Source: Chiloscyllium plagiosum
Lineage: Eukaryota
NCBI RefSeq assembly: GCF_004010195.1
Contig: NC_057719.1
Span: forward strand, 11,036,507 to 11,100,506
Reading direction: 5' to 3'
Length of the DNA: 64,000 nt
The notes below the pieces were generated by a model. That model was given only the letters and a program-made list of their open reading frames with translations. It did no database searches and had not been told where the DNA came from. Both the position numbers and the translations under genes were made by a program. Shown here in pieces: positions 1 to 64,000 of this stretch (position 1 is the first letter of the stretch; every line of letters starts with the position of its first letter).

Positions 1-132
1 GAGCAGGAAAAATCGACATTTCGGGCAAAAGCCCTTCATCAGGAAATGAAGGGCTTTTGCCCGAAATGTCAATTTTCCTGCACTTCAGATGCTGCCTGAC
101 CTGCTTTGCTTTTCCTGCACCACTCTGATCTT
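1..132. mobile_element. Penelope-like element (PLE) terminus, inverted pair, truncated by window edge
   Basis: GACATTTCGGGCAAAAGCCCTTCA followed by its reverse complement TGAAGGGCTTTTGCCCGAAATGTC. Same family as the terminus attached to the GIY-YIG fragment at 33613-34417. Confidence 0.8.
15..42 (-). ncRNA. Minimal type I hammerhead ribozyme motif (PLE-associated)
   Basis: Minus strand CUGAUGA-A-GGGC-UUUU-GCCC-GAAA-UGUC. Core intact; helix I weak. Confidence 0.6.
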
Positions 133-739
133 GATGGTGGGATTTGAACCTATGTTCCCAGAACATTAGTCTGAGGTCCTGAGTAGTAAGCCAATGACAT
201 TACCACTATGCCACCACTACCCTTAGTTGACATGATGATAGTTTCACTCTAACAGCTGACAATTCTGATGTCCACAGGCGATTATCCTATTCAGTTTGTC
301 ACACAGATCCTGCTAGTTAACAGCCAAGGTTGTGTCTTCAGGAGTTCCACAAACCCCCAGAAAAATTCAGGGTCAACATGTGGGAACTACTCAACTGTGA
401 AGGGAGTTCTCTCCTATAGCTGGAGGTGAAGCCAAAAAGGAACATCAGTCTGAATAGAGCCTCTCTTTTAATTCTATTACAGAATGTGGGTGTCACTGGC
501 TGGGCCAGCATTTGTTGCCCCTCTCTAATAGCCCTTGAGAAGGTAGTGGTGAGCTACATTGTTGAGCTGTTGATGTCCACAGCCATAAGTACACTCACGG
601 TGGGGAGTTTAGGTCTTGATCCAGTGACTGAAGGAACAGCCTGTGTTATATGTTTACATGGGCGTGGCAGATAATGACACTGGTAGAACAGACGTTTTTT
701 TCTCTCTCTCAGAACAAGAAATGCAATATTTATAACATT

Positions 740-1900
740 TACAATTCTCCAGTCCTGTGGAAACATTCCCATATCTAAGGAGGATTGGAAGATTGGAAGG
801 AGTGGAGAAAGGTTTGTTGAGGAGTTCTCCATGGGTTAGTGTTGGGACCCTTGCTTTTCCTGATGCATGTTAATGATCTGGATCTTGGTGCACAAAGATG
901 TGGGGACAATTTCAAAGTTTTCAGATGATATTAAAACTGGAAGGATTGTAAACTATGAGGTGGACAGTGTGGAAATCCAAAACAACACTGACAAGATCAC
1001 TGTTGGAGTGGGCAAACAGGTGGCCCATGAGGCAATGTACTTTGGTCAAAAGAACACTATAAGCATAAAAGGGTGCAGGAGCAGATACACCTGAGTGTAT
1101 ATGTACACAGATCATTGAAGCTGGAGAGAGTAGAAAATAAAGCTGAGCTTTTCGCAGTTTTGTTAATAGAGGCATAGAATATAAGAGCAAGGAGACTTGT
1201 GCAAAACATTTTTTTGATCTTCACTCAATTATTGTGTACAGTCGATGATGCCACATTATGTTAAAAATGTGAAATTGCCAGAGTCGCGAGGACTATAGGC
1301 CTGCTCTCTCATTGGAGAGCGAAAAACACGACTGGTAGTAGCTTAACCCTGAGGGTTAACACACCTCAGGCGAGGAGTGAGGTTTAGATGGTGGAACTGT
1401 CATGGTAACCTCAGTTGGTGCAGGAAATGAACCCACGCTGTTGGCATCAGTGCGTTGCAAACCAGTCACCCATTTAGGAATTTATGAGAATGGATCCGCG
1501 GATGAGGAACTTCAGTTATGAGGACAGATTTAAGAAGTTGCGACTGTTTTCTTTGAAAAGAAGACGACTAAAAGGAGATCTGATAGAGGTTTTCAAAATC
1601 ATGCAGGGGCTCAATAGTGTTTCTCGATAGATAGAAACAGACCTTGCTCATAAAAGAACAAGAACAAACGGGCATAGAGAAAAAAAACTTTTCCCCCAGC
1701 TAACAGTTAGGGCATGGAATGCACTACCTGGAAATGCGGTGGTGGCAGATTCAATTGAGGCATTCAAGAGGAGCATTGCATGATTATTTGGATAGAAATG
1801 GTATGCGGGGATATGGGAACAGGTAGGAGATTGGGGTTAGGTAACAGAGCCAGTGCAGGCATAAAGGGCCCAATGGCCTCCTTTTAAGCTGTAACAGTGT
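740..1900 (+). mobile_element. Degenerate CR1 LINE ORF2 3' part, interrupted by a SINE (~1280-1475, minus)
   Basis: RT remnants SVLGPLLF and ISKFSDDIKTG; CR1-type 3' end near 1860-1900. Confidence 0.75.
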
Positions 1901-2784
1901 TGTGATTATAACCATCTTACCATCCGACATCTGGTCATGTGGTACCTGATCAAGTGCCATCATTTATTGTAGTGGTGGTTTGAAAGAGCTGTATGTTGAA
2001 TGCTGTACAAAAGAGCAACACGAGCCCATTAGCTGATTGATGTGATGTTGCAGAGTGATGTTCTGCAATTGTATTCTTGGGGTGGGGATTGTGTTGTGTG
2101 CTGTAATCAATCAGACAGTGGACACAAAGTCACTTTAATCACCTGAAAGTCAAACTCCTGTGTTCTGTCTGGTGACATTTTCTAGCAGTTGCTGGCAGAC
2201 CGTTGATTTAATTGAAGGGATCATTAAGGCTGTGAAATAGGAGATGTCACCCTGAAGTGCTATCCATTCTGTGTATGTTTTCCAAACCTCCTCCTTCCCT
2301 AAAAAGGGTAACACAGGCTAAAGTATGTTGACTATTTGTACCAACGAAGCTCCATGAATTACTCTACAATGGACCAACAATGACAAAAGCTGGTGGAAGC
2401 ATTTGTGAACCATAGGTTTAAGCTCACTTGCTCCCTTAAGTATCTTAGACTTACTATATGCTAGTAGCCTATACCTTCAACAATTTACCTGTTCTATCAC
2501 TGAAGCACAGTAGCAGCAGTGTGTACCATCTACAATATGCATTGACGCCATGGTTCAGTGGGTAACACACTCACCAATAAATCTTTGAGCATACAAATCT
2601 AGACCAACATTCCACGGGTAGTAGGAGTGCTGCTTTGCAGGTGTTATCTTTCAAACCAGCCAATAAGATAAGGCTTCATTTGCCTCTGAAGGAGGGAGGG
2701 AGAAGCTACGAGCCCTCTGACACAAATAACGGAGCATTATTCCCAAACACTTACATCTTAGCTAATATTTATCTCTCAGTATTA

Positions 2785-3340
2785 GAGTGCAGGTTCATAG
2801 CTCCTTGAAAGTGGAGTCGTAGGTAGATAGGATAGTGAAGACGACGTTTGGTATGTTTTCCTTTATTGGACAGAGTATTGAGTACAGGAGTTGGGGGGTC
2901 ATGTTGTGGCTGTACAGGACATTGGTTAGGCCACTGTTGGAATATTGCATGCAATTCTGGTCTCCTTCCTATCGGAAAGATATTGTGAAACTTGAAAGGG
3001 TTCAGAAAAGATTTACAAGGATGTTGACAGGGTTGGAGGATTTGAGCTGTAGGGAGAGGTTTAATAGGCTGGGGCTGTTTTCCCTGGAGCTTTGGAGGCT
3101 AAGGGGTGACCTTATAGAGGTTTATAAAATCATGAGGGGCATGGCCAGGGTAAATAGACAAAGTCTTTTCCATGGGGTTGGGGAGTCCAGAGCTAGAGGG
3201 CATAGGTTTAGGATGAGAGGGGAAAAATATAAAAGAGACCTAAGGGGCAACTTTTTCACTCAGAGGGTGGTACATGTATGGAATGAGCTGCCAGAGGAAG
3301 TGATGGAGGCTAGTACAATTGCAATATTTAAAAGGCATTA
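2785..3340 (+). mobile_element. CR1 (HER1-like) LINE ORF2 C-terminal fragment
   Basis: ORF 2835..3341 has LYRTLVRPLLEYCMQFWSP...[13 protein letters not shown]...FFTQRVVHVWNELP. Confidence 0.9.
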
Positions 3341-3439
3341 ACAAGGGATTATCAAGCAATTTAATTCATTCAGTGCAGTGTTCATTTCCCATCGGACTTG
3401 GTCCTTGAGAGTTGCTGGTGACCTGCCTTCTTAAACTAC

Positions 3440-5030
3440 AAGTAGGAACAGTTTCTTGCTATCTACTCAACCCAATCTCTTCCTGATTTTGTAAACCTCT
3501 ATCAGATCTCCTTTGAGCTTTCTTCTCTCCAAGAACTATCCCAACTTTTTTTTGATTAGGTTCCCTACAGTGTGGAAACAGACCCTTCGGCCCAACAAGT
3601 CCACACTGACCCTCCAAAGAGTAACCCATTTCCCTACCCTATATTTACTCCTGACTAAGGCACCTAACACTACGGGTAATTTAGCATGGCAAATTCACCT
3701 GGCCTGCACATCTTTGGACTGTGGGAGGAAACCGGAGCACCCAGAGGAAACCCACGCAAACATGGGGAGAATGTGCAAACTCCACACAAGACAGTCACCC
3801 AAGGCGGGAATCGAACCCAGGTCCCTGGTGCTGTGAGGCGCCATGCCACCCAAACTTCTTCAATGTATCCTCATAACTAAAATTTCTCATCCCTGGAACA
3901 ATTCTTGCAAATCCCTTCTGCACTGTCTCCAATGCATTCAATTCATTCTTATATGGCATTGCATCCTTGCTTTCTCTTCATGGCTTATTTTCCGAACTAT
4001 CTTTGTCACCTAGGCAAATCTGGTGACCACACGTTCATTCCCTTCTTCCAAGTCATTTACACAAACTGTAAACAGTTCAGGTCCCTGCACTTACCCCTGT
4101 GGCATATTACTCGCTAACATCTTTCCAAATTGTAAAACAACCCACTAATGCCTGTTCTCTGTTTTCTGTGGGCCAATCAATCTTCTCTCCATATCAGGAT
4201 ACTTCCTCCTACCCTATTAGCAATTATTTTCCATGATAATGTACAGTATGACACTTTACCAAACACCTTCTGGAAGTCTAAGTACAGTATATCTACCAGT
4301 TCCCCTTCATCCACGACGTATATCATCTCCTCAAAGAACTCCAACAGATTTGTCAAACGTAATTTCCTTTTCACAAAACCATGTTGACTTTGCCTGATAC
4401 CTTGAACTTATTAAAGTGCCCTACAATAAATTTCTGACAGTTTTCATATGACAGCTAGAGAGCTAAATGGCCCACATTCTGCCTTCCTCTCTTTTTGAAT
4501 AAACAAGTTACCTTCTTTACCTTCCAATCTAATGGGAATGTCTCCAAATCGAGGAAGTTTTGAAACATTAAAACCAATGCGTCAACTATCTCACTAGGCA
4601 CTTGTTAGTCACAGCTTCAATGACTTACTCAGTACTACTTCCTGGTGATTGCATTTGTCCCTTGTTCCTCCCTCCTTTCTATGTCCTGATTTATCACTGC
4701 TTCTGTCACGTTACTTGTATCCCCTACAGTAAATACGGATGCAAATTATCTGCTCAATTCTTCTGCCATTTCCTTATGATCCATTATTATTTCCCAATCT
4801 CAGTTTCTATAGATCCCCCAACGGCTCACTATGTTCACTCTTTTCTTTATCAAATATTTACAGAAACTCTATCTTTTTACCTTTCTCTCACACTCCATTT
4901 TTTCATAATAATTATTTTGGTCATTCTTTGTTTGTTTCATATCCTGTGCAATCTTCTGACCTGATACCTTGTCTTTGCACAATTATTTGCTCTTTCTTTA
5001 AATTTGATGCTAAATTTATAATTTCTAGTC
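3440..5030 (-). mobile_element. Degenerate CR1 LINE, interrupted by an HE1 SINE
   Basis: ORF 4177..4374 contains the CR1 RT motif LTNLLEFFEE...VDILYLDFQKVF. Confidence 0.75.
3554..3851 (-). mobile_element. HE1-type V-SINE
   Basis: Reverse complement of tRNA-like head (B box GGTTCGATTCC), V-domain GCGTGGGTTTCCTCTGGGTGCTCCGGTTTCCTCCCACAGTCCAAAG and CR1-like tail. Confidence 0.9.
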
Positions 5031-5034
5031 ATTA

Positions 5035-5984
5035 AATCATAGTCGTAGAGATCTACAGCATGAACCAGGCCCTTCAGCCCAAGACGGCCATGCCAACCAG
5101 GTTTGCGAAACTGCACTAGTCCCATTTGCCTGCATTTTGCTCACATTCCTTTTCTATCCATGTACCTGTCTAAATAAAGAGTCAGAGAGTCATAAAGATG
5201 TACAGCACAGAAACAGACCCTTCGGTCCAACTCATCCATACCGACCAGATATCCGAAATTAACCTCGTTCCATTTGCCAGCACCTGGTCCATATCCCTCT
5301 AAATCCTTCCTATTCATATATCCATCCAGATGCCTTTTAAATGCTGTAATTGTAACAGCCTCCACCACTTCCTCTGGCAGCTCATTCCATACACTCACCA
5401 CCCTCTGAGTCAAAAAGCTGCCCATTAGGTCCCTTTTTCAATCTTTCTCCTCTCACTTTATACCTCTGCCTTCTAGTTTTGGACTCTCCTATCCTGGGAA
5501 AAGAATTGATCTACTTATCCTATCCATACCCTTCATGATTTTATAAAGCTCTATAAGATCACCCCTCAGCCTCCGATGCTCCAGGGAAAATAGCCCCAGT
5601 CTATTTAGCCTCTCCCTATAGCTCAAACCCTCCTACCCTGGCAACATCCTTGTAAATCTTTTCTGAACCCTTTAAAATTTCACAACATCTTTCCGGGAGC
5701 ACGGAGAACAGAACTGCACGCAGTATTCCAACAGTGGCCTAAATATTGTCCTGTACAGCCAGAACATGACCTCCCAACTCCTGTACTCGATGCTCTGACC
5801 AATAAAGGAAAGCATACCAAACACCTTCTTCACTATCCTATCTACCTGCGACTCTACCTTCAAGAAACTATGAACCTGCACTTCAAGGTCTCTTTGTTCA
5901 GAAACACTCCTCAAGACCTTATCATTAAGTGTATAAGTCCTGCCCTGATTTGCCTTTCCAAAATGCAGCACCTCGCACTTATCT
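5035..5984 (-). mobile_element. CR1 LINE 3' fragments (nested 3' ends), continuing at 7608
   Basis: ORFs 5141..5425 and 5672..5971 are the CR1 ORF2 C-terminus; the sequence resumes in register after 7607. Confidence 0.88.
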
Positions 5985-7607
5985 GGATGGCAGGGTGAAA
6001 TGTGAGGAGGATGTTAGGAGATTACAGGGTGACCTGGACAGGTTAGGTGAGTGGACAGATGCATGGCAGATGCAGTTTAATGTGGATAAATGTATGGTTA
6101 TCCACTTTGGTGGCAAGAACAGGAAGGCTGATTATTACCTAAATGGAGTCAAATTAGGTAAAGGGGCAGTACAAAGAGATCTGGGTGTTCTTGTACACCA
6201 GTCAATGAAGGCAAGCATACAAGTACAGCAGTTGGTGAAGAAGGCTAATAGCATGCTGGCCTTCATAACAAGAGGGATTGAGTATAGAAGCAAAGAGGTT
6301 CTTCTGCAGCTGTACAGGGCCCTGGTGAGACCGCACCTGGAATATTATGTGCAGTTCTGGTCTCCAAATTTGAGGAAAGACATTCTGGCTATTGAGGGAG
6401 TGCAGCGTAGGTTCATGAGGTCAATTCCTGGAATGGCGGGNNNNNNNNNNNNNNNNNNNNNNNNNNNNNNNNNNNNNNNNNNNNNNNNNNNNNNNNNNNN
6501 NNNNNNNNNNNNNNNNNNNNNNNNNNNNNNNNNNNNNNNNNNNNNNNNNNNNNNNNNNNNNNNNNNNNNNNNNNNNNNNNNNNNNNNNNNNNNNNNNNNN
6601 NNNNNNNNNNNNNNNNNNNNNNNNNNNNNNNNNNNNNNNNNNNNNNNNNNNNNNNNNNNNNNNNNNNNNNNNNNNNNNNNNNNNNNNNNNNNNNNNNNNN
6701 NNNNNNNNNNNNNNNNNNNNNNNNNNNNNNNNNNNNNNNNNNNNNNNNNNNNNNNNNNNNNNNNNNNNNNNNNNNNNNNNNNNNNNNNNNNNNNNNNNNN
6801 NNNNNNNNNNNNNNNNNNNNNNNNNNNNNNNNNNNNNNNNNNNNNNNNNNNNNNNNNNNNNNNNNNNNNNNNNNNNNNNNNNNNNNNNNNNNNNNNNNNN
6901 NNNNNNNAGAATTATGAACTTGCATTCCTGGCCTCCGTGTTCCACAATACGATGCAACGCCCAATCACTAATTGTATTCCGCATTCTTATTTGTCTTTCC
7001 AAAATGGACAACCTCACACTTGACGGGGTGAACTCCATCTTGCCACTCCTCAGCCCAGCTCTGCATCATATCCAAGTCCCTTTTCAGCGACAACAGTCCT
7101 GCTCACTATCCACAACTCCACCAATCTTTGTATCGTCTGCAAATTTACTGACCCACCCTTCGTCTCCCTCATCTAAGTCATTAATAAAAATTACAAACAG
7201 CAGAGGACCCAGAACTGATCCCTGCGGAACTCCACTTGTAACTGGGCTCCAGGCTGAATATTTACTATCTACCACCACTCTCTGCCTTCGACCGGTTAGC
7301 CAGTTTTCTATCCATTAGGACAGAGATGAGGAGAAACTTCTTCACCCAGAGAGTGGTGGGTGTGGGGAATGCTCTGCCCCGAGAAGGCAGTGGAGGCCCA
7401 GTCTCTGGATTTGTTTAAGAAAGAATTGGATGGAGCACTCAAGGATAGTGGAATCAAGGGTTATGGAGATAAGGCAGGAACAGGATACTGATTGAGGATG
7501 ATCAGCCATGATCATAATGAATGGTGGTGCAGGCTCGAAGGGCTGAATGGTGGTGCAGGCTCGAAGAGCTGAATGGCCTACTCCTGCACCTATTGTCTAT
7601 TGTCTAT
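5985..7607 (+). mobile_element. CR1 LINE of a second subfamily inserted into the preceding CR1; spans a gap and contains an inverted CR1 RT piece (6908-7315)
   Basis: LQGDLDRLGEW...WQMQFNVDKC...RPHLEYYVQFWSP; ends in a (CTATTGT)n tail. Internal minus piece encodes [20 protein letters not shown]...FADDTK. Confidence 0.88.
6441..6907. other. Assembly gap (N run)
   Basis: Run of N. Confidence 1.
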
Positions 7608-8820
7608 CTAAATTAAACTCCATCTGCCACTCCTCAGCTCATTGGCCCATCTGATCAAGATCCCATTGTACTCTGAGGTAACCTTCTTGCTGTCCACTAC
7701 ATCTCCAATTTTGGTGTCATCTGCAAACTTACTAACCACACCTCCTATGTTCACATCCAAATCATTCATATAAATTACAAAACGCAGTGGACCCAGCACG
7801 AATCCTTTTGGCACACTGCCGATCGCAGACCTCCAATCTAAAAAGCAACTCTCCACCACCACCCGTTTTTGAGGCAGTTCTGTATCCGAATGGCTGGTTC
7901 TTCCTGTATTCCACACACAATAACCTTGCTAACCAGTCTACCATGAGGAACCATAATGAAGGCCTTACTGAAGTCCATACAGATCATGTCCACTGTTTTG
8001 CCCTCATCAATCCTCTTTGTTACTTCTTCAAAAAACTCAATCAAGTTAGCGAGACACAATTTCCCATGCACAAAGCCATGTTGACTATCCTTCATCAGTC
8101 CTTGCCTTTCCAAATACCACATTTTAAATGTTGCAATTGTACCTGCCTCTACCACTTCCTCTGGCAGATCGTTCCATATATACACCACTCTCTGTATGAA
8201 AATGTTTCCCTCAAGTCCCTTTAAAATCTTTTCCCTCTCACCTTAAACCTATGTCCTCTAGTTTTGGATTCCCCTACCCTGGGGAAAAGACCTTGGCTAT
8301 TTACCCTAACTATGCCCCTCATGATTTTATAAACTTTTATGATATCACCCCACAAACTCCTACATTACAGGAAAAGAGGTCCCAACCTCATAAATCGAAT
8401 CTTCCAGTCTTAGTAACATCCCCGTAAATCTTCTTTGCACCTTTTCCAGTTTAATAACACCCTTTCTATTCCAGGGCAACTAGACTTGTGCACAGTGCTC
8501 CAAATGAGGCCTCACCAATATCTTGTACAGCCGTAACATGACATCCCAACTCCTGTATTCAATGCTCCAACCAATGAAGGCAAGCATGTCAAATACTTCC
8601 TTCACCACTCTGTATATCTGTTATACCACTTTCAAGGAACTATGGACCTGCGCCTCTAGGTATCTCTGTTTGACCGCACTCCCCAGGCCCTACCATGATC
8701 TGTGTAAGTCCTATCTTGGTTTATCTTACCAAAACGCAACACCTCACATTTATCTGAATTAAATTCCATCTGCCATTTCTGGGTCCACCTGCCAAGTTGA
8801 TCAAAATCCCATTGTACTCT
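7608..8820 (-). mobile_element. CR1 LINE RT fragments
   Basis: ORFs 7608..7916 and 7838..8188 contain FADDTK, SQHGF and NLIEFFEEV motifs. Confidence 0.85.
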
Positions 8821-9426
8821 AAGATGACCTGAGATAGTTTATCAAGGTTGGTTGATCTATCCCTTTGCGAGTTTTTGTACACATGGCAATATAACTATTT
8901 GCTGTTTTTTGAAATATCCACTTAAATGTCTGCTACCACTTTTCCACTGACATGTCCTTTAACCCAATTTGCCAATTCACTTTAGCCAGCTCTGCTCTCA
9001 TACTGTCATAATTGTCATTATTAAATTAGATGACCCCACTATTTCATTGAGAATCCTGTCTACATCGCCAGTTATGTGGCCCCAGTCAGGTGAAGACTGT
9101 CCCATCAGATGCAAATCCTACTTTCCCCAGTCCGGATGCTCGCTCTTCACAAACCTGAACCCACATCTTCCACACCAGTTTTTCAACCATGCATACATCT
9201 CTCTACTTTGATTGGCACTATGGTTCAGGTAATAATGCAGAGATCTGATTTGCCAGTTCTGCTTCTTAACTGGGCACCTCGCTCAACATACTGCTAACAC
9301 AGAACCGCCTTCTTTGTCCTGCCTGTGTTGTTGGCAGATACCTGGACCACGACGATGAGCTTTTCTTGGTAGTGGACAATGAAGTCATGTGCCCAGACCA
9401 CATTCTGTGCCTTTGCCACCCTCAGT

Positions 9427-9584
9427 GGGCGGCACGGTGGCACAGTGGTTAGCACTGCTGCCTCTCAGCGCCAGAGACCCGGGTTCAATTCCCGCCTCAG
9501 GCGACTGACTGTGTGGAGTTTGCACATTCTCCCCGTGTCTGCGTGGGTTTCCTCCGGGTGCTCCGGTTTCCTCCCACAGTCCAA
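9427..9584 (+). mobile_element. HE1-type V-SINE, young copy running into the gap
   Basis: GGGCGGCACGGTGGCACAGTGGTTAGCACT (A box), GGTTCAATTCC (B box), then the V-domain. Confidence 0.92.
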
Positions 9585-10084
9585 NNNNNNNNNNNNNNNN
9601 NNNNNNNNNNNNNNNNNNNNNNNNNNNNNNNNNNNNNNNNNNNNNNNNNNNNNNNNNNNNNNNNNNNNNNNNNNNNNNNNNNNNNNNNNNNNNNNNNNNN
9701 NNNNNNNNNNNNNNNNNNNNNNNNNNNNNNNNNNNNNNNNNNNNNNNNNNNNNNNNNNNNNNNNNNNNNNNNNNNNNNNNNNNNNNNNNNNNNNNNNNNN
9801 NNNNNNNNNNNNNNNNNNNNNNNNNNNNNNNNNNNNNNNNNNNNNNNNNNNNNNNNNNNNNNNNNNNNNNNNNNNNNNNNNNNNNNNNNNNNNNNNNNNN
9901 NNNNNNNNNNNNNNNNNNNNNNNNNNNNNNNNNNNNNNNNNNNNNNNNNNNNNNNNNNNNNNNNNNNNNNNNNNNNNNNNNNNNNNNNNNNNNNNNNNNN
10001 NNNNNNNNNNNNNNNNNNNNNNNNNNNNNNNNNNNNNNNNNNNNNNNNNNNNNNNNNNNNNNNNNNNNNNNNNNNNNNNNNNNN
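9585..10084. other. Assembly gap (N run)
   Basis: Run of N. Confidence 1.
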
Positions 10085-10569
10085 AGTTTTCTTCTGTCCC
10101 AATCGATCTTTTCATAGCAATAAAGAAAATAGGAACAGCATAAGGCCACTCAGCTTGTCTAGACTTCTCTGTCATTCAAATAAATCATGGCTGATCATCT
10201 GTCACAATGCCACTTTCCCGCATTATCTCCATGTACCTTGATGTCATTAGTCTCCAAAAAGCTATTGATTTTCTTGAACTTGCTTAATGATTGAGTTTCT
10301 ACAGTTCACTGCAGTGGAGTTCATGAAAATTCACCAACTTTTGAGTGAAGAAATTCATCCTCATCTCAGTCATAAATACCTTACCCCATTAACCTGAGAT
10401 TATGTCCCTGGTTCTGGACTCAACAACCAGGGGAATCATCTTAGCAATATCCACCTGAGCCCTGTAATAATCTTATAAGTTTCAAGGAGCCAATGCTTAT
10501 TTCTCAAGATTCTCAGGAATCTTTTTTTCAATCTCTCCTCATAAAACAATTCTGCCACACCAGGAATTA

Positions 10570-10994
10570 GTCTAGATTATAGTGGTGCTGGAAAAGCACA
10601 ACAGGTCAGGCAGCATCTGAGGAGCAGGAAAATCGACATATCGGGTAAAAGCCCTTCCTGATGAACGGCCTTTGCCTAAAACGTCGATTTTCCTGCTCCT
10701 CGGATGCTGCCTGACCTGCTGTGCTTTTCCAGCACCACTTTAATCTAAAAATCACACAATATCAGGTTATAGTCCAACAGGTTTAATTGGAAACATTAGC
10801 TTTTGGAGCGCTGGTCCTTCACCTGATGAAGGAGCGGTGCTCCAAAAGCTAGTGCTTCCAATTAAACCTGTTGGACCATACTCTGGTGTTGTGTTATTTT
10901 TAACTTTGTACATTCCCAGTCCAACACCAGCATCTCCAAATCACTCTAAACTAGATTCTGGTCTCCAGCATCTGCAGTCCTCACTTTCTCCGCT
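10570..10994. mobile_element. Nested PLE termini: a family-1 inverted pair with a family-2 inverted pair (~10748-10943) inside it
   Basis: Two palindromic units, each centred on a CTGATGA motif (10658, 10823). Flanking direct repeat CCAGGAATTA at 10560 and 10995. Confidence 0.8.
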
Positions 10995-12579
10995 CCAGGA
11001 ATTAATCTCTGTCGTGCACTTTCAAGGGAAACTATATCCCTCCTTTGATATAGGGACCAAAACAGAACACAATACTCCAGGTGAGATCTGCATACAAACT
11101 GCAGGAAGACATCATCACTTCTGCATGCAAACATCTCTGCAATAAAGGCCAAATGAGCATTTGTCTTCCTAACCGTTTGCTGCTCTTGCATGCTATCTTT
11201 AAATAATGTATGAAGAAAGTATACTACCTCTTCTCTCACTTCACTTTCTTTCAAGTCCACAAATCCCTTAGTCACCAGGTATTTCTGGAAGATTTCCTGT
11301 ATCTTCTTCCATGCAGATGCATGCAAAATACGGCTTCTCCACCATTTCCCTGGTTTTCCACTGTAAATTCACCAGGCCCCAGCTATAAGAGGCTGACATT
11401 TGTCCTAGCTCATCTTTTCATTTTCACATACCTAAGGAGGCTTTTCTTTGCTGTCCAACTTTATGTTCCCAGCTAGTTTTCATGCAGTTGAATAAAACAA
11501 AGAACTATGGATGTTGAAGATCAAACAAAACAGGAATTGTTGGTAAAATCCAACAGGTCTGGCAACATCTCTGGGGAGAAAACAGAATTGTTTTCATTCA
11601 GATTATCTTTTTACAGTTTTAATCAAGTTCTTGGTCCTTCTTGGCCAGATTCTAAATTGCTCCCAATCTTCAGGCTGACTATTTTTTCTGGCATCCTGAT
11701 AAGCTACTTTCTTTGATCAAATGCAATACATACATAAAAAGCAAGAAAGTAGTCAGGGAAAGAGTCGGCCCACTCGAGGACAAAGGAGGGAATCTATTGT
11801 GGAGCCAGAAGAGGTAGGTGGGGTCCTCAACAAATCCTTTGTGTCGGTATTCACCACAGAGAAGGAATTAGTGCAGGATAATCTCAGGGAAGGGAGTTAC
11901 AAATTTCTAAGTCAAGTTGCTATTAAAAGGGAAGGGTGTTGTGCGTCTTAAAAAGTATTAAGGTCTGTCCCCGGTTCTGATGGGATCTATCCCAGGATAC
12001 TGAGGGAGACAAACACAATAGCAGCATTCAAGAAGCACCTGGATGAATACATGAACAGGAAGGAAATAGAGCGACACAGATCCTGTAAGTGAAGTCAGTT
12101 TTACTATGGAAGGGCAAAATATGTCAGCGCAGCCTTTTGGAGGGCGGGGAGGTTGAAGAGACTGTTCTTGTGCTGTATTGTTCATTGTTCTTTGATCTAG
12201 CCACAGTTGACTTGTCTTTCTTGTTGGGTATTTGTGTCCTAGAGGAAGGCTGTTTACTTCTTTTAAGTTCATTCACGGGATGAGGGCATCACTGGTTAGG
12301 CATTTATTGCTCATCCCTAATTGCCCAGAGGGCAGTTAAGAGTCAATCACATTGCTTTGGGTCTGGAGTCACGTAGTCCAAACCAAGTAAGGATGGCAGT
12401 TTCCTTCCCCAAAGGACTTTAGTGAACCAGATGGTATTTTTAACAAATACTAGCCATTCCTGCAGACTGCCAAATCTTTTAATGTATTTTCCACTCCACT
12501 ATAATCAATTTGCCCCTCATACCTTCATAATTTCTTTATTCAGATATAAAACCTTACTTTCAGAATTGACTTAGAACTA

Positions 12580-12890
12580 TGGAATCATTATAGTGTGGAA
12601 GCAGGCCTTTCAGCCCATCCAGTCCATACCATCCCTGTGAAGAGCATTCCACTCACACACCCCTCCCCTCCCACCTTCCCTGTAACCCTACATTTTCCAT
12701 AGACTGTACATCCCCTGAACCCAATAGGCAATTTAGCATGGCCAATCCACCTAACCTGCACATCTTTGGACTGTAGGAGGAAACCAGAGCACATTGGAGC
12801 ACCCAGAGGAAACCCAAGTGTGCAAACTCCACACAGAGAGTCACCTGAGGCTGGAATTGAACTCAGGTCCGGGAGTTGTGAGGCAGCCAC
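12580..12890 (-). mobile_element. HE1-type V-SINE
   Basis: Reverse complement of head, V-domain and tail as in the other copies. Confidence 0.85.
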
Positions 12891-13739
12891 TGAAACACAG
12901 TGGCAAATTTAATTCAAAGTTCTATAATATTATGGTCACTATAGCTCCAAAGGTCTTTTACAGCAATGCTATTAATTAGCATTTTCTCAGTATTTAACAC
13001 CAAATCCATAACTGCTCAATTCCCAGTTGGCTCCTCAAAGCATCTTTAGAAATCCATCTCGTACATACTCAGAATTCACCCTCCATGTCAGTTATGTTAG
13101 TTTAATTAATGCAGTCTAAGTGTAAAATGTAATTGCCAATTATTACTATTCTACCCACATTTTATGCATCTCTAATTTCCTGATTTAGACCATTTCAACA
13201 TTACCATATCTAATAACCAACCCACCAGTGTAGCTGCCCGGTTTTTATTCTTAGCTATATCCAAACTGATTCTACAGCTTGATCCTTCAATCTAATATCC
13301 TCTATTACTAATGCTATAATATCATCCCTTAATAAGAGTGTTGCCCCACCTGCTTGCCCTTTTCTCTTATCCTTCCTAAATGATGAATATTTTTGGATAT
13401 TCATTTCCTAATCTTGGTCACCCTGCAGCCACGTCTCCGTAATGGCAATTAAATCATATCCATTTATCTCAATTTGTGCATTCAATCATTTTTGAAAATA
13501 CTGTTGCAAATTCAGATAGAGTGCTTTAATTCTCCTTTTGATCCTATTTGATGCTTGCTTTTGCTTTGTCTGTCTTTGATTATGCCAAAAATGGCGACTT
13601 AATGATAATGTCACTGGATTAGTAAACTAGAAGCTCAACCTTCAGACATAGTTTCAAATCCCACCATGCCAGCTGGGGAATATAAATGCTGGCATTTCAT
13701 GGCCAGTTATGATCAGTGAGAGTGGCCATGAAACCATCA

Positions 13740-13767
13740 CTGAAGAAGGGCATGTGCCCGAAACGTC
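13740..13767 (+). ncRNA. Minimal hammerhead ribozyme motif
   Basis: CUGAAGA-A-GGGC-AUGU-GCCC-GAAA-CGUC. Core intact; native 5' arm of helix I replaced by flank. Confidence 0.6.
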
Positions 13768-13862
13768 GAATCTTCTGTTCCCTAGATGCTGCCTGACCTG
13801 CTGTGCTGTTCCAGCAATAAAGTTTCAGCTTTGATCTCCAGCGTCTGCAGACCTCACTTTCT
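13743..13862 (+). mobile_element. Short PLE 3'-terminal insertion with 17-bp flanking duplication
   Basis: CCATGAAACCATCACTG at 13726-13742 and 13863-13879; ends in CTGCAGACCTCACTTTCT. Confidence 0.85.
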
Positions 13863-16800
13863 CCATGAAACCATCACTGCCATAAAAACCCATCTGGTTC
13901 AGCAACCTGCCATTCTTACCTGGTCTGGCTTGCATGTGGTTCTCGTGACCCTCAGCAATGTGGTTGACTCTTAAGTGCCCTCTGAAATGGCCTAGTATAC
14001 CACTTAGTTCAGGGCTTGAGAAATAACTTTCCACTGACACCCACACCCCATTTAGTAATACATTTTTAAATTCCTTACAGGTTTTGCCAGCCTTGTCTAC
14101 AAGTCAGTCTATAAGTGTTTTCCGGAACCTTCCGGCACTTATTAGCAGTTAATTCCATTCTACCCACAATCAAATGGCTGAATCAGTTCTTTGCTGATTC
14201 CCCTGACAGTGCAATAAAAAAATACATAAAAGATAGGGCAGTGTCACAATACAGTGCCTTTACTTCCGTCTGATACAAGCAAGGTAAGAATGGTGATATG
14301 ACTTAAATAGAGTGAGTGGAGGGGGATGTGCAATTGCTGAGTGCTTCTCATGCTTTTATTGCATTTATTCTTATTGGTGGCAAATGATGTGAGCTTGGAA
14401 GGTACTGTCAAAGGAGCCTTGGTGAGTTGCTGCTGTGCATTTTGTAGATGATACACAGTGGAGGGAGTGCATATGTAAAGGTGCTGGTCAAGTGGGCTGT
14501 TTTGTCTTGAATTGTATTAAGCTTCCAAAGCATTATAGGAATTGTTGTTGTCGCCATAGTCTTACCAGACCATAGGGGCTGCTCACCCATTAGAGAGAGA
14601 AGCGACTGGCGTTGATTTAACCTGAGGGCCACTAGACCCCAGGTGAGGGAAGAGGTTCAGAAATAGAATCCTTCATGGTAACCTCAAACCAGTGATGGGA
14701 ATTGAACCCATGCTGTTGGTATCACACTGCTCTGTAAACCAACAATCCAGCCAACTGAGCTAAACCGATTCCCATGGGAATACTCATTTAGTCAAATAGG
14801 GAGCATGTTATCACACTCTTGACTTGTGCATTGTAGATGGTGGACAGGCTTTGGCAGGTCAGGAGGTGAATCACATGTTGTATAAATCCTAGCTTCAGAT
14901 GTCCTCTTGCAGCCACAACAGTTGCCTGGTTAGTCTAATTCAGTTTCTGGTATTGTCCCATACCTCACTACATCCAAGTAATGGTAGCAGCAACTACTCC
15001 ATAGTATATGAGCTATAGAAGGAAGCAAAACTAAGATAAAGAAACTGTATTTATACAACACTTTTCATGGTCTTGAGATGTCCCAAAGCATATTGCAGCC
15101 AATTATGTATTTGGAACTAAAGTCTTTAACGTGGGAAACAGACACAGCAACCACCTGCAAACCTCAATGCTTGTGAAGCATTGCAAAATATTTATCACTC
15201 AAATGGAGCTCTTAAGCGCAATCGGTCCATGCTGAGGTTTATATACATATGAACTTCTTCATCTATCCCCATCCACACACCTTTATATTCTTAACTCTAT
15301 CCTGAGTTGACCTAGGTTCTACCTAAATGCATCAATGTATGGGAGCTTTAACACTTGCTTGAGGGAACAGGCATATTTTATTCAAAAGACTGGTGCAAGG
15401 ACGGTCCATCACTCCCTATTATCACGTTACAGCATCCGCTAATATTTATACATGCTTAGGTCTCTGGAACGGACCAAAGGGTCTGTTTGCATGCTGTAAG
15501 ACTCTAAGTGAGGAGGAGTAAATGGAGGATCAGAAGTCTCTCTGTCCAAAATTCTCCTTAGTCTAAATAATTCCTGATGAAAAGAAATCCCCTCTTCTTC
15601 ACAGATACATAAGTCTTCACTGCACTCAACTTCAATAGATTCGAAGTGCTATAAAACTAATGACAAAAATTCTTGTTTTTGTTTTATTTCTTTGGTGAAT
15701 AATTGATCCTTCTCCTTCAGTCAGTCTCCAAAAACTGCAGAATTACCATTCCCAAAACAATATATCATTGAAGGATATAACAGAGTCTAGAATGGACCTG
15801 TCAAATTTTGCACATACTGACAGCAATGTCGATATAGTAGTGATTTGTACCAGTTACATGTTATCCCTTCAGGTAGTCGTGCTGATATCTTCTATAGCTA
15901 CTAGTTTAATATCATCCTATGTAGTGACTATAATTGTTGAATGGGCTATCCGTGCCATATAAAAAGAATCCTACTCATTTTAGATTTCAGTGTTGAACAC
16001 ATTACAAAGCCACTCTTTGTTTTAGACAAAGGTTAACCTAATCTTTTTGTCCTCACGGAGTATAGGAAATAGCTGGCCAGCTTTTCTAATACACTGCATT
16101 CTATCCCATAGGAGTATAAAGGACTATGTACATCTGCAAAGTGAAGTCTATGTTCCATTTCTTATTCATAAGGGGCAGGTAAGAAAGATGGGATGTTGAT
16201 TCCTACTAAATGGAACTCATAAATCACTTTAAGCAAGGATTTAGCATTAAGACCATGCAATACTCATGGCCAATACCAAATAAGTTACAGGTAACAGTGT
16301 ATAATAATTCATTGACTCTGCAGTTTATAGTTACTGGCAACAAAATGGCTGTTCTCAGGACACAAACTTTAATTGTAAGAGGCAATCAAAGAAATGGAAG
16401 ATGCTATCATATTCTCTGGAATAGCTGAGGATCGACAGTGAATGGATTACTATGAAGCGCAGTGTAGCAGATCCCGCCAACACCGGAGAGGTGAGAGGTC
16501 AATTAATCAATTTTGGGCAATATTGATTGAAGGAGGGTTCTCAGTCAGGACTCTGGGTAAACCCAATGCTATGTGTCATGTATTCTTCATCTAAATCACT
16601 GCAATGGGCAGTGGCCAAAGCAGCACTCCATCAGCATTGAAAAATTAACAAAAATCATGCGTTTGAAAAGGAAGCAATCGTGACTTTCAGAAAGTCATAG
16701 CTTTCAAAATTCCTCTGAAAACTAGTGCTTCTGTACAGAGTATAATGTAAGGCAGGACATGGAAATAAATTGCAATTGAAGAAGCTTTCAGAATGACTGT

Positions 16801-17094
16801 ATTTTTGTTGCAATCACACAGCTTTCAAATTTTCAGGACTGAAATAGCATTATTTACTGTCAGAGTATCACTGTCTGGCCAGTATTTGATGCCCAGTTGC
16901 CCAGAGGACCATTAAAAGTCAACAACATTGTTGGAGTCACATCTTGACCAGATAAGCTAACAGTGGCAGTATCCTTCTCTAAAGTACATTAGTGAACCAG
17001 AAAGAATTTTCACAACAATGGTTTCGCGGTTATCATTAGACAATTCCAGATTTTTAAGATTGAATTGAAGTTCCACCACCTGGATTTGAACCCA

Positions 17095-17234
17095 TATTAG
17101 AAGAAACTGAGGACTGCAGATGCTGGAGATCAGAGTTGAAAAGTGTGGCGAAGGGCTCATGCCCAAAACGTGGAGTCTCCTGCTCCTCGATGCTGCCTGA
17201 CCTGCTGTGCTTTTCCAGCGCCACACTTTTCGAC
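17095..17234. mobile_element. PLE terminus with inversion, inserted in a SINE
   Basis: Inverted tail-bearing arm plus a direct arm; flanking duplication TTTGAACCCA at 17085 and 17235. Confidence 0.75.
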
Positions 17235-18411
17235 TTTGAACCCAGGTTCCCAGAACATTATCTGAGTCTGCGGGTTTAAATACTTTAGTGATAATACTAC
17301 TAGGCTATCACATCCCCCAACTAGGCCAGTGTCTTCCTGACATATTGGCACTGATAGTTACCGGGTTGTGCATCTAGGATGGGGTGGTATTTTAATGCCA
17401 GAATATCATTTAAATTTTTGCTGTATGTTTCCTATGGGTAGACTGAAAGGCTCTAACGTCTGCAGTATATGGAAGAAGCTGTAGGGTAAGTTGGAGTCAG
17501 CAAGACTTGAGGCAGGGGCCATTTGGTCTCAAAGACATGGTAGGGAGGGTCTGAGAATTACAGAGATTAAAGGTTAGAGCTTTTCATTGGGGACAGGGAG
17601 CAGAGAGATTATGGCGGTGCGATAGGAATATAGAAGCATCGGGAAATTGAAGAAACAGGTACGTTTGTTCACACAAAGGGAGAAAAGATCTTCTACTGTA
17701 TTAACTAGCTCTGAAGCAGGATCACTGGACTCAAAACATTAATGCTGCTTTCTCTCCACAGATCTTGCCAGAACTGCTGAGGACCTCCAGCAATTTCTGT
17801 TTTTGTTTCTGATCTTTGGCTCTTTGTGTTATATCACTGATATAAATGCAATAATACTGTCATCAGTGACAGGATCAGATAAAGAATAGGTTTACTCCTG
17901 ACTAGCATCCCTCCCTGGATAATGCTCCTGAAGTACTTCTCAGTTTCCCCTAATCCTACAGTCCACCATCACGGCGTTTGAACGTTCATGATGACACCTT
18001 TCATCACTTGCTCTTTCTCCAACCTCCCTCTGAGTGAGCTGATGAAATTAAGTACAGCTATTCAGAGGTTTGCTTCTTCTGCAGCTGACCTGTCTGCAGG
18101 GAAGTATATTGAAACTCTGAACAACTGTCAGATGCTGAAGGTGAGTGTCAGAGAGACAGATCACGCCTCGACATCTGTAGCATCTCAATCTGGGTCTCAA
18201 AAGTGAAAGGCCATTGCCCCAGAACAGATGCTGAACAGATGCCAACAACCTTACTATGGTCAAAGAGGAATAAATAGACCAAATGATGAAAACAGAGTGA
18301 ATTTTCTCAAAAGAGTGTGCTGTGATGCATCAAGTCACTCAGCAGCAAAGCAAACCTGGCCAATATTTATTGCTTACCCACCATCACTGAAAACAGACTA
18401 CCTTATCAGAT

Positions 18412-18617
18412 AGGAGAAAGTGAGGACGGCAGATGCTGGAGATCAGAGTCGAGAGTGTGGTGCTGGAAAAGTACAGCAGGTCAGGCAGCATCGGAGGAGC
18501 AGGAGAATCAACGTTTCAGGCAAAAGCCCTTCATCAGGACTCTTGCCCGAAATGTCGATTCTCCTGCTCCTCGGATGCTGCCTGACCTGCTGTGCTTTTC
18601 CAGCGCCACAGTCTCTC
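18412..18617. mobile_element. PLE terminus inverted pair
   Basis: The 18445-18520 arm is the reverse complement of 18545-18615. Confidence 0.85.
18510..18537 (-). ncRNA. Minimal hammerhead ribozyme motif, on the ADCK1 sense strand
   Basis: Minus strand AGAGUC-CUGAUGA-A-GGGC-UUUU-GCCU-GAAA-CGUU-GAUUCU; a 6-bp helix I is possible. Confidence 0.65.
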
Positions 18618-19889
18618 CCTTATTCGTTAACTCATTTCACTGTGGAAGCTTGCTGCACACAGGTCGGGTGCCACGTTCCCTGCTGCTTTATTACAGCGAT
18701 TGCACTTCAAAAGCAGACATTAACCACCCTGAGACAGTGAAAGGCACAACATATATGCATGTTATTTTTATACAAGAATTTAGCCATTACTCCAAGGACT
18801 GATATGTTCTCTGAGCTTTAATTGGTGGTGTATCTTTAAGAATAACATTGTTGCATTGCTGAGTGAATGCAAAATAGGCACAAGTTAAAATTAATGTTTT
18901 AATTCCAGAAGGTATTTACACAGCTGCAATCTGAGATACCCTCTGCCCATTCCTCCCCGAAATGGCTTGCTCAAAGTACCGTGCAGTTACAACATTTCCA
19001 GTCTTTCTTGGTTAATTCAGTACTTTGCCTCAGATAAAATAAAAATGCTGGAGCCTTGGAAAAATAAACATGCAAAGCTCCACTGATGGGTGCCCAAATG
19101 AAACCTTAACCTGCCTTTCCATTTCTTGGTCGCTGTCAACCCTCTCTTATATTCCCAATCTTTTTGTTAACCGTTTCTGGACTTACCCGAGAAAATGAAA
19201 AGACGTTGTTAACTTTGAAGGAAGATATAAAGTTTTGTTCAACTTCACTAGCTGAGAATATTAGAGAAGCAAAAATCATTAGTCAAACGTTTGGGTTTGA
19301 ATTACTGAAGGGAACAAGAGTGAGTGAAACGTGCATTAAACAGGAGGCAGCATGCACTTTGAAAATCTACCATGGAATGATTAAATGTCAGGACAGTCAA
19401 ACAGTGAGGCTAATCTCTGCAGATTAATATGTGTCTATAAAAGGTTTAATGATACTGCTTAAAAATCTGTCTTAAACAAAGTCAATAGTCTCTACGGGTA
19501 CATCACTAAACTAAGATGCATAGCGACGCGTTGTGAGTATTTTGCGACTGAATACTTAGCAGGCATAAAAAAAATTCTTGAAAAAAGTAATGAAGACTTC
19601 TATTGTACAGAAATGTTGGACAGAATCTTCCCAAATGCTGAATGATATGGCCATTGGTGAGAAAGTCAGGACAATCACATGGAACTGGCAGAAGCTTCCA
19701 GCCAGGCGTTGAGCAGCGAGACGAGATTCTCACTAGTGAGCATTGAGAGGCCTGTATACATGCACTACCATGAATTAATATCCTCAATATAAAGTTTTCA
19801 TGCCTCATTGAAATGCCATCCGGAAACTGAACTGGATTCACCACATACACACAGTGGTTACAAGAGCAGGTTAGAGACTGGGAATACTG

Positions 19890-20390
19890 CAAAGCTTGTC
19901 TACCATCTACAAGGCATAAGTCAGGAGTGGGATGGAGTACTCCCCACTTGCCTGGATGAGTGCAACAACATTCAAGAAACTTGACACCATCCACGACTAA
20001 ACAGTCCACTTGATTAGCACCACATCCACTCCATCTACCACTGATGCTTAGTAGCAGTAGTATGTACTAACTACAAGATACACTGCAGAAATTCACCAAA
20101 AATCCTCAGACAGCACCTTCCAAACTCACGACAACTTCCATCTAGAAGGAGAAGAGCACATTCCCCTCCAACTCACACACTGTCCCAAATTGGAAACAGA
20201 AAGCCATTCCTTCACTGTTGCTGGGTTAACCTCCTAGAATCTCATCCTCACAGGCATTGTGGGTCTACCTACCACAGAAGGATTGCAGCAGTTCAAGGTG
20301 GCAACACCACCATCTTCTCAAGGGCAACTAGGAACAGGCAATGAATGCTGACCCAGCCAGCAACACCCACATCCCATGAGAGAATATAAA
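19890..20390 (+). mobile_element. 3' end of an abundant L2/CR1-group LINE
   Basis: ACCATCTACAAGGCATAAGTCAGGAGTG...CACCACCATCTTCTCAAGGGCAACTAGG...CCCACATCCCATGA. The same tail recurs at ~465-740 (-), 14300-14940 (-), 55420-55710 (+), 60310-61048 (-) and 62004-62615 (+). Confidence 0.7.
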
Positions 20391-20484
20391 AGGTTCCTAC
20401 TCAGAAACTAGACTGTCACAATTCCAGACATGAAAAACACAGCCAATACCGTGGGGTCTCAGTTCTCTGCTTCATTCTCCACAT

Positions 20485-20608
20485 GGAGGAGAAAGTGAGG
20501 TCTGCAGATGCTGGAGATCAGAGCTGAAAATGTGTTGCTGGAAAAGCGCAGCAGGTCAGGCGGCATCCAGGGAACAGGAGAATCGACGTTTTCGGGCATA
20601 AGCCCTTT
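20485..20608 (-). mobile_element. Short PLE 3'-terminal insertion with 14-bp flanking duplication
   Basis: TTCATTCTCCACAT at 20471-20484 and 20609-20622; truncated just at hammerhead helix II. Confidence 0.85.
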
Positions 20609-20984
20609 TTCATTCTCCACATCTCAATCAGTCATGTCAAGGCATGCTCCATGGACAACGACCCACACATACGCCTAGGTTCCCATTGGCAAATCAGGTT
20701 GCCAATTGCCGTCTAATATGCCCAGGCAAATAAATCAAACCATGCAGGGTAGCTGTGGGTTGGCAGGGTTTAACTGGTTAAAGATGACACCAGCACCAGG
20801 AATCTTGGGAGGTCCCAGCAGCAGCGAGTACTTCTGCCTGAGGTGAAGACGATGAACGGGCTGCCATCAGAGGCATGGTACATAGGGCAATGAGGCGAGT
20901 TTGGGATCATGGAGAGAAATCCTCTGTAGAAAGCAGAATCACCAATCTGAACCATACCTAAGCCATGTACAAATTGGCAAACAA

Positions 20985-21315
20985 TAGAATTAGAATTAGA
21001 ATTCCTACAGTGTGGAAATGGGCCCTTCGGCCCAACAAGTCCACACCGACCCTCCAAAGAGTGACCCACCCAGACCCATTCCCCTATCCTATATTTACCC
21101 CTGACTAATAACCTACACTATGGGCATTTTAGCATGGCCAATACACCTAACCAGCACATCTTTCAATTGTGGAAGGATAATGGAGCACCTGTAGGAAATC
21201 CACGCAGACATGGGGAGAATGTGCAAACTCCACACAGACAGTCGCCCGAGGCTGAAATTGAACCCGGATTCCTAGTGCTGTGAGGCAGCAGTGCTAACCA
21301 CTGAGATCCCATGCC
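20985..21315 (-). mobile_element. HE1-type V-SINE with short tandem tail
   Basis: (TAGAAT)n tail, V-domain and tRNA head on the minus strand. Confidence 0.9.
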
Positions 21316-22624
21316 TCAATAACATAGATTAGAGAGGTAGATGTGTAGTTCAAAGATTGGTGTGGGAGAAATGGGTTCCAATTCATAGGGCACTGACTCC
21401 AGTAGGTTCCTTTGGAATTGGCTTCAGCTGAACCACGCTGGTTTCTGTGTTCTTGCAAATCATATAGATAGGGTTGTAGATAAGCCTTTAAGTTAATTTG
21501 TGACAGGAGAATTCAACTAATGAGAAGTTTAAAAAATCAAAAAGAAACAAGCAACTAGAGATGAAACATTATGAAAAAGTGAATACAAAGCAATAAATGA
21601 CAGAAAGGGGCAGAAGATATAAACAGAACAGTGCAACAAGATCACCAGAAAATAATTTATCTGGTTGTTGTTGCTGTTTGTCCACATAGTGGCTGCTATG
21701 TTTCTTACATTGCAACAGTGACTACATTTTAAAGGAAAAGAATAATTGCCTGTCAAGAATTATGGGAGACTTGAAGTTGCAAAATGTGCTATTCAAATAT
21801 ATGTCTCTTTTTTAAAAAATTTTAACATTGTCATAAGATCATTCCTAAACAATAAATTAACAAAGGTATAAACCTATTCATTTTTTAGAAAGCTGAAGTC
21901 TGTTCTTGAAGTACTCATTGATGGATATGGTCAATAATAACCTCAATATTTATTTGTGTAAAGCTAATGACAAATCCATAGAAAACAAAACGGTTGTCCA
22001 AAATTAAAACTGACAGCCATATTCGTGCACAATGTAAATTCTGTAAACAGTCAAAATGCTCTTAGGTCAATTTGTATGCTAAATGAATGGCATCTTAGGT
22101 GAAATCTATAAAAGTTGAGTGGATTAAATCCACCCCAGCTCCTACCTGCTCTTCCCGAAATAAAATTGTATTTGCAAAACAAAACTGGGAAGCTGTAGCA
22201 ACAGTTTCATAATCTGCCTTCTAAATTATACACACTTTGCATTAACCAAAGAAATTACTTTCTTAGATACCAGTTGGGGATGTCAAGTTGAATTCACATT
22301 GACGCACACTAACTGCACGTGGAATCTTGTTAGATGTACTTACAAATAAGGAAGTGTCTCCTTCACTAAAAGGATTGAAGGGAATTTATTATTCTAGTGC
22401 GGTACATCTAAATAATAAAAAAACATTTAGTCCTGCTTTGGCTGCTGGGCATATCCTTTCGTGTCATGCGACATGAGTCTCTTCCTTCTACTCAGTGAGT
22501 CCGATGGAAATTGAATAAAACAATTACTCATTCTTATACTGCACAATGTGGCACTGGGAGAGCAAGCTCAATCCCTGGTCAGTACATAGTTATTCCCCAT
22601 CCCTAGATTCTAACGCAAGTAGTA

Positions 22625-23920
22625 TCATCGAATCATACAGTACAGAAGAAACCCTTTGACCCATGGATCACCATGAATATACCACTACCAACACTAGTCC
22701 CACTTTCCAACTCTACATCCATAGCTTTGAATGTTATGACATTTCAAGAGCTTATTCAAGTACTTTTTAAAGGTTGTAAGGTTTCCTGCCTCAACTTCCC
22801 TCCCAGGCAGTATATTCCAGTACCCCATCCCACCACGCTTAGGGTGGAAAGGGTTCTCCTCAATCCCCACTAAACCTCCTGCCTCCCACTTTAAAATGAT
22901 GCCCCCTTGTTATTGATCCTCGACTAAAGGGAACAGCAGATTTCTATCTATCCTGTCCACGTCGTTTAGAATCATATACAACTCAGTCAAGTCCCCTTCA
23001 ATCTTCTCTGCTCCAAAGTAAATAACCCGAACTTATCCAGTCTCCCTTCACTGCTGAACTGCTCCATCCTGGAAACAGCCTGGTGGATCTCCTTCGCACC
23101 CTCTCCAGTACAATCACATCATTCACCTAGGGCAGGGACCAGAACTGCACACAGCTGTGGCCTAACCAAAGTTCTGTACAGCTCCAATATGACCTCCCTG
23201 CTCTTATAATCTATGGCACGACTGATAACAGCAATGTCTTGTTAACTTCTTAACAACTTTATAAACCTGTTCTACCTCCTTCAGGGATCTATGGACAAGC
23301 AGCCCAAGATCCTACTGTTCTTCAGAGCTTCCTTGCACTCTGCCATTCATTGAGCCCTCCCTTGTCTTGTTCCTTCTTCCAAAGTGCACCACCTTACATT
23401 TATCAGGGTTAAATTCCATCTGTCACTGATCTGGTAATCTAACTAATCCATTTATTTCTCCTTAAACCTAACACATTTATCCTCACTGTCATCCACAAAC
23501 TTATTTATCATCATTTCTCCACCACTCCATTTTCATCTATGTCATTTATGATTTTCAAACAGGAATCCTGGGAACACCACTGTACACCAGGCTCCATTAC
23601 ACAAACAGCCTTCTACCATCATACTCTGTCTCCTGTCAGAGCCAAATGTAATTCCAGCCTGCCAAGTCACCCTGGATCCTATGAGCTTTTACCTTCTTTA
23701 TCAGCTGCCATGTAGGACTCTGTCAAAGGCCTTGCTGAGATCGATATAACTACATCAACTTATCCTTATCCAAACACTTGGTCACCTTCTAAAAAATTCC
23801 ACCAGACTTATTAAGCATGACCTCCCTCTGACAAAGCCATGCTAACTAGCCCAGATCAAACCATGCCTCCCTAAATAGAGATTAACTTTCTCCTTCAGTA
23901 TTTTCTCCAATAGTCTCCCT
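22625..23920 (-). mobile_element. Degenerate CR1 LINE ORF2 3' half
   Basis: CR1 3' end at ~22630 and RT remnants (TGTCAAAGGCCTTGCTGA = FSKAFD on minus; ACAAAGCCATGCT = HGFV). Confidence 0.8.
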
Positions 23921-25245
23921 TGTCATGGTATTGTTGATTTGATATTGTTGAGTGACTTGCTGGATCATTTCAGAGAGCACTTAAGAGTCAAATGAGATAC
24001 TTTATCAGTCATATACAAGCCAGGCTGGGCAAGGAGAGCAGGCCTTCTTCCTTAAAGTGGCATTAATCAATGGGTTGGATGTTTACAGCTGTAACAACTT
24101 GTCAGTTCACTTTTAAATTCATTCATTCATTCACAAGATATGGGCAACACTAGGTAGGCCAACACGTATTACTGTCCCTTATTTACCCTTAGGGTGCTGC
24201 AAGCTGCCTTCTGAACTGCTGCAAGTGTACCCATCATACTGTTGGATGAGTATGTCCTCCTAAGTGGTAGAGGTTGCAGATTTGGAAGGTGTTGTCAAGA
24301 CAGTTACTGTAGAGCATCTTGTATGGTGCATGCTGAAGCCATATTGAGCGATGGTGCAGACAATGTATGTTTAAATGGTGAATGGAGTGGCCAATGAGAT
24401 TGCTTGGTTCTAGATTGTGCCTCTCCAATGTCAGCGAGCCTGCATTCATCCACGGCTGACAACCAATTTCAGAATGTCAGTCAGGCTCTCAATGTGGAAC
24501 ACATGCATGCATTGGAAAACACATATTAATATACAGGGCACCATTCTTAACACAACAAAGAAGTGATCGCCAATCTCTGGGTCATTTCTTGTGGTAATGT
24601 CTTCACCAATCAGAGTCAATCTGCCTGGTTTAAAATTTAAACATAACAAGGATGTTCACTGTCAGTCACCGAGTAACTGGTGCAGTCACCATGGCAAACC
24701 TCTACCAAGCAAAATCCAATTAAATGGCAACTCATCAGCACTCCCCTCTCATATGGTCTAAATGATAAGTCTGGTCAATTGTATTGTTAGGTGCAATGGG
24801 GAAAGCTTTCACAGAATGTGTAGTTTTTCAGCAATACTCAAGTTCAGTGTTGTTAACCCAGCAAAACTAAAGGATGGACAAAATAGCTCGAAGTTGAGAT
24901 GAGTGTAATTTGGCAAAGAACTTGGAGGAAATACTAAATTCCAAATGCCTAGTGCATTTGTCTTTCTAGCTGGTAGAGATGGCATATATGGGAATAGCTG
25001 TCAAGAGAGTTGTTGGAGACCATCTTGTGCATAATACACATTGTAGACATGTTGAGTGTACGTTTGAGCTGGTAAATGGATCGGCAAACAAGTACAGTGT
25101 TTTTTACTAGATTGTACTGATTGTCTTGAATGTTGTTGGGGCTGTACTGAACTAAACAAAAGGAGATACTGACTTTTGCTTCATTAATGTTGCAATGGCT
25201 TTAGAGCATGCTGCAGTACAGGTATATCCAACCTCTGATCTGCCA

Positions 25246-26510
25246 TAGAGTCATAGTCATAGAGTCACACAGATGTACAGCATGGAAACAGACCCTTGGT
25301 CCAACTCGTCCATGCCGACCAGATATCCCAACCCAATCTAGTCCCACCAGCCAGCTCCCGGCCCATATCCCACCAAACCCTTCCTATTCACATACCCATC
25401 CAAATGCCTTTTAAATGTTGCAATTGTACCAGCCTCCACCACTTCCTCTGGCAGCTCAATCCATACATGTACCACCCTCTGTGAGAAACAGTTGCCCCTT
25501 AGGTCTCTTTTATATCTTTCCCCCTCACCCTAAACCTACGCCCTCTTGTTCTAGACTTCCTCACCCCAGGGAAAAGACTTTGTCTATTTACACTAGCCAA
25601 GCCTCTCATGATTTTGTAGACCAATATAAGGTCACCCCTCAGCCTCCGACATTCCAGGGAAAACAGTCCCAGACTATTCAGCCTCTCCCTGTAGCTCAAA
25701 TCCTCCAACCCTGGTAACATCCTTGTAAATCCTTTCTGAACCCTTTCAAGTTTCACAACATCATTCCGATAGGAAGGAGACCAGAATTGCACGCAATTTT
25801 CCAACAGTGGCCGAACCAATGTCCCGTACAGCCACAACATGACCTCCCAACTCCTGTACTCAATACTCTGACCAATAAACGAAAGCATACCAAACACCGC
25901 CTTCACTATCCTATCTACCTGTGACTCCACTTTCAAGGAGCTATGAACCTGCACTCCAAGGTCTCTTTGTTCAGCAACAGTCCCAAGGACCTTACCATTA
26001 AGTGTATAAGTCCTGCTAAGATTTGCTTTCCCAAAATGCAGCACTTCGCATTTATCTGAATTAAACTCCATCTGCCACTTCTCAGCCCATTGGCCCATCT
26101 GGTCAAGATCCAATTGTAATCTAAGGTAACCCTCTTCGCTGTCCACTACATCTCCAATTTTGGTGTCATCTGCAAACTTACTAACTATACCTCTCATTCT
26201 CGCATCCAAATCATTTATATAAATGACAAAAAGTAGAGGACCCAGCACAGATCCTTGTGGCACTCCACTGGTAACATGCCTCCAGTCTAACAAACAACCC
26301 TCCACCGCCACCCTCTGTCTTCTACCTTTGAGCCAGTTCTGTATCCAAATGGCTAGCTCTGCCTGTATTCCGTGAGATCTAACCTTGCTAACCAGTCTCC
26401 CATGGGGAACCTTGTCGAACACCTTACTGATCCATATAGATCACATCTACTACTCTTCCCTCTGCAATCCTCTTAGTTATTTCTTTAAAAAACTCAATCA
26501 AGTTTGTGAG
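25246..26510 (-). mobile_element. Young 5'-truncated CR1 (HER1-like) LINE
   Basis: 307-aa uninterrupted ORF 25499..26422 with [13 protein letters not shown] and FADDTK RT motifs; (ATAGAGTC)n tail. Confidence 0.95.
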
Positions 26511-28931
26511 GTTGCACTTGGAACATATTACATTGTGACTGGCCAAGATAACATTATGGTCAGTGATGACCACTGGGATGTTGATAGTGCGATATAGTAT
26601 GAAGCAAAGTCAGGGGAGCCAAATGGTCAATTTCACTGACTCCAAGTTCTTTTTTAATTCCCACTTTTAAAACTAAATTCAAAGTTTCATGTTCAGATAA
26701 AAGGTGATTAACCTGAAATCTGATTCTCTCCAGAGATGCAGCCTGTCCTGTTTAATATTTCCAACATTTTCAATTTTAATTTAAATTTAAATCTTTAATT
26801 TACCATGGTGGGACTTAAATCAACATTGCCTGGATTACTAATCGAGACCTGTGCATTGCTTACCCAATAGTGCAAGCACAAAGAACTAATCCACTAACTT
26901 ATTCAGACCTGTAGGATGTTACAAATTCAATGTTGGATGTGAGCCACTGGTCAGTATTTTGTGACCTTATTCAGGATTTTGGAGAACATTAAAAATATTC
27001 ACATATAAACCTCAGAAGCAGCCAAATAAATTTTGAATCATGAATTTTAAATATGTATCTGCGAGGTTTTTAACCTCCCAGAAGGTTGTAAATCATTTTC
27101 ACAGTATAATTGTTTTTTTTTTCCCCTATTCTAATGGGTGTGAAGTTAATTCTCACACTGAAGAAAGTCATTCCCTCACCAACCAAAGTTCTGCTTAAAG
27201 TTGTCAACCCTCCATATTTGGACTGGAATCTCCAGAAATCCCCAAAAATCAATCTTCAGGGCTCTATTGTAAGATACTCCATGAGAAAAATTCACTGGGA
27301 CACCGAGCAAACCATGCATTAATTATTTCTGAATGATTCTGTATATTAGTTATTTAAAAATTGCAAAAGGTTAAAAAGGCAATTTGACAGCCGGTCAAAA
27401 TTCATCCCTGGAAGATCCACTTCTGCTTTCCAATGAGACAAAACAGATATGGAATGCTGCAAAGATGGGCATGTTTGGTGATCAATTGTGGGAAGGCACG
27501 TTAATTCATTCCCAAGCCAACTGAATCACAAGATTGGGCACTAAAGCATTTCCTGTTAAATGCAGCATTAAAAATATTTGCTTCCTACGTACTACATCCA
27601 TATTCCAGCAGACTCTCTTTAAAGTGCTCTAGATACTTAATTAAAGTGAGATTAATTAAAAGTGATTTCAACTAAAATTAAAATCACTTCTGCATCTGAA
27701 CAGTGTAATTAACACGCCACTCACAAGGCACTTGGAGACAGAAGGTCATGTGATGAAAATCCGAGTAATTCATTCAACCAGGGATCAGAACCTTTTTACC
27801 TGCCCATTGAATGTCAACCTTTCCTTCAGATGGCAGGGACCTTATCTCCATTTCTGGAACTCCTGCCAGAATTTCCAGTCCAGGGCGGGAGGTGGAAAAA
27901 GTTTTTCAAGAGATTTATTCTTTGTGCTACACACACAATACGTTGATGCAAATGAGACTGAACAATAATTTTATTTTACACAGAAGCATAGGCTACATTC
28001 AGACGTAGCCAGTGTCGAAAAGAAACAAAATGGCTTTTGTCCATCAATACCTCTCGACTGACTCCTCTCTCTTCCTTTAAATGCTGCTTAATACCTTTTG
28101 ACCATACCTTTAGCCACTTAACCTTTCTGCAGCTTGTTATTGAATTATGCCCAATCATGCTCTGGTGAAGTGCACTAGTATATTTTACTGCATGCAAGGT
28201 GCTACATAAATGCAAAAAAAAAGCAAGTCCAACTTTTGCACAAATTGATAGTTCTTATCAATTACTTAGTGTTTACGCTGGTGGATTAGCAATTCACAGT
28301 TCCAGATTAGCAATCCAGGCAACGTTGGCTCAAATCCCACCAAGGCAAATTAAAACCTTGAAATAAATATAGAAAATGTTGGAAATGCTAAGCAAGACAA
28401 GCTGCATCTCCGGAGAGAATCAAAATTAATATTTCAGGTTAATCACCTTTTACCAGAACATGAAATTTTGAATTTAGTTTAAAAGTGCGAATTAAAAAAT
28501 AATCGATGCAGAACAACACATAGGCCACAAGCAGAGGTGGGCATGCTCTGATGCAAACATCCATGGGTCTCAATGGTTGCCTGTACACTTGACTGCGGCT
28601 CTGAACCCCTTGTAAAAATATGCTTCTCTTTGCATCAAACAAGTTCAGAAGGAGGGAAAGAGATTTTGAAGACAAGAACAAACACAAATACATTTCTGAT
28701 CCTCTCCATTCAATGTTTTAAAGATGAATCGGAGATTATTTCAGTTCACCCACGACAATGTGGATCAGAAAGATGCAGAATGCCTGCCGTTAAATGCACA
28801 TTAAGTACCCCAATCATCCGGAACTGTGTAGAGTAATTATAAGGTAGAAATTTCCACTATTAGCTCTAGAAAACAAAAACAACCAGATCAAATCTCCTCC
28901 CTTCAAACCATGTGAGCCAACCAGTCCTTAC

Positions 28932-29048
28932 CTCATTTACGTCAATGCCATTTTTCTTCATGTACTCTCTGTCATTTACCTGACCACCTTCCATAAACTC
29001 CATGGTCAGAACACGACTGGTTGACAGTTCCCAATGAATCTTAGGGAC
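28932..29048 (-). CDS. ADCK1: ADCK1 internal coding exon, 117 bp, probably orthologous to human exon 7
   Basis: Minus strand ...TTGTGCTTCATTCCCAAAG|GTC CCT AAG...GTA AAT GAG|GTAAGG. Translates to VPKIHWELSTSRVLTMEFMEGGQVNDREYMKKNGIDVNE (39 aa), matching recalled human ADCK1 VPRIHWDLSTERVLLMEFVDGGQVNDRDYMERNKIDVNE. Lies within ORF 28866..29159. Confidence 0.96.
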
Positions 29049-29289
29049 CTTTGGGAATGAAGCACAAGACAAATCAACACTAAAGCATCTTTCCTGGAAT
29101 CCAGATGACAAACAAGAGATGGGTATAGCTCCTGAAATACTGGCATTTGCTTTTATCAAGTTGTCACATAAACAGCATTACTCGGTGCTATCAAACATCT
29201 TTATTGTTAATGTGCAGAAAGTGGTTATTTGCAAGATTTGTTCATACAGAATGAGAGCAGGTGGCATGTACCCCCTGGCACTGGTCAAA

Positions 29290-30375
29290 AAAGCTGATGC
29301 CCCTGGGATACCGGAGAATGCAGGAAGCTGGATCCAAAATTGGCACATTGACGGAAAACAGAAGGTAGTGGCCCATGGATGCTTTTGTAAATGGAAAGCA
29401 GTTTCTAGTGTTGTCCCACAGAGTTCAGTGTTGTGTCCCTTGCTGTTCATGGACTATTATGGATCTGGAATTAAATGTGAGTGACATGATTGGGAAATAT
29501 GCATATTACAAAAATTGGCCATATACTTGATAATGAAGAAATGGCTGTTGACTCCAGAATGATACCAATAGGTTTGTTTGGGTAGCCAGCCAAGTGCCAA
29601 ATGGAATTTAATCTGGAGAAATACAAATGAATATATCCGGGGAAGACAAACAAAGCTAGAAAATACACAATAATTGAGTGGATATTGGGAAGGGTATTGG
29701 ACTTGAGAAACCTTGGAGTGTGTGTCCATAGGTACTTGAAGATGGCAGAATGGGTGGATGAGGTGGCAAGGAGTGTATAATAGAACGCTTTCCCTTATTG
29801 GATGAGGTATAGAATACAAAGCAGGGATTTAATTCTCGAACTGTACAATATGTCGGATAAGACAAACCTGGAGTTGTGGATGTAGTTCTGACAGAAAAGA
29901 CCTTAATGCCCAGGAGAGAATCTAGATCTTTACAAGAATGTTGCCAGGGTTTGAAATTGTCAGCTATCAGGAAAGATTGGATAAGTTGGCATTGTTTTCC
30001 TGAGAACAGATGAGGCTGGGGGTGACTTAAATTAAGAGATGCTGGAAAAGAATAGGTCTGCTAGACTTTATGACGAAGTTAATTACCAGAGGGCACAGAT
30101 TTAAGGTGATTGGTTGGAGTTTTAGAGGGGACACGAGGAACATACTTTTCACCCAGAAGTTGATGGGTGTTTGGAAGTCATTGTCCAGTTTGGCGATTGA
30201 ACCACAAATCCTCAAATCATTCAAATGTTTTTTGGAATCTGCATTTGAGGTGCGGCAGTCTGAAGGCTGGGAGTGCTGGACCATGGGATTTAAATGGATG
30301 GAAGCCTTTACAGCTGGTACAGACAAGAACTTGAATAGTTCTTTTCAGTTTCATAACCTGTCTATGTCTCGATGT
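29290..30375 (+). mobile_element. Degenerate CR1 LINE in the intron between the two ADCK1 exons
   Basis: WIQNW...QKVV...VPQSSVLCPLLF and TRGHRFKV...FTQKLMGVWKSL remnants. Confidence 0.8.
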
Positions 30376-31321
30376 CAGGGGCAATGTGGCTCGGAAGCAA
30401 ATACTATATACAGTCTGAAACTGAGTCAGTAAAATTGAAAACCTCAAGAGGTAGGTGTGTCTAGGAAGATAATACGAAAACGAAGTGAAAAGTTTAAAAA
30501 AGAAGTCATCAGAAAAACCCATTCCCAGCTCCATACTGAGAAACAGACAATAGGACTAAAAAATGATTGTAAATAGATATCCACATTCATAAAATGGCTC
30601 CAAACTGAGTGGCCGACAGAACTTCACAAAAGATCGAGGCTTTGAGACTAACTGAATTTCTGGAATGAGAATCAAAAGATATTAAGGGAAAGATGTGGAG
30701 AAACTGCTGGGAACAGAGAGATCTTGCTAAAAACTACCCTCCTAAATTTCATTTCTAATACTTCTTCACACTGCTCTGTTAGGATGTCTATCCTTCTGTG
30801 AAATCATTATTAAACAGAGTCGCTTTGAATAAAAAGGTGAAATGCAGGTTCATTCAATCGTCTCCAGGTGATACAATAGCCCTTTGGAGGCTGAACAGAA
30901 TGAATTCACCTGCTTTAAATGACAGTGAATCATTGAATTCTGAGAGCGTACAAGGAGGCCATTTCCCCCATTACCCCCTCTCTGGGCAGCACTATCTTTT
31001 CACTCTCTCTCTCTCTCCAACACTGTTAACAGTCTCCCCAATCCCACAGCCCCACTCCTTTCCTCCTAATCTTTCTAGAACAGGAATATATAGCCCACAG
31101 TGAAGCCCATTTTGTAGCCAGGTTTCTGGCCCTGACATCAGACCACAAGTGTTTATCTGTGCTTACAGGTCATCAGTCTGATCTACCACACTTGATGCAC
31201 TTATATAATGCACTACAAGCATAATTAAGATCTTACTGCATTCCCTCTTACTTTGGCTTTACTATTGCCAAATTTTGTGCTATCAGTATTTTCTAATTAT
31301 ATGTGGACTGTTTTATTCTCT

Positions 31322-31647
31322 GGGTGGCATGGTGGTGCAGTGGTTAGCACTGCTGCCCCACAGCACCAGGATCCCAGGTTCAATTCCAGCCTCGGTGACC
31401 GTCTGTGCGGAGTTTGCACATTCTCCCCGTGTCTGCGTGGGTTTCCTCTGGGTGCTCCGGTTTCCTCCCACAGTCCAAAGATGTGCAAGTTAGGTGAATT
31501 GGCCATGCTAAATTGCCCATAGTGTTAGGTGCATTAGTCAGAGGGAAATGGCACTGGATGGGCTACTCTTCGGAGGGTTGGTGTGGACTTGTTGGGTCGA
31601 AGGGCCTGTTTCCACAATGTAGGGAGTTTAATCTCATGTAATCTAAT
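31322..31647 (+). mobile_element. HE1-type V-SINE, full length
   Basis: A and B boxes, V-domain, tail GGGCCTGTTTCCACA..(AATCT)n. Confidence 0.92.
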
Positions 31648-32324
31648 GCTACATTCCAATTCCCATCCCCTGCCAAGTTAGTTTAAACCCTTGTCAACAG
31701 CATGAGTAAACCACCCCCTGCCATCTTACTTCAGAGGCAATCTATTTGACCCAGCACCAGTCCCACTTCCATCAGAACTGCTCCCAATGATGTTACATCC
31801 ACTCTCCATCAACTGGCTTGATTTGCTCCCACTTCGATGTCTATACACATGAGCACATTACAAAACACAATCTATACAAGTAATCCAGAACCCCATGATA
31901 AAGTTCCAGGGAGTCTGAATCCCACAATGACAAATGGTGCAATTTAAACTGAATAAAAACATGGAATAAAAGCTAGCCTAATGGTGACCATATCTCCAAT
32001 TTCAATTTTCATACAATCTATTTGATTCACTAATGTCCTTCAAGGAAGGAAATCAGCCATTCTTTCTTGGTCTGGTCTGCATGTGATTTCAGACACACAT
32101 TAATGTGGTTGATTCTTAACTACCCTCTGGGTAATGTGGAATGGACAATAAATACTAGCAGACCCAGCAATGTTCATGCCCAAAGAGCACATTAAACAAA
32201 AAGCCTGTCTTCCACAGCAAATATAGACAATTTCACCACTAATTGTTTCCTGTTTTAACTTCAGAGGCTCAAACCACAAATGGCTCAGTTTCACAGTTAG
32301 GACAGCAACATGGCAACCCAGTTA

Positions 32325-33140
32325 AGTAGTATCTTATATAGATTTTAAAAAGTGTTTGTGGATGAGAGAACATTTCCCACTTCATGAACAGAGTATTATT
32401 TCAATGGAGGAAATCTGAGAAATTCAGAAAACTGCAACACAAAGGGACTTGGGGTGGGGGGGAATGTGTGCCTGAAACAGAAAGCTAGCACACAGGTGCA
32501 GCAGGTAACCAGGACGGCTAATGGAATGTTGATCTTTATTTCAAGGGGGTTGGAGTATAAGAGTAGTGAAGTCTTACCACAACTGTACAAGACACTGGTG
32601 AGACCACACTTGGAATACTGTGAGCAGTTTTGAGCAAGGTTATTATTTCATTGGAGGCAGTTCAGAGAAGAGTGACAAGGATGATCCCTGGTATGGAGGG
32701 ATTGTCTCATAAACAAAGGCTAAACAGGTTGGGGCTCCATTCTCTGCAGTATAGAAGAATGAGTGGTGATCTCATTGAAACTTATAGGATTCTTAAGGGG
32801 TTGGACAGGGTAAATGCTGAGGAAATGTTTCTCCTCATGAGAGAAGACCAGAGGGGCATGATCTCAGAATAAAGGGGCACCAATTTAAGACGAGGAGGAC
32901 TTTCTTCTCTCAAAGCATTGTGGTTCTTTGGAACCCCTTGCCACAGAGAGCGATGAGGGCTGAGTCCTTGTGTATATTTAAGGCTGAGATTGATAGACTC
33001 TTGATTGGTAAGGTAATCAAGGGTTATGGTGAAAGGGCAGGAACATGGATGTGAGGAATGTTAGATCAGCCGTGATCCTATTGAATAGTGCAGCAGGCTC
33101 AAGGGTCTGAACAGCCTACGCATGTTCTCATTTCTAATGC
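32325..33140 (+). mobile_element. CR1 LINE 3' fragment ending about 40 bp from the ADCK1 donor site
   Basis: ORF 32630..32872 has LEAVQRRVTRMIPGM...GDLIETYRIL; CR1 3' UTR runs to ~33139. Confidence 0.85.
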
Positions 33141-33182
33141 CACCTACAGTTAAGTTGGTCAATAAGGTTTTAAAATGAGTAC

Positions 33183-33341
33183 CTTGAGAAACGGAAACTG
33201 CTTGAGCATATAGGCCACCTTCTCCGTGTTTTGGCCCTCTTTCAAGAAATCCAGTTCAAGTGGCATGTTTTTCTTTGCTTCATCAACCAGCCATGCAAAG
33301 CTGAATTCAGGAAATGTCCACGACACAAACCGAACCAGAAG
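33183..33341 (-). CDS. ADCK1: ADCK1 (aarF domain-containing kinase 1) internal coding exon, 159 bp, probably orthologous to human exon 6
   Basis: Minus strand ...TTTTATTAACAG|CTT CTG GTT...TTT CTC AAG|GTACTC. Translates to LLVRFVSWTFPEFSFAWLVDEAKKNMPLELDFLKEGQNTEKVAYMLKQFPFLK (53 aa), matching the ADCK1 ABC1/UbiB segment WLVDEAKKNLPLELDFLNEGRNAEK as I recall it. Not in the ORF track in this frame. Joins in frame to the exon at 29048. Confidence 0.95.
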
Positions 33342-33612
33342 CTGTTAATAAAACTCTGCATTACAACTGATGGCAGTGTTGCATATTCGACAATATGACG
33401 TGCCCTTAAAAGAAACCTCCTTTTCCCTTTCTCCTCGTTGACAAATTTAGTAATACCAACACGTTTCATCTTTTGTAGCTTTTTACAGAACTGAGCCTGA
33501 AATGCACATGATCGTGGTCATTGATAATTCTCCTCATTGTCACAAAACACCTCATTGGCCAAATATAAGAACATTTCAGGATTGTACAGACTTAACAGGG
33601 AGAGCTTGAACA

Positions 33613-34417
33613 TTATTGTGGCACTAGAGAAGCACAGCAGGTCCCGCAGCATGTGAGGGGGGGGGGGGGGCTGTTGGGAAGGTAGCTAGGAACATGATAG
33701 AAGGTGGGGGGGTGATGGTGATAGGTTGGAGCGGAGGATGGAGCTGATAGGTCGGAAGGAAGATGGACAATGACAGGTCCACTTTCCTGTCTCCTCAATT
33801 TACTGGAGACTACATTGAGAGCAATTGACACAGTAAATGAAATGTTTGGATGTGCAGGAAAATCTCTGCCGGATGTGGAAGGATCCTTTGGATCCCAGAG
33901 ATTTCCCTGCACATCCAAACACCTCATCTACATTGAGGAGACAGGACGACAACTTGCGGAATGTTTCAGAAAACATCGCTGGGACACGCACTAAACAACT
34001 CCACCACCCTTTGGCTGACCACTTCAACTCCCCCTTCCACTCCACCAAAGAAATGCAAGTTCTGGGCCTCCTTCCCACCTATCCACTCCACCCTCCACTC
34101 TGACCTATCACCATCACTGCCCTATGGTGTGGACTTGTTGAGCCGAAGGGCCTGTTTCCACACTGTAAGTAATCTAAAAAAAAAACAGCAGGTCTGGAAG
34201 CATCTACCTATTGCATTCCTAGTGACCTTCCCCCCCAGCCCCATCCCCTCTCATTTATCTCTCAGCCCCCTTGGGCGTCCCCACACATTCCTGATGAAGA
34301 GCTTATGCTCAAAACATCGACTCTCCTGCTCCTCAGATGCTGCCCCACCTGCTGTGCTTTTCCAGCACCACACTTTTGACTTTGATCTCTAGCATCTGCA
34401 GTCCGCACTTTCTCCTA
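33613..34417 (+). mobile_element. Penelope-like element remnant with GIY-YIG endonuclease fragment and inverted 5' arm
   Basis: Minus arm FHIRQRFSCTSKHFIYCVNCSQC; plus arm CTSKHLIYIEETGRQLAECFRKH...LADHFNSPFHS (GIY-YIG with Cys/His motif). Followed by CTGATGA at 34291 and the common 3' tail. Confidence 0.88.
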
Positions 34418-34734
34418 TCTTGAACAGTATTGTTAGTCAAACAATAATCAAATCACCTTGTGAGTTTTTAAAGTTGCCAAGTGGCATTAACCTTGGCACT
34501 GATCATGTGCAGGAATTGTTGCCCCTTAATGGCTCAGCAACACAGCATACAAACAGAATAGCAACATCTCAAGTTACTTCTGCTATTAAACCTGATCATG
34601 GCTGAACTCTTTCAATTCCACTCTCCTGCCCTTTCCTCATATTCCTCAATTTCCTTAGTTCCCCCGATACAGAACTCCACCTTGTATATACCGAACAACA
34701 TTATTCACAGTACTCTGGGGTAGATTCACAAATC

Positions 34735-34840
34735 AGCTTTGACAAAGGGTCAGTTAGACTCAAAACGTCAGCTCATTTCTCTCCTTACAGATGCTGCCAG
34801 ACCTGCTGAGATTTTCCAGCATTTTCTCTTTTGGTTTCAC
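34735..34840 (+). mobile_element. PLE terminus of a third family, with decayed hammerhead
   Basis: AGCT-TTGACAA-A-GGGTC-AGTTA-GACTC-AAAA-CGTC-AGCT followed by GATGCTGCCAGACCTGCTGAG. Relatives at ~17708, 35880-35937 (-), 46430-46575 (-) and 54950. Confidence 0.65.
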
Positions 34841-34985
34841 AAATCCAAGGATTGACAACCTTATGAATGAAGCAATTTCTTCTCATCTCACTCTTCAATG
34901 GTCAGCCCCTGACCTTGAGACTATGACCCCAAGTTACACACAAACATACAAAATAGGAGGAGAAATGGGCTATACGGGTTCTTGA

Positions 34986-35399
34986 GGCAAAAATGAGGAC
35001 TGTGGATGCTGGAGATTAGAGTGGAGAGTGTGGTGCTGGAAAAGCGCAGCAGGTCAGGCAGCATCCGAGGAGCAGGAGAATTGGCATTTCAGGCAAAAGC
35101 CCTTCATCAGGAATGAGGCTGTAAGCCAAGAGGGAGGTGAAATAAATGGGAGGGGGTGGGGCTGGGGGAAAGGAGCTGAGAGTGCAATAGGTGGATGGAG
35201 GTGGGGGCTCCTCCATCCTCTCCAACCTATCACCATTACCCCCACCTCCATGTATCTATTGCATTCTCAGTTTATCTCACCTCCCTCTTGGCTCACAGCT
35301 TAATTCCTGATGAAGGGCTTTTGCCTGAAACGTCGATTCTCCTGCTCCTCGGATGCTGCCTGACCTGCTGTGCTTTTCCAGCTCCACACTCTCAACTCT
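34986..35399. mobile_element. PLE terminus inverted pair (~410-bp fold-back)
   Basis: 35018-35207 is the reverse complement of ~35238-35398 apart from one deletion; hammerhead motifs on both arms. Confidence 0.88.
35307..35334 (+). ncRNA. Minimal hammerhead ribozyme motif
   Basis: CUGAUGA-A-GGGC-UUUU-GCCU-GAAA-CGUC. Confidence 0.6.
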
Positions 35400-35554
35400 A
35401 TTCAGGTTCTTGAGCCTACTGTCATTATTCAGTAAGGACATAGTTGATGGGTTTGTGTTCAGAATTGCACATTCCCATCTGTTCCCAAAAATCTTTGATC
35501 CCTTTGGCAGTCAATAATTTATGTAATAGATCTGAAACAAAAATAGAAATTGCT

Positions 35555-35858
35555 GGGCGGCACAGTGGTTAGCACTGTTGCCTCACAGCGCCAGAGACCC
35601 GGGTTCAATTCCCGCCTCAGGCGACTGACTGTGTGGAGTTTGCACATTCTCCCTGTGTCTGCGTGGGTTTCTCCGGGTGTTCCGGTTTCCTCACACAATC
35701 CAAAAATGTGCAGGTCAGGTGAATTGGCCATGCTAAATTGCCCATGGTGTTAGATGAAGGGGTAAATTTAGGGGAATGGGTCTGGGTGGGTTGCGCTTCG
35801 GCGGGTCAGTGTGGACTTGTTGAGCCGAAGGGCCTGTTTCCACACTGTAAGTAATCTA
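35555..35858 (+). mobile_element. HE1-type V-SINE inserted into an older PLE terminus
   Basis: Full head, V-domain and tail. Flanks GATCTGAAACAAAAATAGAAATTGCTG and AGCAGGTCTGGAAGCATCTGTG join into a PLE terminus. Confidence 0.92.
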
Positions 35859-37750
35859 AAGAAAAAGCAGGTCTGGAAGCATCTGTGAACAGAGAAAGCA
35901 GAGTTAACTTTTCAAATCCAATGACCCTTCTTCAGCTATCAAAATCCACTATATCTGTCTTAAAAATTATTCAATGAACCTGCCTTCACTGCCTTCGGAG
36001 GCAGATGGTTTCATGGTCGTACAACTCTCAAAGAAATTCTCATTTCAGAATGGAGGGTTATCTCGCAGAAATCTATAAAATTCTAACAGGACTGAACTGG
36101 GTAAATGTTCCCAATGACCAGGGAACTCAATACCAAGGGTCACAATCAAACAATATGAGGGAAGCCATTTCAAACTGAGATGAGAAATTTCACCACCCAA
36201 GATTGCAAAACCTGTGGAACTCTCTGCTGCAGGAAGCAATCGAAGCCAAAATAATTGAAAATTTCAAGGAGGAATTGGGTATAGTTCTTAGGGCTAAAAG
36301 GATCACAGGTCATGAGGAAAAGCAGGAACAGGGTACAGGGTTGAATGATCATCTGTGATCATATTGAGTGACAGGGTAGGCTCAAAAGGACCAAATCGCC
36401 TACTCCTACTTCTATTTTCTCTGCTTCTATATATTTTAAGTAGCTTATCTAGTCACTTATCTCAAGACAAATAATTCTTGAAAATGCTAATTTGATCGAC
36501 TGCTATAAATAAGCATTATCCTACCTTAGAAATGGAAGTTACATTCACAGAACTGACAACCAAACATGTTTAGCTTGAGTTTAGAACCCAAACAATATTA
36601 AACTTTAAACCACACTTTCAGAGGATTATTTGTGGCAAAGGTGAAGTTAATGCAGCGGAAATCCCTTAATAAAATGAAAGGGACAACGTGTAGTAGGACA
36701 GTTCTTTACAGGTGTTTATTTTGCCTTTTTCAATGATTTTCTGTATCTATCAAACATGCTGGGAAGATCAGTTCAAGCAGAGATTGCATTTTATTTGTGA
36801 TTATAACAGAATGCATAAGATGATGGAAACTGGCTTGTAAATACCATAATCACGACTATGTTTTTGACCACAATGAAATAGATGATGCTAAGAGCTTTGC
36901 AGAGAATTGCGGTCAGCAAGAAATCAAATCTATGAATTTACTACAGCCAAATCACTTTGCCTCTTCGACAATTTGGCTACATAAGCTGAGTCATGTGAGA
37001 AATATGGTGGCCATCACTGGAGCTGGCTACTTATCTTTCTTGGTAAATATCAACTTGCTACTCAAAGTATATAAAGCGCTCTGCTAGAATTATTGAATTT
37101 CATGCCTCGACCAAGTTCAAAGATGAGTTTAAGAGATGGACACCAGAAGAGTGGGAGAATTATCTTCTCTTCGCCTCATGGCAAAAGTTAACAAGTGTGA
37201 CCCAGTTACACAAGTTATGCCAGCGAAACCAGTGAGATAGAGTCAACTGAAGTAAGACAAATCAAAGCAAAAGCAGTTATGGAAGCATTACTACTGGAAA
37301 GGAAATTACAGGAGGCAATTACCACAGATCCAAGTACTGCTCTGGAGTTCCTGAGGAATGGCTGCCATTTGCACCTGTTTCATCAATTACTTTCCCCCAG
37401 CTCAGAATTCAGGTTGGTTACTAATGGCCAGTGTTCAATTCCATTCATGACTACAATCATGAAGCAGTCCATTACAGTACCTGGACAACAACTAGACTTG
37501 GGTTGGCAAATAGCATTCACACTACAGGTAATAACCACCTTGGACAAGTAGAAGTCCAATCACTTCCCACTGGCCTTCAGTGGTAACACCATTGGCAGCA
37601 CTTCTACCATTGTCATCACTTACAGTATCACCAGTGACCAGAGGTTAAGCTTAGTCATATAAACAACATGGCTAAATGACAAAGTCTGGCTAAGTACCCT
37701 GTCATGGCTGCCTCACCTCTGCTAACCCATTAAAATATTCTCGTAAGATG

Positions 37751-38697
37751 TGTAATAGTTGAGTCATGTTGTTATGTTGTATTTTTATGTTGTTGTCTGA
37801 TATGGGAAAAGACCGCTCTAAAAAGCAAGGACCCTGAAGGACACTGCATGGTTTTAAAAGCAGGTAACATGGTTCTTGCTTTAAATACTATTTAGACAGC
37901 TCTTGATTCAAGCAGTAGTAGATGGTTTGCAGATGAGCTGGAGACAAGGGAAGTATACAAATGGACATTCAGCCGGCTGCAACAAGCTGATTGGTCTGTA
38001 GACTCATGACGACAAAGGCTCTCTTGCTTGCCAATAGTCTTTGATTGGCTCCCTGGCAGCTGAATAGCTGGCGATGTGAACAAGATAGGGAGAGACCATA
38101 AGGTCTCCACAAGCTCAGAAGTTCTCTGTTCTCTGCAGGAAAAAATACTGCAAGCCTGAAGAAAACCAGTTTATCTTTCTTTCAACAACTGCTGTAAAGC
38201 TGTCACTTTTAATCAATAAGTCAGCAACTTTGGTAAGTGTGAAGCAGTTACCGTGAGCCTCCTGAAAACATGGGAAAACATTCAGAGATGGAAGATTGAG
38301 AAACAGTATTCTGATCAATAAAAGAATCATCTCAGCAAATCCTGTGAACAGAGGTCATTAAACTGATTTCCCAGTCTTTAACTCTCCTGTAATAACCATA
38401 TTTTTCCTCCCTGTCTGTGTCTGTATGTGTGTGAAAGGAGGAGTTTGAAAGGGGATTTGAGTGTTAATTAGTAGAACTATATGCTGATGGGTCATAGTTA
38501 TTTACATGTGGCTCAAATCTACCTATCTGTAATAAATTCTGCCTTATATACTGAAGCTTAGATCATGCTTTGTATCAACCTGGATCCAAAATACAGAGAA
38601 ATTGGGAAACTGTACTTTTTAAAATCTTTAACTTCTGTGATGACTCAGAGAATAGAGCTGCTTGATTTTTCAGAACGTTACCCAGTGTGGCATAACA
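37751..38697. mobile_element. Solo LTR (probably Gypsy-type), 947 bp
   Basis: TGTAA...TAACA termini, 4-bp target duplication GATG at 37747-37750 and 38698-38701, AATAAA near 38531. Confidence 0.75.
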
Positions 38698-39129
38698 GAT
38701 GGACGCCCCTAGTCAAGGCCTCATGAGTGAGGTCAGATGCTCAGAACCTGGAAGCTCATTAGTACAGTATTGCATTTCTATCGCAAACACTGCCCCTTCC
38801 AAACAATTAACAAACAAAAAAGATTTATGATGTGAGTTACCTGCATTAACCTTGATACACACAACTGTCCTCATGTATTAGCAGTTCATTATCCTCATCA
38901 GTTCCTGTGTATGAATTGCTCACACTGCCTTCAAGTAATGTTAATCTTTAATCACAGTGTCATTGGTGGTTCCTCTGGGAGATGCCCCTTCTAAGGGAAT
39001 GCCCTTACTGTATCATTTGTTGTTTTCACGGTACTTATTGTTCCATTTCCATTATTGGGTTGCGATGGACGTCTGGGTCTGATGGTTGATCCATGATCTG
39101 TGCAGATAATAGTTATAGATTCATAGATG

Positions 39130-39310
39130 TAGAGTGAGTTCACACGTCTTGATCAGCTGCCTGCCATTGAGGAACAACTTCTCCAGTTGGGCAGACATGC
39201 TTGCAGTTGTGACAGTATATCTGGTCATTCACTTCCACCACACATGATCAAGGTGACAGCTGCTTCATGTAGGTCTCACGTTGCCACTCAGGCCTACTCT
39301 TGGTTAGAGC
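39130..39310 (-). pseudogene. Gypsy integrase C-terminal remnant
   Basis: Minus translation WQRETYMKQLSP*SCVVEVNDQIYCHNCKHVCPTGE. Reversing CpG decay gives SPRS.VVEVN.QIYRRNRKH.RP, typical of Gypsy pol ends. Confidence 0.65.
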
Positions 39311-39361
39311 GTTGAAGGTTTGTACTCTGACCAGCTCTGACTGACAGTATGTAACCATTCT

Positions 39362-39490
39362 CATTCCTGAAGAAGGGATCTAGCCCAAAACGTCAATTCT
39401 CCTCCTCCTCGGATGCTGCCTGACCTGCTGTGTTTTTCCAGCAACACACTCTCAACTCTGATCTCCAGCGTGTGCAAACCTCACTTTCCT
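39362..39490 (+). mobile_element. Short PLE 3'-terminal fragment
   Basis: ATTC-CTGAAGA-A-GGGATCTAGCCC-AAAA-CGTC (decayed hammerhead) plus the standard tail. Confidence 0.8.
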
Positions 39491-41819
39491 GGTTATTTTA
39501 TAGTGGGACTGGCTGATGGATGGAAAAGATACAGAAGAATATCTGTTGGAGAATGCAACAGTTCGGTTCAACTTCAAATACAACATCTTATTATATTACA
39601 GGAAGCAAACACAATGTTTAGGATGGCTTAGCCAGTCAGTTCAACTAGCTCACTTATTCGCAGGTCTATGTAACTTGACTTACTCAATGTCCTGAGGGAA
39701 TATCCTGCATAAATATTCCCTGGATTTCCAAAGCGTAATGAAGGAAAATGCAAACTGTCTGTGCATTGATTCCTACATCCTCACTATCAACACTTGCTTC
39801 TAACCCAAACCCAGCAGCACAGTTAAATATCATGGCGTCACAGGGCATTTGAACATTTCTCAGTCTTCTGTCTGCTCCTCATTCTGATTACATGTCTCCT
39901 AAGATTAAACCAGCTTTAGTAGAGTTAACAGGTCTGCGCACTGTGCAAACTTAATTGCATCTGTCTGCAAAACTACTTTGGATATTGATGCACCTCCTAA
40001 AAACAGAGAGAACATGCTATCTTTATTCCATAGCAATTGCTATCTTAAAAATTGTGTTGAATCTGTATTCTCTGGTTATCAACCCTGCTGCCACTGGAAG
40101 CAAATTCTCCCTATTTGCAGCAGCAAACTTCCCCATAATTTGAACACATCTGTTAAAAGACCTTTCTCAAAGATTCTTTCTCTGTTCAAGGCTTTAATTC
40201 CAAAATGGTGGCTCTACTTAGGGTTGTAAATGCTCATATTTTCAAAATGACTGTTAGCAATCACAGCATAAAATTGCTCAAGGCTTATTGATTTTAATGA
40301 TGGCATATAACTCCTTTCAAGAAACCTTCACAACTAACCTTTAAGACAGTCATGTTTCTGAAAGCTTATGACCCTGGAGCAATACTCATTTAATTAATAG
40401 CCCCCATACCAAGCCCAACTCGGTTCCCATTTGATTCAGTTTCGCAATCATTAACTGCATGGTGGATTGTATTATACAAATATATGTTGTTATTTAGGTC
40501 ATAGTGATAAATATTTGCCATAAAGGTTATGGAAGTATGTGCCAGGGCATTGATTTGAGACAATATTTTTTCAACTTAAAGGTCATAGCTTGATCAATCA
40601 TTCCCAACATTCAGGAAATCCAAGTGGGCAATCATTCATGATCTATTTTATTGCACAGCTTAATAGTTGAATATTATACACATTGCGGAACAAAAGTATT
40701 CCCATGTCGAGCATACGGCTGTCTACTGATGCTTTGGCTCCAACTAATACTTCAAACTCCTGGGAGCAGGTTGCACTAGTGACTGGAAGCAGTCAGCAAT
40801 CAGTTCACAATTACATGGACAGACTACATGTTAGTTTTTGCCAGTAAGTTACCAACCTGAATAAGTGCCCCTATACCAGAGGGTGCATTGTGCATTTAAG
40901 CAGGCAAGTTTCTGATAGACCATTTTGAGGAGATAAAAGGCGAGGAGCTAGTATTCTTCTGTTGACAGCAGAGGGTGATGAGGGGTGATTTAACACAGAC
41001 ATTCAAATTATGAGGGATTCCACTTACTCACACAGGAAGAAACTATTCTGGTGGCAAGAATGCTGGTAGCCAAAGGACACAGATTTAAGATACTCAGAGA
41101 AAGAATAGAGGGGAATAGCTTTTGATGGCCCAAACTGTTAGGATCTTGAATGCATTGAATCAAGAAGGTCAGTGGAAATGAGAATGAGAATTAAATGGGT
41201 ACTTGAACAGAGGAAGACGTGCCGTGCTGCTGGGAAAGAGCAAGGTGTATGGGACTAATCTTTCTAAAAACCAGCACAGGTATGACAGGACAATTCATCT
41301 CCTATGTTATGATGAAAGATACATAATTTTAAGTATTAATATCATTGTTGGAATTTGAAATTCAAAATTGTGGCATATGGCCATTGGTTACTTATATGAA
41401 GAATATCCTTTTAAAAAAAAAGAGATTCTTCTGGAATAGTGATTGAATCCAGAATGAGTCAGGCAGCCAGTGACTGCAAACCCCTGTGGTGTGAATGAAA
41501 AGATGTTTATACTATGATAGCAATGACAGGTTGGCCAAATATGTAACATTGGCTTTCTTTTCAGTTCAGAAGAATTTTGAATTAGCAAGTTGGTTTTCAA
41601 AAAAAATCAGTTCAAAAGCAAGTTTTCCCTTGATGTTTATCCCTCCTGGGTGGGAGAACTGCATGTTAGAATTTGTGTCTGAATTCGTTCTTTTGCGAAG
41701 GGGTGTGTTCATGAAATGTTACTATATTGGAACAGTTCATGAGTCATTGCTACTGTATCTGTTATTCTGCTAAGTTGTCAATAGAGTTGTCATTCTAAAT
41801 CCCTCTTTCTTTGGTTATA

Positions 41820-42158
41820 CAGGTAGAAGATCCTTTATCCAAACATCCAAAAACCAAAAAGCTCTGAAATCTGAAGGTTTTTTTTGTGAAGTTTTTTCTC
41901 ATTAACAAGGTAGTTTGGCATGAAAACAGTTAACCCAAGTCGACACCTACTCGATGCGTGTCACTCAGATGTGATGAGGAGGGGTGAGGGAGTGCGGGGG
42001 AAGCTTGGCCAAGCACTGACAGCCTGTCCTTACTTAGAAGTCTGCTCCTCCAGTAAGATTGTTTAAAATTTCACTATTAAACTGTCACTTATTCTGAAAG
42101 CCTAAAAATTCTGAATTCAGAAAAACAGATGGTCCCGAGCATTTCGGATAAAGGATCG
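41820..42158. mobile_element. Tigger/pogo-like non-autonomous DNA transposon (MITE)
   Basis: TA|CAGGTAGAAGATCCTTTATCCAAA ... TTTCGGATAAAGGATCG|TA. Inverted termini, right tip shortened; TA flanks. Confidence 0.75.
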
Positions 42159-42173
42159 TATTTTAACTACAGT

Positions 42174-44160
42174 AGAACATAGAACTGTACAGCACAGGAA
42201 CAGGCCCTTCAGCCCATGATGTTCTGCTGAACAGGACACCAAATGAAACTAATCCCTTCTGCCTGTCTTTGGTCCATATCCCTCTATTCCTTGCATATTC
42301 ATGTGCTTTTATAATAGTTTCTTAAATTCCCTAATTGTATCTGCCTCCACCACCACCACTGGCAGCATGTTCCAGACTCTTACTACTCTTTGGTTAAAAA
42401 TCTACCCCACGTCTCCTTTGAACTTTCCCCCTCTCACCCCAAATGCATGCCCCTTAATATTAGACATTTCAACTCTGGGAAAAAGATTCTGACTGTCAAC
42501 CCTACCTATAATTTTATAAACTTCTATCACGTCTCCCCTCAGCCTCTGCTGCTCAAGAGTAAACAATCAGAGTTTTTCCAGCCTCTCCTTATAGCTCATA
42601 CTCTCTAATTCAGGCAGCATCCTGGTAAATTTCGTCTGCACCCGCTCCAAAGCCTCCATATCCCTCCTGTAATGAATTGAATGACCGGAATTGATTGCAA
42701 TACTCTATAAATGTGGCATAACCAAAGTCTTATAAAGCTGCAACGTGACACCCCGCCTCTCGTAATTGATTCCAAGGTGTCTTAGCCACGGGGATCCCAT
42801 ATATCTTAATCTTCCGCATGAGCTTACCATGAGAGACCTTGTCAAAGACCTTACTAAAATCCATGTAGACAACATCCATTGCTCTACCCTCATCGATCAC
42901 CTTTGTTACCTCCTCAAAATAATTCAAACAAGTTAATAAGACATAACCTTCCCTGCACAAAGCCATGCTGACTGTCCCTCATTAGGCCATTCTTTTCCAA
43001 ATGTGCTTAAATTCTATCCTTAAGAATTCTCTCTAATAGCTTCCCAACCAGCAATGTGAGATTTACAGGTTGATAGTTTCCTGAATTATCCATATTTGCC
43101 AGAGGAACAACATTAGCTACTCGCCAGCCCTCACATCCTCTCCGATGGCTAGTGAAGACACAAAGATCTTGGTCAAGGCCCCAGCAATCTCCTCTCTAGC
43201 CTCTCTCAATAACCTGGGGTAGATACAATCGGGCCCCGGGGAATTTTCCATTTTAGTGCTCTTCAAGAGATCCAACACCTCTTCTTTCTTGATCTCAAAA
43301 TGCCTAACATGATCCACACAAATCTCACTGTCCTCCATGTCCTTCTCCTGGGTGAATACCAATACAAAGTACTCATTTAGGATCTCAGCCACAGCCTCTG
43401 CCTCCAACCACAATTTCCCTCCTTTATCCTTGAGCAGTCCTACCTTCTCCACTAGTTATCCTCTTCTTTTTACTGTATCTATAGAATGCCTTGGGATTCT
43501 CTTTAACCCTACTTGCCAAGGTTATTTCATGGCCCCTTCTTGCTCTACCAATATTCTGCTGGAGCACTTCCCTGCGTTCCTAATATTCCTCACGGGCCCT
43601 GTCTGATTTTAGCTTCCTAAACTCACATACGCTTCTTCTCTCCTTTTGACTAAATTCACAAACTCCTTCATTATCTCAGAGTCTTGCCATTTGTGTCCTT
43701 CCTAGTTACTGGAACATGCCGGTCTTGAACTCTCCCCAGCATGTCTTTAAACAATTCCCTCATGTCAAATGTGGACTTGCCTGATAACAGCTTCTCCCAT
43801 TTAACACTCCCTAGTTCCTGCCTAATTTAGACATAATTTGCCCTCCCCCAATTTAGGATCTTCCCAAAAGATCCTGACTTATCCTTATTCATAGCCATGT
43901 TAAAACTTAAGGAGTTGTGATCACTGTTTCTAAAATGCTCTCCCACTGAAAGATCAGTCACATGGCCAGGTTCATTAGCCAATACAAGGTCCAGTATGGC
44001 CACTCCTCTAGTTGGACTATCTACAGATTATTTCCAAAAACCCTCTAAGATGCACCTAACAAATTCTGCACCGTCTAAGCCTTTTGGTCTAAGGGATTCC
44101 AATTCTGGGGAAGTTAAAGTCACCCATTATGACAGCTCTTTTTATTGCACCTTTCCATAA
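42174..44160 (-). mobile_element. CR1 LINE, internally deleted ORF2; 5' part resumes at ~45640-46175
   Basis: ORF 42730..42966 (VVYMDFSKVFDKV) and ORF 43117..43452 (SPGPDCIYPRLLRE). Confidence 0.85.
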
Positions 44161-45635
44161 GACTAAAATTGGGCCTTGAAGACAGAAACAGGGAAATATA
44201 TTACAGGGAACAAAGAAATGGCAGAGGAATTGAATTGGTACTTCAGATCTGTGTTCACTGGGGAAGACACAAGCAATCTCCCTGAGGTAACAGTGGCTGA
44301 AGGACCTGAACTTAAGGGAATTTATATTTGCCAGGAATTGGGGTTGGAGAGACTGTTAGGTCTGAAGGTTGATAAGTCCCCGGGGCCTGATGGTCTACAT
44401 CCCAGGGTACTGAAGGAGATGGCTCNNNNNNNNNNNNNNNNNNNNNNNNNNNNNNNNNNNNNNNNNNNNNNNNNNNNNNNNNNNNNNNNNNNNNNNNNNN
44501 NNNNNNNNNNNNNNNNNNNNNNNNNNNNNNNNNNNNNNNNNNNNNNNNNNNNNNNNNNNNNNNNNNNNNNNNNNNNNNNNNNNNNNNNNNNNNNNNNNNN
44601 NNNNNNNNNNNNNNNNNNNNNNNNNNNNNNNNNNNNNNNNNNNNNNNNNNNNNNNNNNNNNNNNNNNNNNNNNNNNNNNNNNNNNNNNNNNNNNNNNNNN
44701 NNNNNNNNNNNNNNNNNNNNNNNNNNNNNNNNNNNNNNNNNNNNNNNNNNNNNNNNNNNNNNNNNNNNNNNNNNNNNNNNNNNNNNNNNNNNNNNNNNNN
44801 NNNNNNNNNNNNNNNNNNNNNNNNNNNNNNNNNNNNNNNNNNNNNNNNNNNNNNNNNNNNNNNNNNNNNNNNNNNNNNNNNNNNNNNNNNNNNNNNNNNN
44901 NNNNNNNNNNNNNNNNNNNNNNNNNNNNNNNNNNNNNNNNNNNNNNNNNNNNNNNNNNNNNNNNNNNNNNNNNNNNNNNNNNNNNNNNNNNNNNNNNNNN
45001 NNNNNNNNNNNNNNNNNNNNNNNNNNNNNNNNNNNNNNNNNNNNNNNNNNNNNNNNNNNNNNNNNNNNNNNNNNNNNNNNNNNNNNNNNNNNNNNNNNNN
45101 NNNNNNNNNNNNNNNNNNNNNNNNNNNNNNNNNNNNNNNNNNNNNNNNNNNNNNNNNNNNNNNNNNNNNNNNNNNNNNNNNNNNNNNNNNNNNNNNNNNN
45201 NNNNNNNNNNNNNNNNNNNNNNNNNNNNNNNNNNNNNNNNNNNNNNNNNNNNNNNNNNNNNNNNNNNNNNNNNNNNNNNNNNNNNNNNNNNNNNNNNNNN
45301 NNNNNNNNNNNNNNNNNNNNNNNNNNNNNNNNCCAGAGGACACAGCTTAAAAATACGGGGTAGACCATTTAGGACAGAGATGAGGAGAAACTTCTTCACC
45401 CAGATAGTGCTGGGTGTGTGGAATGCTCTGCCCCAGAGGGCAGTGGAGGCCCAGTCTCTGGACTCATTTAAGAAAGAGTTGGACAGAGCTCTCAAGGATA
45501 GTGGAATCAAGGGTTATGGAGATAAGGCAAGAACAGGATACTGATTAAGGGTGATCAGCCATGATCATATTGAATGGTGGTGCAGGCTCGAAGGGCAGAA
45601 AGGCCTACTCCTGCACCTATTGTCTATTGTCTATA
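44160..45635 (+). mobile_element. Young CR1 LINE spanning a gap, same subfamily as 5985-7607
   Basis: KSPGPDGLHPRVLKE before the gap; 3' end with (CTATTGT)n nearly identical to 7316-7607. Confidence 0.88.
44426..45332. other. Assembly gap (N run)
   Basis: Run of N. Confidence 1.
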
Positions 45636-46656
45636 TATTTATTCCTTAATATTGCAGTGGCAGAATGATTGCACCCATCTTATCTTGAGCTCTCCCCATA
45701 TTGCCTCAGTGGATGAGCCCTCCAGCAGGTCCTCTTTGAGTGCAGATGTAACATTCTCCCTGATTAGTAATGCAACTCCTCCACCTCTTTAACCTTCCTC
45801 ATCTAAAATAATGAAATCCTGGAACACTGAGCAGCCACTCCTGTCCCTCTCTCAACCAAGTCTCTGTTTTAGCCACAACATCATCGTCCTATGTACTGAT
45901 TCAGACTCTAGTCTCATCTGCCTGAATATATTCCAATATACTCATTGCATTGAAATAAACACACTTCAGACCCATTAGTACCATCGTGTTCATTTACTTG
46001 CCTCTGCCTGTCCTTTCTTCCTGATTTACTGGTCTTAACATCCACCTTCACCTCAATCCCATCACTTGCTAACCTGCTGCTCTGCCATTCTAGTTTAAAC
46101 CCTCCTGAATAACACGAGCAAAACTCCCTGTGAGGATTTTGGTTCTCCTCCAGTTTAGATGCAACCCGTCCCTCTTGTTAAATGAATTGTTTTTTGTTCA
46201 ACCTCAAGTAGTTCAACAAGTCGCATCACATCTGGAATAGGTACTTCACATTTGTTTTAACAATAAGAAAACGTTAGGGTCTAAGCTATCTTCTTAAAAT
46301 ATTTTGAGGGGGTCTGGTCTGGTTCATAACACCCCACAGAGTTACCAAAAACCATCACCCACACCTATTCCCTCAGTGTGGACAATACCCCTGTCCTTTC
46401 TCAGCCTCTTTAATCTGTGCTGATTGTTGTATTGTAAAACAAAGAACTATAGATGCTGGGAATCTGAACAAAGCAGGGAGTGCTGGAGAAACACATGAGG
46501 GTCTGGCAGCAGCATCTGTAAAGAGAAAAACAGAATGAACATTTCAAGTGCAGTGACCCTTTGTTTGAACTGAAAGCAGCAGGGAAAGGGTGGCATTTAT
46601 ACTGAAGACAAAGGGGAGGAGGAAGGAGTGAACAGAATACACAGAATTGGGGATGT

Positions 46657-46677
46657 GAGAGAGAGAGAGAGAGAGAG
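46657..46677 (+). repeat. (GA)n microsatellite within a PLE remnant
   Basis: GAGAGAGAGAGAGAGAGAGAG. Confidence 0.9.
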
Positions 46678-48051
46678 AAAAGAGAAAAAGGAGAGGCAAA
46701 CAAAGAGATTGCTGATGATAAGCTGAAAGAGAAGTATTGGTGAGCAGAGTGAGTAAAGAAGTGTGAATAGTTGAGAATGGGTTGACTGTGCTGGGAGAAA
46801 TCCATACAAAAAAGGACCTAGGTGTTTGGAGATGGATAACATCTGAAATTGTTCAACTGAATACTGATTCCAGAAGGTTTTAAGGTACCTAGAAGTAAGG
46901 CGTTGTTCCTGATTGTTGGATCACTTGGATATGAAGCAGTGATGTTGGTGAGGAGCTTTTTAAGACTCTAAATTTTCCTTTAATTAAAAAAAGTGATTGA
47001 TGTGGCATCTACAAAAGAAATTGACTAAACAACCAATTTGCAAAGAAGTTGCTGCCAGCTTGTTTGCTGATTGAAATTTCATCCCTTTTCTCCTTGCCTG
47101 ACTGAACTACATGAGATTTGCAGAGTTTTGTTTAAAGTGGGATCTTCAAGCAGGGAGAAAAAAGATACAACATCGTCTTTGAATCTTCCAATCTTGTGTA
47201 AACCATCCGAGTACAAAGACTGCATTCACTCTTAATCCACTCAGTGTATTTATGAACTCAGTGGAGGCTTACATTGATTTATCTTCAGTCCCCTGTGTAT
47301 CATTTTATGAATTTTGCATTTTAAGTGGCGGTTATGTCTGACTTAATAAAAATTCAAATGCACGGCACCCCAAGGTTTTTTTTTATATTTTGCCAGTAAC
47401 TCTTTTTGGATTTTTTTTTTAACCACGTTGAGATAGCATCTTCTTTTAAGAAAAGAAACTAATCTATTTTCTATCACAAAAACACAGCATGCTCTTACGA
47501 AAATGAGAATGCTATTCTGAGAGGTGATAAATGAAGTGACTATCGTGAAGAAACAGCAATAACGCTCAGGTCAAAGAGGGCGGGAAGGGGGTAGCTAGCA
47601 ATAATGGCAAAGATAACTAAAACTTCTGCTTCTTGTCTGTGGACTGCATGGGACCATACTGCAGCAGGGAGCTGTGACTTCTGAGAAATTGGCTGCTTCG
47701 AATGGGTGGATGCTAAGCTCCTCAGCTCATTTCTGGGCCGTCAGTGGCACCAGTCCCAGCTGAAGTAAACATTCTGTGAAGGTTACATTAGGGAAGGCTG
47801 GTGGCTTGAGTGGAGCTTAAACAGCAGCACTGACCAGTGGGGTTGAATGGAATGTTGTTGCCTGATAATTTCATCTGAAAACAAAGGACGACTGGGCAAA
47901 ACCACAGCCAGATCTTGGATATGGTGGTAGTGGGAGCCGGAAAAAATCATATGGGAGTAAATTTCCTGATATTGAGAAAACTGTCTCCAATTAAACTGGA
48001 GGTGGGAAAGGTCCAGTGTGTGAATCCTGTCCACAGGTGGTGAAATTAGAC

Positions 48052-48697
48052 TCGGTCATAGAGTCATAGGGTTGTACAGCACAGAAACAAACCCTTTGGT
48101 CCAACTCATCCACGCTAGCCAGATATCCTAAACTAATCGAGTCCCATTGGCCAGCATTTGGCCCATATCCCTCCAAACCCTTCCTATTCATATACCCATC
48201 CAGATGCCTTTTAAATAGCTATAATTGTACCAGCCTCCATCACTTCATCTGGCAGCTCATTCCATACACGCACCACCCTCTGCCTGAATAAGTTGCCCTT
48301 CAACTCACTTTTAAATCTTTCCCCTCTCACCTTAAACCTGTGCCCTCTAGATTTGGACTCCCCTACGCTGGGGAAAAGACCGTCGCTATTCATCCTATCC
48401 ATGCCCCTCATGATTTTATAAACCTCGACAAGGTCACCCCTCAGCCTCCGACACTCCGACAGCCCCAGCCTATTCAGCCTCTCCCTGTAGCTCAAACCCT
48501 CCAGCCCTGGAAACATTCTTGTTAATCTTTTCTGAACCCTTTCAAGTTTCACAACATCTTTCCAATAGCAGGAAGCCTAGAACTGAATGCAGTATTCCAA
48601 AAGTGGGCTAATCAATGTCCTGTAAAGCTGCAACATGATTTCCCAACTCCTATGCTCAATGTACTGACTAGTAAAGGCAAGCATGCCAAATGCCTCT
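48052..48697 (-). mobile_element. CR1 (HER1-like) LINE 3' fragment
   Basis: ORF 48211..48552 has LERVQKRLTRM...VWNELP. Confidence 0.9.
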
Positions 48698-48988
48698 CAT
48701 GAGCTGCATAAAGCTAATTACCCAAGTGTCCATTTAATGGCAAGTCAGGGACTCTCACAAACCCACATGGCATTCCCATGCCTCCCAAAGACTGCCCAGC
48801 TAATCCTGTCAGGTGACTACTTTCTGCGTGCACAAGTGACACGGCACTGGAAAGGCAACAGAGGGTGTTTGGAAAGCCAAACCCCTCTCTCCAAATCCCT
48901 CACTAGATACCCACTATGCCCCCACTTACATTCCATTACCAGCAACCACTTTCTGTCAAAGCCAACTGATTTCTCACTCATCTACACA

Positions 48989-49270
48989 GCGGCTCAGTGG
49001 TTAGCACTGCAGCCTCACAGCACCAGGGTCCCAGGTTCAATTCCAGCCTCGGCCGACTGTCTGTGTAAAGTTTGCACATTCTTCCCGTGTCTGTGTGGGT
49101 TTCCTCTGACAGTCCAAAGATATGCAGGCCAGGTGAATTGGCTATGCTAAATTGCCCATAGTGTTAGGTGCATTAGTCAAAGGGAAATGGGTCTGGGTGG
49201 GTTACTCTTCGGAGGATTGGTGTGGACTGGTTGGGCCGAAGGGCCTGTTTCCACACTGTAATCTAATCTA
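48989..49270 (+). mobile_element. HE1-type V-SINE
   Basis: Head, partly deleted V-domain, tail with (AATCT)n. Confidence 0.9.
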
Positions 49271-50914
49271 CATTATTGAATTATACTATAAAGAGGCTCT
49301 TCGACACATCGAGTCTGCACCAACTGGAATCGACACCGCATCCTGAAATCCAGCTTTGATCCTTGGGTTGGGCCACTGTGCGGTACCAACAGCAGCCACG
49401 GCTCATACAGTACTGAAGAGGCCTTTCAGCCCATCTGGTCTATACTGACCAACTACACTAAACCCACTTCCCAGCACTTGACTCATTGCCTTGAAAGCTA
49501 TGGCATTTCAAGTGTTCAACCACATGCATTTTAAAGATTATGAAGACTCCTGCCTCTATGACCCTCCTAGGCACACTGCCAACAATGGAGAGTTTCTGGC
49601 TTCTGACTAAGTGGCAGCTCCCAGGGGCATGATTTTCACCCTCTAAGATTCTTAACCACATGGGAGGTTTGACAAACGTTACTTTACAGACACTGAACTC
49701 TCTTGGTCTTTTCTCTCAGGAGTGGTATTCCTGCTGGCTCTCCAACTGGCCAGGAGCAAAAAAAAAATTACTTTGCAACATTGAGTCCTGAAAATCATCC
49801 CACCAACATATGATTTCATTTAATCACCTTTCATGAGCTTGCAATTTGAACCTGGGTATAATGACAAGGCATCAAAGAGAGTGGTAGGAGTCACTACAGA
49901 AATCCTTTCAGTGAAATCCTTTCAGTGAATTCCCCGTTGAGACAAACCACAATTTGTTTCACATACTGCACCTTTACTGGAGTAATCTCTCCAGTAAAGG
50001 TGCAGTAATCACAACACTTTCACTGCAGGCAAATTTACATTATTGCATAAACAAATGGAAATTTAATTAATATCTGCAAATGAATGGGCTACAATATAAA
50101 ATAGGTCCTGAGAGAACAAATGACAATGACGATGCTCATGTAAGACCTTTTGCAGAGCAGTAGAATCACTGGATCTTGCTGTTAAAGGGGGTGGACCTGA
50201 GCAGTTTGTAGGAAGGTGGAGCAAGGTAAGAAACTCCCTAAGAAAGAGTTCATAGAATGGAACCACAGCATGGAACCAAAAAATGGTTACCTTACAGGCA
50301 GAGGCTATTCAGTTGTTCTAGCTATATTTGACTAAATTGATGACAAAGAGAGGAGGATCAGAATGTGGATGATATTTTTACCCATCATTTACTTCCAATA
50401 ATAGCTTGCTATTGATATCCCTACTCAAACATGTTGGCTACCAATGCAATTCGATGAGCATTGGAAACTGTTACGCTGTGCACTAACTCAGCATTTCTCG
50501 ATGAGGATAGAAGCAGATAAATCAGGCACAGTTGGATATGAGTATCGCGATGCAGGATTGACATCACATCTGCTGCTTCTGAAGCAGGAACATTGTACAA
50601 TCTGTGAACTGAAAAGGCTGCAATGTCCAGGCAGCACTAAATGGCGAGACACCAACACAAGTTAAAGCTAGCTACCTAAAACTAGGTGGCAAGTCTTATA
50701 GGGGAGCTGAATGTTAAAGCAGGCATAGGAACTAATTTCAAAAGCCTCAGTCTTGCAGTATGTCCACTGGCATCTTTTTGAAGTTTGGGGAATGTGGTTT
50801 CGAAAACAAATAGGGCTTAAAACAGAAGTCTGAAGGGTAACTTAATACAGGCTTGGAAGGCATGAGAAGCTTTGACAGAGTGGACACAAAGAGTGTGGGG
50901 AAGAATGGAACTAG

Positions 50915-51243
50915 GGTGGGAGTTTGGCTCAGCGGTTAGCACTGCTGCCTCACAGTGCCAGGGTCCCCAGTTAAACTCCAGCCTTGGGTGACTGTCTGTC
51001 TGTGTGAAGTTTGCACATTATCCCCGTGTCTGTGCGGATTTCCTCTGGGGCTCCAATAGCCTCCCGCAGTGGATTAACCATGTTAAAAATTGTTCCATAT
51101 TGTCCAGGAATGTGTAGGATAGGAAGATTAGCCATGGTGAATGTGGAGTTATTAGATAGGGTGGAGGACTGGGTCTGGGTGGGATGCTTTTCAGAGAGTT
51201 GGTGCAGACTAAAATGGGCCGAATAGCCTCTATGTGCACTGTT
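50915..51243 (+). mobile_element. HE1-related SINE (diverged)
   Basis: GGCTCAGCGGTTAGCACTGCTGCCTCACAG head and HE1-like tail. Confidence 0.8.
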
Positions 51244-51660
51244 TAACAAATGCCATCAAAACAAAATCCTCATCAAGAAATCCAATTTAGAAGAATCTTC
51301 TTTACCCAGGGTATAGCTGAGAATGTGGAACTTCATCGCATTGGGAGCAATTGAAACATGGGGTCATACAGCACAGAAGCAGACCCTTCGGTCTGATCAT
51401 GATTCCAAATTAAACTAGTCCCACCTGCCTGTATTTGGCCCACATTCCTCCAAACAGTTCTTATTCATGTACTTATCCAAATGTCTTTAAACGTTCAAAC
51501 AGTATCCACATCCACCACTTCCTCTGACAGTTCATTCCACACTCTTAGTGAACTACTCTCACCTTAACAATACCTACTATATCGATGCAAGGTCCTCTTC
51601 CTCATAGGAAGAATGGAATGGAGAGTTTTGCCAACAGAGTTACAATAGGAAGGATTAGAG

Positions 51661-51873
51661 GAGAGTCAATAAGTATGGTGCTGGAAAAGCGCAGCCGGTC
51701 AGGCGGCATCCGAGGAGGAGGAGGACAGTCGATGTTTCGAGCATAAGATCTTCTTCAGGAAGAGTCAAAACATCGACTTCCTGCTCTTCGGATGCTGCCT
51801 GACCAGCTGCACTTTTCCAGCACCGTACTTTTTCACTCTGATCTCCAGCATCTGCAGTCCTCTCTTTTCTCCC
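51661..51873. mobile_element. PLE terminus inverted pair
   Basis: 51661-51740 is the reverse complement of 51768-51840; the tail is present on the right arm only. Confidence 0.85.
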
Positions 51874-52968
51874 AGAATTGAAGGAGGCTCAAAATGTGTT
51901 CCATTTCTGGATCACAGAGACCAATATGGGCTGCTTGGTCAGAATGGCCTGCTTGCTGAAATACAATGTCATTCTTCATAATTCTATCTCACAAAAAAAA
52001 TAATTTACTGGAGGTCTGAGGTCCTAACTGAAGCAGGCCCCACTATCCCAACTTGAAGATGCTTCGGGAACCAGAGGAAGAAAAATGTAAAATAAACCAT
52101 GAAGAAGAGGGAAGCTTGAACTGAAGCCAGGGCTTCACTCACTGCTCCAGAATGGCACACACCAGGGCCATACAGTGTCACAATTAATTAGCTTGTCAAT
52201 GTTTGGCAGCTGGATTAATATTAAAACATGTCGTGCAAAATAATTATCTACTGAAGCAAACTGAGAACAAGGCTGTATGTACTCTGCATCTGAGCGCGGT
52301 TAAAAATGATATCACAATATTATGATCCTTCTTAAAGGGGAAATTGCACTTATCTCTCCCAACAGCTGGAACAATTTTAAAGTTTCCCACTTGAGTCTGT
52401 CAACACTGCAACTCCACCAGACAAGGATTTGCATCATTCCAAAACTGAAGTTTTAGAAATAATTTAAAAAGAATTTTTTAACATGGACCAGATGCCCTTG
52501 ATTACCGTCAGGTTTGATGCGTATTACCAAATCTTCAGATTGTTGCAAGTTAAAAGCAAGAACGCATTTACTTACAAAGTTATAAGGGGCGGTATTAAAA
52601 AGCAGAAATCTATCCATTTGAATAATGAGAAAGAGGGAGAAAGAGAAAATGACATCAGGTAAGATTGAGGTAAAATCAACCATTATAGTAAATTTGCAGA
52701 GAGAGTTTAAGAACAGAGACTTGGTACTAACTACAGCAGGGACTTGAGTTGGATTGAGTACATGAGAGTCTAGGTGGTTCTTGCAACAAAAGAAGAAGTT
52801 ACATGAAGCTGGAGGGAATCCTATGAACAGCCTGATAAGCTGATGGCATTTATAAGGTTCAAGAAGCCAAACAAGTAAATTAGCTCTAGGCATATGGAAT
52901 GAGCTGCCAGCGGAAGTAGTTGAGGCAGGTATACGAACAACATTTAAAAGGTATTTAGACAAATATAT

Positions 52969-53873
52969 AGATAGAGTCATAGAGATGTACAGCATGGAAA
53001 CAGACCCTTCAGTCCAACCCGACCATGCCGACCAATCTAGTCCCACCAGCCAACACCTGGTCCATATCCCTCCAAACCCTTCCTATGCATATACCTATCT
53101 AGATGCCTCTTAAATGTTGCAATCATACTAGATTCCACCACTTCCTCTGGCAGCTCATTCCATGCACGTACCACCCTCTGCATGAAAAAGTTGCCCCTCA
53201 GGTTCTTTTATATCTTTTTCCTCTTACCTAAACCTATGCCCTCTAGTTCTGGACTCCCCCACCCCAGGGAAAAGACTTTGTCTATTTACCCTATCTATGC
53301 CCCTCATGATTTTATAAACTTCTAAAAGGTGACCCCTCAGCCTCCGATCCTCCAGGGAAAACAGCGCCAGCCTATTCAATCTCTCCTTGGGTTCAGGAAA
53401 GATTTACAAGGATGTTGCCAGGGTTAGAGGATTTGAGCTATAGGGAGAGGTTGAATAGGCTGGCTCTGTTTTCCCTGAAGCGTCGGAGGCTGAGGGGTGA
53501 CCTTATAGAGGTGTATAAAATCGCGAGGGGCATTCATAGGATAAATAGACAAAGTCTTTTCCCTGGGGTGGGGGAGTCCAGAACTAGAGGGATACGTTTA
53601 GGGTGAGAGGGGAAAGATATAAAAGAGACCCAAGAGGCAACTTTTTCACTCAGAGGGTGATATGTGTATGGAATGAGCTGCCAGAGAAATGGTGAAGGCT
53701 GGTACGATTGCAACATTTAAAAGGCATCTGGATGGGTATATTATTAGGAAGTGTTTGGAGGGATATGGGCCGGGTGCTGGCAGGTGGGAATAGATTAGGT
53801 TGGGATATCTGGTTGGCATGGACGAGTTGGACTAAAGGGTCTATTTCCGTGTTGTACATCTCTATGACTCTAT
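52969..53873. mobile_element. Two CR1 3' ends joined head-to-head (minus 52969-53388, plus 53389-53873)
   Basis: Both arms end in the same ATAGAGTCATAGAGATGTACA / TGTACATCTCTATGACTCTAT tail. Confidence 0.9.
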
Positions 53874-56627
53874 TATGAAGTGATTTGATAGGGTGGGTAT
53901 TCGGAGGATGTTTCCTCCGGTGGGGGAGGCTAGAACTTGGAAACACAGTTTAAGAGTAAGAGGCATCACTTTCAAAATGGGGATGAGGAAATTTTTTTCT
54001 CACTAAATTGTTTCTCTATGACTCTCTGAGGTCTCTGGAATTCTGTTTCACAGAAAGCTTTGGAAACTGGGTCATTGAATTTATTCAAGGCAGAGTTAGA
54101 TAGAGTTTTGATAGGCCAAGGGAATCAAGGGCTGTTGAGAATGGGTGGTTTAAGGGGCAGACAGGAAAGTGGGGTGAAAGCTAAAGGCAGATCATCCATG
54201 ATCTTACTCCATGCCAGAGCAGACTTGATGTCCTTAAGTTCAGCAGACAAAGACGGACTGATCTCCATCACGTTGGGAAGATGACATGGACTGGATGACC
54301 ATTTTGTGGAATATTTTCATTCAGTCCACAATCATGGTCCTGAATTTCTAGTTGTTTGTCATTTTAATTATTCACTTTACTCCCTAGCTAACATTTTCAC
54401 CCTCTGCTACATCATTCCAATGAACACCATCTTATTTTTCCACTCAACAGTCGCAACCTTCTGGACTCAACATTGGGAAAAACAGCTTCAGATCACAACG
54501 TCTACCTTGATCTTGCTTTGAGATTGCCTCTTACCTTTTTATTTTGCTTTGCTGAATTAGTCTCATTCTTTCTTCTTCCCTTTCATGTTGCGTGCAGACA
54601 GCTGCTATGTACCCTTCCCACCTCATCCAGACAGTTTTGTTTCTATATCAGATCCATTCACACCCCTTTGGGCTGTTGCATCACAAAATCTTTTGTTATT
54701 TAATCTCTCCTGCCCTCCACTCCATTACAGACCTTCTTTTGCCTACTTGAGTCCTGTGACCCTTCTTCAGGACTCAGTTCTCCAGACAGTGATTCTGTTT
54801 TCTCTCCACAGACTCGCTGAGCTTCTCCAGCAATTTCTGATTTTGCTTGTTTCAGATCTCTGCATTGCTTTTGTTTTATTCCTTTTTTTCCTACCTATCC
54901 CTTTGCCCCACCTTCTACTGGTTAAAACCTGCTCCATTCGATGTTTCTTCAGTTTTGATGAAAGTTCATTGATCTGAAATGTTAACACTGTTTCTCTTCA
55001 GAGATGCCTCCCTACCTGCTACCTATTTTAGCATGTTTTGTTTTTATTGTACTGGATATTAGTTCTGCTTCAAGTTTAAAAGGGATGCTATTATAGTTTC
55101 AGAATTGACTTCAACACCCATTGCTCAACTCTCGCGATATCATTGGACTCAATGCTGGCTTGAAATACGAAGGTTGATAACGGACAGCTTGTTTGAGATC
55201 ATTTATTGATCCTCACATGGGAAGGGTTCGTAGATGAATTCTTAAAGCAGAATTCAGTTTCAGGAACAATCTGAAAATTTGCTTTTGAAATTAAATGTTT
55301 AAAGCTGTATGGAGTGATAATAAATACAAATGACCCACAAACATTTTCAGCCATTGCTAACAGATATCATTGTCTAACAGTCTTCCCCCCTTTATCGTAT
55401 ATTCTACTGCCATGACACGTCTGTCTAGAAGGACAAGGGAAGCAGATACATGTGACCATCACCACTTGCAAGTTCCCCTCCAAGCCACTGACCATCCTGA
55501 CTTGGAAATATTTTGCCTATCTTTCACTGTCATTGTGTCAAAGTGCTTTGGGAATTCCCTCCCTAATGGCATTGTGGGGCTACCAATAGCACGGGGACTG
55601 CAGTGGTTCAAGAAGGCAGCTCACCACCATCTTCTCAAGGGCAACTAGAGCAGGCAGAACATGCTGGCTACCCAGGGATGCCCACATCCCACGAGTAAAT
55701 GTATTAAAAAAAACTTCTAACTGTTGCTAAATGAAGATGAAGCTTCCTACCTTGAACTCAGCAGGACTAAAATGCAAACATCTTGAAGGAACCAACAAGT
55801 TGTACAGCATATGGCTAATAGCCCAACCAAGCAGCATCCTCTTCTCACGTCAGTGTTAATCAATTGTTAATTAATTATTAATTGCTGTTCTTTATGCATC
55901 CAAAAATCATTATTTCACCATTGGCAGCTGTGTCTTAGCAGCTTGGATCCTAAGAATGTAGAACTCCTTCCTTAAGTCTCTCTGCCTCCATAGCTCTCTT
56001 GCCTCCTTTTAAATGCTATTTCATCCATGCTGATTCTCTTAGTCTGCCTGGGTGTCTGATTACTGCGCTGTTACTTGGGGCACTGCAATATGTTTCAGGT
56101 GCCATTTTAATGCAAAATACTGCTGTGGTCTAAAGAAAACTTCTGGATGCACTGGGAGCACATCAAAGGCTGGGTCTGTGACATTGAATCGTTTTTATGC
56201 TTTCAACACATGCACAGCCTAATCCCCTGACTGACCTATCTGAATTTTACATGCTTATGTCACCTGCTTGTTTTGCTGGCCCTGCTATTATTTTCTTCAG
56301 CTGCTCGAGGTGAAGCAGTGAGAGTATCTTCAGGTTGACTGAGAATCTCCTAATGGTCCAGCGCTGCGCAGCATCTCGGGACGGCTGATGCATCTGTAGA
56401 TTGTTGCTGGGGTAACACATCCAGCTCCTGGAAGTAGCATTTTTGCAGAACTGATATCATGCCTTGCGGCTTCTAATCACACATTACTGATACATTCAGG
56501 TCATCCAGGAGGGCGCTAATCCCTGTGAAAATGCTGTGTCTGAAAGTCACCAACTCTCATTTCAAAGTAAGGCAGGGTGGAGTGAGAGGTGGGGTGGTGG
56601 CCAGGGCCATGACATCAAAGTCAAAGT

Positions 56628-57052
56628 GTGGAGATGCTGGCATTGCACTAGGGTGGACAAATTCAGAAGTCCCACAACACCAGGTTATAGTAACAGGTTT
56701 ATTTGAAAGCTTTCAGAGGGCTGCTCCTTTATCCATTGAAGTCTCTCCTGAATCAGAAAGCTATCATGTTGCTATTTTGTGATGTTGCCACAGCTATCTG
56801 ACAAAGGAGCAGTGCTCTGAAAACTTGCAATTCCAATTAAGCTTGTGAGACTATATCCTGGTGTTGCATGATTTTTAACTTTGTGAAAGACAAAGGCAGT
56901 GGCAGCATCACAAAGTAGCTTTCTGACTGTGGAGAGCCTTCACTTGATGAAGGTGCTGCGCTCCGAAAGCTTGTGGTTTCAAACAAACCTGTTGGACTAT
57001 AAGCTGGTGTCCTGTGACTTCCGACTTTTGTCCACCCCACTGGCACCTCCAC
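56628..57052. mobile_element. Family-2 PLE termini in a fold-back arrangement with three hammerhead-like motifs
   Basis: Arms 56628-56795 and 56895-57052 are inverted copies. Motifs at 56798-56826 (+) and 56944-56972 (+), and an inverted remnant at ~56706-56733. Confidence 0.75.
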
Positions 57053-58684
57053 GTCACTGGTAAAAAGAGGAAAGAAGTTCTGCCGATGGAATATGTGCAG
57101 CTAGGTGCAGAACCAAAAAGGGCAATAATCTCTCAATACATGAACCACAAGCAAACTGACACAAGTTCAACAAGATTGAAGAGGGAAACACATGGCTGAA
57201 AGACTGGTGTGAGAGAAACAGGCTCGAATTCATGGGACATTGGCACCAATACTGGGGAAAGAGGGAGCTGTTCCAATGGGACATGCTTGGACCAGAGTCC
57301 TGGCAAAACAGTGGGGAGGTAGGTTCAGTTGCATGGAAAACTACGCAAAAAGTTAAAGGGGTCGGGGGAGAGCTTAGCAAAGATTATTGAAGCTTCCACG
57401 ACAGTAATAGGATTGAGCACATGGAAAGGGTTAGGAATCTAACTTTAGGCACAGCAGATAAGGGGACAACTATGAGAAGGGAGTAGTCAATGCAGTACTG
57501 ATGGTGTTGTACTTAAATTCATACAGAATGCAAAACAAGTTAAGTGAGCTAGTAGCGCAAATAGAAAATGGCAGGTACGATGTTGTGAGTATCATGCGAT
57601 GTGGCTGCAAGGGCAGCAGAGCTGGGGATGAAATATCCATAGACACACATCCTATCGAAAGGACAGACAGATGGGGTTGCCTTGTTAGTAAGAAATGAAA
57701 TTAAACTGATAGCAAGAAGTGATACAGAGTTGGAAGACTTAGAATCTGTGTGGGTAGAGTCGAGGAAGCACAGAAAGAAAAAAAACCCTGATGGGAATTA
57801 TGTACAGGCTTCCTAGCAGTAGCCAGGAGGTGAGACAGAAAATACATCAAGAGACAGTAAAGCATTATTACAATAATCATGGAGGACTTCAAATACAGGT
57901 GGACTAGGAAAATCAAATTGGTAGCGGATCTCCAGAAAAGAAAATTGTGTAATGTTCTACAAGATAGATTTTCTGGAGCAGCTTTGGGTAGAACCCACTA
58001 GGGAATAGGAAATTCTGGATTTGGTGATGTGTGATGAGGCAGACTTGATTAGGGAGCTTAAGGTGAAGGAACCCCAAGGGAGCAGTGACCATAGAATGAT
58101 AGAATGCACCCTGCAGTTTGAGCGGGAGAAGATTTAATCAGATCTAATGGTATTATAAATGAGTAAAGGTAACTACAAAGGCATGAGGAAGGAGTTGGCC
58201 AGAATTGAGTGAACAGAGAGTCTAACAGGGAAGGTAGTGGAGCAGCAATGGCAGGAGTTTCAGGGGCGTAATTCGGGAAGCACAGCAGAAATTCATCCCA
58301 AGGAAGAAGAAACATAATAAGGGGAGGATGAGGCAACCATGGCTGACAAGGGGGATCAGGGACAATAGAAAAGCAAAAGAAAAAGCATATAAAATGCTGT
58401 GGAGCAGTGGGAAATGAGAGGATAGGGAAGCCTTTAAGAACAAGCAGAGGATAACTAAAAAAGCAATTAGCCACGAGATGAGATTTGACGGTACGCTAGC
58501 TCGTAATACAAAAGCAAGAGTTTCTTTAGATATCTAAAGGTAAGAGAGAGGCAAGAGTGGACATTGGATCACTGGAAAATGAGGCTGAAGAAGTAGTAAT
58601 GGGAAACATGTTGGAGGAACAGGTACTTTGTATCAGTTTTCACAGTGAAAGACTCCCAGTAGCATATCAGAACTTCAAGAAAGT

Positions 58685-58810
58685 TCTGAAGAAGGGCTTA
58701 TGCCCGAAACGTCGATTCTCCTGTTCCCTGGATGCTGCCTGACCTGCTGCGCTTTTCCAGCAACACATTTCCAGCTCTGATCTCCAGCATCTGCAGACCT
58801 CACTTTCTCC
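58685..58810 (+). mobile_element. Short PLE 3'-terminal insertion into CR1 with 18-bp flanking duplication
   Basis: TCAGAACTTCAAGAAAGT at 58667-58684 and 58811-58828. Confidence 0.9.
58686..58713 (+). ncRNA. Minimal hammerhead ribozyme motif
   Basis: CUGAAGA-A-GGGC-UUAU-GCCC-GAAA-CGUC; core intact. Confidence 0.65.
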
Positions 58811-61049
58811 TCAGAACTTCAAGAAAGTCAGTCAAGGAAGTGAGTGCAGTGGTCATCACTAAAGAGAAGGTGCTGGGGAAGCTGAAAGGTCTGAAGGTGG
58901 ATAAATAACCTGGACCAGATGAACAATGCCCCAGGGTCTGAAAGAGATTGCTGAGGAGATTGTAGAGGCATTTATGGTGATCTTTTGGAATCGCTGGAGT
59001 CAGAGTGGGTCCCAAAGGATTGGAAAATGGTTAACGTAATACCCCTCTTCAAGATGGGAGGGAGGTAAAAGGCAGGAAAACCACAGGCCAATTAGCCTGA
59101 CCTCAGTCGATGCAAGGTTTTAGAGTCCATTTTAAGGGTGAGATTGCTAAGTACTTGGAAATGCATGGTGAAATGGGGCTAAGTCAGCATGGCTTTGTCA
59201 AGATGAGGTCATGCTTGACAAATCTGTTGGAATTCTTTGAGAAGCCAATGGGCGAGTTTGACAAAGGAGAGCCTATGGTGTCAGGGGCAAGATGCTGGCA
59301 TGGAGAGAGGATTGGCTGACTGGCAGACTACAGAGAATAAGGATAAAGGAGTCTTCAGAAGAACTTGGCAGGCTAGAAAAATGGACGAAGAAGTGACAGG
59401 TGGAATACAATGTGGGCAAGTGTGAGGTTCCTACCTTGGTGGGAAGAATAGAGATGTAAAATATTTTCCAAATGGGGAAAGGCTTCAGAAATCTGAAGCG
59501 CAAAGGGACTTGGGAGGTTAACATAAAGTTTCAGTTGGTAGCTAGGAAGAGAAATGCAATGTTAGCATTCACTTCAAGAGGGCCAGAATACAAGAGCAGA
59601 GATTGACTGCTGAGACTGTATAAAGCTCTGATCTGACCATATTTGGAATATTACGACCCTATATATAAGGATGGATGTACTGGCATTGCAGAGGGTCCAG
59701 AGGAGGTTTATAAGAGTGATCCCTGTAATGAAGGGCCTGTCATATGAAGAGCAATTGAAGACTCTGGGTCTGTCCTTGATGCGAATTTAGAAGGATGATG
59801 GGAGATCTGATTGAAAGTTACAGGATGCTGAGAGGCCTGGATAGAGTGGATATGGAGATGTTGTGTCCAGTAACAGGACAGACTAGGATCTGAGGGTACA
59901 GGATCTGAAGGAATGACTCTTTAGAACTGAGTTAAGTAGGTATTTCTTCAGCCAGAGTCTGGTTAATCTGTTAATATCATTGCTGCAGAAGGCTGTGAAA
60001 GTCAAGTTATTGAGTGTATTTAAGACAGAAATAGGTAAGTTTTTGATTAGTAAGAGAATCAAGGGTTACAGGGAGAAGTTGGAGAATGGGATTGAGAAAC
60101 ACAGCAACAATGAATGAATAACTGTTGTAACAGACTCAAGAGGCCAAATGGCTTAATTCTCCTATATCTTATGGTGAGCTCAGATGGCTAGATAGCTGGT
60201 TTGCAATGCAGAGTGATGGGTTCAGTTCCCTCACTGACTGAGGACCTTCTCAACCTCACCCTTCGCCTGAGGCATAGTGACCCTCAGGTTGAGCCAGCAG
60301 TCCTGTGGTCTATGGCATGTTTAGCACACTAACAGTGCAAATGGGAGTTCCAGGATATTGACCAAGTGAGAGTGAAGGAAAGACGATGTGGTTCGAAGTC
60401 AGGATGGTGTGTGGTTTGGACTGTAACTTGCAGGTGGTCATGCACCTGCTGCCCTAGGCCTTTTAACGGTCACAGTGTCAGATGGTGTCATTGAAGAGAG
60501 TCCTGGCGAGTTGGAACAGTGCATCATGTCGATCGTACACATTGCCATCACTATGCATCAGTGTTGAAGGGAGTAAATGTTGAAGGTTGCAGGCAGGATG
60601 TTTGGTCTGAAAGGTATCAAGCTTCATGGGTGTTCTTGGAGCTGCACTCATCCAGCCAAGTGGACAGAATTCCATCATATCCTGACCTGTGCTTATTAAT
60701 GGTGGACAGAAAGTGAACTAATTGTTACAGAATTTTGATCTTCTGACCTGGTCTTGCAGCCACAGTATTTATATAGCTGGTCCAGTTCAGTTTCAAGTCA
60801 ATGGTCACCCCCAGATCTTGATAGTGGAAGATTTGGTGATGATAATGCTTCTGAAAGTCAAGGGCGATGTTTAGTTTCTCTGGTGTTGGAGATAATCATT
60901 GACTGGCACTTACAATACCTGAATGGTACTTGCTACTTATTGGCCAAAACTGGATATTGTCCAGGACTTGCTGCATCTGGATACACATTCCTTCAGTACC
61001 TATGGAGTCACACCTGGTGCTGAACATTGTGTAAACATTGACTCACATC

Positions 61050-62003
61050 CTGGATCAGTACACTCTATGTGTAATTAAAAGGTGACTTGGTGATCAGATA
61101 CTGGCCTCTGTGCTGCCGAGGGAAAAGCATCCTCCTGAAGAAGTTTACTTGCAACAGTCATCTTTGAGTTGGGGTAAGCATTCCTGGCATCATTCCATAA
61201 TTTGGGAAACTTGACTTGTTTGATGCTGCCGTCGAAGACTGGGCCCAAATGCAACAAGATCTGATCTGTAGTGACTGCAACAAGATCAGCCATGTGGACT
61301 TCACAGAATGAGTTCACTACTTGGGCCAGATTAACAGCCCCAATCAGGGAGCCCTGGCTGACAGATAAGTACAGGAATGCAGGTCTGAAGGCCTCCTCGT
61401 GGGTTTGTTCCTGGGCCTGGCCAAACTGGCCAGCAACAGGTCCAGGCAGCGGGCCGTGGAGGGGGTCGTTAGGGCCGACTGCCTGCCCCTCTTCCGCGGT
61501 TACGTTAGAGCCTGGGTGTCCTTGGAGAAGGAGCACGCGGTGTCGACCAACGCGCTGGAGTTGTTCAGGGAGAGGTGGGCGCCGCAGGGAGTGGAGTGCA
61601 TTATTTCTCCCTCCAACTCTATTTTGATTTAGTCCCTACCCTCCCCTTCACTGTTTTGATCACACAGCACTGCCCTTTGATGTGAAGGGCAGTGTTTGTC
61701 ACTGGCCACCCAGGTGTTTTCCTATCTTCCTGGTGGTGGAATTTGAATAAAGATTTGTGCACTTTGTGTCTTTCACTGTTTAAATAAAAAGAAAAAAATA
61801 TATAAACAGGAGTCCAGCACTGCCCTTTGATGTGAAGGGCAGTGCTTGACATTGGCCACCCAAAAAAGAAAAAAAAAGTACAGGAATGCCAGACATCCTG
61901 TTCACTCTGACAGCTGGCTCTGATGGAGCTGGAGCATGGACTTTCCATGCGTAATTAAAGGATGACTTGGTGACGGGATACTAGCCTCTGTGGAGTTATT
62001 TCA
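61050..62003 (+). mobile_element. Internally deleted Gypsy element: partial 5' LTR (61050-61112), gag start remnant (~61191-61256), 3' LTR 61267-62003 interrupted by Tx1
   Basis: GTAATTAAA.G.TGACTTGGTGA...GATACT.GCCTCTGTG repeated at ~61071 and ~61951; P*FGKLDLFDAAVEDWAQ gag-like N-terminus; LTR TGTAG...TTTCA. Confidence 0.75.
61381..61875 (+). mobile_element. 5'-truncated Tx1-clade non-LTR retrotransposon with 14-bp TSD
   Basis: Open frame RSEGLLVGLFLGLAKLASNRSR...LFRGYVRAWVSLEKE...FRERW to TAG at 61632 (Tx1 ORF2 C-terminus), AATAAA, A-rich tail. TSD AAGTACAGGAATGC at 61367-61380 and 61876-61889. Confidence 0.85.
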
Positions 62004-62841
62004 TGGACAAAATCCAGACATGGGCTGACAAATTGTTAGTAACATTCATGTCACACAAGTGCCAGGCAATCACCATTTCCAACTCAAGGGAAACTAACCA
62101 CCACCCTTTGATTTTCATTGATATCTGTATCATTGAATCCCCCTCTATCAACATCCTCGGGGTTACTGGAGTGTGACAGAACTCTCCCCTCTTGCCTAGA
62201 TGGGTGCAGCTCCAACAAGAAGTTTGACACCATTCAGAACAAAGTAGCTCATTTGATTGGGACTACAACCACCACCTACGCTCAGTAGCAATAGCATGTA
62301 GTATCTATAAGATATACTGCAGAAATTCATGAAGGCTCCGAAGACATCACCTTCCAAATCTTTCTCGAAGGACAAGGGCAGCAGATACATGGAAACACCA
62401 GTACATACACATACCCCTCTAAGCAACACCATCTTGACTTGGAAATATATCGCCATTCCTTCAGTGTTGCTGGGCAAAATTCCTGGAACTCCCTTTCCAA
62501 TGGCATTGTGGGTCAAGAAGGCATTTCACCGCCACGTTCTGAAGGGCAGCTAGGATGGAAAATGAATGCTAGCCCAGCCAGCAACGCTCATGGCCCACCA
62601 GTGAATAAAAAAGAATAAATCAGCATTGTTCCAGAGTTGATTGAGGCGGTGCTCCCTGGACATTTTATTTAAGTGCAGGGCTCTTGTGGCACATTGGCAT
62701 TATCTGTCCTTCTGGGCCAGAAGGCCCAGGTTCAATCCCACGTGCTCCAGAGGTATGTCATAACACTTTCCTTAATGATTAATATAAGAAAGAAGAGCTG
62801 GGTTGTTCGGGGGAGAAGGGGAGGGAGGAAGAACACGAAGT

Positions 62842-62927
62842 TGAAACTTTATTGCTGGAACAGCACAGCAGGTCAGGCAGCATCCAGGGAACAGGAGATT
62901 CGACGTTTCGGGCACAGGCCCTTCTTC
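62842..62927 (-). mobile_element. Short PLE terminal insertion with 16-bp flanking duplication
   Basis: AGGAAGAACACGAAGT at 62826-62841 and 62928-62943. Confidence 0.85.
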
Positions 62928-62929
62928 AG
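62902..62929 (-). ncRNA. Minimal hammerhead ribozyme motif, on the ADCK1 sense strand
   Basis: Minus strand UUC-CUGAAGA-A-GGGC-CUGU-GCCC-GAAA-CGUC-GAA: intact core, 3-bp helix I, ACGU palindromic helix III. Confidence 0.7.
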
Positions 62930-64000
62930 GAAGAACACGAAGTGCCAAGCCAAGAAAGGTGGAAACTGACCTTTGTGCTAAACCAAAGATGTACCCTGCA
63001 AGCTTTGTTTTCTTTGCAAACATATTAAATTCCTCTCATAATTGAATTTGCTACCACTACACTCTCAGACAATCCAGGCCACAATTCGTTGCATTAAAAA
63101 AAGGCCCCTCATTCCACCTCTGAATCTTACCTTTTAGCTAATTACTGTACTTTAATCCTGGATCCTCTGGAACAACCCACCTGCCACTACAACAGCTCTT
63201 TCTTTTTTGCTCTGTTAAAAAACGCCTCAGAATTTTGAACATCACAATTATCAGCTCCAAGGAGAACAATTTCAGCATCACTACGCTCTCCATTTAGATA
63301 CAAAATTTTGCAGACAGCAGAGCAGAGCTTGGGTATCTCGGCCACTGGAAATCAGAGGTGTAACCCGTGCCCATCATTTAGCAAGTAGCTGAGGAACAGA
63401 GTATTGGCAGTGGGCCCGGCAACGTGTCACCTTCCTGCTCCCAATTGCAGTAAGTTAATGAATGATGAACGGCATTTACCAGACTTGTCAGAGTGGACAA
63501 ATAAAATGTGCCCCAGATAACCACCCAGGTACCATTAATCATGTCCTCCCATTTGCTGCAGAGAGTTTCAAAGGTCTTTTGTTTTCCTGTATTGACTGCA
63601 TCATGAAAGGACAGGACTCCTCCCATTAGCCAATTTCTGTTGATAAGCTTGAGATGTGCTAATTGCTGCCCAGTCCTGTTCACACAGTGCACTAACAGTA
63701 CTGCAGAAACTGCACTCATGTCCCTTAGCACAATATGTAATATTAATTTAATTGATAGCCTCTGGATGGCTCGAAGCAATTTATAGTTAAGGAACTACTT
63801 TTAAAGTATAGTCACTGTTATTGGAAGGTTGGCCAATTTGCATAAAGTTAACTCCCACGGACAGTAATAATATAATTGCAGCAATCTGTCTGCTTACAAT
63901 GTTGGTGAGGAATAAGCATTGGCAAAAACACTAGAGATAACAAAATAGGTATACGGTATATTTTACATCCACATAAAAAGACAGAAGTTCCTGAGTTGAT

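Follow-up and report, generated by a model that had tools for sequence, protein, structure and literature searches.

The window analysed here, a 64,000-nucleotide stretch of Chiloscyllium plagiosum DNA, raises the question of whether the short hammerhead motifs scattered along it are genuine, what carried them there and whether they still act as ribozymes. The 64-kb window was scanned with the descriptor CTGANGAAN{9,18}GAAANNTH, which returned eight exact matches, compared to a mean of 0.16 and a maximum of 2 in 100 shuffles, demonstrating that the motifs are real. The matches are the six cores that an earlier note had called intact (starting at 15, 13740, 18510, 35307, 58686 and 62902), all holding CUGAnGA-A-helix II-GAAA-nnUH with zero core mismatches, plus 35906-35935(-) and 51731-51758(-). 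The core letters are intact in all six, but three are not fully intact: helix III is AUGU at 15-42(-), the core-adjacent helix I pairs of the 13740 core were lost to target DNA, and the 18510 core ends in GUU. When decayed copies are included, 20 copies span the motif (11 in family A, 3 in B and 6 in C), so that the claim of more than ten motifs is true of decayed and intact copies together and not of exact matches. These copies were scored by program, except that the core register of c1 was read by hand. Among the 16 matches at E<=5 in an Rfam search of the window, there was no hammerhead family.

The conserved core (CUGAnGA / GAAA / UH) fits the majority of each family, and G10.1 is the majority state in A, B and C. 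An extra A lies between positions 9 and 10.1 in 19 of the 20 scored copies, the twentieth being c1, whose register was off by one base. Helix III is a loopless palindrome, ACGU in 7/11 family-A copies and AGCU in 2/3 family-B copies; the remaining variants are mostly CpG-decay forms. Helix II is GGGC/GCCY in family A, GGAGC/GCUCC in B and GGGUC/GACYC in C. All three families announced by the earlier note are thus present, but its six cores all belong to A, and each of the nine scored B and C copies has a core change or a broken helix I or III. The reported helix I variants (UUC/GAA, CAC/GUG and AGCU/AGCU) were each found, although most A copies carry a U-U mismatch at the third pair (unpaired in 7/11). 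Covariation was also claimed. Within family A it did not exceed shuffles, the covariation score being reached by 72/500 shuffles and the share paired being equalled or exceeded in 115/500. Comparison of A, B and C shows changes on both sides at several helix I, II and III pairs, the core staying fixed while the helices differ yet pair; this apparent between-family covariation rests on three families read by hand.

The motif is the minimal hammerhead of Penelope-like elements (PLEs) already described in 2014 in the pseudo-LTRs of metazoan PLEs (Cervera and de la Pena, PMC4209133). According to the sections of that paper used here, the two share the loopless palindromic helix III (15.2-16.2), the short helix I, the extra base between 9 and 10.1, the G10.1-C11.1 pair, several consensus families per genome, a majority of single motifs from truncated PLEs and some opposite-strand pairs 100-700 bp apart; fish Xena, Poseidon and Neptune elements are among its sources. 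Helix II is shorter here (4-5 bp vs. 7-8 bp in Schistosoma), the host is a cartilaginous fish, none of which is named in its results and discussion, and 20 copies in 64 kb represent a far higher density than the 4,000-9,000 per genome reported there for coelacanth and Xenopus. The very high abundance expected genome-wide was borne out by 127,977 and 109,666 matching DNA contigs in two runs (contigs, not copies).

The family-A copies are laid out as follows; the longest is listed further below.

1-135, both strands: inverted pair a1(-)/a2(+), clipped by the window edge, arm starts -3 and +4
15-42, minus strand: core of a1, helix III not palindromic
10582-10993, both strands: inverted pair a3(-)/a4(+), junction within the hammerhead 5' half (arm starts +6 and -3, 3-nt microhomology), a4 with G12>A and a nested family-B insertion that separates off its tail (10951-10991), 14-bp flanking direct repeat at 10560/10995 with 1 mismatch
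13740-13864, plus strand: solo stub a5, start +1 (core), tail, target DNA in place of the helix I 5' strand, 17-bp flanking direct repeat at 13726/13863
17098-17235, both strands: asymmetric inverted pair a6(-)/a7(+), a6 spanning only +78..+127 (tail) and a7 +6..+91, 10-bp flanking direct repeat
18411-18615, both strands: inverted pair a8(-)/a9(+), a8 with core 18510-18537, start -2 and tail, a9 starting at about +8..+16 and tailless, no flanking repeat found
20486-20612, minus strand: solo stub a10, start about +7, tail, 14-bp flanking direct repeat
34985-35400, both strands: inverted pair a12(-)/a13(+), a12 with core at 35110 and tail, a13 with intact core 35307-35334, each arm reaching upstream of the core by about 90 nt, 17-bp flanking direct repeat with 2 mismatches
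39360-39490, plus strand: solo stub a14, start -4..-7, G12>A, tail, no flanking repeat found
51664-51875, both strands: inverted pair a15(-)/a16(+), a15 with core 51731-51758, start -3 and no tail, a16 starting at +6 (read by hand) with a 7-nt gap in helix II and a tail
58685-58812, plus strand: solo stub a17, intact core 58686-58713, tail, 18-bp flanking direct repeat at 58667/58811
62838-62932, minus strand: solo stub a18, intact core 62902-62929, helix I UUC/GAA, tailless, 16-bp flanking direct repeat that overlaps the first bases of the stub

Family B and the shorter copies of family C are:

10749-10938, both strands: family-B inverted pair b2(-)/b1(+), nested where the body of a4 meets its tail, with the b1 core at 10823(+) showing G12>A, helix I CAC/GUG, helix III AGCU and triplet CUA
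56659-57028, both strands: family-B cluster of inverted arms b5(-)/b4(+), both extending about 50 nt upstream (b4 core 56944, C3>U), with a third stub b3(+) between them (56798, G8>A)
17707-17812, plus strand: family-C stub c3, decayed core with 2 changes
26680-26782, plus strand: decayed family-C copy c5, a paralogue of c4 with a deletion of the helix III region
28359-28466, minus strand: decayed family-C copy c4
34735-34838, plus strand: family-C solo stub c1, start -4 (helix I), helix I AGCU/AGCU, three core changes, 10-bp flanking direct repeat
35866-35935, minus strand: family-C stub c2, intact core, broken helices I and III

Flanking direct repeats of 10-18 bp with a score of at least 10 were present at 9/17 insertion events, compared to 0.3% of 572 random position pairs; at 8/17 events no clear flanking repeat was found. 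The 3' ends fall into two classes, near +84..+93 and +121..+133, and the stretch between them, the tail, fits the 30-40 bp tail of the PLE papers. Seven pairs in family A and two in family B are head-to-head. Families A, B and C consist of 5'-truncated PLE ends, flanked by target-site duplications and showing a 3' tail and inverted arms in head-to-head order.

The link between a hammerhead and a GIY-YIG endonuclease fragment at 33613-34417 was confirmed, as an inverted pair with endonuclease pieces on each arm. Two old family-C copies extend in the same direction.

33617-34417, both strands: family-A inverted pair a11(+)/a19(-), the longest PLE remnant, joined at about 33889/33890, 15-bp flanking direct repeat at 33605/34419 with 1 mismatch
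46455-46970, minus strand: old family-C copy c7, core at about 46567, 3' UTR upstream, weak match to the endonuclease C-terminus at 46842-46967 (E 0.03-0.2)
54285-55050, plus strand: old family-C copy c6, core 54955, C3>U, decayed GIY-YIG piece upstream at 54291-54404 (E 6e-4, window-sized search)

The plus arm, a11, carries a GIY-YIG piece at 33890-34088 with a frameshift and a 33-nt deletion, a foreign repeat end inserted at about 34121-34187, and then 3' UTR, hammerhead (34291; G12>A, helix II GAGC/GCUC), body and tail; the hammerhead is in sense, terminal position about 200 nt 3' of the same-strand endonuclease piece. The minus arm, a19, keeps a GIY-YIG N-terminal piece at 33773-33889 with one stop and has lost its hammerhead. 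The endonuclease pieces resemble GIY-YIG proteins in sequence searches. In alignment with Pfam GIY-YIG-positive proteins, the CxxC of the CCHH motif lies on the minus arm and its two His on the plus arm; the window fragments searched themselves gave no GIY-YIG match. The closest named protein is an RT-endonuclease of Chiloscyllium punctatum (60% identity over 70 aligned positions), with further named relatives in Rhincodon, Stegostoma, Mobula and Hypanus. Relatives have reverse transcriptase (RT), CX2-5CxxC linker and GIY-YIG in one chain, a combination that marks Neptune/Nematis (PMC8557442); within the 64-kb window no RT, linker or full-length element was found. Family A is joined to GIY-YIG remnants that by homology are of Neptune type, and the two family-C matches point weakly to the same link; family B has no protein link in the window. 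Neptune-clade endonuclease-bearing PLEs (Craig et al. 2021, PMC8557442; Arkhipova et al. 2013, PMC3846280) share the C-terminal GIY-YIG with CxxC and two His of CCHH, 5' truncation, an adjacent head-to-head inverted copy, an optional 30-40 bp tail, short target duplications (8-10 bp in Adineta, PMC3846280, vs. 10-18 bp here) and TATA plus initiator-like words in the pseudo-LTR. Descriptor enrichment, core and helix marks and the GIY-YIG link together uphold the placing of minimal type I hammerheads at PLE termini.

The copies start not at the cut site but at the ribozyme's front edge, and this is what is most telling about them. Family-A arms start within -10..+16 in 13/19 cases by local alignment (14/19 with a16 read by hand), 14/19 lie within the narrower -7..+12, and no arm among the 19 begins immediately after the predicted cut (+29); a body-only search of the window revealed no additional arm. 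Against a uniform null, crude and of our own choice, 10/11 events gave p of about 3e-7 after scan correction. Genome-wide, inversion joints pile up at -5..-1 (13 of the 15 listed joints are opposite-strand with one side there; there are 127 further joints). Solo stubs with flanking duplications begin at the same edge in several subfamilies and in family C (c1). The portions of PMC8557442 and PMC3846280 drawn on here do not describe such a pile-up. The arm starts and joints suggest that uncleaved RNA is copied as far as a 5' end at helix I.

The transcript may have the first base of helix I as its own first base (about -4, the A of a YCAKTY word), with RT from the tail site of the 5' repeat running off uncleaved RNA to give a strong-stop-like cDNA of 95-130 nt; two such cDNAs, primed from both target strands, would be joined head-to-head through GAA/TTC-type self-complementarity around the core. 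Besides the 5' ends, joints and solo stubs just described, an A at -4 stands in a TCAKTY-like context in families A and C, and c7 has a TATA-like word 30 nt before it; from promoter consensus, we take the YCAKTY word to be initiator-like and the c7 word to be TATA-like. Arms a6 and a7 share only +78..+91, so that a7 is no fold-back copy of a6 as it stands, unless a later deletion is reflected. In the Poseidon element PAc of Anolis carolinensis (Frangieh et al. 2024, PMC11167929), two internal RT start sites, which delimit the tail, lie about 110-150 nt downstream of the hammerhead, target DNA is cut and extended on both strands, and uncleaved RNA is the main template; PAc belongs to a different PLE clade, its ORF begins at helix II, and the parts of that paper used here do not treat the 5' ends of short inserts. 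Against a start at helix I, RNA data (a poly(A) single-cell library, a weak test) revealed no site where many RNA molecules start or stop, the pile of loose ends at -4 is confounded by private bases of the reference copy at -5 and -7, the joints counted are only the 15 listed, and a clear initiator or TATA word is absent from family B. In D. virilis, an intron begins 46 nt after the transcription start and its 3' end marks helix I (PMC4209133), and a splice junction can therefore occupy the same place.

A stall of RT, or self-priming by fold-back of the cDNA, at the native hairpin around the core would also place 5' ends there, without the RNA ending at that point, and is an unlikely but serious alternative. 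The junctions of a1/a2, a3/a4, a15/a16 and b2/b1 are small palindromes around CUGAUGA with 3-6 nt of microhomology, self-priming has been proposed for palindromic PLE junctions in Adineta (PMC3846280), and the tail is on one arm only in 5/7 A/B pairs with both 3' ends visible and a junction-defined arm order, the pattern expected from fold-back. However, the solo, non-inverted stubs a5, a10, a14, a17 and a18 start at the same place, the arm of a15/a16 that reaches -3 is the tailless one, and a6/a7 would need a later deletion.

That the stubs represent non-autonomous mini-elements in their own right, similar to SINEs or retrozymes and with 130-nt masters of their own, is improbable. They are uniform in length and 5' end and very abundant, and non-coding, hammerhead-bearing, PLE-derived non-autonomous elements have been described, one chondrichthyan genome included (PMC7229834; bioRxiv 10.64898/2026.07.22.740005). 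Yet the sequence of a11, a12 and a13 runs on upstream into 3' UTR and endonuclease, and there are several diagnosable subfamilies with common end points. As these two sources describe them, animal non-LTR retrozymes have tandem arrays as their defining trait and typically show canonical hammerheads and circular RNA; the copies here occur singly or inverted, have minimal hammerheads and run on into PLE coding sequence, and the window holds no tandem array of the unit (Tandem Repeats Finder gave 3 arrays of period 14-26, none containing the motif).

The decay of the copies bears on their catalytic capacity. G12, part of a CpG, was changed in 5/17 arms, compared to 9/31 cells for body CpGs and 2/142 for the non-CpG core, and two DNA runs showed G12>A in about 9% and 11% of aligned contig depth. 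This catalytic base decays at the same pace as ordinary CpG sites, indicating neutral decay of the stubs. Four of the 20 copies (a8, a13, a17 and a18) retain the core together with helix II, a palindromic helix III and the helix I pairs next to the core. The suggestion that the dispersed copies are catalytic is not supported as stated: most are mutated, or alone and far from a same-strand partner, or in near-perfect hairpins of 70-200 bp. Cleavage as dimers, presented as established, is so only weakly, since the sections of PMC4209133 used here report inactive monomers and low activity in dimers and trimers, and the anole hammerhead depended on protein, and insertion in vitro did not require the ribozyme (PMC11167929). 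The helix III duplex is predicted at only -1.7 kcal/mol, and in folding of the five best copies as monomer and dimer the hammerhead was never the minimum-energy fold. That the copies form a large active pool cutting host pre-mRNA is very improbable: four are whole and the sequence occurs in RNA from both strands (3,344 of 12,955,460 reads, one run), but a8 and a13 lie in long hairpins (-146 to -300 kcal/mol), a17 and a18 lack, within several kb, an intact partner on their own strand whose helix III matches, dimers are weak in vitro, and G12 decays neutrally. Because so few copies are whole, two of them in long hairpins, and G12 decays at the CpG rate, the window motifs are mostly ribozyme fossils and not a reservoir of active catalysts.

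The motif, the families, the flanking duplications, the tail, the inversions, the endonuclease link and the decay pattern observed here are very probably explained by minimal type I hammerheads in the pseudo-LTR of endonuclease-bearing Neptune-type PLEs of cartilaginous fish, with neutrally decaying stubs. Target-primed copying, internal initiation and ribozyme activity in masters are taken from papers on other PLEs. The element protein would nick target DNA with a 10-18 nt stagger, and reverse transcription would start inside element RNA at one of two sites about 90 or 127 nt downstream of the core. Most insertions would end early, leaving 90-135 bp stubs, solo or as two head-to-head arms. 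The ribozyme fold would be selected in each family's active master elements, none of which was found among the window copies, and paired but different helices would surround a fixed core for this reason. After insertion the stubs would decay, and most would no longer be able to cleave.

We tentatively propose that elasmobranch Neptune-type PLE transcripts start at the first base of helix I, and that the very numerous 95-130 bp stubs are abortive strong-stop-like cDNAs initiated internally on the 5' repeat of uncleaved RNA, paired through both-strand priming and joining at core microhomology. If this is true, the stubs would be a genome-scale record of retrotransposition using RNA with an uncut hammerhead, and the question of what the PLE hammerhead is for would become countable.

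Hammerhead sequences were present as described at all six positions that the earlier note had cited as intact cores; all six belong to a single family, A. A strict descriptor matched the window 8 times, where 100 dinucleotide shuffles averaged 0.16 matches, and a relaxed scan together with self-comparison of the window yielded three repeat families, A, B and C. The whole motif was spanned by 20 copies (11 in family A, 3 in B and 6 in C). Helix II was GGGC/GCCY with a loop of four bases in family A, GGAGC/GCUCC in family B and GGGUC/GACYC in family C. The core, the full helix II, the palindromic helix III and the core-adjacent helix I pairs were kept together in 4 of the 20 copies:

18537, family-A copy a8: all scored features kept, ends GUU
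35307, family-A copy a13: all scored features kept
58686, family-A copy a17: all scored features kept
62929, family-A copy a18: all scored features kept

No copy in families B and C kept every scored feature. A retrozyme array was ruled out, as the copies are not in tandem. Rfam did not return a hammerhead family in the window at E<=5; its matches were chance microRNA-type ones, to which the inverted pairs gave rise, and a tRNA-like match just below threshold (14687-14769, minus strand, 27.5 bits vs. a threshold of 29), probably a SINE head. Rfam is blind to all of these motifs, and the annotation gap that the earlier note had named is real. The exact 31-nt body pattern was absent from both the viral and the metagenome contigs searched (0 loci in each).

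Paired cells amounted to 80.9% in family A (11 copies), compared to 13-46% in slid controls. The proposed covariation of the helices showed between the families on reading by hand; within family A (11 copies) the covariation measures did not exceed column shuffles (72 and 115 of 500 reached them). One clear compensatory change was observed in family A (helix II G-C to A-U in arms a11 and a15), and the third helix I pair was U-A in one subfamily. Around the common core, helix I was UUC/GA(A/U) in family A, CAC/GUG in B and AGUU/AACU or AGCU/AGCU in C; the third and fourth pairs of helix II varied between families, and helix III was ACGU in families A and C and AGCU in B. These between-family differences around the same core, read by hand in three families with no statistical test, are the real structural evidence. 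The motif has the sequence features of the minimal hammerhead of Penelope-like elements (PLEs) (Cervera and de la Pena 2014, PMC4209133).

The copies were inserted by retrotransposition. Of the 17 events examined, 9 (including 8 of the 11 family-A events) were flanked by direct repeats of 10-18 bp with a score of at least 10, using insertion boundaries placed by hand; 0.3% of 572 random position pairs reached that score. Numbering from C3 of the core CUGAnGA as +1, family-A 3' ends fell into two classes (about +84 to +93 and +121 to +133), spaced like the optional 30-40 bp PLE tail (PMC11167929; PMC8557442; PMC3846280). Seven A events and two B events were head-to-head inverted pairs, a layout already described for PLEs (PMC8557442; PMC3846280); truncated PLEs with a single motif, as well as pairs on opposite strands, have also been noted (Cervera and de la Pena 2014, PMC4209133). 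A family-B inverted pair (10749-10938, within 10582-10993) interrupted a family-A arm precisely where body and tail meet, so that the tail is now separate, and this site fits the reported preference of the PLE endonuclease for its own terminal repeat close to the tail. Two family-A events (126-200 and 17060-17290) had inserted at almost the same position in another short repeat of the host; GGATTTGAACC was present at both sites, a possible target preference. The upstream sequence of family B (56749-56797 and 56885-56943) ended in a 6-bp perfect hairpin enclosing the first half of the core, which would be a competitor to the hammerhead fold; between the two inverted B arms lay a third stub of this family. 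The segments 26647-26883 and 28265-28502 were approximately 82% identical 240-bp copies in opposite orientation, with a decayed family-C motif and common flanks; either a composite repeat of greater age or an inverted duplication at this locus would explain them.

The 5' ends were concentrated at the front edge of the hammerhead. Local alignment to three long copies placed 13 of 19 family-A arm starts within -10 to +16, and 14 of 19 once a16 was read by hand past a 7-nt gap; of the remaining arms one started at +78, two near -90 and two inside the endonuclease. None of the 19 started at +29, the first base past the predicted cut. A body-only search for overlooked family-A arms found none (20 matches: 18 A arms, one detached tail and one C copy). 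Ten of 11 events fell within a 19-nt window (scan-corrected p about 3e-7 under a crude uniform null; the two endonuclease-length arms, which form one event, were left out). Solo stubs with target duplications, and the family-C copy c1, started in the same zone. Of the 15 joints listed genome-wide (127 more exist), 13 were strand switches with one side at -5 to -1, and -4 was the largest upstream pile of loose ends in the RNA and in both DNA runs, where private bases of the probe copy favour clipping. Inversion joints were also inspected for a +29 peak as a cleavage signature; the best-supported joint among those listed had its second side there (15 and 12 contigs), but no such signature is claimed, because neighbours out to +46 were equally common and 127 joints lie beyond those listed. 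In families A and C the A at -4 lay inside a TCAKTY-like word, and the family-C copy c7 had a TATA-like word 30 nt upstream, as judged by the promoter consensus. TATA plus initiator-like words were reported in the terminal repeat of a rotifer PLE (PMC3846280).

We tentatively favour a reading in which the element RNA would begin at helix I of the hammerhead. Reverse transcriptase would initiate within the RNA, at the 5'-repeat tail site (a step modelled on the anole element, PMC11167929), and then run off the uncleaved 5' end; two such cDNAs, one per target strand, would give an inverted pair. The junctions of four pairs were small palindromes that draw on the GAA/TTC-type complementarity flanking the core. 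Stalling of the reverse transcriptase, or fold-back of the cDNA, at the core hairpin could instead set the 5' ends, which we consider somewhat less likely. Under either reading, copies with an intact front core half derive from RNA uncut at that hammerhead, or from the 3' repeat.

The inserted copies are probably not catalytic. The family-A motif has three CpGs, covering G12, a helix III pair and C17/G1.1. G12 was changed in 5 of 17 arms vs. 9 of 31 CpG cells in the body; non-CpG sites were changed in 2 of 142 cases in the core and 55 of 746 in the body, a figure that includes subfamily differences, while core sites near the 5' ends were ascertained by matching. G12>A reached about 9% and 11% of the matched depth in two DNA runs (10-22% at neighbouring CpG sites). 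These rates and depths suggest a core that stayed constant across the master subfamilies but could decay freely once inserted. Inverted pairs, whose two motifs lie on opposite strands, were predicted to fold as hairpins (-69 to -300 kcal/mol) burying the motif on either strand. The helix III duplex was -1.7 kcal/mol in folding, and the predicted minimum-energy structure was not the active hammerhead, a weak test because nearest-neighbour energies omit core tertiary contacts. The Schistosoma motif did not cleave as a monomer and cleaved weakly as dimers and trimers (Cervera and de la Pena 2014, PMC4209133); the anole motif required protein for cleavage, and insertion without cleavage was possible (PMC11167929). 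No pile of RNA read starts or ends was found at the cut site in a poly(A) single-cell run, an unsuited library.

The longest event (33617-34417, arms a11 and a19) had endonuclease remnants on both arms, bearing out the proposed GIY-YIG link. The window fragments alone gave no Pfam GIY-YIG match, and a word-index protein search with a 66-aa fragment gave no hit of any kind at E<=0.01; the link was established by exhaustive library search. With the minus-arm piece this returned 17 matches, 11 to short proteins that were PLE-like by eye (Pfam GIY-YIG at E<=0.007 in 7 of 11, 2 above the curated cut-off) and 6 to long proteins that look like unrelated Cys-rich matches. Across 70 positions the plus-arm piece shared 60% identity with an RT-thumb-plus-endonuclease protein of Chiloscyllium punctatum. 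Relatives in Rhincodon, Stegostoma, Chiloscyllium, Mobula and Hypanus combined RT, a CX2-5CxxC linker and GIY-YIG, an architecture that, judged by sequence, marks Neptune/Nematis and not Penelope/Poseidon. The terminal peptide of one Stegostoma protein resembled the translated hammerhead region (weakly, E 0.07), as an RT-linker-endonuclease-hammerhead order would predict. Weak same-strand endonuclease traces also lay upstream of two old family-C copies; within the window, neither a protein link for family B nor the RT of the Neptune-type relatives was found. Between endonuclease and hammerhead, the PLE carried an insertion (34121-34187) made up of the 3' end of a SINE/LINE-type repeat that is abundant and has an A-rich tail. 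Other repeats in the window were as follows; the non-LTR fragments are presumably CR1-like.

9426-9584: fuller copy of the SINE/LINE-type repeat
20983-21305: fuller copy of the same repeat
31321-31633: fuller copy of the same repeat
35556-35884: fuller copy of the same repeat
48985-49270: fuller copy of the same repeat
25499-26440, minus strand: non-LTR reverse transcriptase fragment (Pfam RVT_1, E 7e-20)
2823-3341: non-LTR reverse transcriptase fragment
5929-6440: non-LTR reverse transcriptase fragment
7838-8242: non-LTR reverse transcriptase fragment
48211-48576: non-LTR reverse transcriptase fragment
60325-62613: group of segments resembling one another, their open frames (120-186 codons) without a Pfam match, probably another decayed retroelement

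With a13 (intact core at 35307-35334) as probe at 82% likeness, 127,977 of 22.7 million contigs matched in a first public DNA run and 109,666 of 25.4 million in a second, from a second organism; these are contigs, not copies. In the poly(A) single-cell RNA run 3,344 of 12,955,460 reads matched a13, with a peak depth of 1,275 on one strand and 1,790 on the other, a pattern that dispersed copies within host transcripts would probably give; 0 of 8,328,510 reads matched in a second run of the same sample, which provides no test. Of the very large number of catalytic RNA motifs proposed in the earlier note, the abundance stands in contigs, but catalysis by inserted copies is not supported, given the neutral-like CpG decay and the hairpins.

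The motifs are real, a known kind in a new host, and mostly fossil. Minimal hammerheads in PLE ends are known from fish, coelacanth, frogs and reptiles. Apart from chondrichthyan retrozymes in a single genome, the main-text literature searched yielded neither elasmobranch hammerheads as such nor a description of 5' ends piling at the hammerhead; supplements to the 2014 paper and to a 2026 preprint may list shark motifs. As a catalogue entry the finding is ordinary; this host adds scale (roughly 10^5 matching contigs in each run) together with a clean PLE insertion footprint. If the 5' pile-up is a transcript start, the stubs discriminate between copying of uncleaved RNA and the published circular-RNA model, which requires cleavage and junctions at the cut site, and would account mechanistically for head-to-head inversions, which reviews leave unexplained. 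Host transcripts would also gain much double-stranded RNA from the numerous long inverted pairs.

Follow-up and report, generated by a model that had tools for sequence, protein, structure and literature searches.

The window, by which we mean the whole 64-kb stretch of DNA analyzed here, carries an LTR at 61267-62003 that measures 228 bp without its insert. The 509-bp insert (61381-61889) interrupts this LTR at its TATA-like motif and is bounded by a 14-bp exact direct repeat, with the left copy at 61367-61380 and the right copy at 61876-61889 (plus strand, as are all of the features located below). In order, the insert contains the end of an ORF2, a stop, a 3' UTR, an A-rich tail, a 16-mer, a 48-nt repeat of the hairpin region, and an A tail. 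An earlier note on this DNA had described a perfect 14-bp target-site duplication within an LTR and had placed the tail, the 16-mer, the hairpin repeat, and the second tail; the repeat is exact, and all of those coordinates stand. A match of this kind within 10 bases on either side of both ends is expected by chance at about 2e-6, and the duplication is one of only two exact 14-mer pairs outside low-complexity sequence that lie 400 to 600 apart in the window. With its 5' truncation, A tail, and target-site duplication, the insert has the hallmarks of target-primed reverse transcription, and the Tx1 piece within it was likely placed by that process with the element's own endonuclease.

The host LTR

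Public reads were mapped to 61030-62010 with an 80% cut-off, using raw runs X19 and X20 (organism A, 1.93 Gb each) and contigs X5 (organism B) and X9 (organism C). The left half of the LTR (61267-61380), delimited by reads and by pol-end proteins, starts with TG and contains a CCAAT at 61340-61344 and the TATA-like motif, which is mutated here; the insertion site at this motif lies 25 nt downstream of the CCAAT at 61340. The right half (61890-62003) has a poly(A)-signal position at 61954-61959 and a CA end. This end is sharp at 62003, where the flanks of family reads become heterogeneous (agreement, 0.34 to 0.36; 1,095 and 1,079 reads). Upstream lie the 3' part of a second host LTR (61050-61112, 80% identical over 64 nt to 61929-61992) and, at 61113-61266, the leader and a short gag-like remnant of an internally deleted host LTR element, recognized from family-read joints and translation. 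Family reads also link the LTR end at 62003 to 61118, 61132, 61133, and 61161, in the way that the upstream LTR runs into the leader. Among 26 proteins carrying the pol-end segment (one unrelated 4,550-amino-acid match was left out), 4 continue into a plus-strand match to the LTR left half, and in one case this match starts at the first base of that half. Thus, the host repeat is an LTR, with TG...CA ends, a direct repeat, a sharp boundary, and a position downstream of a pol end, as the earlier note had proposed.

The host element is tentatively labelled as Gypsy, a label for which there are weak pol leads. Two pol-end proteins contain a YLDD-type reverse transcriptase piece (P0037, RVT_1, E value of 0.003), and a likeness to an integrase C terminus (0.93, in 14% of members) is a lead only; pol itself is absent from the window. 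The translation of 61183-61260 presumably resembles the start of a Gypsy gag, and a Pfam search of the 20-amino-acid gag-like piece gave no match. No complete second copy of the LTR was found in the 64-kb window.

Several other features of this region were observed. Inverted arms bearing the CCAAT flank a short loop at 61316-61349, and both orientations occur among family reads, with opposite-strand joints at 61321/61344 and 61325/61340 (140 and 123 reads in X19; 113 and 103 in X20). The LTR also exists in a second form, represented by 522 and 449 reads, in which extra sequence follows 61350, behind the CCAAT and ahead of the TATA-like motif. On either side of the host element, at 60340-60966 and 62001-62496, lie copies of one repeat in opposite orientation; their arms are 71 to 78% complementary, and we take the repeat to be an old CR1/L2-type LINE. 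Copies of a 91-nt repeat at 58686-58776 and 62839-62929 lie in opposite orientation and are 89% complementary.

The Tx1 piece

The insert begins with the C-terminal 83 codons of an ORF2 and its stop (61381-61632), truncated at the 5' end and identified by translation and protein comparison. Its 3' UTR (61633-61779) contains a hairpin at about 61662-61700, defined by folding, and an AATAAA at 61746; in reads, the family continues past 61779 by about 60 bases or more. The first A-rich tail (61780-61798) starts 29 nt past the AATAAA and represents a minority end in the family. Behind the 16-mer (61799-61814, with a 14-nt core at 61800-61813) comes a second Tx1 piece of 48 nt (61815-61862), which consists of hairpin region cut at both ends, is identical to 61665-61712 at 45 of 48 positions, and, judged by reads, has the other common family letter at 61845. 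The second A tail (61863-61876) would be the priming end of the insertion. The hairpin is stable (z = -4.4 for 61625-61880; 0 of 200 shuffles). Both tails (61786-61798 and 61863-61876) read A5-6 G A7-8, an unexplained agreement that could reflect a templated tail or copying of one from the other.

Identity between the 83-amino-acid piece (P0001) and the end of P0003 is 64%, and P0003 is in turn 41% identical to the ORF2 of Xenopus Tx1L over 99% of its own length (E value of 1.5e-138). P0001 also matches Tx1L directly, at residues 1233 to 1292 of 1308 (38% over 63 amino acids; E value of 2e-8), and no alignment was obtained between P0001 and a fish L1-type LORF2. These identities and the direct match show that the insert derives from the 3' end of a Tx1-clade element. 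As judged from the predicted protein, the insert is a member of the Tx1 clade by its C terminus only, in agreement with the earlier assignment. The endonuclease and reverse transcriptase are missing from this copy through the 5' truncation; the relative P0003 has the end of a reverse transcriptase and a zf-RVT, both below curated cut-offs, and a Pfam search of P0001 gave no match. The closest named relatives are gene models of the whale shark (all five of the source-labelled models that were looked up). No second Tx1 copy was found in the 64-kb window, and searches of the loci in viral and prokaryote collections with P0003 as query found no relative. A 21-base hairpin pattern drew seven metagenome loci and one viral locus, which were dropped; seven of these eight matched the pattern alone, the Tx1 C terminus was encoded at none of the eight, and at one (L007) a 70-nt, 77% match lay within apparent bacterial coding DNA.

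Fewer reads continue 5' of 61379 than 3' of 61779 (1,162 versus 3,300 and 1,120 versus 3,145, or about 35%), which suggests that most copies in the family are apparently very short 3' pieces.

The middle target copy

The 16-mer resembles the local target, and it could in principle have been part of the Tx1 3' UTR. The reads rule this out. Past 61779, 3,300 reads in X19 and 3,145 in X20 follow one other sequence with an agreement of 0.88, and read depth drops from about 6,000 to about 80 across the first tail and the middle piece. Therefore, the middle 14-mer lies outside the Tx1 3' UTR. Chance likeness was also rejected as an explanation. The 14-base core is matched exactly at one place in the window, and six other matches with up to three mismatches are at the level of chance.

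The middle piece differs from the local left target at 61368, 61369, 61370, and 61377 (4 of 12 columns), and where family reads bear on these differences, they side with the middle piece. At 61370, the only one of the four columns that falls among the 40 listed of 799 rows, its letter is present in 543 of 617 and 517 of 599 reads, the local letter being in the minority. In the right copy, at 61879, its letter is present in 197 of 217 and 154 of 164 reads. Furthermore, one X9 contig follows the LTR left half up to 61367, matches the rest of the middle 14-mer at every position, and then enters Tx1. The earlier note had held the middle copy to be foreign and had named, as the finding that would count against this, a 16-mer intrinsic to the Tx1 3' UTR and absent from the LTR; we found the reverse, a piece that is unlike both outer copies, is not UTR, and follows the LTR family at 61370 and 61879. 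One further protein, P0024, has the residues PWLTDINRR, which fit the middle piece and not the local target; it failed the shuffle test and is a lead only.

Both outer target copies carry the identical four differences from the middle copy, which implies that this LTR had drifted before the insertion and that the middle copy is foreign. The middle copy equals the local duplication in length (14 nt), and its register lies 2 nt upstream. These sequences bear on the idea that two insertions struck the window locus in succession, so that the middle piece is a local duplication that later mutated. Successive insertion is the normal origin of tandems spaced by a target, according to PMC4494074 and bioRxiv 10.1101/158386. 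However, with the outer copies identical, the middle one departing at 4 of 12 columns where the family is followed, and the 2-nt offset, it would need four reversions or four parallel changes here. Successive insertion at the window locus thus fails on the sequences of the three target copies, and we regard it as highly improbable.

Repeated insertion at the LTR site

We examined junctions in the X9 contigs (the best 12 of 658 rows) and a table of joints (the best 15 of 717), neither of which is a random sample. Three of the best 12 X9 rows run from the LTR left half at 61365-61367 into Tx1 at 61605, 61696, and 61718, and one runs from a tail and target (61809) into Tx1 at 61613, an array junction resembling that of the window; the rest are seven empty sites and one junction of LTR to LTR. 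Ten of these 12 rows start in the LTR left half, so that 3 of 10 enter Tx1. In the other direction, 1 of the best 15 joints leads from the Tx1 tail at 61795 to the LTR right half at 61956. The X9 contigs and the window (61381) together give distinct Tx1 start points at 61605, 61613, 61696, 61718, and 61381, and these differing 5' truncations indicate that one position was hit several times independently. The LTR-to-Tx1 joints among the best rows include none from the window's own species. With 9,000 to 16,000 Tx1 ends, 2,800 to 4,600 LTRs, and an assumed genome of 3 to 5 Gb, fewer than 0.1 LTR per genome would be expected to have received Tx1 within 10 bp of the site by random insertion. From the LTR-to-Tx1 and array junctions in contigs of a related species, we conclude that the site has been struck repeatedly, and the proposal in the earlier note of at least two strikes on the same LTR site is borne out by the further junctions in organism C.

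Read depth at 61813 was 37 and 54, where the window locus by itself would give about 0.5; we read this excess, indirectly, as reads across tail-plus-target junctions. In all four runs, there are also target-to-hairpin junctions one or three letters shorter at 61813 (two reads in X19, one read in X20, two contigs in X5, and three contigs in X9, one of them at a depth of 365), pointing either to recurrent truncation at the base of the hairpin behind the target or to a multicopy composite.

Weaker support comes from similar joins in gene models, where predicted introns conceal the real distances. In the whale shark model P0005, a Tx1 C terminus is fused to residues that match the translated right half of the LTR (0 of 2,000 shuffles), this being the one match to the LTR right half among nine source-labelled Tx1 models. 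P0038, 1 of 25 independently found pol-end models, joins the host pol end to the Tx1 C terminus, and P0018 carries a tandem pair of C-terminal Tx1 pieces. The shuffle test also passed four minus-strand matches that are likely false. A join of pol end to Tx1 in P0007 was not counted as independent because P0007 had served as a search query.

Junctions would not be independent if a few Tx1-bearing LTRs had been amplified by the LTR element itself. The depths of the listed junction contigs (58 to 76) do exceed the typical depth of X9 contigs (25 to 38), as such hitchhiking would predict, but the listed junctions have four different Tx1 start points and the window has a fifth, and we consider this explanation very unlikely. 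A comparison of paired LTRs is impossible within the window since the upstream LTR remnant (61050-61112) stops short of the site.

How exclusive the targeting is was judged from depth. Depth over the Tx1 3' end (6,037 and 5,659) is 3.2 to 3.7 times that over the LTR (1,517 to 1,795), and empty sites account for 62 and 53 reads in the six listed empty-site joint rows with raw reads. The ratio and the common empty sites suggest that many Tx1 copies may lie elsewhere or in arrays. Additionally, a strict sequence reading fits poorly with the local target, 4 of whose 12 columns are not of the family type. These three observations are what would be expected if the LTR site were one hot spot of an abundant, loosely selective Tx1 family with most of its copies elsewhere, a possibility that we take seriously while doubting it. 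The share of LTR-left rows that enter Tx1 (3 of 10, among the best 12 of 658) and the presence of an array junction argue against it. Moreover, LTR depth is undercounted owing to the 80% cut-off and to promoter variants such as that past 61350 (522 and 449 loose-end reads), and this undercount, with several Tx1 copies per LTR in arrays, makes the ratio compatible with specificity. What we claim is a probable strong preference of the family for the TATA-like site of the LTR and not exclusive use of it. In PMC4494074, a family counts as target specific when more than 20% of its flanks belong to one kind of sequence.

Origin of the composite insert

Starting from the observed duplication, C-terminal clade assignment, family-type middle target, and junctions in a related species, we think it probable that a truncated Tx1 was inserted at the TATA-like motif of the LTR and that its inner target was imported by a read-through transcript of a tandem array, itself located at the corresponding site of another copy of this LTR. 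In target-primed reverse transcription, a nick is made in the target, an A tail primes synthesis there, and a second nick follows. Here the endonuclease, which determines target choice according to PMC4494074, would nick the TATA-like motif, the A tail would prime, and a second nick 14 nt farther on would yield the duplication. Every insertion of this kind would restore the target on both sides and so could build stacked arrays of Tx1, target, and Tx1. Because the left target copy retains the promoter motifs, with the CCAAT and TATA kept upstream, the LTR promoter would be expected to transcribe even truncated copies and to read through the insert and array. The resulting RNA would consist of a Tx1 end, its tail, the target, 48 nt of the next copy, and a tail, and it is this RNA that may have been inserted at the window locus. 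The second end lies 74 nt past an AATAAA at 61783 and 56 nt past the TATAAA of the target, with a 39-nt hairpin in between; we conjecture that this hairpin brings the poly(A) signal effectively closer to the cleavage site.

The middle copy might instead have arrived from another array by ectopic gene conversion or unequal exchange between Tx1 copies, or by template switching of the reverse transcriptase, in which case repeated targeting would still hold. Near-identical Tx1 3' ends number in the thousands and supply homology to the left and to the right of the middle piece, and the A5-6 G A7-8 shared by the two tails is not accounted for by untemplated tailing. Nevertheless, the target begins behind the first tail in the same register as at an authentic 3' junction, the second piece is shortened and tailed like the end of an RNA, and a single target-site duplication encloses the whole unit. 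We therefore judge these routes unlikely. On the sequence at hand, the middle copy was most likely acquired from a donor array by 3' transduction. Thus, of the 3' transduction put forward in the earlier note, the foreign LTR target was confirmed, and the transduction itself is the best, inferred mechanism, no donor having been found.

A broader reading is that the Tx1 family lives off LTR promoters, being drawn to them, transcribed from them, and exporting its own landing pad by read-through, so that new family-type targets reach other loci and start arrays outside intact LTRs. Attraction to the promoter (e.g., by bound transcription factors) is suggested by the fact that a target with mismatches at 4 of 12 columns was struck, and export of the landing pad would account for Tx1 ends outnumbering LTRs. 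We put this forward as a speculation that is probably wrong as a whole. If it were true, the family would be a genome-wide silencer of one LTR family in several shark species. Should the preference prove strong, the promoters of one LTR family would be disabled or borrowed by these Tx1 elements, whose endonuclease would then be a candidate for a new site-selective nickase.

Comparison with known systems

In L1 3' transduction, a tail, a foreign 3' flank, and a second tail lie within one target-site duplication. The insert in the window shares this layout; it differs in that the flank carried along consists of the target of the element itself and a portion of a neighboring copy. The composite is a direct sequence record suggesting that target-spaced arrays can likely be remobilized as a unit.

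Tx1L of Xenopus laevis (YTX2_XENLA, P0012) has an ORF2 C terminus homologous to that of the window Tx1 and, as described in PMC4494074, also inserts into another transposon, Tx1D. Its target is a piggyBac-type DNA transposon, whereas that of the window Tx1 is an LTR promoter. The tandems of SINEU-3 and Tx1-Mar in Mariner-N4_AMi likewise sandwich a target-site duplication within another element; in that paper, they are explained by successive insertion, and the flanking target element is proposed to drive transcription. In contrast, the sandwiched target in the window is unlike both of its flanks, which points to import from another locus.

The closest precedents are Tx1-8_Crp and Tx1-4_AMi, crocodilian Tx1 families that prefer LTR retrotransposons (Kojima 2015, PMC4494074). 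The earlier note had suggested that an LTR-targeting Tx1 was undescribed; these two published families overturn that suggestion. In the excerpted text of that paper, the LTR family and the site are not stated for them. Compared by description only, the present case differs in its exact site at a TATA-like motif and in its shark-like genome, and in the literature, to which the search was confined (Repbase and Dfam lay outside it), no shark or TATA-site case of such targeting by Tx1 was found. An exact, promoter-centered target thereby joins the known set of Tx1 targets. The principle that Tx1 elements target LTR retrotransposons is already in print, and the shark-like case is a clean further example of it.
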